Positions 1-64,000 are shown, counted from the first letter of the stretch. The stretch is DNA of 64,000 nucleotides from an uncultured Gammaproteobacteria bacterium (GCA_963797085.1 CAWCOA010000025.1:80065-144064), one strand, 5' to 3'. Numbers and translations: made by a program. Notes: generated from the sequence alone by a model not told the origin.

Positions 1-2547
1 CCCGTCAATCTCGAAGACGAGATGCGTCAATCCTATCTCGATTACGCCATGAGCGTGATCGTCGGGCGGGCATTGCCCGATGTTCGGGATGGTCTGAAGC
101 CGGTCCATCGTCGTGCTCTGTTTGCCATGAGCGTACTTGGCAACGACTGGAACAAACCCTATAAAAAATCCGCGCGCATTGTGGGTGATGTGATTGGTAA
201 GTATCACCCGCATGGTGATACGGCTGTCTACGACACCATTGTGCGCATGGCCCAACCCTTTTCCATGCGCTACATGCTGGTGGACGGGCAGGGTAACTTC
301 GGTTCTGTCGACGGTGACTCTCCCGCCGCTATGCGTTACACGGAAATACGCATGGCCAAGATCGCCCATACCATGCTGGACGATCTGGATAAGGAGACAG
401 TTGATTTCGTTCCAAACTACGATGATTCAGAGCATGAGCCGGCGGTCCTGCCCGCCCGTGCGCCCAACCTGCTGATCAACGGATCTGCCGGTATTGCGGT
501 GGGTATGGCGACTAATGTACCACCGCATAACCTGAATGAAGTGATCGATGCCTGCATAGCGGTGATCGACGATGAAACAATCAGCATCAATGACCTGATG
601 CAACATGTGCCGGGCCCGGACTTTCCTACTGCAGGCCTGATCAATGGCGCCAAGGGGATCAAAGAGGCTTATCACACCGGGCGTGGCATCATTTATATGC
701 GCGCACGTACTGAGATAGAGACAAATCCCGCCACCGGCAAACAGACTATTTTGGTTCATGAACTGCCTTACCAGGTGAATAAGGCGCGCATGATCGAAAA
801 GATCGCGGAGCTGGTGAAGGATAAACGCCTCGAAGGTATCACTGAGTTACGGGATGAGTCTGATAAGGACGGCATGCGCGTGGTCATTGAACTGCGCCGG
901 GGCGAGGTGGCGGAAGTAGTCTTGAATAACCTCTTCCAGCAGACCGCCATGCAGAGCGTCTTTGGTATCAACATGGTGGCGCTGGTGGATGGCCGGCCGC
1001 GGCTGCTCAATCTCAAGCAAATGCTGGAATACTTTATCCGGCACCGTCGGGAAGTGGTGACCCGGCGTACCCTGTATGAACTGCGCAAGGCGCGCGACAG
1101 GGCCCATGTCCTCGAAGGTCTGGCTGTTGCCCTGGCCAACATTGATGAAGTGATCCAACTCATCAAACAAGCGGCGAGCCCGGCGGATGCCAAAAAAGCG
1201 CTGCTGGAGAAACGCTGGAAATCCGGCACCCTCGAGAAAATGCTCGAACGGACCGGCGCCAGCAGTACCCGACCGGAAGATCTGGCCCCTGAATTTGGCT
1301 TGACGGAGCAAGGATACCGGCTGACGGAGATTCAGGCCCAGGCTATCCTGGATCTTCGCCTGCACCGCCTGACAGGGCTCGAGCAGGATAAAATAATAAA
1401 GGAATACGAAGAGTTACTGGAAAAAATTGCTGATTTACTTGATATATTGAGCAATCCGGATCGCCTCATGCGGGTGATACGGGACGAACTCCTGGAGATC
1501 AAGCAGCAGTATGGAGACGAGCGCCGCACTGAAATCATCCAGACGCGTCTGGACCTGACCCTGGAGGATCTGATCACTGAAGAGGACGTGGTGGTCACAC
1601 TTTCCCATGGAGGTTATGCCAAGGCGCAACCGATCAGCAGCTACCAGGCGCAACGGCGGGGCGGCAAAGGCAAGATGGCGACAGCTACCAAGGATGAGGA
1701 TTTTGTCGATCAGCTCTTTGTGGCAAGTACCCACGACACCATTCTCTGCTTCTCAAATCTCGGTAAGGTCTATTGGCTGAAGGTCTACGAACTGCCCCAG
1801 GCGGGCCGCAATGCACGCGGCAAACCCATCGTAAACCTACTGCCCCTGGAGAAGGAGGAGCGGATCAATGCCATCCTCCCGGTGCGCGACTACACCGCTG
1901 ACCGTTATGTATTTATGGCGACCAGCGCGGGAACCGTTAAAAAGACGCCTTTGGAAGCCTTTTCCAGGCCCCGTGCTGGAGGCATTATTGCCGTTGATCT
2001 GCGTGATGGCGACAAACTGATCGGGGTGAATATCACCGATGGCCAACAGAACATTTTGCTGTTCAGCAGTTCCGGTAAGGCGGTTTGCTTCAATGAATCC
2101 AACGTACGCGCCATGGGCAGAACCGCCTGCGGCGTGAGAGGAATCCGCATGGGCAAGGGCCAGGTTCTGGTATCACTGATCGTGGCAAAGGAAGGTGATG
2201 TGCTTACGGTGACAGAAAACGGTTATGGCAAGCGCACGCCTGTGGCTGAATACCCGATACATAGCCGCGGTGGTCAGGGCGTTATTTCGATCCAGACTTC
2301 TGAGCGTAACGGTGCCGTGGTAGGTGCTGTGCAGGTGGTCGACGAGGACGAGGTGATGATGATCTCGGATGGCGGAACCCTGGTGCGCAATCGAGTTGCC
2401 GAAGTCTCACGCATGAGCCGAAACACTCAGGGTGTCATCATGATTCGCCTGCAAAAGAAGGAGAAGCTGATCGGTATTGAGCGTGTAGAGAACCTCAATT
2501 CCGATGAGGAAAGCGAGGCTGATGACGCTGATGCTGAGACTGAGTAA
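1..2547 (+). CDS. gyrA: DNA gyrase subunit A, 5'-partial (about 10 codons lie upstream of the window)
   Basis: Open in frame from nt 1 ([38 protein letters not shown]). QRDR motif [17 protein letters not shown] has Thr at the E. coli Ser83-equivalent (nt 220-222). C-terminal repeat domain and acidic tail are present; TAA at 2545-2547. Confidence 0.97.
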
Positions 2548-2614
2548 GAGACCAATATCAGGTCTTTTATTAACTCGAAATAAAATATATTAAACAATAA
2601 GTTGAGAGGATAAG

Positions 2615-3697
2615 ATGTCACGAGTCTTTAACTTTAGCGCAGGCCCGGCAGCCCTGCCGGAAGCGGTGCTGAAACAGGCCCAGGAAGAAATGCTAGACTG
2701 GCACGGCGCCGGTATGTCAGTGATGGAAATGAGCCATCGCGGCAAGGAGTTTATGTCGATTGCCGAGCGGGCGGAGGCTGATCTGCGGGATCTGCTGGCG
2801 GTACCGGATAATTACAAGGTGCTGTTTCTGCAGGGTGGCGCATCCAGCCAGTTTGGCATGGTGCCGATGAATCTGACCCGTGATAAACGCAAGGTCGATT
2901 ATATCAATACCGGTTCTTGGTCGAAAAAGGCCATCGCCGAGGCGAAGCGCTATTGTGATGTCAATCTGGCTGCGGATACTGGAGCTTCGAATTTTACCAA
3001 GACTCCCGAACAGGCCGACCTCAACCTGAGTGGAGATGCAGCCTATGTCCACTACACTCCGAATGAGACCATCCAGGGTGTAGAGTTTCCCTACGTACCG
3101 GATACCGGTGATGTCCCATTGGTGGCTGACTTCTCATCCACCATCCTTTCACGGCCCATCGATGTCTCGAATTACGGCATTATCTACGCAGGCGCCCAGA
3201 AGAATATCGGGCCTGCCGGCCTTACTCTGGTGATTGTCCGGGAAGATCTGATTGGCAATGCCATTGACGGCACTCCGGCGATGTTTCAATACAGCACTCA
3301 TGCGGATGCCGGCTCCATGTACAACACGCCACCTACCTATGGCTGGTATCTTGCAGGCCTGGTTTTCCAATGGCTGAAAGAGAAGGGTGGTCTTGCAGCG
3401 ATGGCAGAAATTAATCAGCGCAAGGCAATGGCTTTGTATGACGCTATCGATCAATCAGGTTTCTACGCCAACCCGGTCGAGTTGAAAAGCCGCTCCTGGA
3501 TGAATGTGCCGTTTATTCTGGCCGATGCCAAACTGGATGCAAAATTTCTCGAAGAGGCAAGCAGCGCTGGTTTGAAAACCCTTAAAGGACACCGTTCAGT
3601 GGGCGGCATGCGGGCGAGCATCTATAACGCCATGCCCGAAGAAGGGGTCAAGGCGCTGATCGATTTCATGGCCGAATTTGAGCGAAAATACGCTTGA
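2615..3697 (+). CDS. serC: phosphoserine aminotransferase
   Basis: 360-aa ORF. N-terminus [16 protein letters not shown] and the PLP-lysine region [21 protein letters not shown] are typical SerC. GAGAGGA lies upstream of the ATG, and the position after gyrA is conserved. Confidence 0.95.
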
Positions 3698-3835
3698 ATG
3701 AGCGCTTTCGAGGACTTTGAGTGATTTAGTTATTTAAAGCATTATATTAAGTTATATATGTAACAATTTGATATTGTTATTAACTAAATGCTAACTCTCA
3801 GTCTCTCAACGACGAATACAACAAAGAGTGGGTTC

Positions 3836-5017
3836 ATGTACAAAATTCTTACCTTAAACAATATCTCGGTGGCCGGGCTGAATAGGCTGCCTCGAGACAG
3901 TTATGAAGTGGCATCTGAGATGACACACCCGGATGCCATCATGCTGCGCTCGTATAAAATGCATGATATGGAGATACCTGCCACCGTCAAGGCAATTGGA
4001 CGCGCAGGAGCGGGGGTCAACAACATCCCGGTGGAAAAGATGACTGCCAAAGGTATTCCTGTATTCAACGCACCGGGCGCCAATGCCAATGCGGTCAAGG
4101 AACTGGTCATCGCCGGTATGTTGATAGCGGTGCGTAACATTCTCCCATCCTGGAGGTTCGCTGCCGGACTGAATGGCAGCGATGAGGATGTCAGCAAGGC
4201 GGTGGAGGCGGGTAAGAAGCAATTTCGTGGTTTCGAATTGCCTGGGCGCACCCTGGGCGTGATCGGGCTCGGAGCAATTGGTGTCAAGGTTGCCAACACC
4301 GCCCGCGCCTTGGGCATGGATGTGCTGGGCTATGATCCCACCATCACGGTTAAAAGCGCTTGGCAACTAGATTCGGACATCAAACAGGCCGTGTCACCGG
4401 ACGATCTGGTTGCCAGATCCGACTTCATTACCCTGCATGTCCCGCTCATAGAAGCGACGCGTAATCAGATCAGCGCCGAACGAATCAAGATGATGAAACG
4501 TGGTGCGGTGATCCTCAACTTTGCCCGCAATGGTCTGGTGGATGACGAAGCCGTGGTCAAGGCCTTGGATGAAGGACAGCTTTACGCCTATGTCTGCGAT
4601 TTCCCGAGTAATCTATTGAAAGATCATCCCAGAGTGGTGACTTTGCCCCATCTGGGGGCCTCCACTATCGAGGCAGAGGAAAATTGCGCCATCATGGTGG
4701 CTGATGAAGTGCGGGATTGGCTGGAGAATGGCAATATCTCCAATGCGGTCAATTTTCCGGATATCAATCTGCCCCGTAACGGGGGGTACCGGCTCGCGGT
4801 TGTGAATAGTAATGTTCCCAATATGGTGGGGCAGATCTCCACCGATCTGGGCAAAGATGGCTTGAATATCCTGGACATGCTGAATCGATCCCGGGAGAAC
4901 ATTGCAGTCACTTTGCTGGACGTGGATAAAGAACCTTCTCAGCACTTACAGGATGAGCTGAAGAAAATCGAAGGGGTACTCTCGGTGCGGTGCCTGGGTT
5001 GCACGAAAGAACAATAA
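3836..5017 (+). CDS. serA: D-3-phosphoglycerate dehydrogenase (2-hydroxyacid dehydrogenase with C-terminal ACT-like domain)
   Basis: Contains MYKILTLNN..GRAGAGVNNIPV, the NAD fold GRTLGVIGLGAIGVKVA, HVPL, PHLGASTIEAEEN, and a C-terminal regulatory domain (YRLAVVNSNVPNMVGQIST). I chose ATG 3836 (AAGAG 8 nt upstream) over the track start 3788. Confidence 0.85.
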   Translation: MYKILTLNNISVAGLNRLPRDSYEVASEMTHPDAIMLRSYKMHDMEIPATVKAIGRAGAGVNNIPVEKMTAKGIPVFNAPGANANAVKELVIAGMLIAVRNILPSWRFAAGLNGSDEDVSKAVEAGKKQFRGFELPGRTLGVIGLGAIGVKVANTARALGMDVLGYDPTITVKSAWQLDSDIKQAVSPDDLVARSDFITLHVPLIEATRNQISAERIKMMKRGAVILNFARNGLVDDEAVVKALDEGQLYAYVCDFPSNLLKDHPRVVTLPHLGASTIEAEENCAIMVADEVRDWLENGNISNAVNFPDINLPRNGGYRLAVVNSNVPNMVGQISTDLGKDGLNILDMLNRSRENIAVTLLDVDKEPSQHLQDELKKIEGVLSVRCLGCTKEQ

Positions 5018-5123
5018 TAAATGAGGTGTTTGCACAGCTTCGGTTTGCACTTTTACATCGCCGTCAGGGAGTGCGAAGAACAGTTTGGCCAGCACCTCTC
5101 ATGATCAATTTAAGTTGCAGCAT

Positions 5124-6209
5124 ATGAGTGATGACCAGAAACTAAACGCTATCCGCGAACGCATAGACACATTGGACCAGGAGATCCAAGATCTACTCAA
5201 TGAACGGGCTCAGGCCGCCCAGGAAGTAGCGCGTATCAAATTGGCTACCAACCCAAATGCGGAATTTTATCGGCCTGAACGCGAAGCGGATGTACTGCGC
5301 AAGGTCAAGGAGCGTAATACCGGACCGCTGGACGGGGAAGAGATGGCCCGACTGTTTCGTGAGATCATGTCGGCCTGCCTGGCGCTCGAGCAACCCCTCA
5401 AGGTGGCATTTCTTGGTCCTGCAGGCACCTTCACCCAGGCAGCGGCATTAAAACACTTTGGTCACTCGGTACAGACCATTTCATTGGGTTCAATTCCCGA
5501 TGTCTTCAGGGAAGTGGAATCCAGCACCTGTCACTATGGAATCGTACCGGTCGAGAACTCTACGGAAGGTGTTGTCAGTCATACCCTGGATACCTTTTTG
5601 AACTCACCTTTGCACATTTGCGGCGAAGTGAGCTTACGCATTCATCACCATTTGATGAGCAAGGCGGCGGCACTTGAGAGTGTGAAATTGATCTATTCAC
5701 ACCAGCAGTCGCTGGCCCAATGCCGTGGCTGGCTCGATCGACATCTACCCCATGCAGAGCGAATTTCCGTAGGCAGCAACGCCGAGGCCGCGTCCCTGGC
5801 CATGGATAGCATCAGCACGGCCGCGATAGCCGGGGAGGCAGCAGCGGAAATCTATCAGGTTCCGATACTTGAGAAAAACATCGAAGACGAACCCGGGAAT
5901 ACAACCCGATTCCTGGTGATAGGTAAAAAGGATGCCTTACCAAGCGGCGATGATAAAACCAGTCTGATGTTCTCCATGCACAATAAGGCGGGTGGGCTTC
6001 ACTCGATACTTGCCCCCTTGGCGGAGCATGGCATCAGCATGACACGGATAGAATCGCGTCCTTCTCGCCGTGGCCGGTGGGATTATGTCTTCTTCGTGGA
6101 TATTGAAGGTCATAGAAAGGATGAGAAGGTAGCGATCGCTCTGCAGGTGCTGGAACGGGCAGCAACCTTGTTCAGGATTCTGGGTTCATACCCAAAAGCC
6201 GTTTTGTAG
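5124..6209 (+). CDS. pheA: bifunctional chorismate mutase / prephenate dehydratase (P-protein)
   Basis: Three parts are recognisable: the chorismate mutase helix LNAIRERIDTLDQEIQDLLNERA, the dehydratase core VAFLGPAGTFTQAA..VPVENSTEG, and an ACT domain with MTRIESRPSRRGRWDYVFFVD. ATG 5124 is preferred to the TTG at 5085. Confidence 0.93.
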   Translation: MSDDQKLNAIRERIDTLDQEIQDLLNERAQAAQEVARIKLATNPNAEFYRPEREADVLRKVKERNTGPLDGEEMARLFREIMSACLALEQPLKVAFLGPAGTFTQAAALKHFGHSVQTISLGSIPDVFREVESSTCHYGIVPVENSTEGVVSHTLDTFLNSPLHICGEVSLRIHHHLMSKAAALESVKLIYSHQQSLAQCRGWLDRHLPHAERISVGSNAEAASLAMDSISTAAIAGEAAAEIYQVPILEKNIEDEPGNTTRFLVIGKKDALPSGDDKTSLMFSMHNKAGGLHSILAPLAEHGISMTRIESRPSRRGRWDYVFFVDIEGHRKDEKVAIALQVLERAATLFRILGSYPKAVL

Positions 6210-6281
6210 ATGCAGATGCCGGTAATAGCCCGAACCAACGGCGATATGCAGTGTAGATCGACGATAAACGGAAAACCAACA

Positions 6282-7403
6282 ATGAACCGCTTTAGTGCAC
6301 TCGCAACACCAGGAATAAACGGACTGCATCCCTATGTGCCCGGTAAGCCCATCTCGGAACTCGAACGGGAACTCGGCATCACCGATTCCATCAAGCTGGC
6401 CTCCAATGAGAATCCGCTGGGACCAAGCCCACTGGGTATGGCAGCCGCCGCTGATGCGGTGAGCGATGTCAATATCTATCCGGACGATTCGGCTTTTCGC
6501 TTGCGCAACACCCTCGCAAAAAAATTCGCCGTGGAGGCGGGTTTGATCGTCGTCGGCAGCGGTTCAAGCGACGTGATCGATATGGTGGCGCGGACATTTC
6601 TAGGGCCTGGAAAAAATGCTGTTTTCTCCGAACATGCCTTTGCCATGTATCCAATCTATACACAAGCGGTGGGGGCAGAGGGGAAAGTCGCGCGTCCACT
6701 ACCGCCGGATCACCCCAGCATGCCTTACGGTCACGACTTGTCAGCCATGGCAGCACTGGTGGATGATGAGACCCGGGTGGTGTTTATCGCCAATCCGAAC
6801 AATCCCACCGGCACCTGGCTGAATAAAACCGAGCTGAGCGCATTTCTGGACGGCCTGCCGGAACATCTGGTGGTAGTGCTGGACGAAGCCTACACAGAGT
6901 ATGTGAGCGAAGCTGCCTTTCCCAACGGACTGGAGCTGTTGTCTGCCCATCCGAACCTGATCGTTACCCGCACCTTCTCCAAGATCTATGGACTTGCGGG
7001 TTTGCGGGTCGGTTACGGGATAGCCAATGCCGAGCTGGCGGAATTAATCGGCCGCGTGCGCCATCCTTTCAATGTCAATAGCCCCGCACTTGCCGCCGCC
7101 GAGGCTGCCCTCGAAGATGCTGAATTTATCGATCGGAGTATCGAGGTCAATCGGCAGGGACTGACACAGCTGAGAGAGGGATTTGCCGCATTGGGGCTCG
7201 ATGCCATCCCTTCGGTAGCCAACTTCATGACAGTGGATCTGCAGCGCAGCGGGGCTGAGATTAACGATGCGCTACTCCGGGAGGGGGTGGTTGTGCGTCC
7301 GGTTGCTAATTACAAACTGCCTAACCATCTTCGGGTGAGCGTCGGAACAGCTGCGGAAAATAATCGATTTCTCTCTGCCCTGAAAAAGGTGCTCGGCAAA
7401 TGA
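6282..7403 (+). CDS. hisC: histidinol-phosphate / aromatic aminotransferase
   Basis: Class-II aminotransferase motifs LASNENPLGPSP, NPNNPTG and FSKIYGLAGLRVGY (PLP Lys). ATG 6282 (MNRFSALATPG) is in frame with the track ORF that starts at 6210. Confidence 0.9.
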   Translation: MNRFSALATPGINGLHPYVPGKPISELERELGITDSIKLASNENPLGPSPLGMAAAADAVSDVNIYPDDSAFRLRNTLAKKFAVEAGLIVVGSGSSDVIDMVARTFLGPGKNAVFSEHAFAMYPIYTQAVGAEGKVARPLPPDHPSMPYGHDLSAMAALVDDETRVVFIANPNNPTGTWLNKTELSAFLDGLPEHLVVVLDEAYTEYVSEAAFPNGLELLSAHPNLIVTRTFSKIYGLAGLRVGYGIANAELAELIGRVRHPFNVNSPALAAAEAALEDAEFIDRSIEVNRQGLTQLREGFAALGLDAIPSVANFMTVDLQRSGAEINDALLREGVVVRPVANYKLPNHLRVSVGTAAENNRFLSALKKVLGK

Positions 7404-8269
7404 TAAGGAAATTGGCGATCATTGGAGTCGGCCTGATTGGTGGGTCCATGGCCAGGGCACTGCGCGATGAGGGTCTGGTGCAGGAGATCGTTGGCTGCGG
7501 GCGGGGTAGGGCCAACCTGGAAAAGGCCGTGGAACTCGGGGTAATCGACCATTTCACCCATGATGTCTCTACTGCGGTGCAGGGCTCAGACTTCGTTGTA
7601 CTGGCCGTCCCACTGGGCGCCATGCGCAAAACATTTGAAATGATGAAAGACCACCTGGCGGATGATGTGGTAGTGACAGATGTGGGCAGCGTCAAGGGCA
7701 GCGTGATTGAGGATGCGAGGCTTGTATTCGGAGATGTACCGGATTTTTTCGTGCCGGGCCACCCTATAGCGGGAACCGAACGCAGTGGGGTCGAGGCCGC
7801 CTTTCCCGAACTGTTTCGCAACCGCAGGGTGATCCTGACCCCGGTGAAAAATACCGCCCAAGCTGCATTACAGCGTGTGGAACGGGTATGGCAACAATGC
7901 GGTGCGGAAACCACCTGCATGGAGATCAGGCATCATGATGAAGTACTTGCCGCCACCAGCCATCTACCACATATGCTGGCCTACGCCTTGGTAGACAGTC
8001 TGGCCAGGATGGAGCAAAACGATGAGATTTTCCGCTATGCAGCGGGTGGTTTTCGGGATTTTACCCGTATTGCCTCAAGCAATCCGACCATGTGGCGGGA
8101 TATCTGTCTCGCGAACCGGGAAGCGCTGGGCGTAATGTTGAAACGCTTTGCGGGCGAACTGCAGGATCTGGCGCATACCCTTGATGCAGAGGATGCGGAC
8201 GGCCTGTTAGCTATCTTCGAAGGCGCAAAGGCCGCCCGGGACCGTTACATTGACGGGGTAAAGCCATAA
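7400..8269 (+). CDS. tyrA: prephenate dehydrogenase
   Basis: Rossmann motif LAIIGVGLIGGSMARAL plus GHPIAGTERSG and HDEVLAATSHLPH. ATGA overlap with the hisC stop. It is a stand-alone gene, with no aroA fusion or aroA neighbour. Confidence 0.88.
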   Translation: MIRKLAIIGVGLIGGSMARALRDEGLVQEIVGCGRGRANLEKAVELGVIDHFTHDVSTAVQGSDFVVLAVPLGAMRKTFEMMKDHLADDVVVTDVGSVKGSVIEDARLVFGDVPDFFVPGHPIAGTERSGVEAAFPELFRNRRVILTPVKNTAQAALQRVERVWQQCGAETTCMEIRHHDEVLAATSHLPHMLAYALVDSLARMEQNDEIFRYAAGGFRDFTRIASSNPTMWRDICLANREALGVMLKRFAGELQDLAHTLDAEDADGLLAIFEGAKAARDRYIDGVKP

Positions 8270-8344
8270 ATAAAAAGTACCGCTATTTACTGTAAAGATA
8301 GCGATCTTGAATACCATTGCGAGCTACCGATAAAAAAACACGAG

Positions 8345-8773
8345 ATGGCAAAACAAGTCAACGCGTAAACCTCAGCTATGGACCAAGACTGACTTTGAGG
8401 TAAAAGAATCAGCAATCAAGGGTATTGGGAAAGGATTATTCGCGCTCGAACCATACTCCGGGGTGATACCATTGGGCCCTACACAGGGATCCTATTGAAC
8501 GACGAACAGTGCTATACCGAACCCTATGCCAGTTCTCACTATACCCTTTGGTTGTGCAAAGACACCAACATTGTGGCCGAGGGCAAGCAGGCAAGTTATA
8601 CGCGCTACATCAATCACAGCGATAAACCTAACGTGCGGTTTGTTGTGTCGACCCGCTGGAAGAAAGCACGCGTTGAGGCGACAAAACGAATCCGCCCAGG
8701 AGAGGAACTGTTCCTCGACTACGGCCCCTATTTTTGGGAAGCGGTCGGTATCGAGAAAAAGAGCCGAAAATAG
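8345..8773 (+). pseudogene. SET-domain protein gene disrupted by two indels
   Basis: Three frames are needed. ATG 8345 (MAKQVNA) stops at TAA 8366-8368. The next frame (..RKPQLWTKTDFEVKESAIKGIGKGLFALEP) stops at TGA 8496-8498. The third is ORF 8495-8773 (..ILRGDTIGPYTGILLNDEQ..YTRYINHSDKPNVRF..IRPGEELFLDYG). The motifs GxG..FA, YxG, NHS and ELxxDY are SET-domain hallmarks. Confidence 0.7.
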
Positions 8774-8930
8774 GCAGGGTAGGTAACGCGTGCTTCAATG
8801 CATAGCGCGGCAAGGAAGGAGATCATGCCAGACTCCATGCACCAGCAGGGTAATGAGAGAATAATCAGGCCGAGATTACCCATCCGCCGACTCGGCAGAG
8901 AGAACGGTAAATATAAAAGTTCAAATCACC

Positions 8931-9695
8931 TTGCCATGCTCAAAGTTTGCTTTCCGCATGGCCCCATCAACAACCTGTTCAGAGTCAGTCGCCTTTGTGA
9001 AAGCAGCGATGATCATCAATAACCTCCTGCCTGGCAGGCGCTATCCGTCACGTCCGCTGCAAAAACGGGATGATCTGCATGAGCACGATGATCCAAAGGC
9101 CATGGACCGGCTGGGTGTCACGTCAGATGATCTGCATAGCGCGTTGTTGGAGTACGGCGCTTTTCTGGACGTCAGCGAAGAGGATCTAAGCCAGGTTTAC
9201 AAAATGGCGGGAATGCATTCCTACCGGCGTAAAATGGGTGAGATCAGCTGTGCCGACATCATGTCCCGTGATCTGATAACCATGGAGTTTGGCACCGAGT
9301 TGGAAGAGGCATGGGCCCAGCTGCGTCTGCACAAGATCAAGGCGCTGCCTGTGATAGATCGGGCGCGCAGGGTGATCGGGATTGTCACCCTGGTGGATTT
9401 CCTGAAGCGCGCCAATCTCAAAACTTACGAAACCTTCGAGGATAAGCTGATTAAGTTTATCAAGCGCACCCCGACCGTGACCGCGGATAAACCTGAGGTC
9501 GTCGGCCAGATCATGGTATCTCCGGTGTATACCGCACAAGAAGAGATGCATATTGTGAATCTGGTGCCGTTGTTATCTGAAAAAGGGCTGCACCACATCC
9601 CGATTGTCGATGCAGAAAAGCGCCTGGTCGGTATGGTGACGCAGTCTGATCTGATCGCAGCGCTCTATGCAGGCGCGGTGGCTAAGCCTGAATAG
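8931..9695 (+). CDS. CBS-pair protein, probably the 3' part of an HPP-CBS membrane-protein gene that lost its 5' half
   Basis: Two CBS repeats: ADIMSRDLITMEFGTELEEAWAQLRLHKIKALPVID and GQIMVSPVYTAQEEMHIVNLVPLLSEKGLHHIPIVD. The in-frame N-terminus has ..NNLLPGRRYP.., which I recall as the HPP-to-CBS junction. No HPP transmembrane ORF exists in 8774-8990. The start is uncertain (ATG 8931, 9009 or 9102). Confidence 0.6.
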   Translation: MPCSKFAFRMAPSTTCSESVAFVKAAMIINNLLPGRRYPSRPLQKRDDLHEHDDPKAMDRLGVTSDDLHSALLEYGAFLDVSEEDLSQVYKMAGMHSYRRKMGEISCADIMSRDLITMEFGTELEEAWAQLRLHKIKALPVIDRARRVIGIVTLVDFLKRANLKTYETFEDKLIKFIKRTPTVTADKPEVVGQIMVSPVYTAQEEMHIVNLVPLLSEKGLHHIPIVDAEKRLVGMVTQSDLIAALYAGAVAKPE

Positions 9696-9740
9696 AGGTG
9701 AAAACCATACTATAGCGGCCCACTGGGGGGATCTGCTTTC

Positions 9741-10079
9741 TTAAACAGATCTTGGACCTAAAATGTAATTGAGCCCGTAAATATTCTCGATATCCTGTTC
9801 CAGGATTTTCTGATTAAATATTTCACCTGGTCGAACGGTGATGAATGAATCAATCACCTTATCTGATAGTGGTGATGACAATTGGTCGCGCTTGCTTAAT
9901 TCACCGCTCAAGTCGACAACAATCAATATGTCGGCGCCCAATTCTCGCCCAAGCTGTCCTGGCACATTGTTTGAAAAACCACCATCAACTAACAGTTTTC
10001 CACTCATTTCAATGGGTGTGAACACACCAGGGATTGACATGCTGGCACGCATGGCGATGACGATATCACCTTGAATCAA
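9741..10079 (-). pseudogene. internal remnant of a patatin-like phospholipase (PlpD-type, patatin + POTRA)
   Basis: Only ..MRASMSIPGVFTPIEMSGKLLVDGGFSNNVPG.. (the patatin DGG block) and a POTRA-like VRPGEIFNQKILEQDIENIYGL are present. The N-terminal GxGxxG/GxSxG region and any C-terminal barrel are absent. Confidence 0.75.
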
Positions 10080-10193
10080 TACTACCGCGTCACCTGTTTC
10101 GATATCAGAGGCGACAGCCCTAAAACGCGATCTGAACGAACAGTCTGATGACAGGGTGGGCTAGGTCGGCAATCTAGACTACTATTTCCTCAG

Positions 10194-10834
10194 CTACTCC
10201 CAAGTTGCAAAGCGTCCTTCCTCGGCCAGTTCGTGCATGACTCTATCAAGTTGCTGCATATATTCTGTTTTGTCGCCTTTCCAGGCGAGCTTCTCTCCGA
10301 CAAATACATCGCAGAAGAATGGTACTAATAACGCTTCTCCCCTAGGCAGCGCCTTTCCAAGTCCATGTAGATAGATTGGGATCACTGGGATCTCTTGATG
10401 ACGCTCGACCAAACGCGCAATGCCTTTCTTAAATCCAGCAAGGTGTTCAGGCTCACCACGGGTTCCCTCAGGAAAGAAGATCAGGAGCTTTCCCTGCTGC
10501 AGTGCTTGATCCACTGGGACAAGGGGGTCTTCACCTTTTACTCTGGTTTGTCGTTTCAAAGGAAGGATGCCAATAATGTTGAGTGCAAACCAGGCTAACA
10601 GGCTGTTACGCAGAAAATAGTCCATCGCCGCAACTGGCTGTACTTGAGGCAGCAACTTCACTGGCAACAAGGTCATGAGTACCAGCGTATCCAGATGACT
10701 GTTATGGTTAGCCACCAGGATTGCCGGCCCTTTTTTGGCAGCCTCTCTCGATGACGGACATTAAGCCCCAACATCACCATCACCACAAACCGGACAAAAA
10801 TATTAAAAAAAAGGAAGCGTAGAATTCTGTTCAC
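10194..10834 (-). pseudogene. PlsC-family lysophospholipid acyltransferase with homopolymer frameshift
   Basis: GTG 10832-10834 opens VNRILRFLFFNIFVRFVVMVMLGLNVRHRERLPKKG. The frame then changes to ..PAILVANHNSHLDTLVL (HX4D motif) ..FFPEGTRG. The frames join if the T6 run at 10731-10736 (A6 on the coding strand) had one more base. Confidence 0.8.
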
Positions 10835-10836
10835 GG

Positions 10837-11772
10837 TTAGTAAAAATAACGTACGAAGTGAAAGAACAGGGGTGCGGTAAAAGTAAGGCTGTCTATTCGA
10901 TCAAGAATCCCACCATGACCAGGTAATAGGTTACTGCTGTCCTTGACACCGATATCCCGTTTCAAAGCCGAGATGGTCACATCCCCGACAAAGCCACCAG
11001 TACCAATCATAAGACCGGCAATCAACGCCATCTGCCAGTCAAGGGGAGTCAGCAGTGGGGCGACCACTAGAGCCATAACCGTGGTTGTCAACACGCCACC
11101 GATAAAACCTTCCCATGTCTTATTAGGACTGACCTTGGGTATCACCTTATGTCGACCCAGCAATTTACCCCACAGATATTGTGCGACATCGTTGAACTGG
11201 GTGAGAAAAACCAGGTAAAGCAGTAATCCTGCACCGACTGCCAGCATGTTCTCCGTATCCGGCAAGACCAGTAGATAGGCTACGTGACTGATACTGAAGA
11301 CCATGGTCATCAGTCCCCAATGCAGGGTACCGGCAGCCTGTAGGAAAGCTCTCGTTTCACCGATAATGACCATGCGCATAGGCAGAAACAGGAACATGAA
11401 AACCGGGATAAAGATGATAAACATGCCATACCAGCCGATTGCCACCCAGTAGTACTGCAGTGGAATCGCCAGATAGGCCCAAAACAGTACGCGCCTGTCA
11501 GCCCTTCGGGTGGGAATGATGGAAAAATATTCCTTCAGTGCCAAAAAGCTGATGAAGCCAAAAAAGATCAATGAGATTGTACGTGATAAGAGTAATGCGG
11601 CAGTGAATATACTGATCATCAGCCACCAGGAACGGATGCGCAGACCAAGTTCTGTGTATTCACCTGAGCTTTTTGTTTTAAGGATGAACAGTATCAGACT
11701 GGCCAACAGCAGAATCCCGTAGAGCCCCGCCAGTGACCAGAGAACGTTCGGATCCACCTGTGAGAGGATCAT
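10837..11772 (-). CDS. phosphatidate cytidylyltransferase family protein (CdsA paralogue, YnbB-like)
   Basis: Multi-pass membrane ORF of 311 aa with the CdsA signature SALKRDIGVKDSSNLLPGHGGILDRIDS. ATGA overlap with the upstream CDP-alcohol transferase gene. Confidence 0.9.
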   Translation of the reverse strand: MILSQVDPNVLWSLAGLYGILLLASLILFILKTKSSGEYTELGLRIRSWWLMISIFTAALLLSRTISLIFFGFISFLALKEYFSIIPTRRADRRVLFWAYLAIPLQYYWVAIGWYGMFIIFIPVFMFLFLPMRMVIIGETRAFLQAAGTLHWGLMTMVFSISHVAYLLVLPDTENMLAVGAGLLLYLVFLTQFNDVAQYLWGKLLGRHKVIPKVSPNKTWEGFIGGVLTTTVMALVVAPLLTPLDWQMALIAGLMIGTGGFVGDVTISALKRDIGVKDSSNLLPGHGGILDRIDSLTFTAPLFFHFVRYFY

Positions 11773-12374
11773 GAGAGCTCCTTCAGGGCAAGACGCGCCC
11801 GATTGAAGATAGTGAGCATGGACATCAGCAGTACGATGCTCAGTAATCCGTTCACCCAGGGGAGGGGCTCCACACCGATCCCCAATATCAAAGCGATGAA
11901 ACCGAAGACAAATGCCCTATCACTCTTACCCATGGGCCCGTCATAGCGACGACTGGCCCCGATTTGTACGGACACCACACCGGCCATCTCGCCGATTATG
12001 GCAAACAATACAATCAGCACAACCAGGATGGGCGAGATGCCTGTTACCCAGCAAAATGGAAGATAGAGTGCCGCATCAGAAACCACATCGCCCAGTTCAT
12101 TCAGCATGGCGCCAAGTGACGATTGCATCGCATGTTCCCTGGCTAACATGCCATCAATGGCATTCAGCGCCATACGCAGAAACAGCACAAGTGGAATCAA
12201 TAACAGCGGCCATTTCTGCTCAGGGTAACTAATCAGCATGGCGCCGCAGAGAACAGAAAGCACCAAGGCTGAAAGAGTCACTTGATTGGCGCTGATTCCG
12301 GCAGCCGCCAGGCGCCTGGTACTGGGTCTAAGCAGACCTTGGAATTTTGGTTTCAGATCATAAACAGATGGCAT
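11769..12374 (-). CDS. CDP-alcohol phosphatidyltransferase family protein (YnbA-like, 201 aa)
   Basis: Carries the motif D-x2-DG-x2-AR-x8-G-x3-D-x3-D, seen as AIDGMLAREHAMQSSLGAMLNELGDVVSD. Same size as E. coli YnbA and same pairing with a CdsA paralogue. Confidence 0.85.
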   Translation of the reverse strand: MPSVYDLKPKFQGLLRPSTRRLAAAGISANQVTLSALVLSVLCGAMLISYPEQKWPLLLIPLVLFLRMALNAIDGMLAREHAMQSSLGAMLNELGDVVSDAALYLPFCWVTGISPILVVLIVLFAIIGEMAGVVSVQIGASRRYDGPMGKSDRAFVFGFIALILGIGVEPLPWVNGLLSIVLLMSMLTIFNRARLALKELS

Positions 12375-12589
12375 ACCGCATCCTTATTGCTGATATTGAT
12401 CAGGTTTCCTTATCGACATGTAGCCTAAATATAGATCTATTGGATCAATAACCCTATGTACTCAGAGCAAATGAGCAGTAAAAGTGTGCACCTAGCGCAC
12501 ACTTTGACGTCGATTCATCCAAGCGAGCCTCAGAAACGATACATCAGACCGAGATATCCCCCGCCGACGTTAGGTTCATCGACAATCGG

Positions 12590-12766
12590 GCTGTCGGAAA
12601 AGCCCTGGTCGCATACCTTGAAGAGGGTCGGCCGAAAGGAAGTACCAGTCGCCAGGTCTTCTTACGATGCCAACCGCCGTTTTCGCCATTAACTACCAGC
12701 AACGCTGTCGTAAGGGTGGTACGGCAAGCGCTGCAGCGGGCGGGTGTGGCCAAACAACCCCATGTC
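12590..12766 (+). pseudogene. fragment of a RitA-type tyrosine recombinase (remnant of a second RIT element)
   Basis: AVGKALVAYLEEGRPKGSTSRQVFLRCQPPFSPLTTSNAVVRVVRQALQRAGVAKQPHV aligns with residues about 300-360 of the intact RitA at 57099-58349 (DVGNALVAYLEDGRPTGSTSRQIFLQCHPPFQPLATSNAVVKVVRRALQRAGVAKQPRV). Nucleotide identity is roughly 80-85% by eye. Homology stops abruptly on both sides. Confidence 0.8.
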
Positions 12767-12793
12767 GAAGGTCTCATCGCCTTCCAAGGTCAG

Positions 12794-13159
12794 TTACAGC
12801 AGCAGTACATCCCGGTTAGGTTCGGGTACCAGACGCTGGGTCAGGGTAAAACGGGGGTGCCGATGGACGACCTGAGCGGCGGGAATCCCCGGAGCCGGGG
12901 TCTCTACACTGCAATCCTCGAGAGTCTTGACCTCCTCCCAGAAGCCGGCGTTATCGGCCACGATGAACCCCAGGTCGCGCAGCTGCGGGATGTCGACACG
13001 TGGGTAGTAGACCTCGTTGAGGATGCCTCGGCCCAGCGTGAACCAGACTCGCGCCGGTTCCAGACTGGTGCCCACCAGTTGCTTGGCGCCTTCACACCAG
13101 TTCGGTGGAGAACCGGGTGCGCCCGGGGCCTGATCCGCAGTGAAGGAATCTACGCTCAT
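12794..13159 (-). pseudogene. 5' fragment (about 120 codons) of a GH15 glucoamylase gene
   Basis: APGAPGSPPNWCEGAKQLVGTSLEPARVWFTLGRGILNEVYYPRVDIPQLRDLGFIVADNAGFWEEVK is the conserved N-terminal domain of bacterial glucoamylases. The ORF ends at TAA 12794-12796, and the remaining roughly 650 codons are replaced by the RitA fragment. Confidence 0.75.
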
Positions 13160-14707
13160 GAGCCTTGCGGGGACTTTGCGGGATCGGTAGTGGCGCGCGG
13201 ATGTGAAAGGGTTGGGGAGAGCCAGGTATGGCCATAACGGGCCACAAGGCGTTCGGCCGCCTCCGGCCCCCAGCCCCCGGCCTGATAGTTGGGAAAATCA
13301 GAGGCCGGGTTGGCCTCCCAGACCTCCAGCACTGGTTGCAGCAATTGCCAGGCGGCCCGCACCTGGTCGGCGCGCATGAACAGAGTAGAGTCACCTTCCA
13401 GCAGGTCCTGCAGCAGGGTCTCGTAGGCGCCTGGGGATGCCTTGCCGAACGCATCCTGATAGGCAAAGCGCATATCCACTGGACGCAGGCGCAGCGGCGA
13501 ACCCGGCTCCTTGGCCATGAATTTGAGGATGATGCCTTCCTGCGGCTGGAGCTGTAAGACCAGCCGGACCGGTTGGGCATTCAGCCCGGTGGCGGCGGGG
13601 AATGCATTGTGCGGCACGTCACGGAAGCGGATGGAAACCTCCGAAACAGTCTCGGCCAGGCGTTTGCCGGTGCGCAGGTAGAACGGCACATCCTGCCAAC
13701 GCCAGTTATCGATCAGCAGGCGTCAGCGCCGCATAGGTTTCGCGGTTGGAGTCCGGCGCGATACCCGGTTCATCGCGGTAGCCGCTTGCGCGTTCGCCCT
13801 GGTTCCAGCCCGCCGCATACTGACCGCGAACTGCGAACTGGGCGACGGCGTCTGGCGGTATGCGTCCGACAGGCGCGCAGCACATCGACCTTCTTGTTGC
13901 GGATGTCCTCGGCGTCATAGACCACCGGTGGCTCCATGGCGATCAGGCACATGATCTGCAGCAGGTGGTTCTGCACCATGTCGCGCAATGCACCTGCCTG
14001 TTCATAGTAGCCTGCGCGGTGTCCGACGCCCAGGGTCTCTGCCACGGTGATGGTACATGATCGATATAGCGGCGGTTCCAGATGGGCTCGAAGATCGCGT
14101 TGGCGAAGCGCATCGCCAGAATATTCTGCACCGTCTCCTTGCCGAGGAAATGGTCGATACGATAGATCTGGCTTTCGCGAAAATGCGCCGCCAGGGTTTC
14201 ATTGATCCGCTCAAAAGATTCCAGGTCACGCCCCAGAGGCTTCTCCACCACGATGCGCGCCCGCTGTCTGTCTCTGGCAAGTCCGGCGGCGGCCAGGCCA
14301 CCCGCCACGGCGCCAAACAGGCTCGGTGGGATCGCCAGGTAGAAAACGATGGCTTCATCGTGATCGCCACGGGGTGCCGCAAGCAGTGCTTTCAGTCCCT
14401 GGTAGCCTTGCACATCGTTCAGATCCATGGCATGGGTGTGAATAGCGGCGGCAAAGTCATCCCACTCCTCCGGGTTCGGCGCGCCGCGTCGGGAAAAGTG
14501 CTCGATGCCGTCACGCAGCCGCGCCGCCAGTGTTGTGTCATCCAGTTCACGATCGACCCCGATGAGCCGGAAATCGTCGGGCAGCTGCTGGTCAAGGTAG
14601 AGATTGAACAGGGCTGGGACAACCAACCGCCAGGCCAGATCACCGGCGGCGCCGAACAGCACAAAGGTTGCCTTATCCGGGAAGGGTAAAATCGGCTTAA
14701 CGCTCAT
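13156..14707 (-). pseudogene. zwf: glucose-6-phosphate dehydrogenase with three frameshifts
   Basis: Four ORF pieces join into a full Zwf: [34 protein letters not shown] | [38 protein letters not shown] | [24 protein letters not shown] | RLLIDNWRWQDVPFYLRTGKRL... The indels are at about 14052, 13871 and 13727. Confidence 0.9.
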
Positions 14708-15850
14708 GGCATCGCACCTTGTAATGCTAATGTGCCGAGTGTAGTGAGCAGCTTTCGGTAGGGTGAGACGAACTTCTCGATACCTTCCTCCTCCAACTGG
14801 TCGTCAATCTGCTGCAGCTCGATACTGAGGTCGGCCAGACCTTGCATGATGCGGGGCGCATCGGCGATGGCCTGATCGATGCGCAGCTGCGGTTCGCCCT
14901 GTTCCCGGTATGCCGCCAAGGTCTCTGGCGGTAGTGTATTGACGGTCTGCGGGGCGATCAGGGGCTCCACATATTTCACCGCACTATAACTTGGGTCTTT
15001 GACGCCGGTACTGGCCCACAGCAAGCGCTGGACCTGCGCACCGGCTTGCGCCAGCGCCTGCCAACGGGAACCCGCAGTGATTTCACGGAAGTGCCGGTAG
15101 GCCTCGGCGGCGCTGGCGATGGCCGCCTGGCCGTGCAATGCATGGCAGGCCGCTGCCTGTGGCGGCTGACTCTCGGCTATCTGATCGAGCTGAGCATCCA
15201 CCACGACATCGATGCGACTCAGGAAAAAGCTCGCCACAGAGGCAACCCCCATCAGCGGCAATCCCTTGGCCCGGCGGGCCTCCAGCCCATCCATGTATGC
15301 ATCGAGCACCTGCTGGTAACGCGTCACCGAGAACAGCAGGGTCACATTGACGTTGATTCCCTCGGCGAGCAGGGTGCGTACCGCCGGCAGGCCTTCAAGG
15401 GTGCCCGGAACCTTGATCATGATGTTGGGTCGCGCCAGCTTGTTCCATAACACCCGCGCCTCGGCCACCGTGGCCTCGGTGTCGCGGGCCAGCAGCGGCG
15501 AAACCTCGATACTCACATAGCCGTCGGCGCCGTTGCTGGCATCATACAGGTCGCGAAACAGGTCGGCCGCCGCCCCGATATCCTCCAGTATCAAGTGTTC
15601 GTAGAGCTGTTCCCGGGTCGTTCCCTGCTGTTTCAGCAGCTGAATCTCTTCGTGTATAGGCAGCGCCCTTGGCGATGGCCTTTTCGAATATCGCGGGGTT
15701 GGAGGTCAGGCCTGCGAGACCATCCTCGCTGATCAAGCGTTGCAAAGCACCATCCTGGAACATGGCCCGCTCGATATAGTCCAGCCATACACTTTGTCCA
15801 AGGGATGGAGTTGTAAGACGATTGTGTGCATATGACCCGGTATGTGAGAT
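14704..15850 (-). pseudogene. tal: transaldolase with at least one frameshift and no in-frame start
   Basis: [49 protein letters not shown] is followed by a frame change near 15651-15654 into [41 protein letters not shown]... The only nearby ATG (15829-15831) is out of frame, next to a cacaca repeat. Confidence 0.85.
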
Positions 15851-15893
15851 TCATGCACATTACTACCGTCCATGATGAAGGGGTCAGTCCGTT

Positions 15894-16971
15894 TCATAAC
15901 CATTTGTTGCGTTTAAACAAGTAGAGCATAAGACCTGAAATCGCAACCATCACCAACCAGATAGCCGGATAACCATAGTCCCAGCGCAGCTCCGGCATGG
16001 CCCACCAGCTCTGGGTATTGTTGCCGAAATTCATGCCGTACACACCGACGATGAAGGTCAAGGGGATAAACAGTGTGGCGATGATGGTGAGCAGGCGCAT
16101 CGACTCGTTGAGCCGGTTGCTGACACTTGAAAGATAGACCTCCAGCATACTGGCCGCCATTTCGCGATAGCTCTCCATCAAATCCATGATCTGCACGGTA
16201 TGGTCATAACAGTCGCGCAGGTACATGCGCGTGTCCTGTTCGATACAGGGACACTCCTCGCGGTACAGCCTGACCAGCATCTCCCGCTGCGGCCAGAGCA
16301 TGCGCCGTATCAGCAACAGGTCGCGGCGCACCTGATGTATCTCGGCCAGGGTATCCTGGCCTGGACTGTCCAGCAGTTGCTCCTCCAATGCCTCGATCTG
16401 CTCACCGTATCGCTCCAGCAGAGGGAAAGCCATGATCGACGATATTGTCCAGCAGCGCATACAGGAGGTAGTCACTCTGTCGTGAGCGGATCTTTCCACT
16501 GTGCGCCCGCAGGCGCATGCGCACCGGCTCGAACGGATCGTCCGGCGCATCATGAAAACTCACCAGGAACCCATTCCCCATAAACAGGCTGATTTGTTCA
16601 GTCCTGGTTCTGCCGTCATCATCTTCTACCGGCAGGTGAACAATGGCAAAGAGCTGATCGTCATATTCTTCCAACTTGGAGCGCTGCCCGGTGTTGGCAA
16701 CGTCTTCCAGTGCGAGTGGGTGCAGATGTAGCAGGCGTCCAAGTTCGTGCAGGGTCTCGGCCGAGGTGCCGCCGCGAATATGCACCCAGGTGGTCGAATC
16801 CGCATTCTCCAGATATGGTTCGATCTCTGTTGCAGAGGCCAATTCCTGTTCAAAAAACTCCACACCAGAGTAGTCGATGAGGTGGATCGTAAACGGCACA
16901 CCTGAGACGAGGGGTTCCAAGGTGCCAGGCGCGGTGCCGGGCGGGTGATAGCTCTTGCCGAAAACCTTCAC
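15894..16971 (-). pseudogene. corA: CorA Mg2+/Co2+ transporter with one frameshift
   Basis: MKVFGKSYHPPGTAPG..LLYALLDNIVDHGFP is followed by a frame change near 16432-16437 into LLERYGEQIEALEEQL..FIVGVYGMNF (GMN motif)..FKRNKWL. Confidence 0.9.
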
Positions 16972-17297
16972 TGCTCTGTTCGCCTCCTGATGGGGTGCAT
17001 GTTGTGACCCGGATCTACGGGTCTCTTTTAAGTTAGTTTATCATGCCGGGTGATGCGGGCATCCAACTTACTTAGGCAACTTTAAACGTCAACAATGGTG
17101 CTTTCCAGATCAAATATCAGTTCATGGTTGCTGCATATCGCAGGTTAATTTATCGGGCTCATCTTGATGCTTGCGTCTTGTTTTCTTGCCGTGGAACTGA
17201 GATACAAAAGTTAATCATCGTGGCTCGGGTCGATCGCGTCCGATGCCCACGCGTTGCCTAAAGATCGTCTGATAGTTGGGATGTTACTATTACTCCT

Positions 17298-18245
17298 TCA
17301 AGGTATATCCGCCCCCTGTGTTCCGTCCGGTTGCCAGCCAATATCCACTGCGCTACGGCGTACGTGGATGTCCCGCTGCGGGAACGGTATCTCGATACCA
17401 GCCCGACGCAACTCTTTCTCAATTGCATAGTTGAGATCGCTCAAGGTAACCAGTCGCTTTTCAATTTCACTGATGAAGCAGCGCAATTCGAAGTTCAGTG
17501 AACTCTCTCCAAAGCCTGTAAACAACATCTTCGGAGGACTGACTTTCTTACCATCCAACATAACCAGTGGATGTACCCTCGCCACACTCATCAGCACTTC
17601 AGTGACCTTGTCAACATCCGAGCCGTAAGCCACACCCACCGCTATCACCATGGTAACTGCACCCCAGGCAGACCAACTTAATGTATGAATGAGTGATGTA
17701 GGTATCGAGATACTCGGCGAGGTTATGGCGCCACTCCAGCGGGGCCACCAGCACTTGACCCAACGCGATCCAGATGGGCTGACTTCGCGCGAACAGGTAG
17801 TCTTTGAGCTGATCAGTCTGGAGGTCTTTAATCTGCTTGAGCAGTGTTGTGGTTTCCAAGAGAAGCGCCTGACAAGATGCCAGTCGCGCACCTGTCTCGT
17901 CGATGTTATGCGTCAGGTCCTTTTTGGCCTGCGTTACATTGCTGTCGGTGGATTCGTCGCCAGCACCCAAGGTTTTGATATTGTCCTGAAGGTTCTGTAA
18001 AGCGCTACTTGCTTCCTCTACACACTGCTGCGCCTGGTTATGAATCCCCGCCAGTGAATCGTCCGTTTTCGCAGGCAGGCTATACGACTTGTCGCGACCC
18101 ATCGCAGCCTGGCAAGATCTTCTGCAATGCGCTTGATAGCCGTATGCGCGTCCGATAACCAATCGGTTTGGGGCTCGGCCGCGAATGTTGCCAGACTGCT
18201 CACGAGGATGCAGGCAGTGATAAATGCAGCAATTAAACGTTTCAT
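17298..18245 (-). pseudogene. MscK/KefA-like mechanosensitive channel remnant (frameshift plus large internal deletion)
   Basis: Three parts survive: the signal peptide MKRLIAAFITACILVSSLATFAAEP, a coiled-coil periplasmic part (..LLKQIKDLQTDQLKDYLFARSQPIW..), and directly after it the MscS-type C-terminal domain (VTMVIAVGVAYGSDVDKV..GIEIPFPQRDIHV). All transmembrane helices are missing. The junction is at about 17640-17690 and a frameshift at about 18100-18140. Confidence 0.75.
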
Positions 18246-18447
18246 ACTGAAATACTCCTGACCCTGCAGGAAGCTATGGATAAGACTGGCGTTGCTGCTG
18301 CGGCTTCTGCTGCTAATGTTGTGATTAATAGCCTATCTGGCCATGATGGGTTTCAGACGCAATAACCTGGACAGACGCCGTCAGTTCCACAGTCAAGGTC
18401 CAGGAGCATTTTCGCAGCATGACGATCGAGCCAAGGCCAGCCTACGT

Positions 18448-18960
18448 TCAGCTTGTCTTGGCGGCAAGTCCCAACATCAATAGTGACAGGCCATCAACAA
18501 TAAGACTGACGCCAATCAGTAGTCCGACTAACCAGGCGGAGGTAGATGGCCCGCCAACAATAAACGCAAATGCAAGCAACAGCGATAATACCCCGTTAAA
18601 CATTAACCACCCCCAACCACGTCTAGGCCGCATTTCCCTGGCGGCGGCAACACCGGCAAAGCCATCCAGCAGGAAATAGATAGCCAACATCAAGCCGAGC
18701 GCCATCGTACCTGCGATGGGGTGCAAGATAATGAGCAGACCCACTGCAATCAGTATAAAAGGCTTGAGCCAGACAACCCATTGATCGCGGAAACCATGCC
18801 AAGTGATATACACAGCAATACCACCAGCGATTATCATCAGCCAACCAGCAAACAATGCGACTGCCATCGACATAAACTGCGGCAATGCGATACCTGCAAT
18901 ACCCGCCAGCAACAAGACAATACTGGTAATGATTACGATCTTACGTGATTGACTGTCCAT
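18448..18960 (-). CDS. hdeD: HdeD-family (DUF308) acid-resistance membrane protein
   Basis: MDSQSRKIVIITSIVLLLAGIAGIALP.. has six hydrophobic segments with the repeated G-rich HdeD pattern (LLDGFAGVAAA, SLIVDGLSLLML). The ATG is at 18958-18960. The frame is open upstream into the sulP remnant. Confidence 0.72.
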   Translation of the reverse strand: MDSQSRKIVIITSIVLLLAGIAGIALPQFMSMAVALFAGWLMIIAGGIAVYITWHGFRDQWVVWLKPFILIAVGLLIILHPIAGTMALGLMLAIYFLLDGFAGVAAAREMRPRRGWGWLMFNGVLSLLLAFAFIVGGPSTSAWLVGLLIGVSLIVDGLSLLMLGLAAKTS

Positions 18961-20732
18961 GATTACTTCCAGTGACTTATGCATAGCTGAAACCTTCATT
19001 ATTAGTGGGATACTTTTGTACCCGTTATGTCCTAAGCGTATCATCTCGCGGTAGGCATTCACAACATCACCTGCGGCTGCATAATAGGCATTCTCACCGA
19101 TCAGCTCGGTGAGCCCGGAACGATCCAGTTCGGCCCTGACCTCGTCCGAGACCACGGCGATGACCAGGCGGACACCCTGTCTCCTTCAGCAATCCGCTGA
19201 TTAAAAGCAAAGTCTCGGCGGCCGAAAAATCCACATCGTCGATGGCGGATGCGTCAATGCAGAACCAGTTCAGCGACGGTTGCGCATCTTCGGCCAGTTT
19301 GAGCACCTGATCCAAGAGCAATTCGGCATTCGCATAATACATGCTGTGGGTAAATCGGTAGATCATCAGGCCTGGGGCCAGCTGGGCCGGACTGCTGACC
19401 GGTAGTGCGCGCCAGTGCCCGTCATCGGTGGTCACCACCACGACGTTTTTCGGCCGATATCCGTGACGCGTATGCGCTACCAGTGAGAGGACGATGGCGA
19501 GGATGATGCCCTGCTCGACCCCCCAGAAAACCACCACCACCGTCGTTATCAACGCCACCCAGAATTCCCAGGGACGCTCAGCATAGATCTTGCGCATGCC
19601 TTTGACGTTGATCAGTTCCACACCGATTATGAACACGACAGTCGAGAGCACGGCCTCCGGCAGTACGCCAGTGGCGCGGTAAAAAACAGCAGTACCATGA
19701 GCACAATCAGCGTCGTGAACAAGCTGTGCCAGCTGGCTATGCCCGCCGGCGCTGTCGACCATCTGGGTTTTGGTCGGGCTGCCATTGACCACAAAGGTTC
19801 CGGATAGTGCTGCGCCGACGTTTGCCACACCCAGGCCGATCAGATCCAGATTTTCGTTGAAACGCTCGTTATAGCGGGTGGCGTAGGCGCGCGAGGTCGC
19901 GGCGGTCTGCGCGAGGATAACGATGAACATCGCAAAAGCGGGAGGGATCAATTTCTGAAACAGTGGCCAGTTCCAGTCGACCTCAGGAAACCCAGGAGTC
20001 GGCAATCCACTTGGAATCATCCCCAGTACATGGACGCCCTGGGATTGCAGATCCAGCGCCCAGCTGGCAGTGATAGCCCCAACTACCGCTATCAATGCCC
20101 CAGGGATTTTCTTCGAGACAAGCTTCGCCCCGATGATGATCGCGAGCACTGCTGCCGATAGGCCCAACACATAGGGATTGAGCTGTTCGAGCTGCCGCCA
20201 GTCATGCAGCATCTGGTGAAACGGGCCGTGCCCTCGCACCGGCGACGCCCAGCATTCCCGTGAACTGGCCGAGGGCGACTTGGATACCGACCCCAGTCAG
20301 GAATCCGACGAGTACCGTACGCGACAGAAAATCCGCCAAGAATCCAAGGTGCATGATGCGCGCGATAATCAGAAAGCCCGCAGCCATGAGGGCGAGTATA
20401 CTCGCCATCGCCACATATTCGGCGGTGCCGGAGGCTGCCACGCCAGCAAGGCCGATAGCGAGCATTGCAGCAGTCGCCGAGTCGGCGCCCACCACCAGGT
20501 GCCGGGATGAGCCAAAGATCGCGAACAAGGCCATCGGAATAAGGATGGTATAGAGACCGGTAACCACAGGCATGCCGGCGATCTTCGTGTAGCCCATCAC
20601 TTCGGGAATGGCGAGGGCTGCCAAAGTAAGGCCCGCAATAATCTCCCCCGGAATCTGCGAGGAGTTAACGGGCAGGATGCCCTGCAGGATGGGCCAGTGG
20701 AAATCCTTGGTATTATCCTTCACCGTCATCAT
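18961..20732 (-). pseudogene. SulP-family anion transporter (with STAS domain) carrying four indels
   Basis: The sequence runs ILPVNSSQIPGEIIAGLTLAALAIPEVMGYTKIAG..GQFTGMLGV | ..GHGPFHQMLHDW..NGSPTKTQMVDSAGGHSQLAQLV | TTLIVLMVLLFFTAPLAY | LPEAVLSTVVF..LLKETG | VRLVIAVVSDEVRAELDRSGLTELIGENAYY. The indels are near 20240, 19717, 19663 and 19174. No stop codon precedes hdeD. Confidence 0.85.
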
Positions 20733-20805
20733 CTGATCCTCCCCGGTTACGAATCGACATGCATCTGATGCTGCAGATCCGTTGTATCTTTATTAGTGTT
20801 TCCGC

Positions 20806-21558
20806 TTATCCGGTAATTCCCCTGAATCCGGGAAGACCGCGCGCCCCCGGGCTGGTCGCCAGAAACATGGCTTCGTCAATAATATCCTTTCCTTCTTCAG
20901 TGAGTAGCAACTCTCCGTCCTTGTTCAGGGTATAAAGGTAATCATCGATATCGTATTCACCATCGAGGATGTGTGGATCGAGGAGGATGCACATGCGGAA
21001 GTAGTTGGCCCACATGAACTCCGCGAAGTCTGCATCGGTCTTGAGATATCCATAACGATCGCGCACCAGCCATGCCAGGCTGCGGTAGGGATCGAACTTG
21101 AGATCTTTGATGTGCGAGGGCAGCTTGTCGGGTGGTTGGGGGCCACCACCTTCGTGGTCAAAGAGGTATACCCAGTTGTTAGCGTACATCTGCTTCCAGA
21201 AGTAGAGGTGGCTAAGGCTGCTTGTATTCGCCAGCACCTCCACGTAAACGCAGATCTCATCGCCAAGCGTTTTGTGCAATGCTTCATGCAGTGCACGGAC
21301 CAGATGGTGATGATCCACGAGGTAGAATTTGTTCCCTCTTATTACCACCGGAACCGGCCTGACACGAAGATAATCGTGCAGTCTACCGGGATCCTTCTGG
21401 TATTTTTTCCGTAGGCCAACCGCACGAATCTCCACCTCGGCCCTGCCCACAGCGAACTGGGTGGGCGAGAGATTGTACAAGCAGAGTTTATACAGCTCAC
21501 CCTTCTTGCCTTTCTCGGTGCACCAGGGAAACTCCTCGTCACAAAGTTGTTTGCTCAT
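20806..21558 (-). CDS. ParB-like nuclease domain protein (ParBc_2-type), intact
   Basis: LSPTQFAVGRAEVEIRAVGLRKKYQKD..VRPVPVVIRGNKFYLVDHHHLVRAL matches my recollection of the putative ParB-like nuclease family. The 250-aa ORF is uninterrupted. Confidence 0.6.
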   Translation of the reverse strand: MSKQLCDEEFPWCTEKGKKGELYKLCLYNLSPTQFAVGRAEVEIRAVGLRKKYQKDPGRLHDYLRVRPVPVVIRGNKFYLVDHHHLVRALHEALHKTLGDEICVYVEVLANTSSLSHLYFWKQMYANNWVYLFDHEGGGPQPPDKLPSHIKDLKFDPYRSLAWLVRDRYGYLKTDADFAEFMWANYFRMCILLDPHILDGEYDIDDYLYTLNKDGELLLTEEGKDIIDEAMFLATSPGARGLPGFRGITG

Positions 21559-21730
21559 GAGAACTCAACCCATCTATTCCAGTTACGAACTCAATACTTT
21601 ACATGAAGACTGCGAAGATGCCAGGTGAATCGAACCATCGGTTGTTAAACCGATCAGCTATCACCGTAGCGTAGAAAATGGTTATGCGGAAATGTCTCTC
21701 GGGTCCTGGGCGGCTAAGCGGGGTATGAAT

Positions 21731-21765
21731 TGCCTTGGTCGCTATTGCTGATGACGACCAAGGCA
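21731..21765 (-). terminator. stem-loop downstream of hdeA copy 1 (possible terminator, no U-tract)
   Basis: TGCCTTGGTCG (21731-21741) pairs perfectly with CGACCAAGGCA (21755-21765) around a 13-nt loop, about 43 nt after the hdeA stop on the minus strand. Confidence 0.3.
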
Positions 21766-21807
21766 CGTGGAGGATAACAGAAAACGTTAGTTACCCGGCC
21801 AGCGATT

Positions 21808-22146
21808 CTAGTCGTCTTCCATTTTGTCCAGATCAGCGGGTTTCGTATGTGTCTTGAAATAGTGTTTTACTTTATCCAAGACTGACGACTGCTTTTCCTT
21901 GTGGCACTCGGTGAGGACATAGGCCACTGGAGTCACATACTCATCCACATCAATCGCTTCAACCTCGCCCGACTTGCCATGCAGCCAATACACCACAACA
22001 GGTTGCACTTCCTCATCGAGCGCGATGAATTCCTCGCAGGTCATTTTTTCGGGCTTGACCTGTTTACCGGCAATGGCGGGAGCGCCGGCAATGGATAACG
22101 CCAGGATACTAACAACTAACGGCAAGACTTTTATACTTGTTTTCAT
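21808..22146 (-). CDS. hdeA: HdeA/HdeB-family periplasmic acid-stress chaperone, copy 1 (intact)
   Basis: Signal peptide MKTSIKVLPLVVSILALSIAGAPAIA is followed by KMTCEEFIALDEEVQPVVVYW..VTPVAYVLTECHKEKQSSVLDKVK. This aligns with E. coli HdeA WTCEDFLAVDESFQPTAV..VTPAIVQACTQDKQANFKDKVK, and both Cys are conserved. GAGGAG RBS. Confidence 0.78.
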   Translation of the reverse strand: MKTSIKVLPLVVSILALSIAGAPAIAGKQVKPEKMTCEEFIALDEEVQPVVVYWLHGKSGEVEAIDVDEYVTPVAYVLTECHKEKQSSVLDKVKHYFKTHTKPADLDKMEDD

Positions 22147-22314
22147 CAGAATTATCTCCTCATTATCAAAGGTGACAACGACGGCTGTCGTCATCCACAT
22201 GAAAGCTCGCACATGACATGCTTTTATTTGAACTTAATATTGCGATGACAGAGTCCATATCACTTAACCACTATGGGGCGTCGCCCGGCACCCCGTAGCG
22301 CCATCAACCCCGCC

Positions 22315-23299
22315 TTATTCATGATCGCGGTTGCGCTTCTTTACTTCACCACCCGAATTGCGCTGCATCATGCGCTCGAGCCTCTGCTGTTCCGCAGCGT
22401 GCGCTTGAGCCTGTGCACGTTGTTCCGCCGCCTGCTGATTGCTTAGCCTATCGTTATCCTGGGCTTTGGTCTGTTGTGTGGCGCGGATACTCTGCAGGGC
22501 TTTCCGCTCGGCAGCTTGCTGCTCGTCAAGACGGTCGCGGGGCCCTTGGCTCACTGTCTTGGCGGTCTCTTCTCCGGTCCGTGGACGAGACACTTGAACC
22601 TCTTTTGGCTGCACGCCTATCTGCATTGCCGCAGGGCTTTCGACAGCCCGAATCCGGGTGCACTCGAGCTTTCGCCCTGTTGCTTTCTCGATTCGCTCGG
22701 CGGCCACTCCGCGATTGATCATACGTCCTTTATCCCACGACAATGTTACGACACGAGGGGTCTCTCGTAGGAGCGACTCGTTACGCGCGGATATGACCAC
22801 GACATCCGACAGGCGGGGAGCAAGAAATTGTCGCTGTGGCACAAACACCCAACTAGGAGGTGCGAGTGCAACCTCTGCATCAAAGGCCATCTCCGGCCCC
22901 AGTGGAGCCCAGCCAATGAATTCGTCGCCGTAACGCCATTCGACCCAGGCCGGCGCCCATATGTCATCGGGCGACCAGTGCCATCCTTCCAGATCATCGA
23001 AGACCCAGCGACCATAGTGAAACGGCGCCCAGCCCCATTCGAAGTCCGAGTTCCAATACCACCCGTCATCCTCGGTCATCACCCAATGACCTTGGGTAAG
23101 GCCGCCAGCCTAGGCTAACAGCCGTTGGCGTCCAGACCTCGCCATACTGCGGATGGCGGGTCCAATTCCCATAGGGAGCAAGCCGTTCTCGATAGGCTTC
23201 CGCCTTGGCTTCACGTTCGGTAGCCGCCACCGACTGCATGCTAATAAGTATTGTGGTCACTGCGATCAACATTAAGGCTATGTTTCGAATCGTCAGCAT
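22315..23299 (-). pseudogene. secreted Trp/Gly-rich repeat protein (HYGRW type, DUF6600/YXWGXW-like) with one frameshift
   Basis: MLTIRNIALMLIAVTTILISMQSVAA..YGEVWTPTAVSLGWRPY is followed by a frame change at about 23103-23108 (ccttacccaagg lacks one base) into TQGHWVMTEDDGWYWNSDFEWGWAPFHYGRWVFDD.. with a Q/A-rich tail. Confidence 0.6.
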
Positions 23300-23680
23300 G
23301 TGTCTCTCCTCGCATTGGTATTTCAGTATGTGATTTTTATTTGCAACTCCATCTGGTTGGGCAGCGGGCAAGTTCTAGTAGTTCTTTGGTCTTTCTCATT
23401 CACATTTGTGCTCTGTATATTCTGCGACAGACTGTAATCACGGATCGTGCATGGCGTATTGCCTATGCAGCAGGGTACGCACAGATCATGCAATTGTGGC
23501 TGGATGGCGACGGGACAGAAAACTCCCAGTCTTCTCTGAACCTACAGGAGTCAACCAGGCATTGCTATACGCGTTACTCCGTATACAATCTGCTGAATCC
23601 TTATTCGAGGTTGTATTGCGAGTACAATGCCTCTGCTGTGCTGCGAAATCAGGAAACCTATCGGTGTGCTAAAAAGAAAC

Positions 23681-24202
23681 TTATTGACGCCGACCGCGTT
23701 CGAGCATGTTCCATTGCACCAGCATGCCGACAGCAGCCAGAACCAGAAAGCTCACGACTGCAACGCCTGATTGTAAAGCAAACACAGAGACGATCGCAGC
23801 CGCCCCGGCGAGAGCAGACAACACAATAATCGTCCAGTCTGTCAGCAGCACCGCAAGCAAAGCGCCGAGAATTCCGGCGACATAGGGTGTAACTGCCGGC
23901 ATATTGGCGAAGCCCAGTTTGTCCGCATAGACTATTACCAGAAACACCGCTGCATAAAAACCGGCCAGCGCAAATGCAACACGCTCGTAAACAATCGCCA
24001 ATACCGCACCAATCAGGCCCATACCGATACCGGCAACAAGCGCCAACCACATGGGCTGATCAGCCAGCAAACTTTGGGCAAGCTCGGTGCCAAACAAAAA
24101 ACCGATGACTGCGATAAACAGCCAGAAGATATTTCTCCCGGCCAGAAGCACCGTAAAGCCAAGTAATACTCGAACTGCGTCGTTAATAGATATTGATTCC
24201 AT
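23681..24202 (-). CDS. hypothetical multi-pass membrane protein
   Basis: Uninterrupted 173-aa ORF with five to six hydrophobic helices (LLGFTVLLAGRNIFWLFIAVIGFLFG..). I recognise no family motif. Confidence 0.5.
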   Translation of the reverse strand: MESISINDAVRVLLGFTVLLAGRNIFWLFIAVIGFLFGTELAQSLLADQPMWLALVAGIGMGLIGAVLAIVYERVAFALAGFYAAVFLVIVYADKLGFANMPAVTPYVAGILGALLAVLLTDWTIIVLSALAGAAAIVSVFALQSGVAVVSFLVLAAVGMLVQWNMLERGRRQ

Positions 24203-24346
24203 ATCACAGTCCTCTGTCTACACCTGATGCAAATAGTACAGTAAGCTAGTGACTTTACAACCAGGGCTCCGGGACAATCTCAGTGCATCCGGCGTGCAGT
24301 CACCTGGAAATTCTCAACAGCAAGTTCCACACGGGAGAAAAATCAA

Positions 24347-24888
24347 TGAATCGAAAATCCATTCGCACCGTAAACGCCTGTTTTGGGCATGCGTGCCTTT
24401 ACTGGTACTGTCGATCAACACACCAACGACCGCTGCCACTGATGCCGGCGACTCTCCAAAACCCGGGAGCTATTGCCCGGCTACGGATGTCCTGCTAATT
24501 GTGGCGGAAGACATCTCTGCCAGCCTGGATCTGGCCATGCGCTCCAAGGCAGCGCTGGTGAATAACGATAGTTCGATAGCAATCAGTGAGCTGACCTCCG
24601 CCGGAACCACCTTGCGACTTGCCGCCAGTCGTGGCGCGGCGGCACGCACTAATCCTGTTGCTAGATGCCATCATACAGGCTAAGGCGGGGGAGAATTATG
24701 CACAGATGCTTACATGGTTCCCGCTGTTGCATAGCTCCCTGCGAACCTTATCAGACGATGCGGTGGAAAGCGCCGCGGATGAATTAATTGGCCGCGCCGA
24801 GGAGATCATGCAGGGTGGCAAAGAAGGAAACCCAATAGAGCTTCTCAAACAGGCGCGCCACATACTGGCCTGTGACGGCCTGGACTGA
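24347..24888 (+). pseudogene. small secreted protein gene, two frameshifts
   Basis: ATG 24347 (MNRKSIRT) shifts near 24365-24380 into ..KRLFWACVPLLVLSINTPTTAATDA.. (signal peptide) ..SELTSAGTTLRLAA. A second shift at about 24620-24655 leads into ..ILLLDAIIQAKAGENYAQMLTWFPLL..ARHILACDGLD. Confidence 0.45.
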
Positions 24889-24950
24889 GGTGGTCTAATA
24901 GATTTGTACAACCCAGTTAAGCATAATCAACTTAACTGAGGTAATTGAAA

Positions 24951-25243
24951 ATGACAGTAAGAAAACAGTATTCAAAAGAATTCAAATTAGATGCAATCAG
25001 CCTGGTCCTTGAGCAAGGTTATACCCGTCTGAGGCAGCCAGAAGCCTTGATATTAGACCTGACCTGATGGGACGTTGGGTAAGAGAGCATCAGGCAGATG
25101 ATGGTCAAGCCTTCCGTGGAAATGGAAAATTGACACCTGAGCAGGAGGAAATCAGAAAGCTCAAGGCCCAGGTAAAGCGACTGCAGATGGAGAAAGAAAT
25201 CTTAAAAAAAGCCACGGTATTCTTTGCAGCAGAAACGAAGTGA
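24951..25243 (+). pseudogene. IS3 orfA (HTH) with a 1-nt deletion
   Basis: MTVRKQYSKEFKLDAISLVLEQGYTR is followed by a frame change near 25028-25030 into SEAARSLDIRPDLMGRWVREHQ..LKAQVKRLQMEKEILKKATVFFAAETK. The span is 293 nt, not a multiple of 3. The first frame stops at TGA 25065-25067. Confidence 0.85.
25204..25211 (+). other. programmed -1 ribosomal frameshift site of the IS3 element (AAAAAAAG)
   Basis: An A7G run lies inside ..EILKKAT.. of orfA. The -1 frame continues KKSHGILCSRNEVKYSF into orfB, the classical IS3 OrfAB arrangement. Confidence 0.6.
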
Positions 25244-26118
25244 AATACTCGTTCATCACCCAACATAAGAATACCTATCCCATCAGCCTGCAGTGTCAGG
25301 TATTGGGTGTGAAGCGTAGTGGTTATTACCATTACCAATCCAGTCAGGCCAGTAAGCCAGATGACTCAAAGCACCAGGAGATGCTGGAATGGGTCAAGGA
25401 TATTGCCGAAAGCTCTGACTATAGCTATGGCAGCCGCCGTATGAAGAGAGCATTGAATGCCTTGAGCTTTCCTGTGAGCCGCAACAAGGCGAGGAAACTG
25501 ATGCGAGAGGCTGGCGTACAGGCCAAGCAGCGCAAGAAATACAAGGTAACCACTAACAGCAATCACAAACAGCCTGTTTATGAAAACCTCGTGAAACGAC
25601 AGTTTGATGTGCCCCAGCCAGATCAGGTCTATGCCGCAGATATCACCTATGTCTGGACACAGGAAGGCTGGCTGTATCTGGCGGTTGTGATTGATCTGTG
25701 TTCCCGGAAAGTTGTGGGTTGGAGCATGAGTTCACGGATGAAAACCCAATTGGTGTGTGATGCCTTGAAAATGGCCATCTGGCAGCGCCGACCGAAAGCG
25801 GGATTGATCCATCATTCAGATCGGGGATCGCAGTATGCCAGCAGAGATTTCCGTCGATTGCTCAAAGCTCATGGTATTAAAGGCAGTATGAGCCGGAAAG
25901 GAGATTGTTGGGACAATGCGGTAGTTGAGAGCTTCTTCGGTAGCCTGAAACAAGAAAGGGTGCAATGGAGAAGCTACCAGACACGCTATGAAGCACAACA
26001 GGATATATTGAACTACATATCCATGTTTTATAACAGCCAGAGATTGCACTCATACTTGGATTACACCAGCCCCAATGACTATGAAAAACAATTAATGGAA
26101 ATGAAAAAAGTGGCTTAA
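25240..26118 (+). CDS. IS3 orfB, DDE transposase catalytic domain
   Basis: DDE residues are found in YAADITYVWT, LIHHSDRGSQYAS and CWDNAVVESFFGSLKQE. The 292-aa ORF is open. Confidence 0.9.
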   Translation: MKYSFITQHKNTYPISLQCQVLGVKRSGYYHYQSSQASKPDDSKHQEMLEWVKDIAESSDYSYGSRRMKRALNALSFPVSRNKARKLMREAGVQAKQRKKYKVTTNSNHKQPVYENLVKRQFDVPQPDQVYAADITYVWTQEGWLYLAVVIDLCSRKVVGWSMSSRMKTQLVCDALKMAIWQRRPKAGLIHHSDRGSQYASRDFRRLLKAHGIKGSMSRKGDCWDNAVVESFFGSLKQERVQWRSYQTRYEAQQDILNYISMFYNSQRLHSYLDYTSPNDYEKQLMEMKKVA

Positions 26119-26211
26119 CTGGGTTGTATCAAAAAGCTTGACCACGTCACCCTGTCGCTGGTGGACTCAAACGTTTATCGAATATCCGCAAACGCTACGA
26201 TATACCATTCC

Positions 26212-26549
26212 TTACTTGTCCTTCATTATTTCCGGATCAGCGGATTTCTTATCTTTCTTGAAATAGTGTTTTATTTTGTCCCAGACGGTCGCTTCCTTTT
26301 CCTTTTGACACTCGGTAACGGCATAGGCCACAGGAGTCTGGTACTCGTCGATTTCAATCACCTCGATCTCACCCGATTTGCCATGCAGCCAATACACCAC
26401 AACGGGCTGCACTTCCTCATCGAGCGCGATGAATTCCTCACAGGTCATTTTTCCGGCTTGACCTGTTTCCCGGCAATCGCGGGAACGGTGGCCATGGATA
26501 AGGCGAGCGTTGCGGTAAATAACAGCAAGGCGGAGTAACGTATAGTCAT
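26212..26549 (-). pseudogene. hdeA: HdeA/HdeB-family chaperone, copy 2, frameshifted between signal peptide and mature part
   Basis: MTIRYSALLLFTATLALSMATVPAIAGKQVKPEK changes frame into MTCEEFIALDEEVQPVVVYWLHGKSGEIEVIEIDEYQTPVAYAVTECQKEKE.. Copy 1 has catTTTTTTcggg where copy 2 has catTTTTTccgg (26448-26452), one base shorter. Confidence 0.78.
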
Positions 26550-26858
26550 TCGGATCATCTCCATATTGTTCGAGTTAGATGTGACTGAGAACGGTTGTCG
26601 CCAGTACACAGGGTTTGAAATGACCTTCTGAATAAAGTTCAAGAAAGGGAGAATACTCAGATCATACAATCAGACTGTTCAAGGATTGCCATAAAACATA
26701 TAGTTAAGTGCGTTGGGTATCGTTCTCTTCTGTATATATATCCACTGACTGGACATTGCGACCAGGTTACGTTGCTCGTTCAGTGTTGTGAGTTTCAACA
26801 AACAAACCAACTGCGCATGAAGTGATACTCAATCTGAGCTGTCATCGGCATTGCGTTT

Positions 26859-27724
26859 TTACATGGAGCGCGAACCACCACGCGGCATCCGAAAAGGCCG
26901 AATCGCAGTGGTTGTCTCACTGACTTCCGTGTTGATGCTCACCATCCAGTCCGCATACTCGGGGTCGAGGATTTTTAGGGTTTCTACCATTTCCTGCTTG
27001 TAGGCACTCTCAATAGGCCCGCTACGACCAGGCCAGATCCGGAACTTGACGCGCACAAAGACGCGTCCAACCGGTGTCGAACTACTTGGCCCTGTTTCCG
27101 GTACATCACGCAGAATACCGGGGAATTGTTCCACGAACCCCTGGGTTATGGCCTTGACTTTAGCCAACATCAGCTTCGTTTTATCTTCCTGAGAAGAAAG
27201 CGTGATATTGGCAAAACAGCGTACATAGCCACGCGGATAGACAATGTCCGGTTGGGGATGAATACCTGCGCGCCAAGCGGACTGAGCAGAACCGTAAAAC
27301 GCATGCCGATACTCTGTACAGTACCCGTCTGGGTGGATATCTCCACCAGATCATCCACTTCAAACAGATCGGAAAAAATCACCGTCAAGCCGGTAACCAC
27401 ATCCTGTACCAATCCCTGTGAGCCGAAACCAATCGCCAGGCCAAGTATTGAAGCACTGGCGAGATAGGCGGTCAGGGATACACCGAACTCCTGCAACACC
27501 AGGCCCAGCGCACCGAAATAGAGCGAAAACACCAATATGCTAGCCATCAAGCCGGCCAGGGTGCGCAGTTTTGCCCAGCGTTGAATCACGTCGGTCGACG
27601 CTAACCGTTGTGTAAGATGTCGAATAGCACGCACACACAGATGCGCAGCGGCGACAATCAACAGAACAAGCAGGATGCGCTCGGTAGTGCTCAGTCCGCT
27701 GATGGAAAAGGTTTCTAGTGTCAT
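26859..27724 (-). pseudogene. MscS-family small-conductance mechanosensitive channel with one frameshift
   Basis: ..ASILGLAIGFGSQGLVQDVVTGLTVIFSDLFEVDDLVEI..GAQVFIPNR changes frame near 27243-27248 into TIVYPRGYVRCFANITLSSQEDKTKLMLAKVKAITQGFVEQFPG.. Confidence 0.85.
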
Positions 27725-27816
27725 GCTGCCATTTGAGTAGCCACTCAGGGGTAAAGCCTCATCGACTCAATTTAATGTTTAAAATTGCTTGATTATAAAC
27801 TGTCGGAATTGATACG

Positions 27817-29211
27817 TCAGAGATAAGGTGAAAACAGCCACGCGAAGGCGTCGCGTACGCGGACCGGTAATCTGCGGCCATCGACCCCCGCCAGTGTTTC
27901 TTCGCTGGATATCGCTCTTATCTGTTCGAAGTGCTCACTCAAAACCGTAATCAACGATTGATCGAAAACCTCGACGACCAGCTCAAAGTTCAAGCGCAAA
28001 CTGCGTGGATCCAGATTGGCCGAGCCGATATGGGCGTACTCATCATCGATCAGCAGAAATTTACTGTGGGCGAAGGGTGGTGGTTGATAGTAGATTCTGA
28101 CGCCAAACTGCAGAAGTTCCCATAAGATGTTGCGTGTGGCCCAATGGGCCAGTAATTGGTTGGTGTTTCCGGGTAAAATCACCGCAACGTCCACCCCGCG
28201 CAGTGCAGCCGACTGCAGGGCATTGACCAGCGTGGCCGGGGGTAAAAAGTAAGGTGTCATGATCGCAACGCGGCGGCATGCCAGCGCCACGGCGCCGGTC
28301 AATATCATGGTAAGTTTGCCAAGATCTTCGTTCGGCCCATCGGTAATAGTGCGGCAAACAACATTACCGCTGCCAGGAGTATTCGCGTTTCGGGGCTGGA
28401 TTCGCTCTCCTGTAGCAAACGCCCAATCCTCATCGAACACCTGTTGCATCTGATCAATGACAGGCCCTTGTATGCGAAAATGAATGTCGCTGATGCCCGG
28501 CAGTCCATTGGGTCGGGTTCGAAGATGTCGGTCGCCGATGTTCATCCCGCCGGTAAAACCAATCACGTTATCCACCACCAGCAGTTTGCGGTGATTGCGG
28601 AGATTGAGATGGACTGCCGGCGGCAGTATGCGGGGCGGGATAAAGCGCGCGACTCTGACGCCCTGCCGCTTTAACAGCCTGCCTGCCCCTGGAAAGCTGT
28701 ATAGTTCGCCAATACCATCGAGCAGCACCCGAACTTCGACACCACGGGTGCGGGCGGCATCAAGTACATCGATGAAGGCATGTCCGGTAAGATTGGTCTC
28801 GAATATATAAGAGGCGAGGCACACTGAATACCGGGCTTGAGCGATGGCATCGAGCATCGAAGCATAGGCGCTGTCACCATCAAAAAAAAGTTGCAGTGAA
28901 TTATTACCTACCAGTGAGCGCTGCGTAATAGCAGCGGAAGAACGCGCCAGCGCAGCAATTAATGGTTGTGCTGACAGTACCGGAGGCAGTGTTTCCATGC
29001 TAGTCGTGTTGACATCATCTGGATTTTCGTAGCCGATTTTCAGGCGCTTCGATGGCGCACCTTTGAGATGATGCGCGCGCGTACGCAGCCGGTTTATGCC
29101 GAACAGGTAATACAGTAGCGGACCGACAATGGGATAGGCAAGGCATACCGCGATCCATCCCAAGGCCGCTCTTGGATCACGCTTGTACAGTAATGCATGT
29201 CCGGCACTCAC
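27817..29211 (-). CDS. cls: cardiolipin synthase (two HKD motifs); start codon uncertain
   Basis: HKD motifs are HRKLLVVDNVIGFTGGMNIGD and HSKFLLIDDEYAHIGSANLD. The track start is GTG 29211, but the in-frame upstream IDLNNAWILLITHTVLAVV looks like TM1. It begins at an ATC (29263-29265) directly after a TAA, with AGAGAG upstream. Confidence 0.88.
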   Translation of the reverse strand: MSAGHALLYKRDPRAALGWIAVCLAYPIVGPLLYYLFGINRLRTRAHHLKGAPSKRLKIGYENPDDVNTTSMETLPPVLSAQPLIAALARSSAAITQRSLVGNNSLQLFFDGDSAYASMLDAIAQARYSVCLASYIFETNLTGHAFIDVLDAARTRGVEVRVLLDGIGELYSFPGAGRLLKRQGVRVARFIPPRILPPAVHLNLRNHRKLLVVDNVIGFTGGMNIGDRHLRTRPNGLPGISDIHFRIQGPVIDQMQQVFDEDWAFATGERIQPRNANTPGSGNVVCRTITDGPNEDLGKLTMILTGAVALACRRVAIMTPYFLPPATLVNALQSAALRGVDVAVILPGNTNQLLAHWATRNILWELLQFGVRIYYQPPPFAHSKFLLIDDEYAHIGSANLDPRSLRLNFELVVEVFDQSLITVLSEHFEQIRAISSEETLAGVDGRRLPVRVRDAFAWLFSPYL

Positions 29212-29598
29212 TACGGCAAGTACGGTATGTGTAATAAGCAGGATCCAGGCGTTGTTCAGATCGATTTACTCTCTATCAGATTCAACAGGACCAGCACTCA
29301 TGACATGGAAGGTCATTATGAGTAGAAGGGGGAGATTGTGCTGGAAATCTTTTCGCAGTGTCAATCAAGACGTCAAAATCTGTGCGTCGTTGATAGGGTT
29401 ATGCGGTAGCTTTTATTCAAGATGCGCTAAGCATTAAATCGCAGCAGGAGCCAGACAGCTTCAAAGCCAGGTACAATACTATCTGTTTCTGATGGAAAAA
29501 AGTTTACGGGGTAAATAAACTGTCACTGCCAGCTTCCAGATGTGACGCTATATCAGTTACCATGTGCCACCCATTCTGACTACCCGAGTGAATCTGCA

Positions 29599-30198
29599 AT
29601 GACAGCATCTTCGATTGAAAACTCCCGGCATTCGTTCCCTACACGCCTGTTTCACATGATGCTGGCCATGGCGATTCTGCTTCAGGTGATCACGAGTCTA
29701 GTGATGACCGCACCGCTGGAAGGCAGGCATGAGGACTGGCTGTTCGTGGTGCACGAGTATTCCGGGATCACCTCGCTGCTGCTGGCGTTAGGGTTCTGGC
29801 TGGTTGTGGCGCTGCGACGCCGCGGCACACAAGTCGCACTTTTGTATCCGTGGTTCTCATTCATGAGGCGTGAAGCGGTATGGAAGGATCTCAGCGGTAT
29901 CTGGAGACAGATCAAACAACTCAAAGCACCGGAGTATCATGTCGAGAACCCACTCGCTTCGGCCGTACATGGACTCGGCCTGCTCCTGATGACCACAATG
30001 GCTGTCAGCGGGGCCCTGTTTTTTTTCGCGATGCGCTTCGACGCCACAGGAAGCACCTGGGCGAGCATTGACATCGAAATCCACGGGATACTCGCAAGCC
30101 TTGTCTGGGCTTATTTGATTGGCCATGCAGGCCTTGCTGCGATTCATCACTTTTCGAGGCAGATGAACCTGAGAGAAATGTGGTCTGTGCGGAAATAA
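29599..30198 (+). CDS. cytochrome b561 family protein
   Basis: Four helices carry conserved His residues: FPTRLFHMMLAMAILLQV, VVHEYSGITSLLLALGFW, AVHGLGLLLMTTMAVSG and EIHGILASLVWAYLIGHAGLAAIHHF. Confidence 0.78.
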   Translation: MTASSIENSRHSFPTRLFHMMLAMAILLQVITSLVMTAPLEGRHEDWLFVVHEYSGITSLLLALGFWLVVALRRRGTQVALLYPWFSFMRREAVWKDLSGIWRQIKQLKAPEYHVENPLASAVHGLGLLLMTTMAVSGALFFFAMRFDATGSTWASIDIEIHGILASLVWAYLIGHAGLAAIHHFSRQMNLREMWSVRK

Positions 30199-30275
30199 CA
30201 CTGATCTCCCATTGTCTGGGGATTGTCATTATCCATCCTACGGTTTTTCGTGCGTCACTACGATAGAAAAAAAGA

Positions 30276-31269
30276 TTGGTAATTCAGTCATCGACAATCC
30301 GGTACTGGGCACCTTCATTTCGCGTCTTGGTTGTTTTTAGTTTGACTTTACTGACGCTGTCAGCCTGCAGTAAAAAGGAATCACTCAGTGCTATGGGCTT
30401 ACTGGAGTGGGATCGGGTGGAACTGATAGCCGAGAACAATGAACCGATTCTGGAAATTCTGACGCAAGGCGAGACCCTTAAAGAACTCGCCGTTATTCTG
30501 CAACAGGATTCACGGCGTGTTCAGGCGCAGCTGGATGAGGCGGAAGCAGCAAAAATGCAGGCGCAGTCCCGTCTGTCTGAATTGAAGCCTGGCCCACGTG
30601 AAGAACGCATTGATGAAGCCAAAGCCAAACTGCAATGAGCGCTGAGTGAAGAAGAAAATAGCAGGAAAGAGTTGGCGCGCATGCAATCCCTGTTAGGAAA
30701 ATAGCTGGTCAGTGCCGAAACTGCCGATGCGGCACGCACCCGGCAGAAAAAAGCCACCGCCGATAAAAATGCCGCGCGTGCCGCATTGGAAGAGCTATTG
30801 CACGGCGCTACAGCGGAAGAATTACAACAGGCGGAGGCTGCCGTCGTGCAAGCTGAGGCGCGCGCATTGCACATCACCCTGGAAAATCTGACCTTGCGCG
30901 CACCGAGGGAAGGGGTGCTTGACAGTCTGTCCTATAAGTCTGGTGAGCGCCCGCCAACAGTAGCGGTTATTGCGGTTATGTTGATTGACAGTAAACCCTA
31001 TGCAAGAAGTTTATGTGCCGGAACCCATGCGCGCTAAGGTCCATCAAGGGTCGCAAGCGTTGGTATCAATCGATGGAATCGCCACACCTTTTACCGGCCA
31101 AGTGCGCATGATCAGCAGTGAAGCCGTTTTTACGCACTACTATTCGTTGACAGAACGCGATCGATCAAGGCTGAGTTATCTGGCCGAAGTGGAATTGACT
31201 GATACCGAAACACAGGGATTACCTTAGGGGATTCCGGTCCGTGTGGATTTCCAAGCGATAGCGCAATAA
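30276..31269 (+). pseudogene. HlyD-family periplasmic adaptor, cluster 1: three in-frame stops plus a frameshift
   Basis: A lipoprotein-like N-terminus (LTLLTLSAC) precedes coiled-coil and barrel segments that align with the paralogue at 51122. The gene is interrupted by TGA 30636-30638, TAG 30702-30704 and TAG 31225-31227, plus a frame change at about 30990-31005. Confidence 0.85.
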
Positions 31270-31288
31270 TCACTATTGTGATAAATCA

Positions 31289-32017
31289 ATGAATCCAGAA
31301 AACGCTGTCGAATCCAATAATCTCACCCGGCGCTTTGGCGCATTAACATATACCCCGCAGACGCATTTTTGGATTTCTGGGGCCAAACGGGTCTGGCAAA
31401 TCAACCACGATCCGCATGCTGTGTGGTTTGTTAACACCAACCGAGGGAACAGTGGTCGTATTGAATCACCGCTTACCTGAAGAGGCGGAAGTTCTCAAAC
31501 AAAAAATCGGTTATATGACCCAGCGTTTCTCCCTGTATGAAGACCTCACCATCCACGAGAACCTGAAATTTATTGCGCGGATCTACTGTTTGCCCCGTTT
31601 GCTTCGGCAACAGCGTATTCAAGAGGCCATGAAAACCTAGCGTCTAACCGAGCTTGCTCAACAGTTCGCCGGCACCTTAAGTGGCGGGCAACGGCAACGA
31701 TTGTCCCTGGCCTGCGCTACGCTGCATCACCCGGAACTGTTGCTTTTGGATGAACCAACCAGCGCGGTTGATCCACAAACCCGTCGCGATGACAAGTTGC
31801 GCAGACCATCAAAGGCGCCGACAACATTGTCAGCGTCACTCAATTGGGTGTCCGCTAACGTGTCTTGGTAAACAAACAACAGCACAATCCCCAGAATTAT
31901 GTACAACAACTGTTAAATACTGCATAACTGCAGGCGGTTTGTCAGGTGACGCATCCCAGCCTGGAAGATGTCTTTGTCAGCGTCACCAATAAACAACATA
32001 GAGCGGGTGTGTTGTGA
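31289..32017 (+). pseudogene. ABC transporter ATPase, cluster 1: deletion, nonsense codon and C-terminal deletion
   Basis: MNPENAVESNNLTRRFGA is followed by a short deletion/frame change into IFGFLGPNGSGKSTTIRMLCGLLTPTEG (Walker A)..MTQRFSLYEDLT. After TAG 31638-31640 come [24 protein letters not shown]. The Walker B downstream region is missing, and only the tail THPSLEDVFVSVT survives. Confidence 0.85.
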
Positions 32018-33119
32018 GTTCATGTCTGCCCCGTCTGTTTGCGATCCTTGGCAAGGAAGTGCAACAGCTGCGCAGGGATCGGCTGACGTTTGGCATGATG
32101 TTCGGCATTCCTATGCTGCAGATTCTGTTATTTGGATACGCAATCAACACCGATGTATGGCACTCTTGGATGCCGCCGTGGCAGATCAGGCAGGCACGCA
32201 GTTATCACGTCAGTTAGTTGCAGACATGCAGGCGACACAGGTGCTTGACGTTATACATCATGTCAACACCGGTGAGGAGTTGAAAACTCTTCTGGATGGA
32301 GGTGAGATCAATATTGGTATCCTGATACCAGCTGATTTTGAAAGGCGCTTGCATCAAAAGGAGCGTCGGGCTGCGCAATTGCTGGTCGATGGCAGTGATC
32401 CGATTATTCTGTCGGCCACACAGTCTTTGACAAACATGGGCTTTCAGGTGCGCAGCAGGATAAAACCAGCACAGCAACAAGTGCTGTTTGAGGTGCGAAA
32501 TTATTATAATCCAGAGCGGTGCTCCTCGGTGTTCGTAGTGCCTGGACTGATCGGCGTCATCCTGACCATGACCATGGTGTTGTTTACTGCGGTCGCAATT
32601 GTCAGAGAGCGTGAACGCGGCAACCTGGAGTTACTGATCAACACACCGGTTAAAACAGCAGAACTGATGATTGGAAAAATCATTCCTTATGTTGTGATTG
32701 GACTGATTCAGGTGACGGTCATCATGCTGCTGGGAATGTTTCTGTTCCATGTCCCTGTGGTTGGTCAGGTGCTTGATGTCTACCTGGTGGCGTTAATTTT
32801 CATTGCTGCCAATCTGAGTCTGGGGCTGGTGATCTCCACCCTTGTTCGCAATCAGTTTCAGGCCATGCAAATGACGTTCTTCTTTTTTCTACCCTCAATC
32901 CTGTTGTCGGGCTTCATCTTTCCCTTTGAAGGCATGCCGAAGCTGGCGCAGACTATTGCGGAGATCCTGCCGTTGACACAACTTGTCCGTTTGATACGCG
33001 GCATCATGTTGCGGGGTGCCGAGCTATCGCAGATGACTACGGATATTTATGTGCTACTCGTTTTTACCCTGCTGAGCATGAGTTTTGCCATTCTGCGTTT
33101 CAAAAAACGCCTGGATTAA
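32014..33119 (+). pseudogene. ABC-2 type permease, cluster 1, one frameshift
   Basis: GTG 32014 opens SSCLPRLFAILGKEVQQLRRDRLTFGMMFGIPMLQILLFGYAINTD. The frame changes at about 32150-32165 into ..LLDAAVADQAGTQLSRQLV..AIVRERERGNLELLINTPV..ILRFKKRLD. Confidence 0.85.
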
Positions 33120-33162
33120 TAACGACTCTCTGCAATGGTGAAAAAATGTTGAGATCTCGCAA

Positions 33163-33807
33163 CTAAACGCCACGGTCGAGCCAATGCAAAACGGCCACCA
33201 GCACCAGCGTGCCCGCAAGCAACCAGAGTGGACCGAACAGCCACAGGGTCAACGGTATAGACAGGTAATAGCCACGCATACCCAGTGTATAGTGGATGCC
33301 CCCACGATCGAGAATCTCAGCGACGTCCTTGACCGTAATGCCGGTATTGGCGTTAACCGGAAGGTTGATCATAAACCCGGTATGATTAAAGTAACGCACG
33401 GCAAGCGTGAAGTTGAAAAATGCAAACAGGAAATCCACCCCCAGCAGGATCAACTTGCCCAGCCAAAGCCCCGGGTGGTCACTGCTGAAATGACTGATTA
33501 ACAACGAAAGCTCTCCCTGTTTATCTGCGGTTACTGCGAGATTGAAAATACCCAGGCCGATGAGAATTGCAGTGGAAGCCAGAAAGGTTGCCGCCATAGT
33601 CCAGTTGCGCAGGGTCTGGACCGCGAGGATGTCTTTCCCGCCCGTGATGATGGCCTGCACCCACAGGCCACGTGTGCGGTGCGCCAGCCCCAGGGAAGTG
33701 CTCAAAGGGTCGCTGCGTATTTTTCGGTAGAGGTAGACATGATACAAAACCAGCAAAAGCAGTGCCGCCGGACTCAGGCCAAACTCAAAATGGCGCAAGA
33801 TTTCCAT
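33163..33807 (-). CDS. DUF599-family membrane protein
   Basis: The 214-aa ORF has four hydrophobic segments and the pattern ..RNWTMAATFLASTAILIGLG..FFNFTLAVRYFNH.., which I associate with DUF599. It is intact. Confidence 0.55.
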   Translation of the reverse strand: MEILRHFEFGLSPAALLLLVLYHVYLYRKIRSDPLSTSLGLAHRTRGLWVQAIITGGKDILAVQTLRNWTMAATFLASTAILIGLGIFNLAVTADKQGELSLLISHFSSDHPGLWLGKLILLGVDFLFAFFNFTLAVRYFNHTGFMINLPVNANTGITVKDVAEILDRGGIHYTLGMRGYYLSIPLTLWLFGPLWLLAGTLVLVAVLHWLDRGV

Positions 33808-34139
33808 GTAACTTTTTCCTGCCTAGCCGGATCTGAAGTACATCCGCCGGTAGCTGCCAGTATCTGATCCTGCTATGTCTATACGTAATTAGCGGTGTGA
33901 TGTGTGATGATAGGGTTGCGAGGCACACTGACAACGCAAATTTTTGGTCGCTAAGTTTGGCACGCTTGACTCTGTGCCGCAATGATCCACTGCTTCCCGC
34001 CAGGGTAATCAGCACCATGGTTTCGCCCAATCTGAACCAGGTGATGAGTCCCGCCAGACAGAGCAGGTTGCACGCACTAAGCAGCGGATAACCGTCACAG
34101 ATTCATGCAATGAGCCAGCGCAGGTGGAATTTAAACAAC

Positions 34140-35027
34140 TCACTTGTCACGGGAGTCTGTCTGCATCAGCTGTTCGCGAATCGACAGCAACTCCTGCCGG
34201 CGCTTCTCATCCGTTTCCGGGTAGCGCATTTTGAGCGCCTTGAACGTATCGAGAATAATCCTTGAAATAATCAGCCGGGCGTTCTTTTTGTCATCCGCAG
34301 GAACCACATACCAGGGTGCATTTTTTGTACTCGTTGCTCTCAGGCACGACGCATAGGCGTGCATGTACTGTTTCCAGAATTTGCGTTCTTCAATGTCGGC
34401 CAGACTGAATTTCCAGTTTTTATCCGGCTCATCAATACGGTCAAGAAAACGCTTGCGTTGTTCTTCTTTCGAAAGGTGCAGAAAGAACTTAATGATACGC
34501 GTGCCGTTGCGATAGAGATGTTTCTCCAGGTCAATGATCGAGCGATATCGGTCCTGCCAGATCGTTTTCTCATCGACCAAACCCTCCGGCAATCCCTGAC
34601 TGTAGAGAATTTCCGGATGCACGCGAACGATCAGCACCTCCTCATAGTAGGAGCGGTTGAAGATGCCGATGCGCCCGCGTTCGGGAAGACACTGGGACGT
34701 ACGCCACAGAAAATCGTGTTCCAGTTCGGTCGCGCTTGGATGCTTGAAACTAAACACCTGGCAACCCTGGGGATTGACGCCTGACATCACGTGTCGAATG
34801 GCCCCGTCTTTCCCGGCCGCATCCATAGCCTGAAAGATCAGCAACACCGCATGGCGATTGGACGCGTAGTGCAGGTGCTGCAACTCGCTTAGCTCTTTAA
34901 CCTGCACTTCGAGCATTTTATGATAGTGCGATTTCGACTTGTATACAGGATCGACCCGAGTCGGCCATTTTTTGAGATCAACCTTTTCGCCTTCCGGTAC
35001 GCGAAAATCCTTCGATTTTTTTGTCAT
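34140..35027 (-). CDS. ppk2: polyphosphate kinase 2 family protein
   Basis: [48 protein letters not shown] (Walker A-like and lid motifs of PPK2); 295 aa. Confidence 0.9.
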
Positions 35028-35461
35028 CTATATCTCTCCAATATCACGCACTGTGTATGTTGTTTTTTCCGGTTCTCACGTTCCGCCTGGAGCCAATCCT
35101 GCTCCGCATTGGCCGCCAATGCCAGTATCACCTGGGGCGCATCCTTGGTCACCTTAAACACCTTGATATCCTCGACCTTGACGGCGGCCTCGGTGCGTAA
35201 GTTGACCGGATCGACCGGCTGGAAATACACTATTTGGTAGTCTCTCAAGGCCTGATCATCTTTCAGGCCGCGCAGTACGGCCAGGTTAGAGAAGCGACCA
35301 GGGCCACCAGCAGGCAGCTTGATATACCGGTAATTAACATAGCTCAAGACCGCCGCAAGCGAAATCAGGATGCTGACCAGAGGGAAAAGTTCAAGACGCC
35401 GCCGGGTATTTCCCGCGATCCTGTCCACCAAGGTTCCCGAGAAATTCGCAAACTTTCGCAC
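35024..35461 (-). CDS. hypothetical protein; N-terminus resembles a CPA1 Na+/H+ antiporter (possible deletion remnant)
   Basis: ..[28 protein letters not shown] resembles NhaP-type N-termini (..YVNYRFIGLP..). The remaining roughly 95 aa are hydrophilic and unrecognisable. ATGA overlap with ppk2. Confidence 0.35.
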
Positions 35462-35511
35462 AACCCTTCATTTGCAATAATCCCTCAATCAGTCACCGCG
35501 CCATCGTCCCG

Positions 35512-37902
35512 TCATCCTTGCCATTTCCAGTCGCGGATTTCCGGCATATCTTCGCCGTGTTTATCGATATAGGCCTTGTGATCGAGCAGTTTGTCGCGCA
35601 GATACTGTTTGGCATAGGCAGCACGTGATCCCAAACTCGGCACACGGTCGATCACATCACCGGCCAGGTGGAAGCGGTCGAGATCATTCAATACCGCCAT
35701 ATCGAAGGGGGTGGTAGTGGTGCCGTTTTCCTTGTAACCGCGCACATGCAGATTTCTATGATTGGTGCGGCGGTAGGCCAGACGATGGATCAACCAGGGA
35801 TAACCATGATAGGCAAAGATGATCGGCTTATCTTTGGTAAACAACACATCAAAGTCTTTGTCGGTAATGCCGTGCGGGTGCTCGCTCTGCGGCTGCAGGG
35901 TCATCAAGTCCACGACATTGATGACGCGGATCTTCAAATCCGGGAACTGCTGGCGCAGCAGCTTCACTGCCGCCAGCGTCTCCAGTGTCGGCACATCGCC
36001 GCAGCAGGCCATGACCACATCGGGATCACCTCCCTCGTCGTTGCTGGCCCATTTCCAGATACCCAGCCCGGCGGTGCAGTGTTTGATTGCCGCCTCCATG
36101 TCCAGCCATTGCAGTTCAGGCTGCTTACCCGCCACGATGACATTGATGTCATTGTGGCTGCGCAGGCAATGGTCGGTTACCGATAGCAGGGTATTTGCAT
36201 CAGGCGGCAAATAGACGCGTATGATTTCCGCCTTCTTGTTCACCACCAGGTCGATGAAACCGGGGTCCTGATGACTGAAGCCGTTGTGGTCCTGACGCCA
36301 GACGTGAGATGACAACAAATAATTCAACGAGGCAATGGGCCGACGCCATTCAATGTCCCGTGTCACATCCAGCCACTTGGCGTGCTGGTTGAACATCGAA
36401 TCAACAATGTGGATAAAGGCTTCATAGCAGGAGAAAAAGCCATGGCGTCCGGTCAGCAGATAACCTTCGAGCCAGCCCTGACACTGGTGCTCACTCAACA
36501 TCTCCATTACCCGGCCATCGGGCGCTACATGCTCGTCGCCGGGAAGTATTTCTGCCGTCGAGCATCGGTTGGTCACGTCGAACAGCGCACCCCAGCGGTT
36601 CGAAGCGGTTTCGTCCGGACTGAAAATGCGGAAGTTGCGCGCCTTGGCATTGAGCTTCATCACATCGCGTATGAATTCACCCTGCGCACGCGTCGCTTCG
36701 GCATCAACCTCGCCAGGGTTTGGCACCTTGACCGCATAATCGCGAAAGTCCGGCATGCGCAAATCACGCAACAACTTGCCGCCATTGGCATGCGGATTGG
36801 CGCCCATGCGCCGCTCACCTACTGGCGCCAGTTCGGCCAGTTCTGCTATCAGTCTGCCGGCATCATCAAATAATTCTTCGGGGCGGTAAGACTTCATCCA
36901 TTGTTCAAGGATTTTTAAATGCTTTGGCTGTTTAATAAAATTGGTGACCGGCACCTGGTGTGCGCGAAAGGTATCTTCGATCGCTTTGCCATCGACAGAT
37001 TCCGGGCCAGTCCAGCCCTTCGGTGAACGCAGGATAATCATCGGCCAGCGCGGACGTTCAGTGAAACCCTTACTGCGTGCATCGCGCTGGATACGTTGGA
37101 TCGCGGCGACCACCGTATCGAGTGTCTCTGCCATGCGCTGATGCATGGTATCTGGGTCATCGCCCTCGACGAAATACGGCGTGTAACCGTAGCCGCGGAA
37201 CAGCGCTTCCAGTTCATCATGAGGTATGCGCGCCAGCACCGTAGGGCCGGCGATTTTATAGCCGTTCAAATGCAGAATCGGCAACACGGCGCCATCATGC
37301 ACCGGGTTGAGGAATTTATTCGAATGCCAGCTGGTGGCCATAGGGCCGGTTTCGGCCTCACCATCACCCACCACGCAGGCCACTAGCAAATCAGGATTAT
37401 CGAACGCGGCGCCATAAGCGTGCGACAGGGCATAGCCCAGTTCACCGCCTTCGTTGATGGAGCCCGGTGTTTCCGGTGCGACGTGGCTGGGGATACCGCC
37501 GGGAAAAGAAAACTGGGTAAATAGCTTTTTCATCCCCGCCTCGTCCTGGGAAATATTCGGATATACCTCGCTGTACGTGCCCTCCAGATAGGTGTTGGCC
37601 ACCAGACCCGGTCCGCCATGGCCGGGACCGGTGACATTCACAATACTCAGGTCATATTGCCGGATGATCCGGTTAAGGTGGACATAAATAAAATTCAAGC
37701 CTGGCGTGGTCCCCCAGTGCCCCAGTAAACGCGGCTTGATATGTTCAAGCTTCAAGGTTTTTTTGAGCAGTGGATTGTCATACAGATAAATCTGCCCCAC
37801 CGACAGATAGTTGGCGGCCCGCCAGTAGGCGTCCATCTTGCGCAGCAACTCCGGCGACAGTGGTGTGTCTTTGAGCTTAGGTGTTTTTTTCTTACTGACC
37901 AT
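35512..37902 (-). CDS. xfp: phosphoketolase (xylulose-5-P / fructose-6-P)
   Basis: Uninterrupted 796-aa ORF with [44 protein letters not shown] and HQDPGF, the hallmark Xfp sequence blocks. Confidence 0.95.
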
Positions 37903-37906
37903 GTGC

Positions 37907-39109
37907 TTATACCTTTTCCATTGGAATATTTAAAATGCGGCAGACCGATTTCGCGATCATCACTTCCTCATCTGTATGCATGACGCGGACAGCGACTCGA
38001 ATGGCCTCTTTGGAAATCATACCCTCATTCGCTGTGTTTCGATTTTCATCGAGCTCGATTCCAAGAAATCCCAGCCCATTGCATATCCGGGCGCGGACCA
38101 TGGGGGCGTTTTCTCCGATTCCGCCCGTGAACACCAGCGTGTCCAATCCACCCAATGCCGCCGCGTATGCGCCGATCCATTTCTTGACCTGATAGCAAAA
38201 CAGCGCTACCGCTTCCGCCGCCCGCACGTCCTGCGATTCTCGGTCGAGCAGGTCGCGCATGTCGGAACTGGTTTCCGACATACCGAGCAGCCCGGACTGG
38301 GAATTGACCATCTCGTTGAATTGCTTCGCGCTCAGATTTTCCATGCGCGCCAGATACCAAACCAGCCCGGGATCGAGATCACCGGAGCGGGTGCTCATGG
38401 GCACGCCCGCGGCCGGGGTAAAACCCATGCTGGTGTCCACGGGTCTGCCCTGATGCACCGCCGCCAGACTTGCGCCATTGCCCAGGTGGGCGAGGATGAT
38501 CCGGCCCTGCGCCGCTTCCGCTCCGCCAGACGGGCCAGTTCATCCATCAGAAACGCATACGACAGGCCATGAAACCCATAGCGCCGCACCCCTTGCGCCT
38601 CGTAACGGCGCGGGATTGGCAACATCCGCGCCACGCGCGGCAGGTCGTGATGAAAAGCCGTGTCGAAACAGGCTACCTGGGGCAGCTCCGGATAGCGCTT
38701 TTGCAATGTCTCAATCAAGCGGATTTCCTCCGGCAGGTGCTCGGGATCGAACGGGCTGAGTCGGCGCAGTTCCTCGACCATTTCCGCCGTGATGTGCTCC
38801 GGCTCAGAGTAATTCGGCCCACCGTGCACCACGCGATGCCCCACTGCGGTCAATGCATCACCTCCGAGGCGTTGCTCGATCCAATCCAGCAGAACGCCTA
38901 CCGCCAGCGCTGTGATCCGGCGCTGTCACCGGCCGCGAAAAGCTCTCCGCCGGTTTCAACTCTTTCACCCGCATTATGGCCTCCGGCAGCCCAATCCGTT
39001 CAATCCCGCCCTGCAGAATCCGTCGCAGAGAGTCACCCGCTTCGAACATCGCGAACTTGATGCTCGACGAGCCGCCGTTGATGGTCAGGATGCGTGGCTT
39101 AAGGTTCAT
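37907..39109 (-). pseudogene. ackA: acetate kinase with two frameshifts
   Basis: ILTINGGSSSIKFAMFE..VTAPDH | ALAVGVLLDWIEQRLGGDALTAVGHRVVHGG..FDTAFHH..GFHGLSYAFLMDELARLA | GGAEAAQGRIILAHLGNGASLAAVHQGRPVDTSMGFTP..VFTGGIGEN. The indels are near 38925 and 38518. Confidence 0.9.
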
Positions 39110-39130
39110 GGATGATGCCTGCCATTTCGC

Positions 39131-41266
39131 TCATCGCAGCAGCAGGATGGCGCTTGAGCGGGGAGCGAGACGGTAGTTATGCTGATCTTCGCAAAGCGGC
39201 TCTTCGCCCGGCTCATACAAATCCCCTGGCGCTTCGCGCGAGGTATCCACAGCCAGGTGCCAACTGCCCCGCGGCGCGGTGGGCAAACTGAAATCCACCG
39301 TATCGACACCGGCATTGAACATCAGGAAAAGTGCGCCCCCTTCATCCTCGTGAATCAGGCAGGCCAACTGTCTTGCTTGCGGGTCTGTCCAGTTGGGCAA
39401 ACCACCCTGCGGGCCAAACCAATGGATCTCGGCGTCCGTATAAAACTGCTCCTTGCTCAGGATCGGATGGGTGCGACGCAAGGCGATCATGCCGCGGGTG
39501 AAACGGAAAATTTCCCGATGCTGCTCCAGCAAGCGCCAGTCATACCAGCTCGTTTCATTGTCCTGGCAGTAGGCGTTGTTGTTACCGGCTTGGGTGCGGC
39601 GAAATTCATCTCCGCCGAGCAACATCGGCACCCCGCGCGAAATCAACAGCGTCAGCAGGAAGTTCTTGATCTGACATCTCCTCACTGCCTCGATACCGGC
39701 ATCCGTCGTCGCGCCTTCGACACCGTAGTTGTCGCTGTAGTTGGCGTCGGTTCCGTCGTGATTGTTTTCACCGTTGGCTTGATTGTGCTTGCACCGATAG
39801 CTCACCAGATCGTTCAGCGTGAAGCCATCGTGGCAGGTAATGAAATTGATGCTGCCATCGGGGCCTTTGCCCGATGTGGTGTAAATGTCGGCACTGCCGC
39901 AGATGCGGTTGGCGAACAAACCGAGCATGCCCTCATCGCCGCGCCAGAAACGCCGGACATCATCCCGGTAGCGACCGTTCCATTCCGCCCAGCGCCGCTC
40001 TGAAAAGCTGCCCACCTGGTAGGCGCCGGCGGCATCCCACGCCTCCGCGATAATCTTCACGTCTCTCAGTATCGGATCCTCGGCGATCCGTTCGAGCAAC
40101 GGGGCATCAGCCAGCAGCTGGCCGCTTTCATCCCGGCCGAGAATCGTCGCCAGGTCGAAACGGAAACCATCCACATGCATCTCCACCACCCAGTGACGCA
40201 ACGCATCCAGAATGAAATCCCGCACCACCGGATGGTCGGCATTAATGGTATTGCCGGTGCCCGCATAGTCCCGGTAATAGCGTTTGTCCGGCTCCAGCAG
40301 GTAGAAAATCGCGTTATCAATTCCGCGGAGAGACAAGGTGGGTCCCCGTTCGTTTCCCTCTGCCGTGTGATTGAACACCACATCCAGGATCACTTCGATA
40401 CCGGCATGATGGAGCGCCCGCACCATCTCTTTGAACTCCAGCTTCTGCTGCCCCCGACCGCCCGCACTGCTGTAGGAGGCTTTCGGCGCAAAGAAGGAGA
40501 CGGGATCGTAGCCCCAGAAATTTGTCAACGGCTTTCCGGATTGCGGATTGATAACCGGCGCCTGGCATTCGTTGAACTCGTATACAGGCATCAATTCCAC
40601 CGCCGTCACCCCCAGTTCCTGCAAATAGGGGATCTTTTCCATCAGGCCGCGGTAGGTCCCGGGATGCGTCACGCCGGCGTTGGGATGAACAGTGAAACCA
40701 CGGATATGGAGTTCGTAAATGACCGTCTTCGACCAGGGATGTCTGAGCGGCAGGTCGTCCTGCCAATGGAAATATTCATGGGTGAAGACACATTTCGGCA
40801 TGTCGTCGGCATCGTCCAGCGTGGAAGGAACCAGATCTTGTTCCGCCGCCGGATCGTATCCGCAGGCCGGCCCGAAATCCCAGTGGGGTATCCGTGAGAT
40901 CGCCGTCGCAAAGGGATCCAGCAGCAGCTTGTGGAAATTGAAACGATGGCCGTCCCGGGGTTGATAGGGGCCGTCCACGCGATACGCATACAACTGGCCA
41001 GAGCGTATCCCCTCGATCCAAACATGCCACACGTCCCCTGTGCGGTTGCGCAGCGGATCCAAATCAACAACCCTCGCCGGCGTCAGGTCCAGCGGTTGAT
41101 CAAACAACTCCAACCGAACCCGGCTGGCGTGACGACTGAACAAGGCAAAGTTGACTCCCTTGCCATATTCATGGGTTCCCAACGGCAAAGGAAAACCCCG
41201 CCGCTCGTCAGTGTGTTCGGAGACTGCGGCGACATAGTCATGCAACGGGCGTGCAGGGGTATTCAT
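39131..41266 (-). CDS. glgX: glycogen debranching enzyme (GH13)
   Basis: VIYELHIRGFT, NFWGYDP, VILDVVFNHTAEG, DGFRFDLATILGR, IAEAWDA and FITCHDGFTLNDLVSY; 711 aa, uninterrupted. Confidence 0.92.
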   Translation of the reverse strand: MNTPARPLHDYVAAVSEHTDERRGFPLPLGTHEYGKGVNFALFSRHASRVRLELFDQPLDLTPARVVDLDPLRNRTGDVWHVWIEGIRSGQLYAYRVDGPYQPRDGHRFNFHKLLLDPFATAISRIPHWDFGPACGYDPAAEQDLVPSTLDDADDMPKCVFTHEYFHWQDDLPLRHPWSKTVIYELHIRGFTVHPNAGVTHPGTYRGLMEKIPYLQELGVTAVELMPVYEFNECQAPVINPQSGKPLTNFWGYDPVSFFAPKASYSSAGGRGQQKLEFKEMVRALHHAGIEVILDVVFNHTAEGNERGPTLSLRGIDNAIFYLLEPDKRYYRDYAGTGNTINADHPVVRDFILDALRHWVVEMHVDGFRFDLATILGRDESGQLLADAPLLERIAEDPILRDVKIIAEAWDAAGAYQVGSFSERRWAEWNGRYRDDVRRFWRGDEGMLGLFANRICGSADIYTTSGKGPDGSINFITCHDGFTLNDLVSYRCKHNQANGENNHDGTDANYSDNYGVEGATTDAGIEAVRRCQIKNFLLTLLISRGVPMLLGGDEFRRTQAGNNNAYCQDNETSWYDWRLLEQHREIFRFTRGMIALRRTHPILSKEQFYTDAEIHWFGPQGGLPNWTDPQARQLACLIHEDEGGALFLMFNAGVDTVDFSLPTAPRGSWHLAVDTSREAPGDLYEPGEEPLCEDQHNYRLAPRSSAILLLR

Positions 41267-41270
41267 GTTT

Positions 41271-43824
41271 CTATTGCATTACCGTTGCCACAGGATATGC
41301 GCTTCTTCCAAAGGAACCGCCACACCTGAACGGTTTGGAATGAGCCGCACCGTGTAGTCCGCCGCCGGACGGGTCTGCAGACACCGATGTGCGGTAGGCG
41401 TAGCCATTTGCCGCCCCGACCAGTTGCCGTATACGCTGCATCTCCACCCGCTCCGCTGCGCCACCGCCGGCGCCATCGGCATAAAGTTCAACCCGCACTG
41501 CCTCCGGATCGAGATCGTCGAGATAGATTTGAACCTCAAACAGGTGCTGATCGCCCTCGGTTTCGACTTTCATTTCACCGAGATGCAACTTGGCCCATTT
41601 TTGTTGCAGCTCGCGCCGCCAATTCACCAGCTCCACACTGCCTGCGCCATTATCGGCAGCCCGCTCACGGTAGGCAGCGGCCGCCGGGAGGTAATGTTGC
41701 TCAGTGTATTCGCGCACCGCCCGGTTGGTGGAAAAGCGCGGCGTCAGCCGGGCCATGCTTTCCCGCATCCGCAAGACCCAGGCGGTCGGGATACCTTGTT
41801 CATCACGGGTATAGAACTCGGGGATTACCTCGTACTCGAGCAGGTCGTAGAGCGCTTCGGCTTCGCTAGCGTCCCAGGTGGGATCGTTGTCGTGTTCCTG
41901 GCCATCTCCCAACGCCCAGCCCACTTCCGGGGTATAGGCTTCGGCCCACCAGCCGTCCAATTCGGACAGGTTGATGCCGCCATTGACCAGCACCTTCATA
42001 CCGCTCGTTCCACAAGCTTCCCAAGGGCGTCGCGGTGTGTTGAGCCAGACATCCACGCCCTGCACCAATTGCTCGGTCAGATGCATGTCGTAGTCGCTGA
42101 GGAAGATGATATGGGGGCGCACCTCCGGCCGCCGGATGAACTGGGTCCATTGCTGGATCAAGGCTTGACCGGCCTGGTCCGCCGGATGCGCCTTGCCGGC
42201 CATGATGAGCTGTACCGGGCGTTGCGGATGGGTCAGCAGGCGCAGCAACCGCTCCGGGTCGTGCAGCAGCAGGTTCGGCCTCTTGTAGCTGGCAAAACGG
42301 CGGGCGAAACCGACTGTCAAGGTATTGCAGTCAAACAGATGTTTCGCCGCCTCGACCGCCTCGGGTGGCGATCCGGACGCGGCCAGTTGCCGGGACAAGC
42401 GTTCGCGGGCGTATTCGACAAGAGACTTGCTGGCGTCGGTGCGAAATTCCCACAGCCTGGCGACGGAGACCTGACGAATGTCCTGCTCCATTGTCTCCAC
42501 TGTCCCCTGCCAGCGGTCCTTGCCACAGGCTTCCGTCCAGAGATCATCGGCTGGGGCCGAATCCCAGGTGGGTATATGCACGCCGTTGGTCACATGTCCG
42601 ACCGGAATTTCGTCCGCCGGCCAGTGCGGAAACAGCGGCTCAAAGAGGCGCCGGCTCACTTCCCCATGCAAGCGGCTCACGCCATTAACCGCCCCACTGC
42701 CACGGATCGCCAGATAGGCCATATTGAAGGGTTCTGCCGTATCGTTCGGATTCTCGCGGCCCAGAGCCAGCAGATCTTGGCGGGATATGCCAAGCTGCTG
42801 CTCGGCGTATCCGCCAAGGTATTGTTCGATCAGCGCCGGAGCGAAACGGTCAAACCCGGCGGCTACCGCCGTGTGGGTGGTGAAGAGGTTGCCCGCCCGG
42901 GTGACGGCCAGAGCGACCTCGAAGGTCTGCCCGCTCTCCTGCATGAAACTTCGGGCGCGTTCCAGCACGGCAAAGGCCGCATGCCCTTCATTTAGATGAC
43001 AGACCTCCGGCTGGATGCCGAGTTCGCTCAGCAGTCGCCAGCCGCCAATCCCAAGCAGCAGCTCCTGTTTAAGGCGCAGCTCCGGCCCGCCGCCGTAGAG
43101 CTCACTGGTAATGCCTCGATGTACGGGGTAATTGGCTGCGTCATTGCTGTCCAGCAGGTAGAGCTTCACGCACCCGACCTGGACCTGCCAGGCCCGCAGC
43201 CAGACCGAGTAGCCGGGTAAAGCAATCTCCAAGCGCAACCACTCGCCGTCTGCCTGGCGCAAAGGCGTGATCGGCAGCTGGCCGGGATCGTTGTAGGGAA
43301 AGAGGGCCTGCTGCGCACCGTTCTTGTCGATCACCTGGCGGAAATAGCCTTGCTGATAGAGCAGTCCCACGCCGATCACCGGCACCCCCAGATCACTGGC
43401 GGACTTGAGTTGATCCCCGGCCACGTTGCCGAGTCCGCCCGAGTAGATGGGCAGGGCCTCGCTCAGCATGAACTCCATGCTGAAATAGGCCACACAATTC
43501 AGGGGCGATTGCGGGTAGGCTTTGCTGAAACCAGGCCGGCGCTTCCGTGTCCTCCCGCCTGGCCTGCACCAGTTCGTCAAGCTGCTTGCGAAAAACCGGC
43601 TCAGCCAATTCCTTCTGGAGTTTTTCCCGTGAGACCGTCTGCAGTATGCCCCAGGGATTATGCGTAAGTGCCCACAGCACGGGATCCAGCCGCCGCCACA
43701 CATGGTCGGTGGCATGATTCCACGACGAGTGCATGTCCAGGGCCAGTTCGGCCAGGGCATCGAACCCCTCAAGGTCCGTAGGGAGCATACCGTAGAGTGG
43801 ATGGTGAACAGGTGTTGCGCTCAT
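41271..43824 (-). pseudogene. glgP: alpha-glucan (glycogen/maltodextrin) phosphorylase with one N-terminal frameshift
   Basis: MSATPVHHPLYGMLP..ELALDMHSSWNHATDHVW..APAWFQQ changes frame at about 43515-43535 into AYPQSPLNCVAYFSMEFMLSEALPIYSGGLGNVAGDQLKSASD..TSGMKVLVNGGINLS.. Confidence 0.9.
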
Positions 43825-43973
43825 GACTCCTCCTGAAGTTTTTATCCTGGTTGCCGTCTCAGGCCGATGCGCACATCCTCATCCAGCGCCTGGGTGTAGT
43901 CTTTGAATCCTGGTGACATCAATTAGTTCATATATCAGGCTATGCCAAACCATCGAACCGACACCAGACCGTG

Positions 43974-46030
43974 TCAGCCCGCCAGCAGCGCCTTGGCCCG
44001 TGCGCAGACATGGTCGACGGTAAATCCGTATTCGCGCAGCAATTCCGTGGCCGGTGCAGAAGCACCGAAGCGTTCCACACCGAGCATCTCGCCCCGCGCA
44101 CCGAGGTAACGCTCCCAACCCTGAGCCACCCCCAGTTCGACCGCGAGCCGGGCGTCGACCGAGGGCGGCAGCACCGCATCGCGCTCGGCCTGTGGCAAGG
44201 CATCGAACAACTCCCAGCTCGGCATGGAGACGCAACGCACCGCGATGCCCTGCTGTTGCAGACGCTCAGCCGCCGCCAGGATCAGGCTGACCTCGGAACC
44301 GCTGGCGAGCAGGATCAGTTCAGGCTTGCCGTTCGGCGCATCGCTCAACACATAGGCGCCGCGGCGCAAGCCGTCCGCCGCAGCATAGCGGTTGCGATCG
44401 AGGGTGGGGAGAGCCTGCCGGCTCAAGACCAGCAGCACCGGACGGTCGCGGGTTTCCAGCGCGACGCGCCAGGCGATCGCGGTTTCGTTGGCATCACTCG
44501 GGCGGATCACAACCAGGTTGGGAATCGCCCGCAGGCTCGCCAGTTGCTCCACCGGTTGATGGGTCGGGCCGTCTTCGCCGACGGCGATACTGTCGTGGGT
44601 AAACACATGCACAACATGCAGCCCCATCAATGCCGCCAGCCGCAGCGACGGACGCAGATAGTCGGAGAAGATCAGAAAGGTGGCGCCATAGGGAATGAAG
44701 CCGCCGTGCGCGGCGAGACCGTTGACGATGGCGCCCATCGCATGTTCGCGCACACCGAAATGCAGGTTACGTCCGGCATAGCTCCAGCCGGCGCTGTCAG
44801 AGCCTTGCTGGTCGGTGTTTAGCGACGGCGGCGGATTGAAATCGCCCAGGCCCAGCATGGCGGTTTTGGTCGACGGGATCGAGGTCGGCCGAACCGCCGC
44901 TCAGCGCCGGCAGCCTAGGTGCGATGGCGTTGAGCACCTTGCCGGAGGCCTCGCGCGTCGCCAGACCCTTGTCATCAGCGTCGAATACTGGGATATCCGC
45001 ATCCCAGCCCGACGGCAGTTCGCCGCGCAGGCGACCCTGCAGCTCTTCGGCCAGCTCCGGAAAGCTTCTGGCGTAGGCGCTCAGCGACTCGTCCCACGCG
45101 GCCTCGGCCTGGGCTCCGCGTGTTACCGCTGAACGGAAATGCGCCAGCGCCGTCTCCGGAATCAGAAACGCCGGCTCGCTCGGCCAGCCTAGTGTCTGCT
45201 TGGTCTTGCGCACGTTATCCGGGCCGAGGGGGGAGCCATGCGCCTTGAAGCTGTCCTGTTCCGGCGAGCCATAGCCGATATGGGTACGCACCAGAATCAG
45301 CGACGGCCGCGCGGTTTGCGCGCGAGCGGCGGCCAGCGCGGCGTCGAGTGCGGCGAGGTCGTTGCCGTCCGCCACCGACAGGGTGTGCCAGCCATAGGCC
45401 TCGAAGCGTTGGGCGCGATGCTCGGAGAAGGTGATATCGGTGCCGGCGGCCAGGGTCACGGCGTTGTCGTCGTAGAGGCAGATGAGCTTCCCGAGCTGGA
45501 GATGACCGGCCAACGAGGCCGCCTCGGCGGCCACGCCTTCCATCAGGTCACCATCGCCGACCATGACATAGGTATGGTGATCGATCAGCGGGAGATCGGG
45601 ACGATTGTAACGGGCCGCCAGTTGCGCCTCCGCGATCGCCATGCCGACCGCGTTGCCCAGAGCCCTGCCCCAGGGGCCCGGTGGTGGTTTCCACCCCGGG
45701 GGTGTGGCCGCGCTCGGGATGCCCCGGGGTCTTGCTGCCCCATTGGCGGAACTGTCGGAGGTCGTCCAGCGAGAGGTCGTAACCGGTCAGGTGGAGCAGA
45801 CTGTAGAGCAGCGCCGAGCCGTGTCCGGCCGAGAGCACGAAGCGGTCGCGGTTGAACCAATGGGGGTTGCGCGGGTTGTACTTGAGCCAACGCGTCCACA
45901 GCACATAGGCCATCGGCGCGGCACCAAGGGGCAGGCCCGGATGGCCGCTGTTGGCCTGCTGCACCATATCCACTGACAGGAAGCGCAGGGTGTTGATGCA
46001 CTGCTGATCGAGTTGTGTTGTGTTTGTCAT
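43974..46030 (-). pseudogene. tkt: transketolase with two +1 insertions
   Basis: [38 protein letters not shown] | [38 protein letters not shown] | [42 protein letters not shown]. The extra bases are near 45661 and 44875. Confidence 0.92.
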
Positions 46031-46132
46031 GGCGTCACTCCTCTTGCCGCCTTCATAAGATGGGGTTATTCCAGTGCCAGTGCGCTCTAATCAACCTCAG
46101 CCGAGACTGTGCGATGATCCGAATAGCCCATT

Positions 46133-47158
46133 TCAGCGTCCCTGTTTCTTCTCGTTATGTCCACCAAATTGCTTTCTCATCGCTGACAGGAGCCGATTGG
46201 CGTAGTCAGCGTCGCCGCGCGAAGCAAAGCGCTCCAACAGCGCCGCACTGATCACCGGCGCAGGCACCCCCTCATCGATGGCGGCCATCACTGTCCAGCG
46301 CCCCTCACCCGAATCAGACACACGACCCGAGAATCCGGCAAGACCAGCATCCTCAGCCAGCGCCTCGGCAGTCAGATCGAGCAGCCAAGACGACACTACA
46401 CTGCCACGTCGCCAGACTTCCGCGATCTCGGGTAGATCCAGATCATACTGATAATACTCTGGATCACGCATCGGTGTGGTCTCGGCATCGCTCTCCTGTG
46501 CGAGCTTGCCGACGTTGGCATTGCGCAGGATATTAAAACCCTCGGCATAAGCCGCCATCAGTCCGTACTCGATACCGTTGTGGACCATCTTGACGAAATG
46601 CCCGGCACCTGCCGGACCGCAGTGCAAGTAGCCCTGGTCGGCGCTGGCGTCGGGCTTATCCCGTCCGGGGGTGCGCGGCACCGTACCCACGCCGGGGGCA
46701 AGCGTGGCAAACACCGGATCAAGCTGTTGGACGACAGCCCTATCACCGCCGATCATCAGGCAGTAACCCCGTTCCAACCCCGCAATCCCACCGCTGGTGC
46801 CTACATCCACATAATGCACTCCATGCTGGCGTGCTTCAGCCGCGCGCCGGATATCATCGCGGTAATAGGAGTTACCGCCATCAATGATGATGTCGCCCGC
46901 TTCAAGAACGTGTAACAGTTGCGTCATCACCTCATCCACAACCGTCGCAGGCAGCATCAGCCAGACCGCGCGAGGCTTGGTCAACCGTTCGATGAAATCC
47001 TCAAGTGAGTCGGCGCCGACGGCGCCTTGGCTGAGGAGTGCCTTGACGGCATCAGCATGTCGATCGTACACCACACACTTGTGCCCTTTCCGCATCAAGC
47101 GTTGCACCATATTGCTGCCCATGCGTCCCAGTCCTATCATGCCGATCTGCATCTTCAA
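46133..47158 (-). CDS. gnd: 6-phosphogluconate dehydrogenase, decarboxylating (short, about 340-aa type)
   Basis: MQIGMIGLGRMGSNMVQRL, IIDGGNSYY, CGPAGAGHFVKMVHNGIEYG and FGGH near the C-terminus. Intact. Confidence 0.85.
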   Translation of the reverse strand: MKMQIGMIGLGRMGSNMVQRLMRKGHKCVVYDRHADAVKALLSQGAVGADSLEDFIERLTKPRAVWLMLPATVVDEVMTQLLHVLEAGDIIIDGGNSYYRDDIRRAAEARQHGVHYVDVGTSGGIAGLERGYCLMIGGDRAVVQQLDPVFATLAPGVGTVPRTPGRDKPDASADQGYLHCGPAGAGHFVKMVHNGIEYGLMAAYAEGFNILRNANVGKLAQESDAETTPMRDPEYYQYDLDLPEIAEVWRRGSVVSSWLLDLTAEALAEDAGLAGFSGRVSDSGEGRWTVMAAIDEGVPAPVISAALLERFASRGDADYANRLLSAMRKQFGGHNEKKQGR

Positions 47159-47231
47159 TCTCCTTCTACTATGGGGCGATCCAAATGTCGTTCGGTCAAG
47201 GATATCCTAATTCAAGCACCTGCAGTGTCAT

Positions 47232-47330
47232 TCAAGCCATCATGGTGATGATGTCCAAAGTGACGCGGGCGGTACCGGACGGATGGTGGCTCTTGCCAAA
47301 AACCTTCACTATGCTGTTCACCTATTGATG
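47232..47330 (-). pseudogene. corA: 5' remnant of a second corA copy (leader plus about 20 codons)
   Basis: VKVFGKSHHPSGTA.. compares with MKVFGKSYHPPGTAPG of the corA at 16971. An ungapped nucleotide alignment of 47270-47330 against 16930-16990 gives 49/61 identities and includes the untranslated leader. There is nothing corA-like downstream. Confidence 0.6.
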
Positions 47331-47425
47331 GGAATGTATATAGTAATCCAGAAGATACGGAGCCTTTACAAAATAGCTTATCATGCCAGTCAGTGTGCTC
47401 ATCAGGACCAAACGGGGGGAGATCC

Positions 47426-50008
47426 ATGACTCGGGCTAAACATCTGCTCCGACGCTTGTACGAGGCACGCAATCTGTTTGCCCTGGGACTGGGGTTGGTG
47501 CTGTTTCTCGCGGCGTTGTGGACACTGCATCATGAATTGGCATCGGTGCATGTTGCCCATGTAATGTCCCGTCTGCGTGAAGTACCTCTCATATCAATTG
47601 GGCTCGCCATGCTGTTCACGACGGCGAGCTATCTGGCGCTCACTGGCTATGATGCATCGGCGCTGCAAAGCATAGGTCGGCGCCTGCCGTTTGCACGAGT
47701 GGCCACGACCGCTTTCACAGCAACCGCGATTGGTCACAATCTTGGCCTGGCCATGATCTCGGGCGGTGCAGTGCGCCTGCGCATGTATTCCGTTATGGGC
47801 CTTTCGGCAACGGAGGTCGCCACCCTGGTAGGTATGGTGGGCTTCACCTTTGCCATCGGCGTGTGTTTCGTACTTGCCCTGGTATTCATCATCGCGCCGG
47901 CGGAAGCGGCCCTATTGCTGCATATCCCCGCAGGGATGGCGCAACTCATTGGCATTGGCGCACTCGGTCTGCTGGGAGCCTATCTGATATGGGGTAAGAT
48001 GCGGCAGACTCCGTTGCAGCTCGGCGTCTGGCAGGTTCGGGTGCCGGGTCTCGCCACCAGTCTGAAGCAGATCGGGCTGGCGACGGCGGACCTCACCTGC
48101 GCCGCCGCGGTGCTTTTCGTGCTGTTGCCAACGGAGTTGTCCATCAGCTACCCACTGTTCCTCAGTGTCTATGTTCTGGCGATCGTGGCAGGCATCATCA
48201 GCCACGTCCCGGGCGGGATTGGGGTATTCGAGACCGTACTGTTGCTTGCTCTCCCGGATGCACCTCGGGATGGCTTACTGGCGGCGGTGCTGATGTATCG
48301 TCTGATCTACTATCTGCTGCCCCTGGGGCTGGCCGTGACGTTTGCCGCATTGCATGAGTTACGCGCAGCCCGGGGGGTCCTGACGCGCAACCTGGGGCTG
48401 ACCCAGGATGCATTGGAAGCGGTGGCTCCCCAGATCATGGCGGTGATGGTGTTTATTGCCGGCGCGATCTTGTTGTTCTCGGGGGCCACCCCGGCGCTGG
48501 ATGAGCGCCTTGCCTTGCTGAAGCAGTTTCTGCCGCTGCCGTTGCTGGAACTTTCCCACCTGACAGCCAGTTTGATGGGGCTCGGACTCACTATCCTGTC
48601 CGGTGCCCTCTACCGGCGCATCAATGCCGCTTACCATCTCGCGTTCTGGCTCTTGATCACCGGGGGGCTGGCTTCACTGGGCAAGGGCCTGGACTGGGAA
48701 GAGGCCCTCTTGAGCGGGTTTGCTCTAAGTGTCTTGTGGGCGAGCCGAGCGGCGTTCAACCGTCCGGCTTCACTGCTGGAGCAACGCCTGTCGGCCGGCT
48801 GGATAGCCGCCATCTGCATCGCTCTGATCAGCAGTCTATGGCTCGGACTGTTCGTTTTCAAGCGGGTGGAATATGCCCATGAACTCTGGTGGCAGTTCGC
48901 CTTCGATGGCGAGGCCCCACGCTTTCTGCGTGCGACGCTGATGCTCGTCCTCTCAGCGGCCGCGCTGGCTCTGCTGCGCCTGCTGCGGCCGGCTCCACCA
49001 CTTCCCGGACAGGCGAGTCAGGAGGAACTGGCGCGGGCGGCGAAGATCGTGGCGCGCTCACCGGCCTCGGATGCCGCCCTGGTATTGCTGGGTGACAAGC
49101 GGTTGTTGTTCGATCCGGATGACCGGGGTTTTCTGATGTTTCAGATCCGCGGACGCAGCTGGATCGTGATGGGGGATCCGGTGGGGCCGACAGCTGTTGC
49201 GGAATCCCTGGCCTGGCGGTTTCGGGAGCTGTGCGATCGGCATGCCGGGCGTCCGGTTTTCTACCAGGTGGATGCCGAACGCCTGCCGCTGTACCTCGAC
49301 CTGGGATTGGCGCCGCTCAAGATCGGTGAGGAGGCGACAGTGGATCTGACCGGTTTCTCCCTAGCCGGTAGCGACCGGGCTGAGCTGCGTCAGGTGCAAC
49401 GCAAGCTCAGCAAGGCTGGCGTGCGCTTTGAGGTGGCGCCTGCACAAGCGCTGGACGACGCCTTGATGTCAGAATTGAAAACGCTTTCCGATACCTGGCT
49501 CGCAGAGAAGCACACGCGTGAGAAAGGTTTTGCCCTGGGTCGCTTCGATCCCACCTACTTACGCAATTTCCCCATGGCCCTGGTGCACCAGGACGGACAT
49601 GTTGTCGCCTTCGCCAATCTCTGGACAGGCAGCGAACATGCGGAGTTTTCCATCGACCTGATGCGCAGCCATACCGATGCACCGAAAGGTGTGATGGATT
49701 ATCTGTTCACAGAACTGATGCTGTGGGGCGCCGCTCAGGGTTTCGGACGCATAAATCTGGGCATGGCGCCCTTGTCGGGCCTGGAGGATCACCCGCTGGC
49801 CCCGCTCTGGCATCGCATCGGCACCCTGATGTTCCGGCATGGTGAACATTTCTACAACTTCGAGGGGCTGCGCGCCTATAAGGAAAAGTTCCATCCTCAG
49901 TGGACGCCCAAGTATCTGGCGATCCCCAGAGGCTTACACCTGCCGGCAGTATTGCTGGACGTTGCAGCATTAATCGGCGGCGGACTCAAGGGAGTACTGA
50001 CAAAGTGA
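47426..50008 (+). CDS. mprF: MprF-type aminoacyl-phosphatidylglycerol synthase/flippase
   Basis: The N-terminal half is polytopic and the C-terminal synthase domain is recognisable (FLMFQIRGRSWIVMGDPVGP, FYQVDAERLPLYLDLGL, EKGFALGRF, DLMRSHTDAPKGVMDYLF, FYNFEGLRAYKEKF). ATG 47426 follows GGGGGAG. Confidence 0.88.
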   Translation: MTRAKHLLRRLYEARNLFALGLGLVLFLAALWTLHHELASVHVAHVMSRLREVPLISIGLAMLFTTASYLALTGYDASALQSIGRRLPFARVATTAFTATAIGHNLGLAMISGGAVRLRMYSVMGLSATEVATLVGMVGFTFAIGVCFVLALVFIIAPAEAALLLHIPAGMAQLIGIGALGLLGAYLIWGKMRQTPLQLGVWQVRVPGLATSLKQIGLATADLTCAAAVLFVLLPTELSISYPLFLSVYVLAIVAGIISHVPGGIGVFETVLLLALPDAPRDGLLAAVLMYRLIYYLLPLGLAVTFAALHELRAARGVLTRNLGLTQDALEAVAPQIMAVMVFIAGAILLFSGATPALDERLALLKQFLPLPLLELSHLTASLMGLGLTILSGALYRRINAAYHLAFWLLITGGLASLGKGLDWEEALLSGFALSVLWASRAAFNRPASLLEQRLSAGWIAAICIALISSLWLGLFVFKRVEYAHELWWQFAFDGEAPRFLRATLMLVLSAAALALLRLLRPAPPLPGQASQEELARAAKIVARSPASDAALVLLGDKRLLFDPDDRGFLMFQIRGRSWIVMGDPVGPTAVAESLAWRFRELCDRHAGRPVFYQVDAERLPLYLDLGLAPLKIGEEATVDLTGFSLAGSDRAELRQVQRKLSKAGVRFEVAPAQALDDALMSELKTLSDTWLAEKHTREKGFALGRFDPTYLRNFPMALVHQDGHVVAFANLWTGSEHAEFSIDLMRSHTDAPKGVMDYLFTELMLWGAAQGFGRINLGMAPLSGLEDHPLAPLWHRIGTLMFRHGEHFYNFEGLRAYKEKFHPQWTPKYLAIPRGLHLPAVLLDVAALIGGGLKGVLTK

Positions 50009-50047
50009 CTATCCCACTTCAGCCCCGACAATGTATGGAACATATCA

Positions 50048-50855
50048 GATTCTGTCGCAATCAGCACCGATCCTGCTTCGACGGTACTATGAAAGCCACT
50101 TTATCAAACGACTCAGTCACAACATGATCAGTTTCAAAGGACGACACTTTCAACAGGAGATGATACTCCAGAGTATTCGTTGGTACCTGGCGTATTCTCT
50201 GAGCTATCGTGATATTTAAGAGATCATGATGGAGCGCGGCTTTAACGTTGATCACAGGACGATTCAACGCTGGGTTTTTCATTATTCACCGGAACTCGAG
50301 AAGGCTTTCCACAAGAAAAAGAAACGACCCGGTGACCGATGGCGACTCGATGAGACTTACATCAAGGTTAAGGGACAATGGAAGTACTTCTACCGCGCCG
50401 TGGATAAGCAGGGAAACACCATCGACTTCTTACTCACGGCCAAGCGTGATAAGAAGGCCGCATTGCGATTTCTGACCAAAGCGATTGAACGGAACGGAAA
50501 ACCGGGCCTCATCAATATCGATAAGAGCGGTGCGAACACGGCGCCGATCAAAGCCTACAATGATGACCACAATAAGCGTATCAAGATCCGGCAATGCAAA
50601 TACCTCAGCAACATCATTGAACAGGATCATCGGAGCATCAAACGCCAATGTCGTCCGATGTTGGGATTCAAGAGTTTTAATTCCGCACAGATCACACTGG
50701 CCGGGATTGAGTTGATCAACATGCTCAAGAAAGGGCTAATGCGGGTTACACGTGGACACCGTCTATCGCCTGTAGAAAAGTTCTATGGTTTGGCTGCTTA
50801 ACTGGCACGAGTGGCCGTGATAAATTTGGGTCCTTGCGGAGTTTGCGACAGAACC
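50048..50855 (+). mobile_element. IS6-family insertion sequence (about 808 bp)
   Basis: Terminal repeats GATTCTGTCGCAA (50048-50060) and TTGCGACAGAACC (50843-50855), 12/13 complementary and similar to IS26-type ends. There is a single transposase gene. The 8-bp flanks differ, so there is no target duplication. Confidence 0.8.
50124..50801 (+). pseudogene. IS6-family transposase with one in-frame nonsense codon
   Basis: MISFKGRHFQQEMILQSIRWYLAYSLSYRDI is followed by TAA (50217-50219) and then EIMMERGFNVDHRTIQRWV..WRLDETYIKVKGQW.YFYRAVDK... The sequence is collinear with IS26/IS240-type Tnp. The stop sits where relatives have Glu (RDIEE). Confidence 0.85.
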
Positions 50856-51121
50856 GATCGAAGACTCACTTGTATCGCGCCTTACTTGTACTTCAAGCGC
50901 AAGAGATGGTTTTGATAGGGCGATGGCGTGTTATGCTGAGAGACTGCTGGCACTATAAACCCTATGATTGTAAAAACCCTTCCATGTAGAAGGGTGGGCA
51001 TCGCCCACCATTAAAAGATCGAGAGTAATGGGTGGGCGGTGATCACCCTACACGATTTTCCTGGAATCTGCCCATGGTGAGTTCCGGAAACAATAGATGA
51101 ACTTTGTCAGGAGTGGCGGAG

Positions 51122-52154
51122 ATGCAGAAGAAAAAAATCATCATTGCGATCGTGCTGCTGGTGCTGGTGGTCAGCATGGCCCTGTTCTGGTGGCGAGATG
51201 CCCATGAGAAGCCTAATGGTGCGACACTGCAACTCTACGGCAATGTGGATATTCGTGAGGCGCAGTTGGCCTTCAACAACAGCGAACATATCGCAGAAAT
51301 CCAGGTGCAGGAAGGGGACCGCGTCACCAAGGGGCAGCTGCTGGCCCGCCTGCACACCGAGTTACTCGAAGCACAACTTGCCGAAGCGGAAGCGACGCTG
51401 CTCGCCCAGCAACAGATTCTAGCCAAACTGGTAGCGGGCAGCCGCCCGGAGGAGATCCGCAGAGGGAAGGCTGAACTGGAGGCCGCCCGCGCCAAGGCAA
51501 AGTCGACCCGTGACAGCTACAAACGCATGGCGCGGCTGCTGGAGAAAAAGCTGGCCTCGGCCGAAGACGTGGAGAATGCGCAATCGCTGGCCGACACTGC
51601 CAAGGCACAGATGGAGGTGGCGAAACAGGCGCTGGCATTGTTGCAGGCCGGCCCCCGCAAAGAAGACATCGCCGAGGCCCGTGCCCAGCTCGCCGCGCGC
51701 GAGGCGGGGCTGGTACTGGCCCGGCAGCGGTTGAAAAATGCCAATCTCTATGCGCCAGCGGATGGCATTATTCGCAATCGCATTCATGGAACCCGGTGAC
51801 ATGGTCTCCCCGCAGACACCGGTGCTGACCCTGGCCTTCATCGATCCGGTTTGGGTGCGGGCCTATCTGCCAGAACCCGCGCTGGGGCAGGTGGCGCTGG
51901 GCGCAAAGGCGTTCATCCACACCGACAGCTATCCGGACAAGGCCTACGAGGGCTGGGTCGGCTACATCTCTCCCAGCGCCGAATTCACGCCAAAGAGTGT
52001 GCAGACCCCGGAGCTGCGCACCCGGTTGGTCTACTCCGTGAGAATTTATGCCTGCAACCCGCAGGGGGAGTTGCGTCTGGGGATGCCGGTCACCGTCACC
52101 ATTGCACTCGATCAGACGCTGCCGGAGTCCACCGCCAACCACTGCGGACCCTAG
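51122..52154 (+). pseudogene. HlyD-family adaptor, cluster 2 (YbhG-like), one frameshift
   Basis: MQKKKIIIAIVLLVLVV..coiled coil..[13 protein letters not shown] changes frame at about 51785 (an extra c in cgcattCatgg) into [41 protein letters not shown]. Confidence 0.85.
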
Positions 52155-52155
52155 C

Positions 52156-53906
52156 GTGGACACCACCGCTGCTCACATTTTCGGCTGTCAGCAAGACCTT
52201 CCAAGCTGGCGGAGGGCAGGCGCAGGCGCTGGAAGGGGTAGGTTTCAGTATCCAGCCCGGCCGGGTGACGGGGCTGATCGGCCCGGATGGGGCGGGTAAG
52301 ACCACCTTGATGCGTCTCGCCGCCGGTTTGCTGTTGCCGGATGCGGGCGAGATCCGGGTGCTGGATATCGACGCCCTCGCCGAACCGTTGGCGGTGCAGT
52401 CCAGCGTTGGCTATATGCCACAGCGTTTTGGTCTCTATGAAGATCTCAGCGTGCAGGAAAATCTTGATCTCTACGCCGATCTGCAAGGCATGCCCATGGC
52501 GCAGCGGCCGGCCCGTTATGCGGAACTGATGCGGATGACCGGCCTGGGTCCGTTTACCCGACGGTTGGCAGGGCGTCTTTCTGGTGGCATGAAACAGAAG
52601 TTGGGCCTGGCCTGCACCCTGGTGCGTTCACCACGACTGTTGTTGTTGGATGAACCCACTGTCGGGGTCGACCCGGTTTCACGCCGTGAGCTTGTGGCAG
52701 ATCGTCTATCGTCAGGTACAGGAGGCGGGCATGAGTGTGCTGCTCAGCACCGCCTATCTGGATGAGGCGGAACGCTGTGACGAGGTGATGCTGGTTCACC
52801 AGGGCAAACTGCTGGGTCAGGGTGAACCGGCAGAGTTCAGTCGCGCAGTGGCGGGGCGGACATTTCTGGTGAGCGCCAAGGGGATGAGTCATCGCCGCTT
52901 GCAGGAACAACTGAACCGTGCCCCCGGCGTGCTGGATGCTCTGATAGAAGGTGAGGCGGTGCGCCTGGTCATGGAAACGCCTCAGGCGCCCACACCCGAA
53001 CTACTGCTGCCGGGGCAGGCCGATGTTCATATCGCGCCGGTGGCGCCGCGTTTCGAAGACGCCTTTGTCGCGCGCCTGAAAACCCGTCGGCCTGAGCCCG
53101 AGGCAGCGCTTTCACTGCAGCTGAAAATAAACGCGGCTGAGGGCGACGAGGTGATCCGGGTAGACAAGCTGCAACGACGTTTCGGTGATTTCATCGCGGT
53201 GAACAATGTCAGCTTCAGCGTGCGCCGGGGTGAGATCTTCGGTCTGCTGGGGGCCAATGGCGCCGGCAAATCCACCACCTTTCGTATGCTCTGCGGGCTG
53301 TTGCCTGCCAGCGGCGGCGAGCTGGCGGTAGCCGGACATGATCTGCGCCGCGCCGCCGCTTCCGCACGCGGGCGCATTGGCTACATGGCGCAGAAGTTTT
53401 CGCTCTACACCAATCTGTCGGTGACCCAGAACCTGCGTTTTTTCTCCAGCGCCTATGGCCTGCGCGGAAAATACCAAACTGAACGTCTCGACTGGGCGTT
53501 GACCACCTTCGAACTGGCTTCGTTTCGGGATGCCAATGCCGGTGATTTACCCTTGGGCTACAAACAGCGCCTGTCCTTTGCCGCGGCACTGATGCACCAG
53601 CCGGAGATCCTGTTTCTCGACGAGCCCACCTCCGGCGTCGATCCCCTGGCACGGCGGGAATTCTGGGCGCGTACCAATGCCCTGGCCGAGGCCGGGGTTA
53701 CGGTGCTGGTCACCACCCATTTCATGGAGGAAGCCAATTACTGTGACCGGCTGGTGATCATGGCTGACGGCGAAGTACTGGCCGAAGGCACACCGTTGGC
53801 AATGAAGACCCGTGCGCGCACAGTGGACAACCCCGACCCGACCATGGAGGATGCCTTCATTCAGCTGATCGAACAGCGCCAGGAAAAATCGGGGGCCGCA
53901 GCATGA
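52156..53906 (+). pseudogene. duplicated-ATPase ABC protein (YbhF-like), one or two frameshifts
   Basis: The first half has [43 protein letters not shown], then a frame change near 52694 into WQIVYRQVQEAGMSVLLSTAYLDEAERCD. The second half has GLLGANGAGKSTT..LFLDEPTSGVDP. The GTG at 52156 is out of frame with ..PPLLTFSAVSKTF, which implies a further indel at about 52160-52170. Confidence 0.85.
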
Positions 53907-55029
53907 CCCCGTTGGCCCGTATGCGTTTGTGGGGCATGATCCGCAAGGAGAGCCTGCAGATCCTGCGTGATCCATCGAGCATCTCCATCGCCTTCGTGAT
54001 GCCGGTGGTGTTGCTGTTTCTGTTCGGCTACGGTGTCTCGCTGGATGCGAAACATATTCCGGTGGGCATCGTCATCGAACAGCCGGACACCGCGACCCAG
54101 TCACTTGCGGGTTCCTTTGAACGCTCCGAGTTTTTTCGTCCGCTGCACTTCGATGCCATTCAAGCGGCGCAGCAGGCGCTGGATGAACGAAAGATCGACG
54201 GTATCATCTGGCTGCGCAACAATTTTTCCGCCAGGCTGTTGTCCGGTCACGAGGCACCCATCGGCGTCATCATCAATGGCGTGGACTCCAATCAGGCCAA
54301 TATCACCCAGGGGTATATTCAGGGCGCCTGGCAGGCGTGGCTCGGCCTTTATGCCGAGAGTCGTGGCCAGCCGCTGCCCATGCCGGTGAGTCTGGAACAA
54401 CGGGTGTGGTTCAATGCCGCGCTTGTCCAGCCGTCTGTTTCTGGTGCCGGGGTTGATCGCCATCATTATGACCCTGATTGGTTCACTGCTCACCGCCATG
54501 GTGGTGGCGCGCGAATGGGAGCGCGGCACCATGGAGGCGCTGATGGTGACGCCACTACACAGGGGCGAGATACTGGCGGGCAAGCTGGTTCCTTATTTTG
54601 TGCTGGGCATGGGTGGCATGTTATTCAGTGTGGCCCTGGCAGTGTGGCAGTTTGAGGTGCCGCTGCGCGGTTCCTTCTGGTTGCTGATGCTCAGCTCGGC
54701 GCTGTTCATGTCTGGTGGCGCTGGCTATCGGGTTGTTGATTTCCATCGTCTCGAAAAATCAGTTTGTGGCGGGGCAGTTGGCCATCATCGTTACCTTTTT
54801 ACCTGCCTTTATCCTGTCCGGGTTTCTGTTTGATATTCATTCCATGCCCGCCTGGATACAGCTCATCACCCATTTGGTGCCGGCACGCTATTTCGTGGCC
54901 ATCCTGCAAACCCTGTTTCTCGCGGGTGATGTCTGGCCGGTGGTGCTGGCCAACATGAGCGCGCTGTTGATAATGTTGTTGCTCTTTTTCACCCTGGTGT
55001 GGCGCAAGTTCCACAAGCGGCTGGAGTAG
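53903..55029 (+). pseudogene. ABC-2 permease (YbhS-like), two frameshifts
   Basis: MTPLARMRLWGMIRKESLQILRD..RVWFNAAL | SSRLFLVPGLIAIIMTLIGSLLTAMVVAREWERGTMEAL..SSALFM | VALAIGLLISIVSKNQFVAGQ..WRKFHKRLE. The indels are near 54423 and 54708. Confidence 0.85.
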
Positions 55030-55032
55030 CTT

Positions 55033-56145
55033 ATGTATTTCAGGCTTATTCTTGCCCTGGCCATCAAAGAGTTTCTGGCCCTGTTGCGAGACAAGCGCAG
55101 CCGCTTCGTCATCATCGGCCCGCCCATCGTGCAACTGCTGGTATTCGGGTTTGCCGCTACTTATGACCTCAACGATGTGCCGGTGGCGATCTATAACGAG
55201 GATCACGGCGGCGCGGCGCGGGAACTGGTCAGCCGCATCGAGGGCTCACCCAATTTTCAGGTCATTGCCTACATTGACCGTGACAGCGAAGTCGCACCAA
55301 TGATCGACAACCGGGACGTACTGCTGGTGCTGCACATCGGTCAGCGTTTCAGTGCCGAGCTGATGCAGGGCAGGAGTGCACCGTTGCAGGCGATACTGGA
55401 TGGCCGCAACTCCAACACGGCGATGACCGCCATGAATTACCTGCGTAGCATACTGCTGGATTACAACCGCAACTGGCTGGCATCACAGGGTAAAACGGGT
55501 CCGCAGGTCAGCTTGCAGTCGCGTGCCTGGTATAACGAGAATTTACAGTCGCGCTGGTTTATCGTGCCCGGTATCGTTGGCCTGCTGACCCTGGTGGTGA
55601 CCCTGCTGGTGACGGCACTCTCGGTGGCGCGGGAGCGCGAGGCGGGCACCTTCGACCAATTGCTGGTGACCCCCATGCGGCCGCTGGAGATCCTCATCGG
55701 CAAGGCCATTCCCGGCATCGTCATCGGCTTGCTGGAGGCCACGCTGATTATTCTGCTGATGGTGATCTTTTTCGATATTCCCCTGCGCGGCAGCCTCGGT
55801 GCGCTGTATCTGGGCATCGCGCTGTTTCTGCTCTCCGCCGTGGGTGTCGGTCTGATGATCTCTGCCATTGCGGTGACCCAGCAGCAGGCGGTGCTGGGGG
55901 CCTTTTTGTTTCTGGTGCCGGCGGTTATTCTCTCCGGTTTCTCCACTCCCATCGCCAACATGCCGCAGGCGGTGCAGTGGCTGACCTATCTCGATCCGCT
56001 ACGGTATTTCCTCGTGGTGGTGCGTAGCGTAACCCTGGAAGGCAATAGCTATGCGCTGCTGATCAATCAATATTGGCCGATGGCCGTCATTGGTGTGGTG
56101 ACTCTGGCCCTGGCCGGCTGGCTGTTCCGGCATCGCATGTATTAA
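55033..56145 (+). CDS. ABC-2 permease (YbhR-like), intact
   Basis: MYFRLILALAIKEFLALLRDKRSRF..SVAREREAGTFDQLLVTPMRPLEIL..; 370 aa, six hydrophobic segments. Confidence 0.85.
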   Translation: MYFRLILALAIKEFLALLRDKRSRFVIIGPPIVQLLVFGFAATYDLNDVPVAIYNEDHGGAARELVSRIEGSPNFQVIAYIDRDSEVAPMIDNRDVLLVLHIGQRFSAELMQGRSAPLQAILDGRNSNTAMTAMNYLRSILLDYNRNWLASQGKTGPQVSLQSRAWYNENLQSRWFIVPGIVGLLTLVVTLLVTALSVAREREAGTFDQLLVTPMRPLEILIGKAIPGIVIGLLEATLIILLMVIFFDIPLRGSLGALYLGIALFLLSAVGVGLMISAIAVTQQQAVLGAFLFLVPAVILSGFSTPIANMPQAVQWLTYLDPLRYFLVVVRSVTLEGNSYALLINQYWPMAVIGVVTLALAGWLFRHRMY

Positions 56146-56238
56146 CCTGGGTTTCTCAATTCACCATGGTCCTTGCTTTAGTTCTTTGATTCAACAGGAG
56201 CTATTGGTTAAATTTCACTGCTGTCCCGTTAACTTTCA

Positions 56239-56418
56239 TATTGGGGAACACTAGCATTCCATCCGTTTTTTGACGGTACGATCTCCTATCATACTGATAT
56301 TACAAGAGAAATAATCTTCGGCCTGACCAAAAATTAGACAGTTGAAAAAATTCTATAGAATCAAATGGTTAAGCTAGAAATCGCCGAGTTTTGTACGAAA
56401 TGCTAGTGTTCCCCAATA
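56239..56418. mobile_element. MITE-like element: 176-bp core with 18-bp perfect terminal inverted repeats, flanked by TA/TA
   Basis: TA-TTGGGGAACACTAGCATT (56239-56258) is the exact reverse complement of AATGCTAGTGTTCCCCAA-TA (56399-18). There is no ORF inside. The element interrupts the parE reading frame. A TA duplication is the IS630/Tc1-mariner signature. Confidence 0.6.
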
Positions 56419-56514
56419 CTGATCAGCCTGCGCTTCGCCCCATCGCTTATAGGTGTAAAGCCAGATTTTTTTCAGGTCCTGTTTGGCGCGTGCCTGTTGA
56501 TGAAGCTTATACAT
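56374..56514 (-). pseudogene. parE: ParE-family toxin remnant (first about 32 codons, then reads into the MITE)
   Basis: MYKLHQQARAKQDLKKIWLYTYKRWGEAQADQY matches ParE N-termini (A..DL..IW.Y....WG..QA..Y). The ORF then enters the MITE repeat and stops at 56374-56376. The sequence beyond the MITE has stops in all frames. Confidence 0.65.
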
Positions 56515-56533
56515 CCCTCGGCGCTAATCCGGC

Positions 56534-56767
56534 TTACTGCCTGGCTTCTTCCCTAATGGCGGCCATATCGAGCGGCCCAGCATCTCCGCTTTCTTCACCT
56601 TCAATTAAGGCTTGGCGCAGGGCATGGACCTTTTGTTCATGTTCTTCGAGCAGGCGCAAAGAAGCCCTAATCACTTCACTGGCCGAACCATAGCGGCCCT
56701 GCCTCACTTGGTCCGCAATAAAGCCTTCAAAATGCTCGCCTAACGTAATACTGGTGTGTTTGGACAT
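56534..56767 (-). CDS. parD: ParD-family (CC2985-type) antitoxin, intact
   Basis: [44 protein letters not shown] is a ribbon-helix-helix antitoxin of the ParD/ParE type. AAGGAG RBS. Confidence 0.85.
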
Positions 56768-56787
56768 CGTCTTGACTCCTTACCTCG

Positions 56788-56815
56788 ATACCAATAACTA
56801 CCGTTATTTTGGTAT
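56788..56815. promoter_or_regulatory. imperfect palindrome upstream of parD (candidate autoregulatory operator)
   Basis: ATACCAATAAC-tacc-GTTATTTTGGTAT lies 21-48 nt upstream of the parD start. Further TGGTATTT repeats occur at 56810-56817 and 56850-56857. Confidence 0.3.
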
Positions 56816-56905
56816 TTATGGCAAGAAAAAACAAGGATTGTCGAAGTTGTGGTATTTCTGAAAACTGAACAGATGTCTAAGGAACTGTTCACTTTTACAG
56901 GAACC

Positions 56906-56977
56906 CCGGCCAAGATTCATGTTTATGCCGAGCTCGGCATAAACACGATAATCCCGAGTTCCGGATTATGTCGAGTA
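56906..56977. repeat. RIT left terminal inverted repeat
   Basis: CCGGCCAAGATTCATGTTTATGCCGAGCTCGGCATAAACACGATAATCCCGAGTTCCGGATTATGTCGAGTA is the reverse complement of 60356-60427 except for one base (56910). It contains the 22-bp perfect palindrome TTTATGCCGAGCTCGGCATAAA (56922-56943). Confidence 0.9.
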
Positions 56978-57098
56978 GGCGGTTTTTATCCGCCTAATCA
57001 TAGAGAATTCCTACGTTTTCCGTTTAAACTGCTCGACATAACCCAACGATAGGGCTTTTCTTCTTCTGTGGCCATTTAGGCCCAGGAAGGAGAAAATC

Positions 57099-58349
57099 AT
57101 GATCGATTCCATCTTTGTTCGGGCATCAGTGCTCGCGCGATTACACCAAAACCCTCTTGTAGCTCATCTAGAGTGTCTCGCTACCACCTTGCACCAGCAA
57201 GGCTACGCACGGCGTAGTATTCAGGACTGTGTACTTGCCGGCGAAAAGTTTGGCTGCTGGCTACATCGGCAAGGCTGCGTATGCACTGCGATCGATGAAG
57301 CGCTTTTGGGGCGCTATGTCGCTGGACTGAAACGTTACCGTTCCGGTAAGCGTTGCAAAGGCGCAGCGGGCTTGAACCATCTATTCAGAATACTGCGCCA
57401 ACAAGGGGTCGTGGTCGAACGGCAAGCAGCGACGCTTATAGCGCCCGTTGATCAATGGCTCGCTCGATACGAGCAATACCTGGAGCAAGTCGTGGGTGCC
57501 GTCGTTAGCACCCGTCAGCGCTATCGTCCGATTGTTCGACAGTTCATTAGAAAATGCTGTATCTCGGGAGAAGTCAATTGGCCCTCATTGAGCGCGCAGA
57601 CAATCACTGAGTTTGTTTGCAAGCAAGCAGCCGCCCGGCAGGGTCATGGACGTAAGCTGCCGAGCGTGGCGGTGCGCTCGTTTTTGCGCTTTCTGGTCTT
57701 TCAAGGTGAGATCAACACCGGCTTAGAGGCCGCGGCACCCCCACCACCACAGTGGACGCACGCGGCGCTGCCGGTCCGCCTGACACCCGAGCAGGTTGAG
57801 CGTGTGGTGGCCGTTTACAAAGAGAAAACAGCCAGCAGTCTGCGCAACCGCGCCATACTCTTGTTACTGGCGCGCCTTGGCCTACGCGCCGGGGAGGTTC
57901 TCACACTGGGCTTGGACGACATCGATTGGTACCAGGGTCGGCTTATTATCCGCCCTGGTAAGACCCACCAGGCACGCACGTTGCCATTACCCCAGGACGT
58001 GGGCAACGCCCTGGTCGCATACCTTGAAGACGGTCGGCCCACAGGCAGTACCAGTCGACAGATCTTCTTGCAGTGCCATCCGCCGTTTCAACCGTTAGCC
58101 ACCAGCAACGCCGTCGTGAAGGTCGTACGACGGGCGTTGCAGCGGGCGGGTGTGGCCAAACAACCCCGCGTCGTGAGTCATATTTTTCGCCACACGGCCG
58201 CCTCTCAGATGCTCAATCAAGGTGCCAGCTTCAAAGAGGTGGCCGACATCTTAGGGCACCGTTCACTACAAACCACAGGCATCTACGCGAAACTGGATTT
58301 GAAGGCGTTGGTTTCGGTAGCACTGCCGTGGTTGGGAGGTGCCCAATGA
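57099..58349 (+). CDS. tyrosine recombinase RitA-type (416 aa)
   Basis: The catalytic set lies in LGLRAGEVLTL (Arg), HIFRHTAAS (H-x-x-R) and GHRSLQTTGIYAKL (His, Tyr). A long N-terminal SAM-like domain is present. Confidence 0.88.
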   Translation: MIDSIFVRASVLARLHQNPLVAHLECLATTLHQQGYARRSIQDCVLAGEKFGCWLHRQGCVCTAIDEALLGRYVAGLKRYRSGKRCKGAAGLNHLFRILRQQGVVVERQAATLIAPVDQWLARYEQYLEQVVGAVVSTRQRYRPIVRQFIRKCCISGEVNWPSLSAQTITEFVCKQAAARQGHGRKLPSVAVRSFLRFLVFQGEINTGLEAAAPPPPQWTHAALPVRLTPEQVERVVAVYKEKTASSLRNRAILLLLARLGLRAGEVLTLGLDDIDWYQGRLIIRPGKTHQARTLPLPQDVGNALVAYLEDGRPTGSTSRQIFLQCHPPFQPLATSNAVVKVVRRALQRAGVAKQPRVVSHIFRHTAASQMLNQGASFKEVADILGHRSLQTTGIYAKLDLKALVSVALPWLGGAQ

Positions 58350-59311
58350 ACATCAATACCGATTTTCTAGATACCCAGTTAACGGCGTATCTGAGCCTGC
58401 GCGAAGCCCTCGGTTTTCAGCTGTGCGCCGAGAAGTTTCTTTTGCCAGAATTTGTCGCCTTTGTTCAAACACAGAACATAACCGGCCCGATTCGCGCCCA
58501 CCTGGCCTTGGATTGGGCCTGTTCCGCCTCCACTCAGCGAGGCGCTAGCGGTGCGGCCAGGCGCTTGAGCATCGCACGCAGGTTTCTGACTTTCGTCCAG
58601 GCCTCAGCGCCGGATACCGAGGTGCCACCCCAAAATCTGTTGCCCAGCGCCAGGCGAACGAAACCGTACATTTTTACACCGACTCAGCTGACGCTGTTAT
58701 TCGAAGCGGCCCGAGCGAGTCGGCCCCAGGCGTCGCTACGCCCCGCCATGTTATCGACCTTGATTGGTCTGTTGGCGAGTACGGGTCTGCGCGTCGGCGA
58801 AGCTATCCGGCTACAGCTGGCAGACGTGAAGTTAGACTTCGATCCCGCTCAACTTTACATCCTGGAGACAAAGTTCCACAAATCACGGATCGTACCGTTA
58901 CATCCCAGCACGGTGGAGCCACTGCGCCATTACGCCGAACAGCGTGCACGCTTAGGCTACGATGGCCTATCGGATTCTTTCTTCTTATCAGAACAGGGAC
59001 GAGCATTGAGTTATCCCGTCCTGCATCGCTGGTTTACCCGGCTGTGTCGGCGACTGGCCATTCAACCTACGGATGACAGTCGGGGTCCTTGCCTGACGTC
59101 GTTTCGGCATACCTTTGCCGTGACCTGTATGCGCCGCTGGTATCAGCAGGGGCTGGATGTGCAAGTCTGGTTACCACACCTGTCGGTCTACCTGGGTCAC
59201 GTACGACCACAAGACAGTTACTGGTACTTAACCGCCGTGCCCGAACTGCTGAACGCCGCAGCGGAGCGGTTCCGCACTTATGCGACCACGGGAGGTGATC
59301 ATGATAAATAG
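58346..59311 (+). CDS. tyrosine recombinase RitB-type (321 aa)
   Basis: ATGA overlap with the ritA stop, with GGGAGG upstream. Motifs are TGLRVGEAIRL, SFRHTFAV and LGHVRPQDSYWYL. Confidence 0.88.
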   Translation: MNINTDFLDTQLTAYLSLREALGFQLCAEKFLLPEFVAFVQTQNITGPIRAHLALDWACSASTQRGASGAARRLSIARRFLTFVQASAPDTEVPPQNLLPSARRTKPYIFTPTQLTLLFEAARASRPQASLRPAMLSTLIGLLASTGLRVGEAIRLQLADVKLDFDPAQLYILETKFHKSRIVPLHPSTVEPLRHYAEQRARLGYDGLSDSFFLSEQGRALSYPVLHRWFTRLCRRLAIQPTDDSRGPCLTSFRHTFAVTCMRRWYQQGLDVQVWLPHLSVYLGHVRPQDSYWYLTAVPELLNAAAERFRTYATTGGDHDK

Positions 59312-60302
59312 CGGCTTGATTGCACCTTATCTGCAAGCGTTCTTCGCCGACTACTTGTGCCAGCAAAAACGCATGAGTCCTCAAACGATTATCAGCTATC
59401 GTGATACCTTCCGGTTATTGTTGACGTTTGTTAAAAATACAACAGGCATCGAGCCCTGCGCATTGCGGGTGGTCGACTTGGATGCACCCGCCGTACTCAG
59501 CTTTCTAGATCACCTTGAGCAGCAGCGCGGCAACTCGGTTAGCTCACGCAACGTCCGGTTGTCCGCTATCAGATCGTTCTTCCGTTTGATTGCCTTGCGC
59601 GATCCCGACAGCGTTGGCCTTGCCACGCGCGTGCTCGCAATCCCCGTCAAGCGGGAAGACAAAAAGCTGATCGGGTATCTGACACGAACAGAGATTCAAG
59701 CGCTGCTCGCCGCGCCAGACCGTTCGCAGTGGGCAGGCCAGCGTGATCACGCATTGTTTCTAACGCTGTACAATAGCGGTGCTCGGGTCTCCGAAATCAT
59801 CGCCCTGAAGCGCGATCACATCTGTTTTGGCGCTACCAGCTTCTTGCAGCTGACGGGCAAGGGCCGAAAAGAACGTACGATACCGCTATGGAGCGAAACC
59901 AGTAAGGTCCTGAAAGCCTGGTTTCGTAAGCTCGATAATAACGCAGATAGCATCGTTTTCCCCAATGCCAGGGGCAAACACCTGTCGCGCGACGGTGTTG
60001 ATTACCTGTTAAAACGGTCTGTCCGCAAAGCAACCATCGACTGCCCCGGCCTTGCGACCAAGACGATAACTCCTCACATCGTTCGCCACGCGACTGCCAT
60101 GCATTTGCTACAGGCTGGCGTGGATATCGCAACGATCGCGCTCTGGCTCGGTCATGAAAGTATCGAGACCACTCACGTTTATCTCGAAGCTGATCTCGCC
60201 CTCAAAGAAAAGGCACTGGCAAAACTTGACCCTGTAGAGGATGGGCGCATGTTGCGGTTTAAGGCAGATGACCCACTGCTGGCGTTTCTCGCTTCGCTCT
60301 GA
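59301..60302 (+). CDS. tyrosine recombinase RitC-type (333 aa)
   Basis: ATG 59301 follows GGGAGG and overlaps the ritB end by 11 nt. Motifs are SGARVSEIIAL, HIVRHATAMHLL and GHESIETTHVYLEAD. Confidence 0.88.
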   Translation: MINSGLIAPYLQAFFADYLCQQKRMSPQTIISYRDTFRLLLTFVKNTTGIEPCALRVVDLDAPAVLSFLDHLEQQRGNSVSSRNVRLSAIRSFFRLIALRDPDSVGLATRVLAIPVKREDKKLIGYLTRTEIQALLAAPDRSQWAGQRDHALFLTLYNSGARVSEIIALKRDHICFGATSFLQLTGKGRKERTIPLWSETSKVLKAWFRKLDNNADSIVFPNARGKHLSRDGVDYLLKRSVRKATIDCPGLATKTITPHIVRHATAMHLLQAGVDIATIALWLGHESIETTHVYLEADLALKEKALAKLDPVEDGRMLRFKADDPLLAFLASL

Positions 60303-60355
60303 TTATGCCGAGTAAGATCTCATGAAATCGCTACCTCGTATACGCTCACCTACGT

Positions 60356-60427
60356 TACTCGACATAATCCGGAACTCGGGATTATCGTGTTTATGCCGAG
60401 CTCGGCATAAACATGAATCTTGTCCGG
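60356..60427. repeat. RIT right terminal inverted repeat
   Basis: Reverse complement of 56906-56977; contains the same 22-bp palindrome at 60390-60411. Confidence 0.9.
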
Positions 60428-60508
60428 AGGCCGTACACACGCAATGATTTCTTGACGTTCAATACTATTGTGTCGCGACAACAAGAACAGAACGAGACTG
60501 TATTAGCC

Positions 60509-61081
60509 TTACAATATTTTCCCCGCTACATCGGCATAAATATCCTTCACCGGTATCGACAGACCGATGGATGAAAATTCAACTGTATCGCCATCTCCGT
60601 ATTGCGTCAGTATGGTTTGGCCCTCAGCCATTGTGTAGCGTCCAATTTCAACTCGATCCTGAGCAATAGTGAAGTATTCAAGCAACGAGGAAATACTGCT
60701 GTAGGCGGCGAGCTTTTCCAGCTTGTCTCGCGTTTCGGTAGAAGGAGAAAGCACCTCGACAATCAACACGGGCTTCTCTTCATAGTATTCGCTCGGTGGT
60801 TGATCATCACAGGAAACCATGACATCAGGGTAATAAAATAAGTCATTCCCTTTGGTTTGAATGCGCACTTTCATGTCCGACATATAGGAACGACAGGGCT
60901 TGCCTTTTAGATGCTGTTTCATCTCAGAGGCCACCGTTAATGCGATGAGGTTATGCGCTCGACTAGCGCCGACCATGGCAAAAACATAGCCGTTATCATA
61001 CTCATGCTTTACATCAGAAGAATGTTCACCTTGCAAATATTCTTCTGGCAACACGGTGACTGTAGTGGGTGCTAATGCCAT
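60509..61081 (-). CDS. Uma2-family (DUF820) putative endonuclease
   Basis: ..EYDNGYVFAMVGASRAHNLIA..DLFYYPDVMVSCD..PVLIVEVLSPST.TRD...K...Y carries the PD-(D/E)xK-like Uma2 pattern. 190 aa, intact. Confidence 0.78.
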   Translation of the reverse strand: MALAPTTVTVLPEEYLQGEHSSDVKHEYDNGYVFAMVGASRAHNLIALTVASEMKQHLKGKPCRSYMSDMKVRIQTKGNDLFYYPDVMVSCDDQPPSEYYEEKPVLIVEVLSPSTETRDKLEKLAAYSSISSLLEYFTIAQDRVEIGRYTMAEGQTILTQYGDGDTVEFSSIGLSIPVKDIYADVAGKIL

Positions 61082-61336
61082 AACAAATGTTTCTTAATAT
61101 CAATAAGAGTCTCTGACTCAGGGTATTTTTGCATAACATCCAAAAAAGTCCATTTTCGGGTGGTGACAAGATTCGAACTTGAAACGGTGAAAAAGCATGA
61201 TCTCAAGATATATCAATAGGTTGCGAAAACGAAAACATGTGCCCTATTGATTTACAGTGCATTCCTTAGCGGCAGTTTTGACTTAAATTGTCCGGTAACC
61301 CCAGTTTCGCCGATTTAGCCTGAAGTTGACAGTACC

Positions 61337-61373
61337 CACCCATTGCATGCACCACAATGCCTTTGTGTCGTGC
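61337..61373. repeat. 37-bp direct repeat, copy A
   Basis: CACCCATTGCATGCACCACAATGCCTTTGTGTCGTGC is 34/37 identical to 63035-63071. It is intergenic, just 3' of the ATPase gene. Confidence 0.8.
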
Positions 61374-61425
61374 TTACTGAGAAGACTCTACTTACCCTGC
61401 TGTAAAGCGTCAGGTTGATCCCCTT

Positions 61426-62199
61426 TTAGGCATCGGCCTCATTTTCTTCGGAGAATAAGTAACGAAGAAACCGCTCTGGGCCATTGAGAAAGTTTTTTGT
61501 CACCAAATAATGCTCTGTTTCTTGATAGCCTATTTCGCGGATTCCCCCTTCCTCAAACTGGTACAGGGTTGCGCCCGGATAGGCTAGAAGTATTGGTGAA
61601 TGGGAGGCAATCAGAAACTGCGCATGTCGGGGCACCTCCAGATCATGGATGATCTTCAGGAAGGCGAGTTGACGTTGGGGTGATAGTGCAGCCTCCGGCT
61701 CGTCGAGAATGTACAGCCCGTGTTCAAACCTATTTTGGAAAAGCGCAAGGAAGGACTCACCGTGGGATTGATGGTGCAATGACCGGCCTCCATAGGCTCT
61801 AAAGTCGGACACGCCGTCAAGGTAGCTTGCAAAATTATAGAAGCTCTCGGCACGCATAAAAAATCCCTCGGTCATCTTTGGCATCCATGAAAGCCTTAAC
61901 GCCTGGGCGAGATCGGAACGGTCCTCACGAGCTTCCCTGTAGTGATCTCGGTTTCCACCCTCTGGGTTAAAGCCACAAATCTCGGCCAGCGCCTCCAGAA
62001 GCGTAGATTTACCACTTCCGTTTTCTCCGACGAAGAACGTAACTGGCGTAGCCAACTCGAGATTTATTCCGTGCTCAAACGCTGAAATGCTAAACGGGAA
62101 ATCCGAATGGGACATCCGCTCCGGGATGCTGCTGATACGCCGTAGGTAAGGCGCGCCCAAATTTCCCGAGGTTTTTTTAGAGGTTCTTCGAACGGTCAT
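61426..62199 (-). CDS. small stand-alone ABC/AAA-type ATPase (COG3910-like)
   Basis: Walker A FFVGENGSGKSTLLEAL, a signature-like HGESFLALF, Walker B LYILDEPEAALSP and the H-loop LIASHSPIL. There are no transmembrane or substrate domains. Confidence 0.78.
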   Translation of the reverse strand: MTVRRTSKKTSGNLGAPYLRRISSIPERMSHSDFPFSISAFEHGINLELATPVTFFVGENGSGKSTLLEALAEICGFNPEGGNRDHYREAREDRSDLAQALRLSWMPKMTEGFFMRAESFYNFASYLDGVSDFRAYGGRSLHHQSHGESFLALFQNRFEHGLYILDEPEAALSPQRQLAFLKIIHDLEVPRHAQFLIASHSPILLAYPGATLYQFEEGGIREIGYQETEHYLVTKNFLNGPERFLRYLFSEENEADA

Positions 62200-62318
62200 A
62201 ATCGATTTCCGATGCCTACAGTAGATTATATAGCCGTGTCCTCCGCAATTATTATCGCGCCAGCTCTCGACCCTACCGGGCTTGAGTATCTGCGATATGC
62301 GTTATTGGGAAGAACTGT

Positions 62319-62879
62319 CTACGCCCAAAGACTTCCCAACGAAAAACTAATCGCCTCGAACGGCGGTTGCCTGATGGAATCTTCTTCCTTGAGCGTTTCG
62401 AGCAGCAACCAGTGACCGTCATCCTGTAAATGGTACACCTCCAGGGTGCGTGCGTCCGGGTCTATCAGCCAGAGATGGGGCACGCCTTCCCGGGCATAAA
62501 TCGGCATCTTCAGGGCACGGTCAGTACGGGCCGTGGAGGGGGAGAGGATCTCACAGGCCCAATCAGGCGGGAGTTCGAACCAGGCGGTTTCGGGCAGTTC
62601 CGGCATGGGTTCCCGCCGCCAGCCGGCGAGGTCAGGAACGATGACGTCCTGGCCCAGGTGAAGCTCCGGCCCGTCAAGAATCCACCAGCCGCCTGGACCA
62701 CCGACACCCGCGCTGAAGGGGCCGCCAAGGGAGAACCCCAGCGCGGAATAAGCGAGCGCATGTTTCGGTGCAAGGCATGAGTGGGTGTGCAGATGACCGT
62801 AGAGGATCTCTCCTACCTGGTTTTCCGGGAGGGCGATGATATCCTCGTAGGTAGCGTTACGCTTGGCCAGTTCGGTCAT
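62319..62879 (-). CDS. Uma2-family (DUF820) putative endonuclease, second copy
   Basis: ..YEDIIALPENQVGEILYGHL..VIVPDLAGWR..ELPPDWACEILSPSTARTDRALKMPIYAREGVPHLWLIDP..; 186 aa, intact. It is distantly related to the 60509 copy. Confidence 0.78.
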   Translation of the reverse strand: MTELAKRNATYEDIIALPENQVGEILYGHLHTHSCLAPKHALAYSALGFSLGGPFSAGVGGPGGWWILDGPELHLGQDVIVPDLAGWRREPMPELPETAWFELPPDWACEILSPSTARTDRALKMPIYAREGVPHLWLIDPDARTLEVYHLQDDGHWLLLETLKEEDSIRQPPFEAISFSLGSLWA

Positions 62880-63034
62880 GGATTATTTCCGGGTTCTGTC
62901 TAAAAGGATTCTAGCCTTGTATCCGGGTTGAAATCAGACATTTGCGATTCGTATTATGGATAAAAATTAGAGTGTCCATTATATCTCCCCGTGCGTTCAA
63001 ATAACTAATCCGCAATTGTATATCAACAGCTTAG

Positions 63035-63071
63035 CACCCATTGCATGTGCCACAATGCCTTTGTGTCTTGC
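63035..63071. repeat. 37-bp direct repeat, copy B
   Basis: CACCCATTGCATGTGCCACAATGCCTTTGTGTCTTGC lies 34 nt from the 3' end of the integrase pseudogene. Confidence 0.8.
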
Positions 63072-63104
63072 CTGAGTTGAGGCTTACAATCGAATGATTA
63101 CTGG

Positions 63105-64000
63105 TCAGTCATTTTCCCGCTGATCCGTCCTCGCCACCGCCTCATGCAGGGCCCCGTCCTCATGGGACACATACAGCATCGTGGTGTTGATGTCCTTATG
63201 CCGGGCAAATCGCTGGGTCAGTCTGACATCGGCATGGCGTCCCACATTGGTAATGGCGGTATGGCGGGTGAGATGGGGCACCGCCTGGGCCAACTTGGCG
63301 GCCCGGGCTGGGTTCGACGCTTTCAGCTGTTCTGACGCCGCTTTAAACACGGCCTTCACCAACTCATAGATCCGATAGGGCTTAATGGGCCGCTTGCCTT
63401 TGATGCTCGCCACCAGCGGAAAGGCCTCATCCTGGGGATCGCCCCGCATCGGATAGGGCGCCAGCCCGAGGTGCAGGCGATAGCGTTTGAGGTCCTCGAG
63501 CAGTTGACGGGGTGACCGGCACCCAGTCCTGCCGCCCGCCTTTACCTTTGATATGAGCCGCCAGACGACCCGCCCGTCCGGCAGTTCGTGTTCCCGCAAA
63601 CTGCCCATGGTATGACTGGCCACCTCAAACAACCGCATCCCGGTAACCAGCAACAGCCGTAACAACCAGCGCTTGCGCTCATAGTCATCGATCTGGCGCG
63701 GCGTCTTTCGCGGCAGGTCTTCGATGGCCTGCCAGAGCGCCGCCTGTTCCTCGGCAAAAAAGGCCTCGCGATGGTGGCTGATCTGTGGCCGTCGAAATGC
63801 CTTCGATCAGGGGATTCACCGAGAGATAGCCCCGCTCAGTCAGGAAACTCAGCAAGGCGTTGATCACCACCAGGCTCTGATGCACACTCGACTCCGAGCG
63901 GGCCGAGGTAAAAGGTCGCCATTGGCCTGAGCGACGACTGTATTTATGATTCGCCGGCATGCACCAGCTCGCCGGCGGATCCAGCAGGAACTGCTGATAG
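63105..64000 (-). pseudogene. phage-type tyrosine integrase, 5'-partial at window edge, three indels
   Basis: ..YQQFLLDPPASWCMPANHKY..WRPFTSARSESSVHQSLVVINALLSFLTERGYLSVNPL changes frame at about 63800-63812 into ..AFFAEEQAALWQAIEDL..LLLVTGMRLFEV (Arg)..HLTRHTAITNV..ARHKDINTTMLYV. A -1/+1 indel pair (about 63553 and 63508) garbles IKGKGGRQDWVPVTP. Confidence 0.8.

Follow-up and report, generated by a model that had tools for sequence, protein, structure and literature searches.

The window analysed here, a stretch of 64,000 nucleotides, is a section of a 149,875-bp metagenome-derived contig from an uncultured gammaproteobacterium, and its GyrA shares at most 77% identity with those of Sedimenticolaceae MAGs. 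After gyrA-tyrA, the window carries genes of central metabolism, transporter genes and mobile elements, together with numerous gene remnants (Table 1).

Table 1. Features of the window, with the position and nature of their lesions (+1, one extra base; -1, one missing base).
Feature	Coordinates	Strand	State or lesions
Patatin/PlpD-like remnant	9744..10160	-	Cut on both sides; Pfam Patatin positions 149-186 of 191 only
plsC-like acyltransferase	10197..10836	-	-1 in homopolymer (T6 at 10731-10736, plus strand); N-terminus shifted
RIT recombinase remnant	12593..12767	+	83% identical to 57999-58173 (repeat search)
zwf (glucose-6-phosphate dehydrogenase)	13180..14707	-	-1 at 14055, +1 at 13862, +1 at 13723
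tal (transaldolase)	14704..15890	-	+1 at ~15655; N-terminal ~60 residues in other frame
corA-like Mg/Co transporter	15897..17037	-	+1 at ~16420 (TTTCCC[T]CTG)
mscK-like remnant	17300..18450	-	C-terminal ~110 residues (17343-17679) and N-terminal coiled-coil fragment; internal deletion ~2 kb
sulP-family transporter	19000..20789	-	+1 at ~20230; +1/-1 pair at ~19714 and ~19664; +1 at 19181; +1 at 19041
IS3-family element	25013..26115	+	orfA -1 at ~25025, beyond usual orfA/orfB frameshift; Pfam HTH_Tnp_1, HTH_21, rve; three-frame translation
mscS-like channel	26859..27724	-	-1 at ~27242 (CGG GAC read as CGGAC); frameshift-aware alignment and translation
HlyD-like adaptor pseudogene	30267..31260	+	Stops 30636 (TGA), 30702 (TAG), 31225 (TAG); +1 at ~31011
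RbbA-like ATPase-permease pseudogene	31347..33116	+	Stops 31638 (TAG), 31925 (TAA); several frame changes 31.86-32.17 kb
Small ORF upstream of PPK2	35024..35461	-	A6 at 35069
ackA (acetate kinase)	37934..39109	-	+1 at 38905, -1 at 38516
glgP (alpha-glucan phosphorylase)	41279..43827	-	+1 at 43519-43523, +1 at 41375
tkt (transketolase)	43980..46030	-	+1 at 45658-45661, +1 at 44874-44880
corA-like 5' remnant	47254..47332	-	78% identical to 16916-16994 (repeat search)
IS6-family transposase	50100..50801	+	In-frame TAA at 50217 (codon read directly); Pfam DDE_Tnp_IS240
ybhG-, ybhF-, ybhS-like ABC exporter genes	51122..55029	+	+1 at 51786 (ybhG), 52692 (ybhF), 54422 and 54711 (ybhS)
ybhR-like, fourth gene of the exporter set	55033-56145	+	Intact
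Complete RIT element	56906..60427	+	Three tyrosine recombinases (three Pfam Phage_integrase matches) between 72-nt inverted repeats, 99% complementary
Uma2-family fragment	62322..62882	-	Pfam profile positions 62-168 of 172

Interrupted and intact genes after tyrA

Split genes were detected by Pfam scans of packed ORFs, by tblastn with E. coli references, and with a frameshift-aware protein-to-DNA aligner. Between 8.3 and 64 kb, about 25-28 of about 48 genes proved to be split, truncated or stop-bearing, many of them readable only by frame-joining, in agreement with an earlier sequence-only reading in which about half of the genes after tyrA (about 29 of about 55) were broken. Small indels are present, as that reading had held, in a lower number than the at least 35 that it counted (about 26-30, a figure for the fragments that were dissected). 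Five of its six in-frame nonsense codons were confirmed (30636, 30702, 31225, 31638 and 50217), whereas at 12794 a truncated fragment on the minus strand ends next to the RIT remnant, and an in-frame nonsense codon could not be demonstrated there; direct reading of the codons added an in-frame TAA at 31925. The genes that it had listed as uninterrupted, namely gyrA-tyrA, xfp, glgX, the mprF-like gene, cls and the three RIT recombinases, are indeed so, as are cdsA, a gnd-like gene and the ybhR-like gene. The frameshifts of glgP represent an interrupted gene that the earlier reading had left unmentioned.

The lesions fall into two superimposed classes, of which Class A comprises likely consensus errors and Class B real decay.

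Single-base frameshifts of Class A

Class A gathers the single-base frameshifts, about 20 in all, of ten genes that are otherwise perfect (zwf, tal, corA, sulP, ackA, glgP, tkt and the ybhG-, ybhF- and ybhS-like genes). For zwf, the frameshift-aware aligner was run against E. coli Zwf and a relative of 92% identity (L176), and DNA alignment gave the exact positions of the indels. Pfam TAL_FSA matches tal at profile positions 40-284 only, with LGQSVWLDY... read in the upstream frame on three-frame translation, while the CorA profile is divided over two frames (3-131 and 124-292), in agreement with the frameshift-aware alignment. The Sulfate_transp profile of sulP is likewise divided (3-138 and 147-380), and a TM-like alternative frame lies between 19714 and 19664 in the frameshift-aware alignment; the indels at its 3' end were seen by DNA alignment to L178, a JGI metagenome contig of 93% identity. 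There, the +1 at 19041 costs the ORF its stop codon, so that it is fused with the DUF308 gene, and a -1 is found at 19018, in the spacer. Pfam matches ackA in three pieces; with frameshifts allowed for, it aligns with E. coli AckA over the full length and without a stop. For glgP, 695 of 850 positions of the protein alignment are identical, and the insertions were placed by DNA alignments to L082 and L179; the latter, 94.8% identical to tkt, also placed both tkt insertions, and the corrected tkt ORF is without internal stops. Finally, the ybh-like genes were aligned to E. coli and L177 with the frameshift-aware aligner and their indels placed exactly by DNA alignment, the ybhF-like insertion being the extra g previously reported at 52694.

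Insertions of one base account for 17 of the 20 frameshifts (binomial P=0.0013 against 1:1). No homopolymer of four or more bases was found at or beside the localised Class A sites, and among the 12 insertions exactly placed by DNA alignment to relatives, the inserted base copies a neighbour in only 2-3. At nearly all of these 12, there are two neighbouring bases of which either can be deleted to leave codons that are synonymous or conservative. Moreover, CTTG or TCTG occurs at Leu codons 4-5 times among the Class A insertions, and at one glgP site a relative has ACC, another GCC and the window AGCC. Most 1-bp insertions in nature duplicate a base by slippage; the location of many indels outside homopolymers, earlier taken as a sign of biological origin, therefore points the other way, the Class A indels being strongly biased to +1 and their inserted bases mostly non-copying.

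With one base removed or added per site, no internal stop was seen in the 3,315 codons of six corrected ORFs carrying 11 indels, and the corrected zwf ORF has no internal stop. Random substitutions in the six corrected genes would create a stop in 3.1% of cases; natural sequences show about 10 substitutions per indel, a ratio at which about 3 stops are expected in the six genes and about 6 in all ten. Single Class A genes carry up to five indels with no accompanying nonsense codon. Furthermore, dN/dS was not raised in the broken genes (ybhS-like 0.075, glgP 0.10, zwf 0.12, ybhG-like 0.21) relative to intact ones (ybhR-like 0.146, xfp 0.043), in a test that is weak for very recent inactivation. 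Taken together, unrelaxed selection, insertion bias, non-copying bases and the lack of nonsense codons make Class A unlike natural erosion.

Alignment to close relatives, a check proposed along with the erosion hypothesis, went against it, since none of the Class A lesions was found in L176, L177, L178 or L179 at 89-98% nucleotide identity. Amino-acid identity to L177 is 86% for the ybhG-like, 93% for the ybhF-like, 94% for the ybhS-like and 90% for the ybhR-like product, so that the broken ybhF- and ybhS-like genes are closer to this relative than the intact ybhR-like gene. Against L179, the lesions lie in the most similar segments (glgP 98%, tkt 95%), and none lies in gnd (92%) or mprF (90%), which is the pattern expected if near-identical populations had been collapsed. 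Searches for same-strain sequence across the +1 sites found none, and the mscS-like -1 is the sole lesion covered by an independent contig.

Two further deletions, outside the 20, shorten A7 to A6, and A7 stands in three independent contigs of relatives. The first is the T6-run lesion already flagged at 10731-10736, which corresponds to the plsC-like frameshift; here A7 is present in L173 (Logan) and L174 (JGI), both 93% identical. The second, at 35069, has A7 in a 99%-identical SPAdes contig (L175, coverage 2.4). The A6 runs of the window probably represent under-called long homopolymers, although natural length variation may also account for them.

When 30 indels were placed at random on 64 kb, the largest gap reached at least 10.7 kb in 12% of the trials, and the two largest gaps together attained the observed sizes in 1-4%; the variance-to-mean ratio of the indels in 2-kb bins was 1.37 (P=0.09). 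The patchiness of the small indels is thus weakly non-random (P about 0.04-0.12), and the spatial contrast is weaker than its appearance. Long GC-rich stretches are lesion-free (mprF, 2.6 kb; glgX, 2.1 kb; RIT element, 3.5 kb) and local GC is higher at the lesions (0.61 vs 0.55), indicating some gene-level heterogeneity, which selection could also explain.

Decayed accessory genes and mobile elements of Class B

Class B is real and ordinary decay, affecting accessory DNA in a stretch rich in mobile elements. The HlyD/RbbA-like operon (30.2-33.1 kb), a redundant exporter, bears four to five stop codons, frameshifts and an internal deletion, and nonsense codons have built up beside frameshifts in this operon only. 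Frameshift-aware alignment of the HlyD-like pseudogene to YbhG and YhiI continues through the stops, whose codons were read directly. Most of the C-terminal half of the RbbA-like ATPase is gone together with the linker (tblastn and frameshift-aware alignment; Pfam ABC_tran 7-93 of 137), so that the ATPase-permease has lost its middle, and the mscK-like remnant matches MscK residues 992-1101 only by the same methods, with Pfam MS_channel_3rd alone; both internal deletions had been claimed before and are borne out. The whole 1.4-kb mscK-like stretch is missing from the 93%-identical L178. Stops and frameshifts stand at about 1:1 in Class B and are accompanied by large deletions, and for this reason it looks like natural decay.

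Mobile elements and remnants or truncations of genes are represented by the IS3 and IS6 elements, the complete RIT element, a RIT remnant, and patatin-, mscK-, corA-, hdeA- and Uma2-like sequences. With its three tandem tyrosine recombinases between long terminal inverted repeats and a degraded copy at 12.6 kb, the RIT element resembles known recombinase-in-trio elements; it stands outside the decay claim and marks the region as mobile-element-rich. A JGI contig of 99.3% identity (L180) and the window cease to match at 60477, some 50 nt away from the RIT repeat. The split of the mscS-like gene recurs gap-free in a Logan contig (L172, run ERR11523668) that is 99.96% identical over 2781 nt, and at least some small indels are thus present in reads.

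Origin of the lesions

Most of the small frameshifts have the look of consensus errors in a contig assembled from a metagenome, and a minority of the lesions that of ordinary real gene decay. On the sequence data we consider it likely that Class A is mostly consensus error, superimposed on genuine accessory-gene decay in Class B. Reads from closely related co-occurring populations may have been collapsed into one consensus, in which both alleles of a SNP would be written side by side as a spurious +1 (CTG/TTG giving CTTG, or ACC/GCC giving AGCC), and long homopolymers would be under-called by one base. The retention of both alleles fits every insertion but, as judged from one sequence, is partly unfalsifiable. 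The existence and spectrum of the lesions and their absence from relatives were directly observed; the sequencing platform, a mixture of strains and, with them, the status of Class A as artefact are inferred. A strain-mixed or poorly polished consensus, once offered as a caveat, is the better primary explanation, given the Class A spectrum, the intact corrected ORFs and the lesion-free relatives.

Residual long-read indels that truncate predicted proteins are known as the IDEEL problem, for which repair tools such as proovframe exist. The window resembles long-read (Nanopore/PacBio CLR), strain-mixed assemblies in its single-base indels, about 0.5-1 per kb, that split otherwise perfect genes, in its two A7 to A6 under-calls, in the absence of the lesions from the assemblies of relatives and in their near-random distribution. 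Class A also has the trait expected of consensus errors, with single-base indels in place of substitutions and with ORFs that are intact once corrected. However, nanopore errors are best known as homopolymer deletions, unlike the mostly non-homopolymer +1 insertions seen here. In the same range of ENA submissions, sister contigs bear Flye-style names (contig_1226, contig_33721) and have split genes too. It is known that assemblies from Nanopore reads alone, at coverage below about 40x, keep protein-truncating indels (PMC9262707).

It is unlikely, in our view, that all or most lesions are genuine and that accessory genes, with some genes of central metabolism, have very recently and rapidly become pseudogenes under relaxed selection. 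Real structural decay does share the stretch with mobile elements, an independent contig shows the mscS-like indel again, relatives have lesions of their own, the core gyrA-tyrA and xfp are intact, and the small indels are mildly clustered. Indeed, many interrupted genes with mixed frameshifts, stops, deletions and IS truncations beside intact core genes recall the genome erosion of Mycobacterium leprae, Sodalis glossinidius, Shigella and Yersinia pestis, with the HlyD/RbbA-like operon and the remnants of genes matching such erosion in recently host-restricted or IS-rich bacteria. Nevertheless, a 17:3 excess of +1 events, with non-duplicative bases and no homopolymer context, is the opposite of the known bacterial pseudogene spectrum, which is reportedly deletion-biased and slippage-dominated. 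Erosion is also at odds with multiply-hit genes that have no nonsense codon, with dN/dS values that are not raised, and with lesions private to this assembly, none being common to the 93-98% identical relatives; in addition, it is unlikely that the organism can do without transketolase and transaldolase, though paralogues elsewhere are possible. The early genome erosion previously proposed is partly supported: it holds for the stop-laden operon, the remnants, the IS and RIT truncations and the mscS-like split, and probably not for the insertion-biased Class A indels.

Errors tied to DNA methylation motifs, as Dam GATC-associated nanopore miscalls, appear very unlikely: 5 of 13 sites lie within 12 nt of a GATC (16% expected) and the window contains more copies of this motif than expected (404 against 245), but the enrichment is marginal, the median distance is unremarkable, and the other 8 sites are 15-253 nt from any GATC. 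We give next to no credence to the idea that the +1 sites are real and decoded by programmed +1 ribosomal frameshifting or transcript editing. As in prfB and the shifty stops of Euplotes type, a single extra nucleotide interrupts an otherwise intact coding sequence, the bias to +1 is strong, and the affected proteins are all of full length otherwise, with purifying selection acting on them. The sites of the window, however, have no common or conserved shift motif, slippery or rare codon, or adjacent zero-frame stop; the zero frame stays open for tens of codons past each of them, zwf, ackA and sulP carry -1 lesions as well, and close relatives encode the same proteins with neither a shift nor an extra base.

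Consensus error remains the likely source of most Class A lesions, although decay in relatives counts against this reading. The ackA gene is reduced to remnants in the relatives L081 and L082, the DUF308 gene of L178 has a TAG, and the homologue of the RbbA-like permease, an ABC permease, is fragmented in L179. These sequences clearly point to real decay in this lineage.

Two classes of lesion in the window

The facts behind the earlier observation, that about half of the genes after tyrA are broken, were confirmed, with ~25-28 of roughly 48 genes interrupted or truncated. All plausible ORFs were compared with Pfam in a packed form that kept the scores of neighbours apart, and matches were mapped back to window coordinates. 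G6PD_N and G6PD_C, HlyD, and Transketolase_N and Transket_pyr were divided among adjacent ORFs in different frames; the CorA profile lay in two frames (profile positions 3-131 and 124-292), Sulfate_transp was likewise divided (3-138 and 147-380), and Acetate_kinase and ABC2_membrane_3 were each found in three pieces. These results agreed with tblastn of E. coli K-12 orthologues and with a frameshift-tolerant protein-to-DNA aligner written for this analysis, each lesion being placed within a few codons. Since E. coli DauA and CorA have diverged too far to be useful references, and the aligner over-called frameshifts in sulP, these were kept only if backed by Pfam, ORF structure or a close relative (JGI metagenome contig L178).

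The indels that the sequence-only reading had put at 52694, 45661 and 13871 correspond to sites 52692, 45658-61 and 13862, and relatives do differ from the window at the T6 run (10731-10736). Frameshift-aware alignment supported the internal deletions in the mscK-like gene and the ABC ATPase. Among six proposed in-frame nonsense codons, five (30636, 30702, 31225, 31638 and 50217) proved to be in frame when the codons were read, while position 12794 was unconfirmed as a nonsense codon. Beyond that list, glgP has two frameshifts and tal one, the 3' end of sulP carries further lesions, and a stop codon lies at 31925.

The lesions fall cleanly into two classes. Class A consists of ~20 single-base frameshifts in zwf, tal, corA, sulP, ackA, glgP, tkt and the ybhG-, ybhF- and ybhS-like genes, all of which match orthologues end to end after frame restoration; Class B gathers a decayed operon, gene remnants and lesions in mobile elements. 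The patchiness of the damage is weaker than it appears. Of simulations with 30 small indels on 64 kb, 12% gave a largest empty stretch of at least 10.7 kb and 1-4% gave two largest gaps jointly as big as observed; the variance-to-mean ratio in 2-kb bins was 1.37 (P=0.09). Moreover, the broken genes are the GC-rich ones (local GC at lesions 0.61 vs 0.55, with no random draw as high), a covariate compatible with technical and biological causes alike. Some heterogeneity remains beyond GC, since mprF, glgX and the recombinase-in-trio (RIT) element are GC-rich yet clean.

Constraint and indel spectrum of the Class A genes

Correction of zwf, glgP, tkt, ybhG, ybhF and ybhS, by taking one base off per insertion and adding one at the deletion, restored full-length ORFs, 3,315 codons in all, that contain no internal stop. 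A random substitution in these six genes has a 3.1% chance of creating a stop, so that at ~10 substitutions per indel ~3 stops would be expected in them, and ~6 over all ten genes; none was seen. Furthermore, dN/dS against relatives was 0.075 in ybhS (two frameshifts), 0.12 in zwf (three), 0.10 in glgP (two) and 0.21 in ybhG (one), compared with 0.146 and 0.043 in the intact ybhR and xfp. Identity to a relative is 93-94% for the broken YbhF and YbhS, against 90% for the intact YbhR, and sulP carries five indels, and zwf three, without other damage. None of the Class A lesions was found in the relatives, including L179, a contig that matches the window at 98% identity in its glgP segment. At the sequence level, the Class A genes thus appear to be without sign of decay.

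Frame arithmetic and alignments gave 17 insertions and three deletions in Class A (binomial test against 1:1, P=0.0013), and no homopolymer of at least four bases lay in or beside these sites. Twelve insertions could be placed exactly through DNA alignment to relatives, for example TTC[A]TGG, GAGC[T]TG, GCG[C]TTG, ATG[T]CTG, CTG[A]CGC, ACG[C]ATA, CCC[G]TCG and GGA[G]ACA, and in only 2-3 of the 12 does the inserted base copy an adjacent base. Nearly all spontaneous 1-bp insertions arise as duplications by slippage, and bacterial pseudogenes are deletion-biased; with its excess of insertions and few neighbour copies, the Class A spectrum is therefore the opposite of the natural pseudogene spectrum. 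Position outside a homopolymer, which had been taken as a sign of a biological indel, is not evidence for biological origin. Enrichment of GATC near the sites, as a mark of Dam-associated error, was only marginal. In the window as a whole GATC is over-represented, with 404 occurrences where base composition predicts ~245.

Ordinary decay, mobile DNA and nearest relatives

Class B resembles ordinary decay in its sequence features. The HlyD/RbbA-like operon holds 4-5 nonsense codons and several frame changes, and its middle is missing. Remnants of patatin/PlpD-like, mscK-like, hdeA-like, Uma2 and RIT recombinase genes and of a corA-like 5' end are also present, the IS6 transposase carries a TAA and the IS3 orfA a -1 frameshift. 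Stops and frameshifts in this class stand at roughly 1:1. The corA-like copy between gnd-like and mprF-like genes appears to be the remnant of a second corA-like gene, and the GH15 glucoamylase-like gene looks as if it was cut off by a mobile element. Directly upstream of the complete RIT element lie a parD antitoxin gene and an apparent ParE fragment. L180, a JGI contig with 99.3% identity to the window, parts from it at 60477, ~50 nt beyond the right RIT repeat, so this junction is strain-specific.

Features of the window and contigs of relatives aligned to it
Feature	Window position	Description
Complete RIT element	56906-60427	three tyrosine recombinase genes (57099-60302) between 72-nt inverted repeats, 99% complementary
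Degraded RIT recombinase fragment and adjoining gene fragment	12593-13237	recombinase fragment 83% identical to 57999-58173; it abuts minus-strand N-terminal GH15 glucoamylase-like fragment ending at 12794
DUF308 ORF	18451-19185	fused in frame to last ~45 codons of the sulP STAS domain, because an extra base at 19041 puts the sulP stop codon out of frame
corA 5' end and copy	16916-16994; 47254-47332	79 nt, 78% identical
hdeA-like copies	21809-22104; 26213-26507	83-85% identical; second a fragment (profile positions 28-91) adjoining IS3; one-base register shift inside T run (22045-22052 vs 26448-26456)
HlyD/RbbA-like operon	30.2-33.1 kb	paralogue of the ybhGFSR-like operon at 51-56 kb
Carbohydrate cluster	37.9-47.2 kb	ackA-glgX-glgP-tkt-gnd-like, beside xfp; GC 0.58-0.67 vs 0.53-0.57 in gyrA-tyrA
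Relative L176		zwf; 89% nucleotide identity to window
Relative L177		MEGAHIT contig with ybhGFSR genes; 88.6% nucleotide identity to window
Relative L178	16870-19531	sulP-DUF308; 93% nucleotide identity
Relative L179	42575-50047	glgP-tkt-gnd-mprF at L179 5987-13453; 93% nucleotide identity overall

Exact-sequence look-ups found the window's proteins, truncated fragments included, on record from one 149,875-bp NCBI/ENA contig; the window therefore comes from a metagenome assembly and from an organism not in culture. In a genome scan its GyrA (22-2547) reached no more than 76-77% identity to GyrA from MAGs of uncultured Sedimenticolaceae-like gammaproteobacteria, and most genes have no sequenced close relative (best Xfp match 93%; best mprF-like match, in a metagenome scan, 65%). 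Two chimeric queries of corrected junction segments, whose output was dominated by AckA, ABC and transketolase homologues, gave no same-strain protein match of at least 97% across the frameshift sites, and yielded the close relatives L176, L177 and L179. Divergence from L179 is mosaic (N-terminal part of glgP 98%, tkt 95%, gnd 92%, mprF 90% identical), a sign that related populations may recently have exchanged the glgP-tkt segment through recombination or transfer. The carbohydrate cluster may have been acquired horizontally. The window transketolase belongs to a 684-residue subfamily common to Sideroxydans, Sulfuriferula, Halothiobacillus and Acidithiobacillus.

Origin of the frameshifts and consequences for annotation

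Our data make it probable that the window is accessory DNA rich in mobile elements, in which ordinary pseudogenes and remnants are overlaid by roughly 20 consensus errors in well-conserved, still-constrained genes. In a mixed-population consensus, keeping both alleles of a SNP would produce a spurious +1. At nearly every insertion, one or the other of two adjacent bases can be removed to leave a codon that is synonymous or conservative: CTG/TTG appears as CTTG or TCTG four to five times, CCC/CCG as CCCG and GAA/GAG as GAGA, and a glgP site read as ACC in one relative and GCC in another is AGCC in the window. Compared with L179, lesions are present in the two most similar genes, glgP and tkt, the places where a consensus would merge in reads from a co-occurring relative, and absent from gnd and mprF. 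Two deletions are A7-to-A6 shortenings, with A7 in relatives' contigs L173 (Logan) and L174 (JGI) and in a 99%-identical SPAdes contig (L175). Both patterns fit a consensus that kept both alleles. Sister contigs, which share the ENA accession range, are named in Flye style and contain split genes as well, and Nanopore-only assemblies need ~40x coverage for freedom from protein-truncating indels (PMC9262707); the source sequencing platform and the strain mixture are both what we infer.

There is also evidence for real lesions. The -1 in the mscS-like gene (~27242), the one small indel covered by an independent assembly, is reproduced in Logan contig L172 (run ERR11523668; 2,781 nt; 99.96% identical, no gaps), a run that could also be the contig's own source. 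Decay does occur in this clade. In a relative represented by two independent assemblies (L081 / L082 9486-9989), only two ackA remnants of 80 and 72 residues lie between glgP and xfp, and ackA appears genuinely lost in that lineage. L178 has an in-frame TAG in its DUF308 gene where the window has CAG, and its corA directly follows DUF308, the 1.4-kb mscK-like remnant being absent; in L179 an ABC permease is fragmented and glgP truncated. Genuine, very recent erosion of all affected genes is unlikely; it would need an unusual insertion-biased, non-slippage mutational process. Real +1 insertions would amount to ~20 very recent, non-templated single-base events in conserved metabolic and transport genes of a free-living sediment-type gammaproteobacterium, which we regard as improbable. 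They would call either for an unusual mutational process that creates insertions, many genes being lost at almost the same time, or for a means of decoding across the +1 sites. The latter is very unlikely, because no programmed-frameshift motif was found at these sites and relatives lack the extra bases.

Early genome erosion, as first proposed, is supported only for a minority of lesions, while for the bulk the Class A spectrum and constraint point to consensus error. In a single sequence, the insertion-to-deletion ratio, neighbour-copying of the inserted base, the stop-to-frameshift ratio and dN/dS are better discriminators of error from decay. Nothing is out of the ordinary in the parts that did decay, namely a redundant exporter operon, gene remnants, and junctions of IS and RIT elements. 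Since most of the apparent loss is, on present evidence, a consensus artefact, neither a metabolic reconstruction nor a pseudogene count based on this bin should be trusted before polishing: an annotation taken at face value would report ~25 pseudogenes and a lineage in early erosion without transketolase, transaldolase, G6PD and acetate kinase.

Follow-up and report, generated by a model that had tools for sequence, protein, structure and literature searches.

The window analysed here, a 64,000-nt stretch of DNA from an uncultured gammaproteobacterium, carries three overlapping, intact tyrosine-recombinase genes in surroundings that are decayed, as an earlier note on this DNA described. Among the degraded genes nearby are a split transketolase gene, ABC genes with frameshifts, an IS6 transposase that is short and the remnant of an integrase. 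The trio lies, again as described, between a parDE remnant (parD intact, parE broken by a small insertion) and a Uma2 gene. The locus raises the question of what kind of element these genes belong to and of where such an element would cut and rejoin DNA. For recombinase-in-trio (RIT) elements, a 2023 review lists target specificity and movement as untested, none having been moved in the laboratory (PMC10214605). The explanation that we favour as a whole, a complete RIT element together with conservative integration centred on an invariant palindrome (P), has in our estimate a probability of about 0.6.

The coding part of the element comprises the following features:

57056-57096, plus strand: hairpin whose 3' arm holds the ritA Shine-Dalgarno sequence GGAAGGAG
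57099-58349, plus strand: ritA, 416 aa; tyrosine recombinase with two tandem core-binding-like domains
58346-59311, plus strand: ritB, 321 aa; tyrosine recombinase in which Thr251 replaces the first His of HxxR
59301-60302, plus strand: ritC, 333 aa; XerD-like tyrosine recombinase with a C-terminal extension

The three adjacent, co-oriented reading frames of 416, 321 and 333 aa were recovered as claimed, with PF00589 in each, and their translational coupling also stands (ATGA overlap at 58346-58349, 11-nt overlap at 59301-59311, GGGAGG 5-6 nt upstream of each). The hairpin upstream of ritA has a folding energy of -22.5 kcal/mol (z = -3.1), and in seven of eight RIT lineages the ribosome-binding site lies under the equivalent hairpin in the minimum-free-energy fold. 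Two sequential core-binding domains in RitA and an extra conserved C-terminal helix in RitC have been described (PMC8138268). Here the core-binding-like domain of RitA is, judged by profile comparison, duplicated, residues 18-109 matching residues 115-209 (hhalign, 94% probability, E = 9e-8). RitC, which extends ~38 aa past the catalytic Tyr and ends in ..D.LL.FL..L in 9/9 lineages aligned, is the most conserved of the trio across P-bearing lineages. A RitA search gave E <= 1e-10 for 3,526 of the 8,000 candidates scored, going by which RIT elements are widespread.

The identification of the genes as orthologues of RitA, RitB and RitC held, each protein being the reciprocal best match of its counterpart in pHG1, a RIT-rich plasmid (PMC3414803). 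In BLASTP the counterparts scored 255 (RitA), 181 (RitB) and 320 bits (RitC), any other pairing giving <=86, and the NGR234 trio showed the same pattern, each Rit protein matching its positional counterpart best. The 72-nt inverted repeats at 56906-56977 and 60356-60427, with their single mismatch, are real, and they enclose a unit of the ~3.5 kb typical of the class; repeats in other RITs that we compared measure 36, 60 and 101 nt. Since gene order, sizes, overlaps, inverted repeats and total length all agree with the RIT class, it is nearly certain that 56901-60432 represents a complete RIT element of 3,532 bp (published length ~3,500 bp). The kind is already known, and this copy is itself an ordinary further member; near certainly, the closest sequenced relatives of its sub-lineage are six 99.9%-identical copies in one Halioglobus sp. 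genome.

The bounds first proposed, 56906-60427, follow the repeats correctly and fall 5 nt short of the true extent on each side, where the tips are degenerate. RIT-free relatives fix the right boundary, their homology to the window resuming at 60433 (60433-60435 for L019, at 95% identity, and L020-L022, at 88%). The left boundary is placed by symmetry, DNA homology to the Halioglobus copies beginning at 56906-56908; exact-protein look-ups with RitA, ParD, the second Uma2, the ABC-2 permease and the AAA ATPase returned no relative with the left flank. No direct repeat was found at the junctions, in agreement with the missing target duplication reported earlier. Rfam and tRNA scans of the element region gave no matches, and a promoter and terminator scan stayed at chance level, with only weak outward-facing promoter-like matches within the inverted repeats.

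The ends themselves are built as follows:

56901-56916, plus strand: left outer arm GAACCCCGGCCAAGAT, with the left boundary at its outer tip (placed by symmetry)
56917-56922, plus strand: outer 6-nt spacer TCATGT, where strands are proposed to exchange (overlap region)
56921-56944, no strand: left copy of palindrome P, GTTTATGCCGAGCTCGGCATAAAC, with repeats a (56923-56932) and b (56933-56942)
56943-56948, plus strand: inner 6-nt spacer ACACGA, between repeats b and c
56949-56975, plus strand: direct accessory repeats c TAATCCCGAG (56949-56958) and d TTATGTCGAG (56966-56975)
57032-57041, minus strand: repeat e, a further copy of the motif in inverted orientation, 56 nt inward of the inverted repeat
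60303-60312, plus strand: repeat e' TTATGCCGAG, beginning right after the ritC stop codon
60358-60384, minus strand: repeats d' CTCGACATAA (60358-60367) and c' CTCGGGATTA (60375-60384)
60385-60416, no strand: right spacer TCGTGT (60385-60390), P (60389-60412) and spacer ACATGA (60411-60416)
60417-60432, minus strand: right outer arm ATCTTGTCCGGAGGCC, with the right boundary at its outer tip (from RIT-free relatives)

Read in this way, each end is a compound site of 16-nt outer arm, 6-nt spacer, P, second 6-nt spacer and accessory repeats, the last comprising two direct copies of TTATGYCGAG and one inverted copy further inward. This motif occurs ten times in the window (0.23 expected), eight of them within the two ends. 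P is 24 nt long with a symmetric GAGCTC centre; its core is found nowhere else in the 64-kb window (0.00 expected), and the two P copies form 32-nt direct repeats with 94% identity. The dif site consists of two arms flanking a 6-bp overlap, and b, spacer and c together make a dif-like 10-6-10 core, CTCGGCATAA-ACACGA-TAATCCCGAG. The left arm is homologous to the Halioglobus arm GAGGTCTGGCCAAGAT. In the Halioglobus ends the outer spacer reads TCGTGT or TCATGT, A/G at its middle base being the sole variable position and the lone difference beside P in the ends compared, which otherwise hardly differ. Repeat e is the truncation point in one relative (L078), and the position of e' is kept in the pHG1, NGR234, Marinobacter, EbN1, Rhodococcus and Paraburkholderia RITs. 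The inner repeat sequence TTACYCGACATAATCCGGAAC is common to the window element and the RITs of Marinobacter and Paraburkholderia, the RitA of the latter being 39% identical. Two extra matches to TTATGCCGAG, at 46541 and 54349, were set aside as chance, lying in ordinary coding sequence with no repeats nearby. Part of this end anatomy may already be published (Ricker et al. 2013).

The identical 24-mer P was found in 87 metagenome stretches (88 occurrences), including the ends of RITs that share only 23-67% protein identity with the window trio. The layout of P followed by c and d recurs at 49 of the 88 occurrences, and a gene-less mini-RIT exists among the relatives. Thirteen of the 88 occurrences are gene-free palindromes whose arms end about 32 nt from the centre, a half-length equal to the distance from the left arm tip to the palindrome centre in the window; these solo sites are near-perfect 64-bp palindromes of the form outer arm-P-outer arm. 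In several, the outer arms resemble, by eye, particular RIT lineages; in two (L095, L068) A/G at the middle base of the spacer is the only or nearly only mismatch, and in three (L029, L105, L048) the arms are drawn from two different lineages. The refuting case named in the note, inverted repeats that belong to a larger repeat unrelated to the recombinases, is only touched on by these sites: the outer 32 nt of each inverted repeat also occur in the solo palindromes, but those palindromes carry the RIT-specific P and lineage-specific arms and are therefore RIT-related. A plasmid search for P gave seven records, none covering all 24 nt (five exact over the central 20-21 nt), so plasmid-borne RITs do not carry P as a rule. 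A search of the 87 metagenome loci for occupied sites with an empty counterpart gave only duplicates that were identical and a single pair, L029 and L060, that was not simple.

Relatives with P at one end only provide the junction evidence. In all seven such elements, complete or mini (L031, L049, L059, L055, L096, L077, L058), the 6 nt after c' at the far end are identical to those that separate P from its flank, which is the position of the outer spacer in the window element. The shared 6-mers are TGGGGT (three elements), TGGCGT (two), TCGTGT and TTGCGT. An internal spacer repeats the reverse complement of the junction 6-mer (exactly in five of seven, with one mismatch in two), and because of this mirrored copy the 6-mer is specified by the element; the alternative that it is an arbitrary target-site duplication was ruled out on that ground. 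In the lineage that targets istA of IS21, the flanks of L031, once joined, give a match to the IS21 transposase model that runs through the insertion point over its whole length (2-294 of 294). P lies on the N-terminal side of istA at all seven loci inspected, adjoining ritA in two and ritC in five, a constancy that a mirror-symmetric site with an asymmetric overlap predicts. Taken together, the junctions suggest exchange through the dif-like 10-6-10 core, that is, conservative site-specific integration, and integration of this type in the 6-bp overlap would explain the missing target duplication.

On this model the recombination site would be built around the invariant P. One half of P (TTATGCCGAG), the 6-bp overlap and the adjacent c' CTCGGGATTA would form one dif-like 10-6-10 core, and the other half, the mirrored 6 bp and repeat c its mirror image. 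In an excised circle the ends would meet as c'-6-P-6-c; strand exchange in the overlap, with a target holding the same 6 bp, would then insert the element without target duplication, and the mirror symmetry would let the gene trio enter either way round. Repeats d, e, d' and e' would serve as accessory binding sites. RitC probably binds the invariant P arms, and RitA and RitB the lineage-specific repeats, although the pairing of protein with repeat is purely our inference. The window copy, with P and a 16-nt outer arm at both ends, would therefore sit in the middle of a 64-bp palindromic module, one that is also found solo. That the element is a conservative site-specific integrative element rather than a cut-and-paste transposon has roughly even odds.

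Several observations count against this model. The circle junction c'-6-P-6-c was not seen in any sequence examined, and RITs were previously found enriched in exonuclease-resistant DNA with no circular junctions detected (Nielsen et al., PMC5737581). The six Halioglobus copies occupy four loci and are 99.9% identical in the pairs compared, and in the window lineage the element takes its 16-nt outer arms along into flanks that are mostly unrelated; P-adjacent exchange is therefore insufficient unless the 64-bp palindromes were pre-existing or separately mobile landing pads. The joints between copies in the Halioglobus tandem array fall at repeats d' and e rather than at P, so either a second type of exchange or a microhomology-driven duplication must exist. 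Nor does P-centred integration account for the origin of the solo palindromes.

In the strongest competitor, which we regard as rather unlikely, recombination at the extreme tips would move all 3,532 bp, together with the outer arms, in the manner of Tn554 and conjugative transposons, which have short coupling sequences and leave no target duplication. P and the inner repeats would then have an accessory or resolving role, and the solo palindromes would be scars of P x P deletion of the interior, which the 94%-identical 32-nt direct P repeats could bring about. The Halioglobus ends retain the same outer arms between mostly unrelated flanks, comparison with RIT-free relatives puts the right boundary at the outer-arm tip rather than at P, and the tips vary most (GAACCC and GGCCTC here, GAGGTC in Halioglobus), as coupling sequences would. 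Tips so variable would, however, make poor recombinase-binding arms, whereas P is invariant. The single-P relatives are complete, lack an outer arm at one end and sit in precisely reconstructible targets, and the two-lineage arms of L029, L105 and L048 point to exchange at P.

It is also conceivable, though unlikely, that the copy is immobile in this genome, either as a recent, undecayed passenger or as a trio kept for a host-side rearrangement function, in which case its intactness would say nothing of transposition here. The window holds one RIT and no other P site, and its RitB lacks a catalytic-pocket His kept in the other RitB lineages examined. The element has a GC content of 0.55-0.59, about 10 points above the 0.45-0.47 of its immediate flanks, which makes recent acquisition possible, and intactness could simply reflect this. 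Comparison with two relatives reveals a rearrangement at the locus, one breakpoint of which lies <=5 nt from the element tip; rearrangement through two inverted RIT copies was rejected, the second breakpoint (63104|63105) having no RIT or P sequence. Set against immobility are a dN/dS of 0.18-0.19 in each of the three genes, measured against the 86.5%-identical Halioglobus copies, two complete compound ends whose inverted repeats differ at 1/72 nt, and the six near-identical copies reached by the sister lineage, whose RitB bears Met at the position of Thr251. The dN/dS values show past purifying selection on ritA, ritB and ritC. The suggestion of "recent activity or selection" therefore survives as past selection; recent activity in this genome, with a single copy visible, is no more than a possibility.

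More speculatively, the 64-bp palindromes could be a separate non-autonomous partner, landing pads spread and then colonised by Rit proteins, possibly through folded or hairpin DNA, much as integron integrases act on folded attC sites; we hold this to be distinctly improbable. Were it true, double-P RITs such as the window copy would be autonomous elements that lie inside their own miniature partners, and the three recombinases would divide among them pad movement, integration into the pad and inversion of the interior.

Processing of the ends like telomere-resolution sites, with both strands cut around the GAGCTC centre and sealed as hairpins to give a hairpin-capped linear intermediate whose fused donor hairpins leave a solo palindrome, would suit the perfect palindrome with its symmetric centre, the near-perfect solo sites of about 64 bp, and the exonuclease-resistant enrichment without circle junctions, for which hairpin intermediates were proposed by the authors (PMC5737581), but it is very unlikely, as the single-P junctions place exchange in the 6 nt beside P and not at its centre, the Rit proteins resemble XerC, XerD and XerA, and ordinary P x P recombination yields an identical solo product.

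The claim of three complete catalytic sets proved correct for RitA and RitC (R..K..HxxR..H..Y) and incorrect for RitB, whose HxxR is incomplete. RitB retains R, K, R, H and Y but reads T-S-F-R at the position of XerD His244, where 24/24 other RitB proteins have His. The catalytic motif published for all three RIT proteins, RH...Y (PMC3414803, Table 1), is found in all three window proteins as RH and Y. The substitution suggests that RitB of the window lineage may be catalytically weakened; it is compatible with spread, given that the Met-bearing sister lineage multiplied.

Among known systems, the archetypal RITs (C. metallidurans CH34 Rmet_1271-1273, pHG1, EbN1; Van Houdt 2009 and 2012, PMC3414803; Ricker 2013) share with the window element a co-oriented, overlapping trio with a long RitA, RitB and RitC, a length of about 3.5 kb, terminal inverted repeats, a mobile-element-rich region and several identical copies within related genomes. 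The ritB-ritC overlap is 11 nt in the window and 4-8 nt in PMC3414803. Archetypal repeats measure 34-36 nt, whereas those of the window reach 72-77 nt and at each end include an additional palindrome of 24 nt together with an outer arm of 16 nt; the Thr in place of the first His of HxxR is a further difference. The Xer-dif system is alike in that XerC, XerD and XerA are the best NCBIfam and PDB matches of RitA and RitC, and in that 10-nt arms ending in CATAA / TTATG-like bases surround a 6-bp overlap in the proposed RIT core. However, the scores of 138 (RitA), 72 (RitB) and 183 bits (RitC) lie far below the Xer equivalog cut-offs of 330-335, and Xer systems have two paralogues rather than three, whereas RIT genes are element-borne and each RIT end has multiple accessory repeats.

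To our knowledge, Tn554 has neither long inverted repeats nor a palindromic core. Tn554 and its kin resemble RITs as multi-recombinase transposons with site-selective insertion and no target duplication, but combine the tyrosine recombinases TnpA and TnpB with a non-recombinase, TnpC. A 6-bp sequence is tied to the Tn554 junctions (PMC10214605), and its recombinases fall in other protein families, the TnpA subgroup (PMC8138268). GInts/SEs are modules of several tyrosine-recombinase genes with attL x attR recombination (PMC5385486, PMC10214605). They differ from RITs in four conserved genes that include non-canonical members, in cargo and in genomic-island size. The gamma-mobile-trio GmtY model, which we take to represent GInts/SEs, gave 17.8 bits for RitA and 18.0 bits for RitC against a cut-off of 340. 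The TnpI site of Tn4430, an inverted-repeat core with two adjacent direct accessory repeats, resolves the cointegrates of a DDE transposon and is present once per element. Its layout is like that of P followed by c and d, but the RIT site forms both element ends and no DDE transposase is present.

The window copy alone adds little; its unusually rich ends led to informative relatives, among which are precise insertions with both junctions on view, a mini-RIT that lacks genes, gene-free palindromes and a tandem array. From these come concrete substrates, defined RIT targets, namely IS21 transposase and integrase genes, and predictions that can be tested in the laboratory: a crossover in the 6 bp beside the palindrome and an attP of the form c'-6-P-6-c. 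The lineage-wide loss of a catalytic-pocket His from RitB, in a lineage still multiplying, bears on the need for three recombinases. Comparison of the ends with relatives suggests where RITs cut and rejoin DNA, and offers a reason for the missing target duplication.

By comparison of its proteins, the window element is a RIT element, and the identity proposed in the earlier note holds apart from one detail of RitB. Bit scores against the positional counterparts in the pHG1 trio were 255 (RitA), 181 (RitB) and 320 (RitC), compared with at most 86 against any other member, and the NGR234 trio gave the same pattern. RitA has a duplicated core-binding-like domain and RitC a conserved C-terminal extension, both hallmarks of RITs (PMC8138268), while the nearest NCBIfam models for all three proteins are XerC/XerD, with scores far under the equivalog cut-offs. 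Given that the class, its three protein families, size, inverted repeats and complex nested copies on the pHG1 and EbN1 plasmids have been published, with pHG1 named as especially RIT-rich (PMC3414803), these matches make the element an intact new member of an already known class. Its nearest relatives occur in a Halioglobus sp. assembly of 6.45 Mb, where four loci hold six copies, 86.5% identical to the window element in DNA and 99.9% identical to one another. The three overlapping tyrosine-recombinase genes previously described (416, 321 and 333 aa) were recovered as follows:

57099-58349, plus strand: ritA, open reading frame of 416 aa, Pfam Phage_integrase domain
58346-59311, plus strand: ritB, open reading frame of 321 aa counted from an internal ATG, Pfam Phage_integrase domain
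59301-60302, plus strand: ritC, open reading frame of 333 aa, Pfam Phage_integrase domain

The genes are coupled as had been reported, ritA and ritB overlapping by ATGA and ritB and ritC by 11 nt, with GGGAGG 5-6 nt upstream of both downstream starts. A complete catalytic set, claimed for all three proteins, is present in RitA and RitC but not in RitB, which reads T-S-F-R-H versus H-V-L-R-H in XerD. The first HxxR position is occupied by His in all 24 other RitB proteins recovered; among eight aligned plasmid and Halioglobus homologues it is His in seven and Met in the Halioglobus copy. The Thr is common to eight further sequence variants of the window's sub-lineage; it is a lineage trait, compatible with multiplication. 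The ritA ribosome-binding site lies inside the 3' arm of a hairpin upstream of the gene (window 57056-57096). Of eight RIT lineages of differing sequence (the window, L001, L009-L013 and L016), seven have such a hairpin over the site in their minimum-free-energy fold, which suggests translational control of the first gene. In five other RITs that carry the terminal palindrome P (L076, L096, L106, L108 and L060), the RitA alignment begins only at residue 107-124, and in L076 the distance from P to the alignment start is only about 200 nt; there may be a RitA variant that lacks the first core-binding-like domain.

The inverted repeats were found where the earlier note had placed them (56906-56977 and 60356-60427, 72 nt, 99% complementary), and their palindromic core has no other occurrence in the 64-kb window (0.00 expected). 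The element itself reaches five bases beyond the claimed limits at each end. DNA homology with the Halioglobus copies spans 56906-56908 to 60428, and the terminal 5-6 bases outside it are diverged forms of the Halioglobus tips. In RIT-free relatives (Uma2-bearing contigs), homology to the right flank resumes at 60433 (L019, 95%) or 60435 (L020-L022, 88%); this comparison puts the right end at 60432, 32 nt from the centre of the right palindrome, and symmetry with it puts the left end at 56901. The unit has no flanking direct repeat, in agreement with the reported absence of a target duplication. For comparison, terminal inverted repeats of other plasmid RITs measure 36, 60 and 101 nt. The ends are organized as follows (primes denote the right end):

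Each end, outside inward: 16-nt outer arm, 6-nt spacer, P, second 6-nt spacer, direct repeats c and d, one inverted repeat
e (left) and e' (right): the inverted repeat, 45-56 nt further inward than c and d

P, a 24-nt palindrome, is formed by two abutting inverted copies of TTATGYCGAG, a motif that occurs 10 times in the window (0.23 expected), eight of them within the two ends. Repeat e' begins directly after the ritC stop codon, and the e'/d' pair and inner repeat sequence are also present in RITs of pHG1, NGR234, Marinobacter, Aromatoleum and Paraburkholderia (RitA 37-40% identical).

An exact search of metagenome contigs for the 24-nt P returned 87 stretches with 88 occurrences: 49 with c and d on one side, 13 gene-free palindromes, 23 unclassified and three near a contig end. 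P borders RITs whose proteins share only 23-67% identity with the window's, RitC always being the most conserved, and many complete RITs have P at one end only. In seven such single-P elements the P-less end stops at c' and is followed by the same 6 nt that separate P from the flank at the opposite end; the spacer on the inner side of P is the reverse complement of this junction 6-mer, exactly in five of the seven and with one mismatch in two. One RIT lineage is inserted in sequence-distinct IS21-family istA genes (L031, L035, L046, L049, L051, L054, L059, L092 and L107, the last assigned through 95% flank identity to L049); wherever the P-side flank could be read (eight loci), the insertion lies at the codons of the conserved motif ..LPGEQxQxDW|G... 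A candidate target for the L031-type element would be the istA segment GCGAC-TGGGGT-CATTTCGG, and joining the L031 flanks gives a protein matching positions 2-294 of 294 of the IS21 transposase model. In each of the seven loci of this lineage inspected, P is on the side coding for the istA N terminus, with the trio in either direction. A mini-RIT of about 350 nt (L058 5637-5985; also L069 and L042, with a partner end in L032), having both compound ends and P and no recombinase genes, interrupts a phage-type integrase gene at the catalytic box HDLRK|TFGS, with the 6 bp ACGCAA at both junctions. RITs of the istA set appear to parasitise recombinase genes of other mobile elements.

These junction facts fit conservative site-specific recombination at a core in which a 6-bp overlap would lie between repeat c' and half of P, with a mirror-image twin of the site across P. 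Such a mirrored core would account for the missing target duplication, for P keeping to one side and for the trio occurring in both orientations. The Halioglobus ends compared, otherwise nearly identical, differ beside P solely in an A/G at the middle base of the spacer, and the same base is the only, or nearly only, mismatch in two of the solo palindromes; A/G variation would be expected there if a heteroduplex forms in the spacers.

Several observations lie outside this model. P and the outer arm are present at both ends of the window element, the Halioglobus elements and a second lineage (L076), and in every lineage the arms of the matching gene-free palindromes end about 32 nt from the centre, some of these palindromes combining arms of different lineages. 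Two readings are about equally open to choice: the window copy may be a RIT seated within such a palindrome, or else the gene-free palindromes may be what remains after recombination between the two copies of P. Since the Halioglobus copies have outer arms in common and flanks mostly not, either the palindromes are dispersed in their own right or a second route exists for movement of the entire unit. On Halioglobus OZ253569.1 (L007 and L008, ~3.15-3.16 Mb) three RIT units follow one another head to tail, repeating every 3,331 bp. Their joints lie not at P but within the 13-nt ACTCGACATAATC, which d', at the inward edge of the right-hand inverted repeat, has in common with e, an internal repeat near ritA; the terminal palindrome is absent between units. 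A truncated element end in contig L078 also stops at e. No circle junction at P was found in any sequence examined; in a mobilome study RITs were exonuclease-protected, yet the circular junction was not found (PMC5737581).

At two Halioglobus loci (L003 9290-9300 and L004 5840-5850) one and the same foreign end, GGAACTTTTTAC, interrupts the terminal palindrome, and ISL3-family transposase genes adjoin the L004 copy; the RIT palindrome may be a target of some insertion sequence. A 1.56-kb segment with small HTH-type genes, 99.8% identical between distant Halioglobus loci (L001 9341-10902 and L008 909-2472), abuts the right RIT end at one and the left RIT end at the other, a pattern that may reflect inversion of the RIT interior, segmental duplication or co-mobilisation.

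The surroundings of the element are pseudogene-rich, as the first reading had held, and include an integrase remnant. The transketolase (window 43974-45642) is divided into at least two ORFs, and the IS6-family transposase (50226-50801) is short, at only 191 aa. Two ABC genes, for a double ATPase and an ABC-2 permease (51851-54833), are frameshifted, and each falls into overlapping ORFs. On one side of the element lie an intact parD (56534-56767) and a parE with an interrupted frame, and on the other Uma2, again as described. Where the parE frame stops, 140 nt separate two 20-nt inverted repeats that match perfectly (TATTGGGGAACACTAGCATT and its complement); the segment they delimit (56239-56418) has the appearance of a miniature insertion by which the toxin gene was inactivated. 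Two sets of relatives have the integrase remnant's 3' end directly next to the Uma2 flank, at exactly the point of the window's RIT end, whereas in the window the remnant lies at 63105-63665 on the minus strand, in opposite orientation and 2.7 kb from that junction. The locus has therefore been rearranged, with one breakpoint within about 5 nt of the RIT tip. No RIT sequence was found at the second breakpoint, and a search for relatives carrying the window's left flank returned none.

The intactness of the element had been taken to argue for recent activity or selection. Values of dN/dS between the window and Halioglobus genes (0.189, 0.177 and 0.177) indicate past purifying selection on all three rit genes; activity in this host is not demonstrated by intactness. 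Past selection and recent arrival fit an intact element among pseudogenes equally well, the latter reading drawing on a GC content of 0.55-0.59 in the element and 0.45-0.47 in the flanks.

RIT target specificity and movement were still described as 'not tested' in a 2023 paper, as of which there was no laboratory reproduction of transposition (PMC10214605); our literature search on the RIT mechanism found nothing later. Some part of the end anatomy may already appear in Ricker et al. 2013 (Plasmid 70:226). Comparative anatomy of the element ends yields specific, testable candidate recombination sites.
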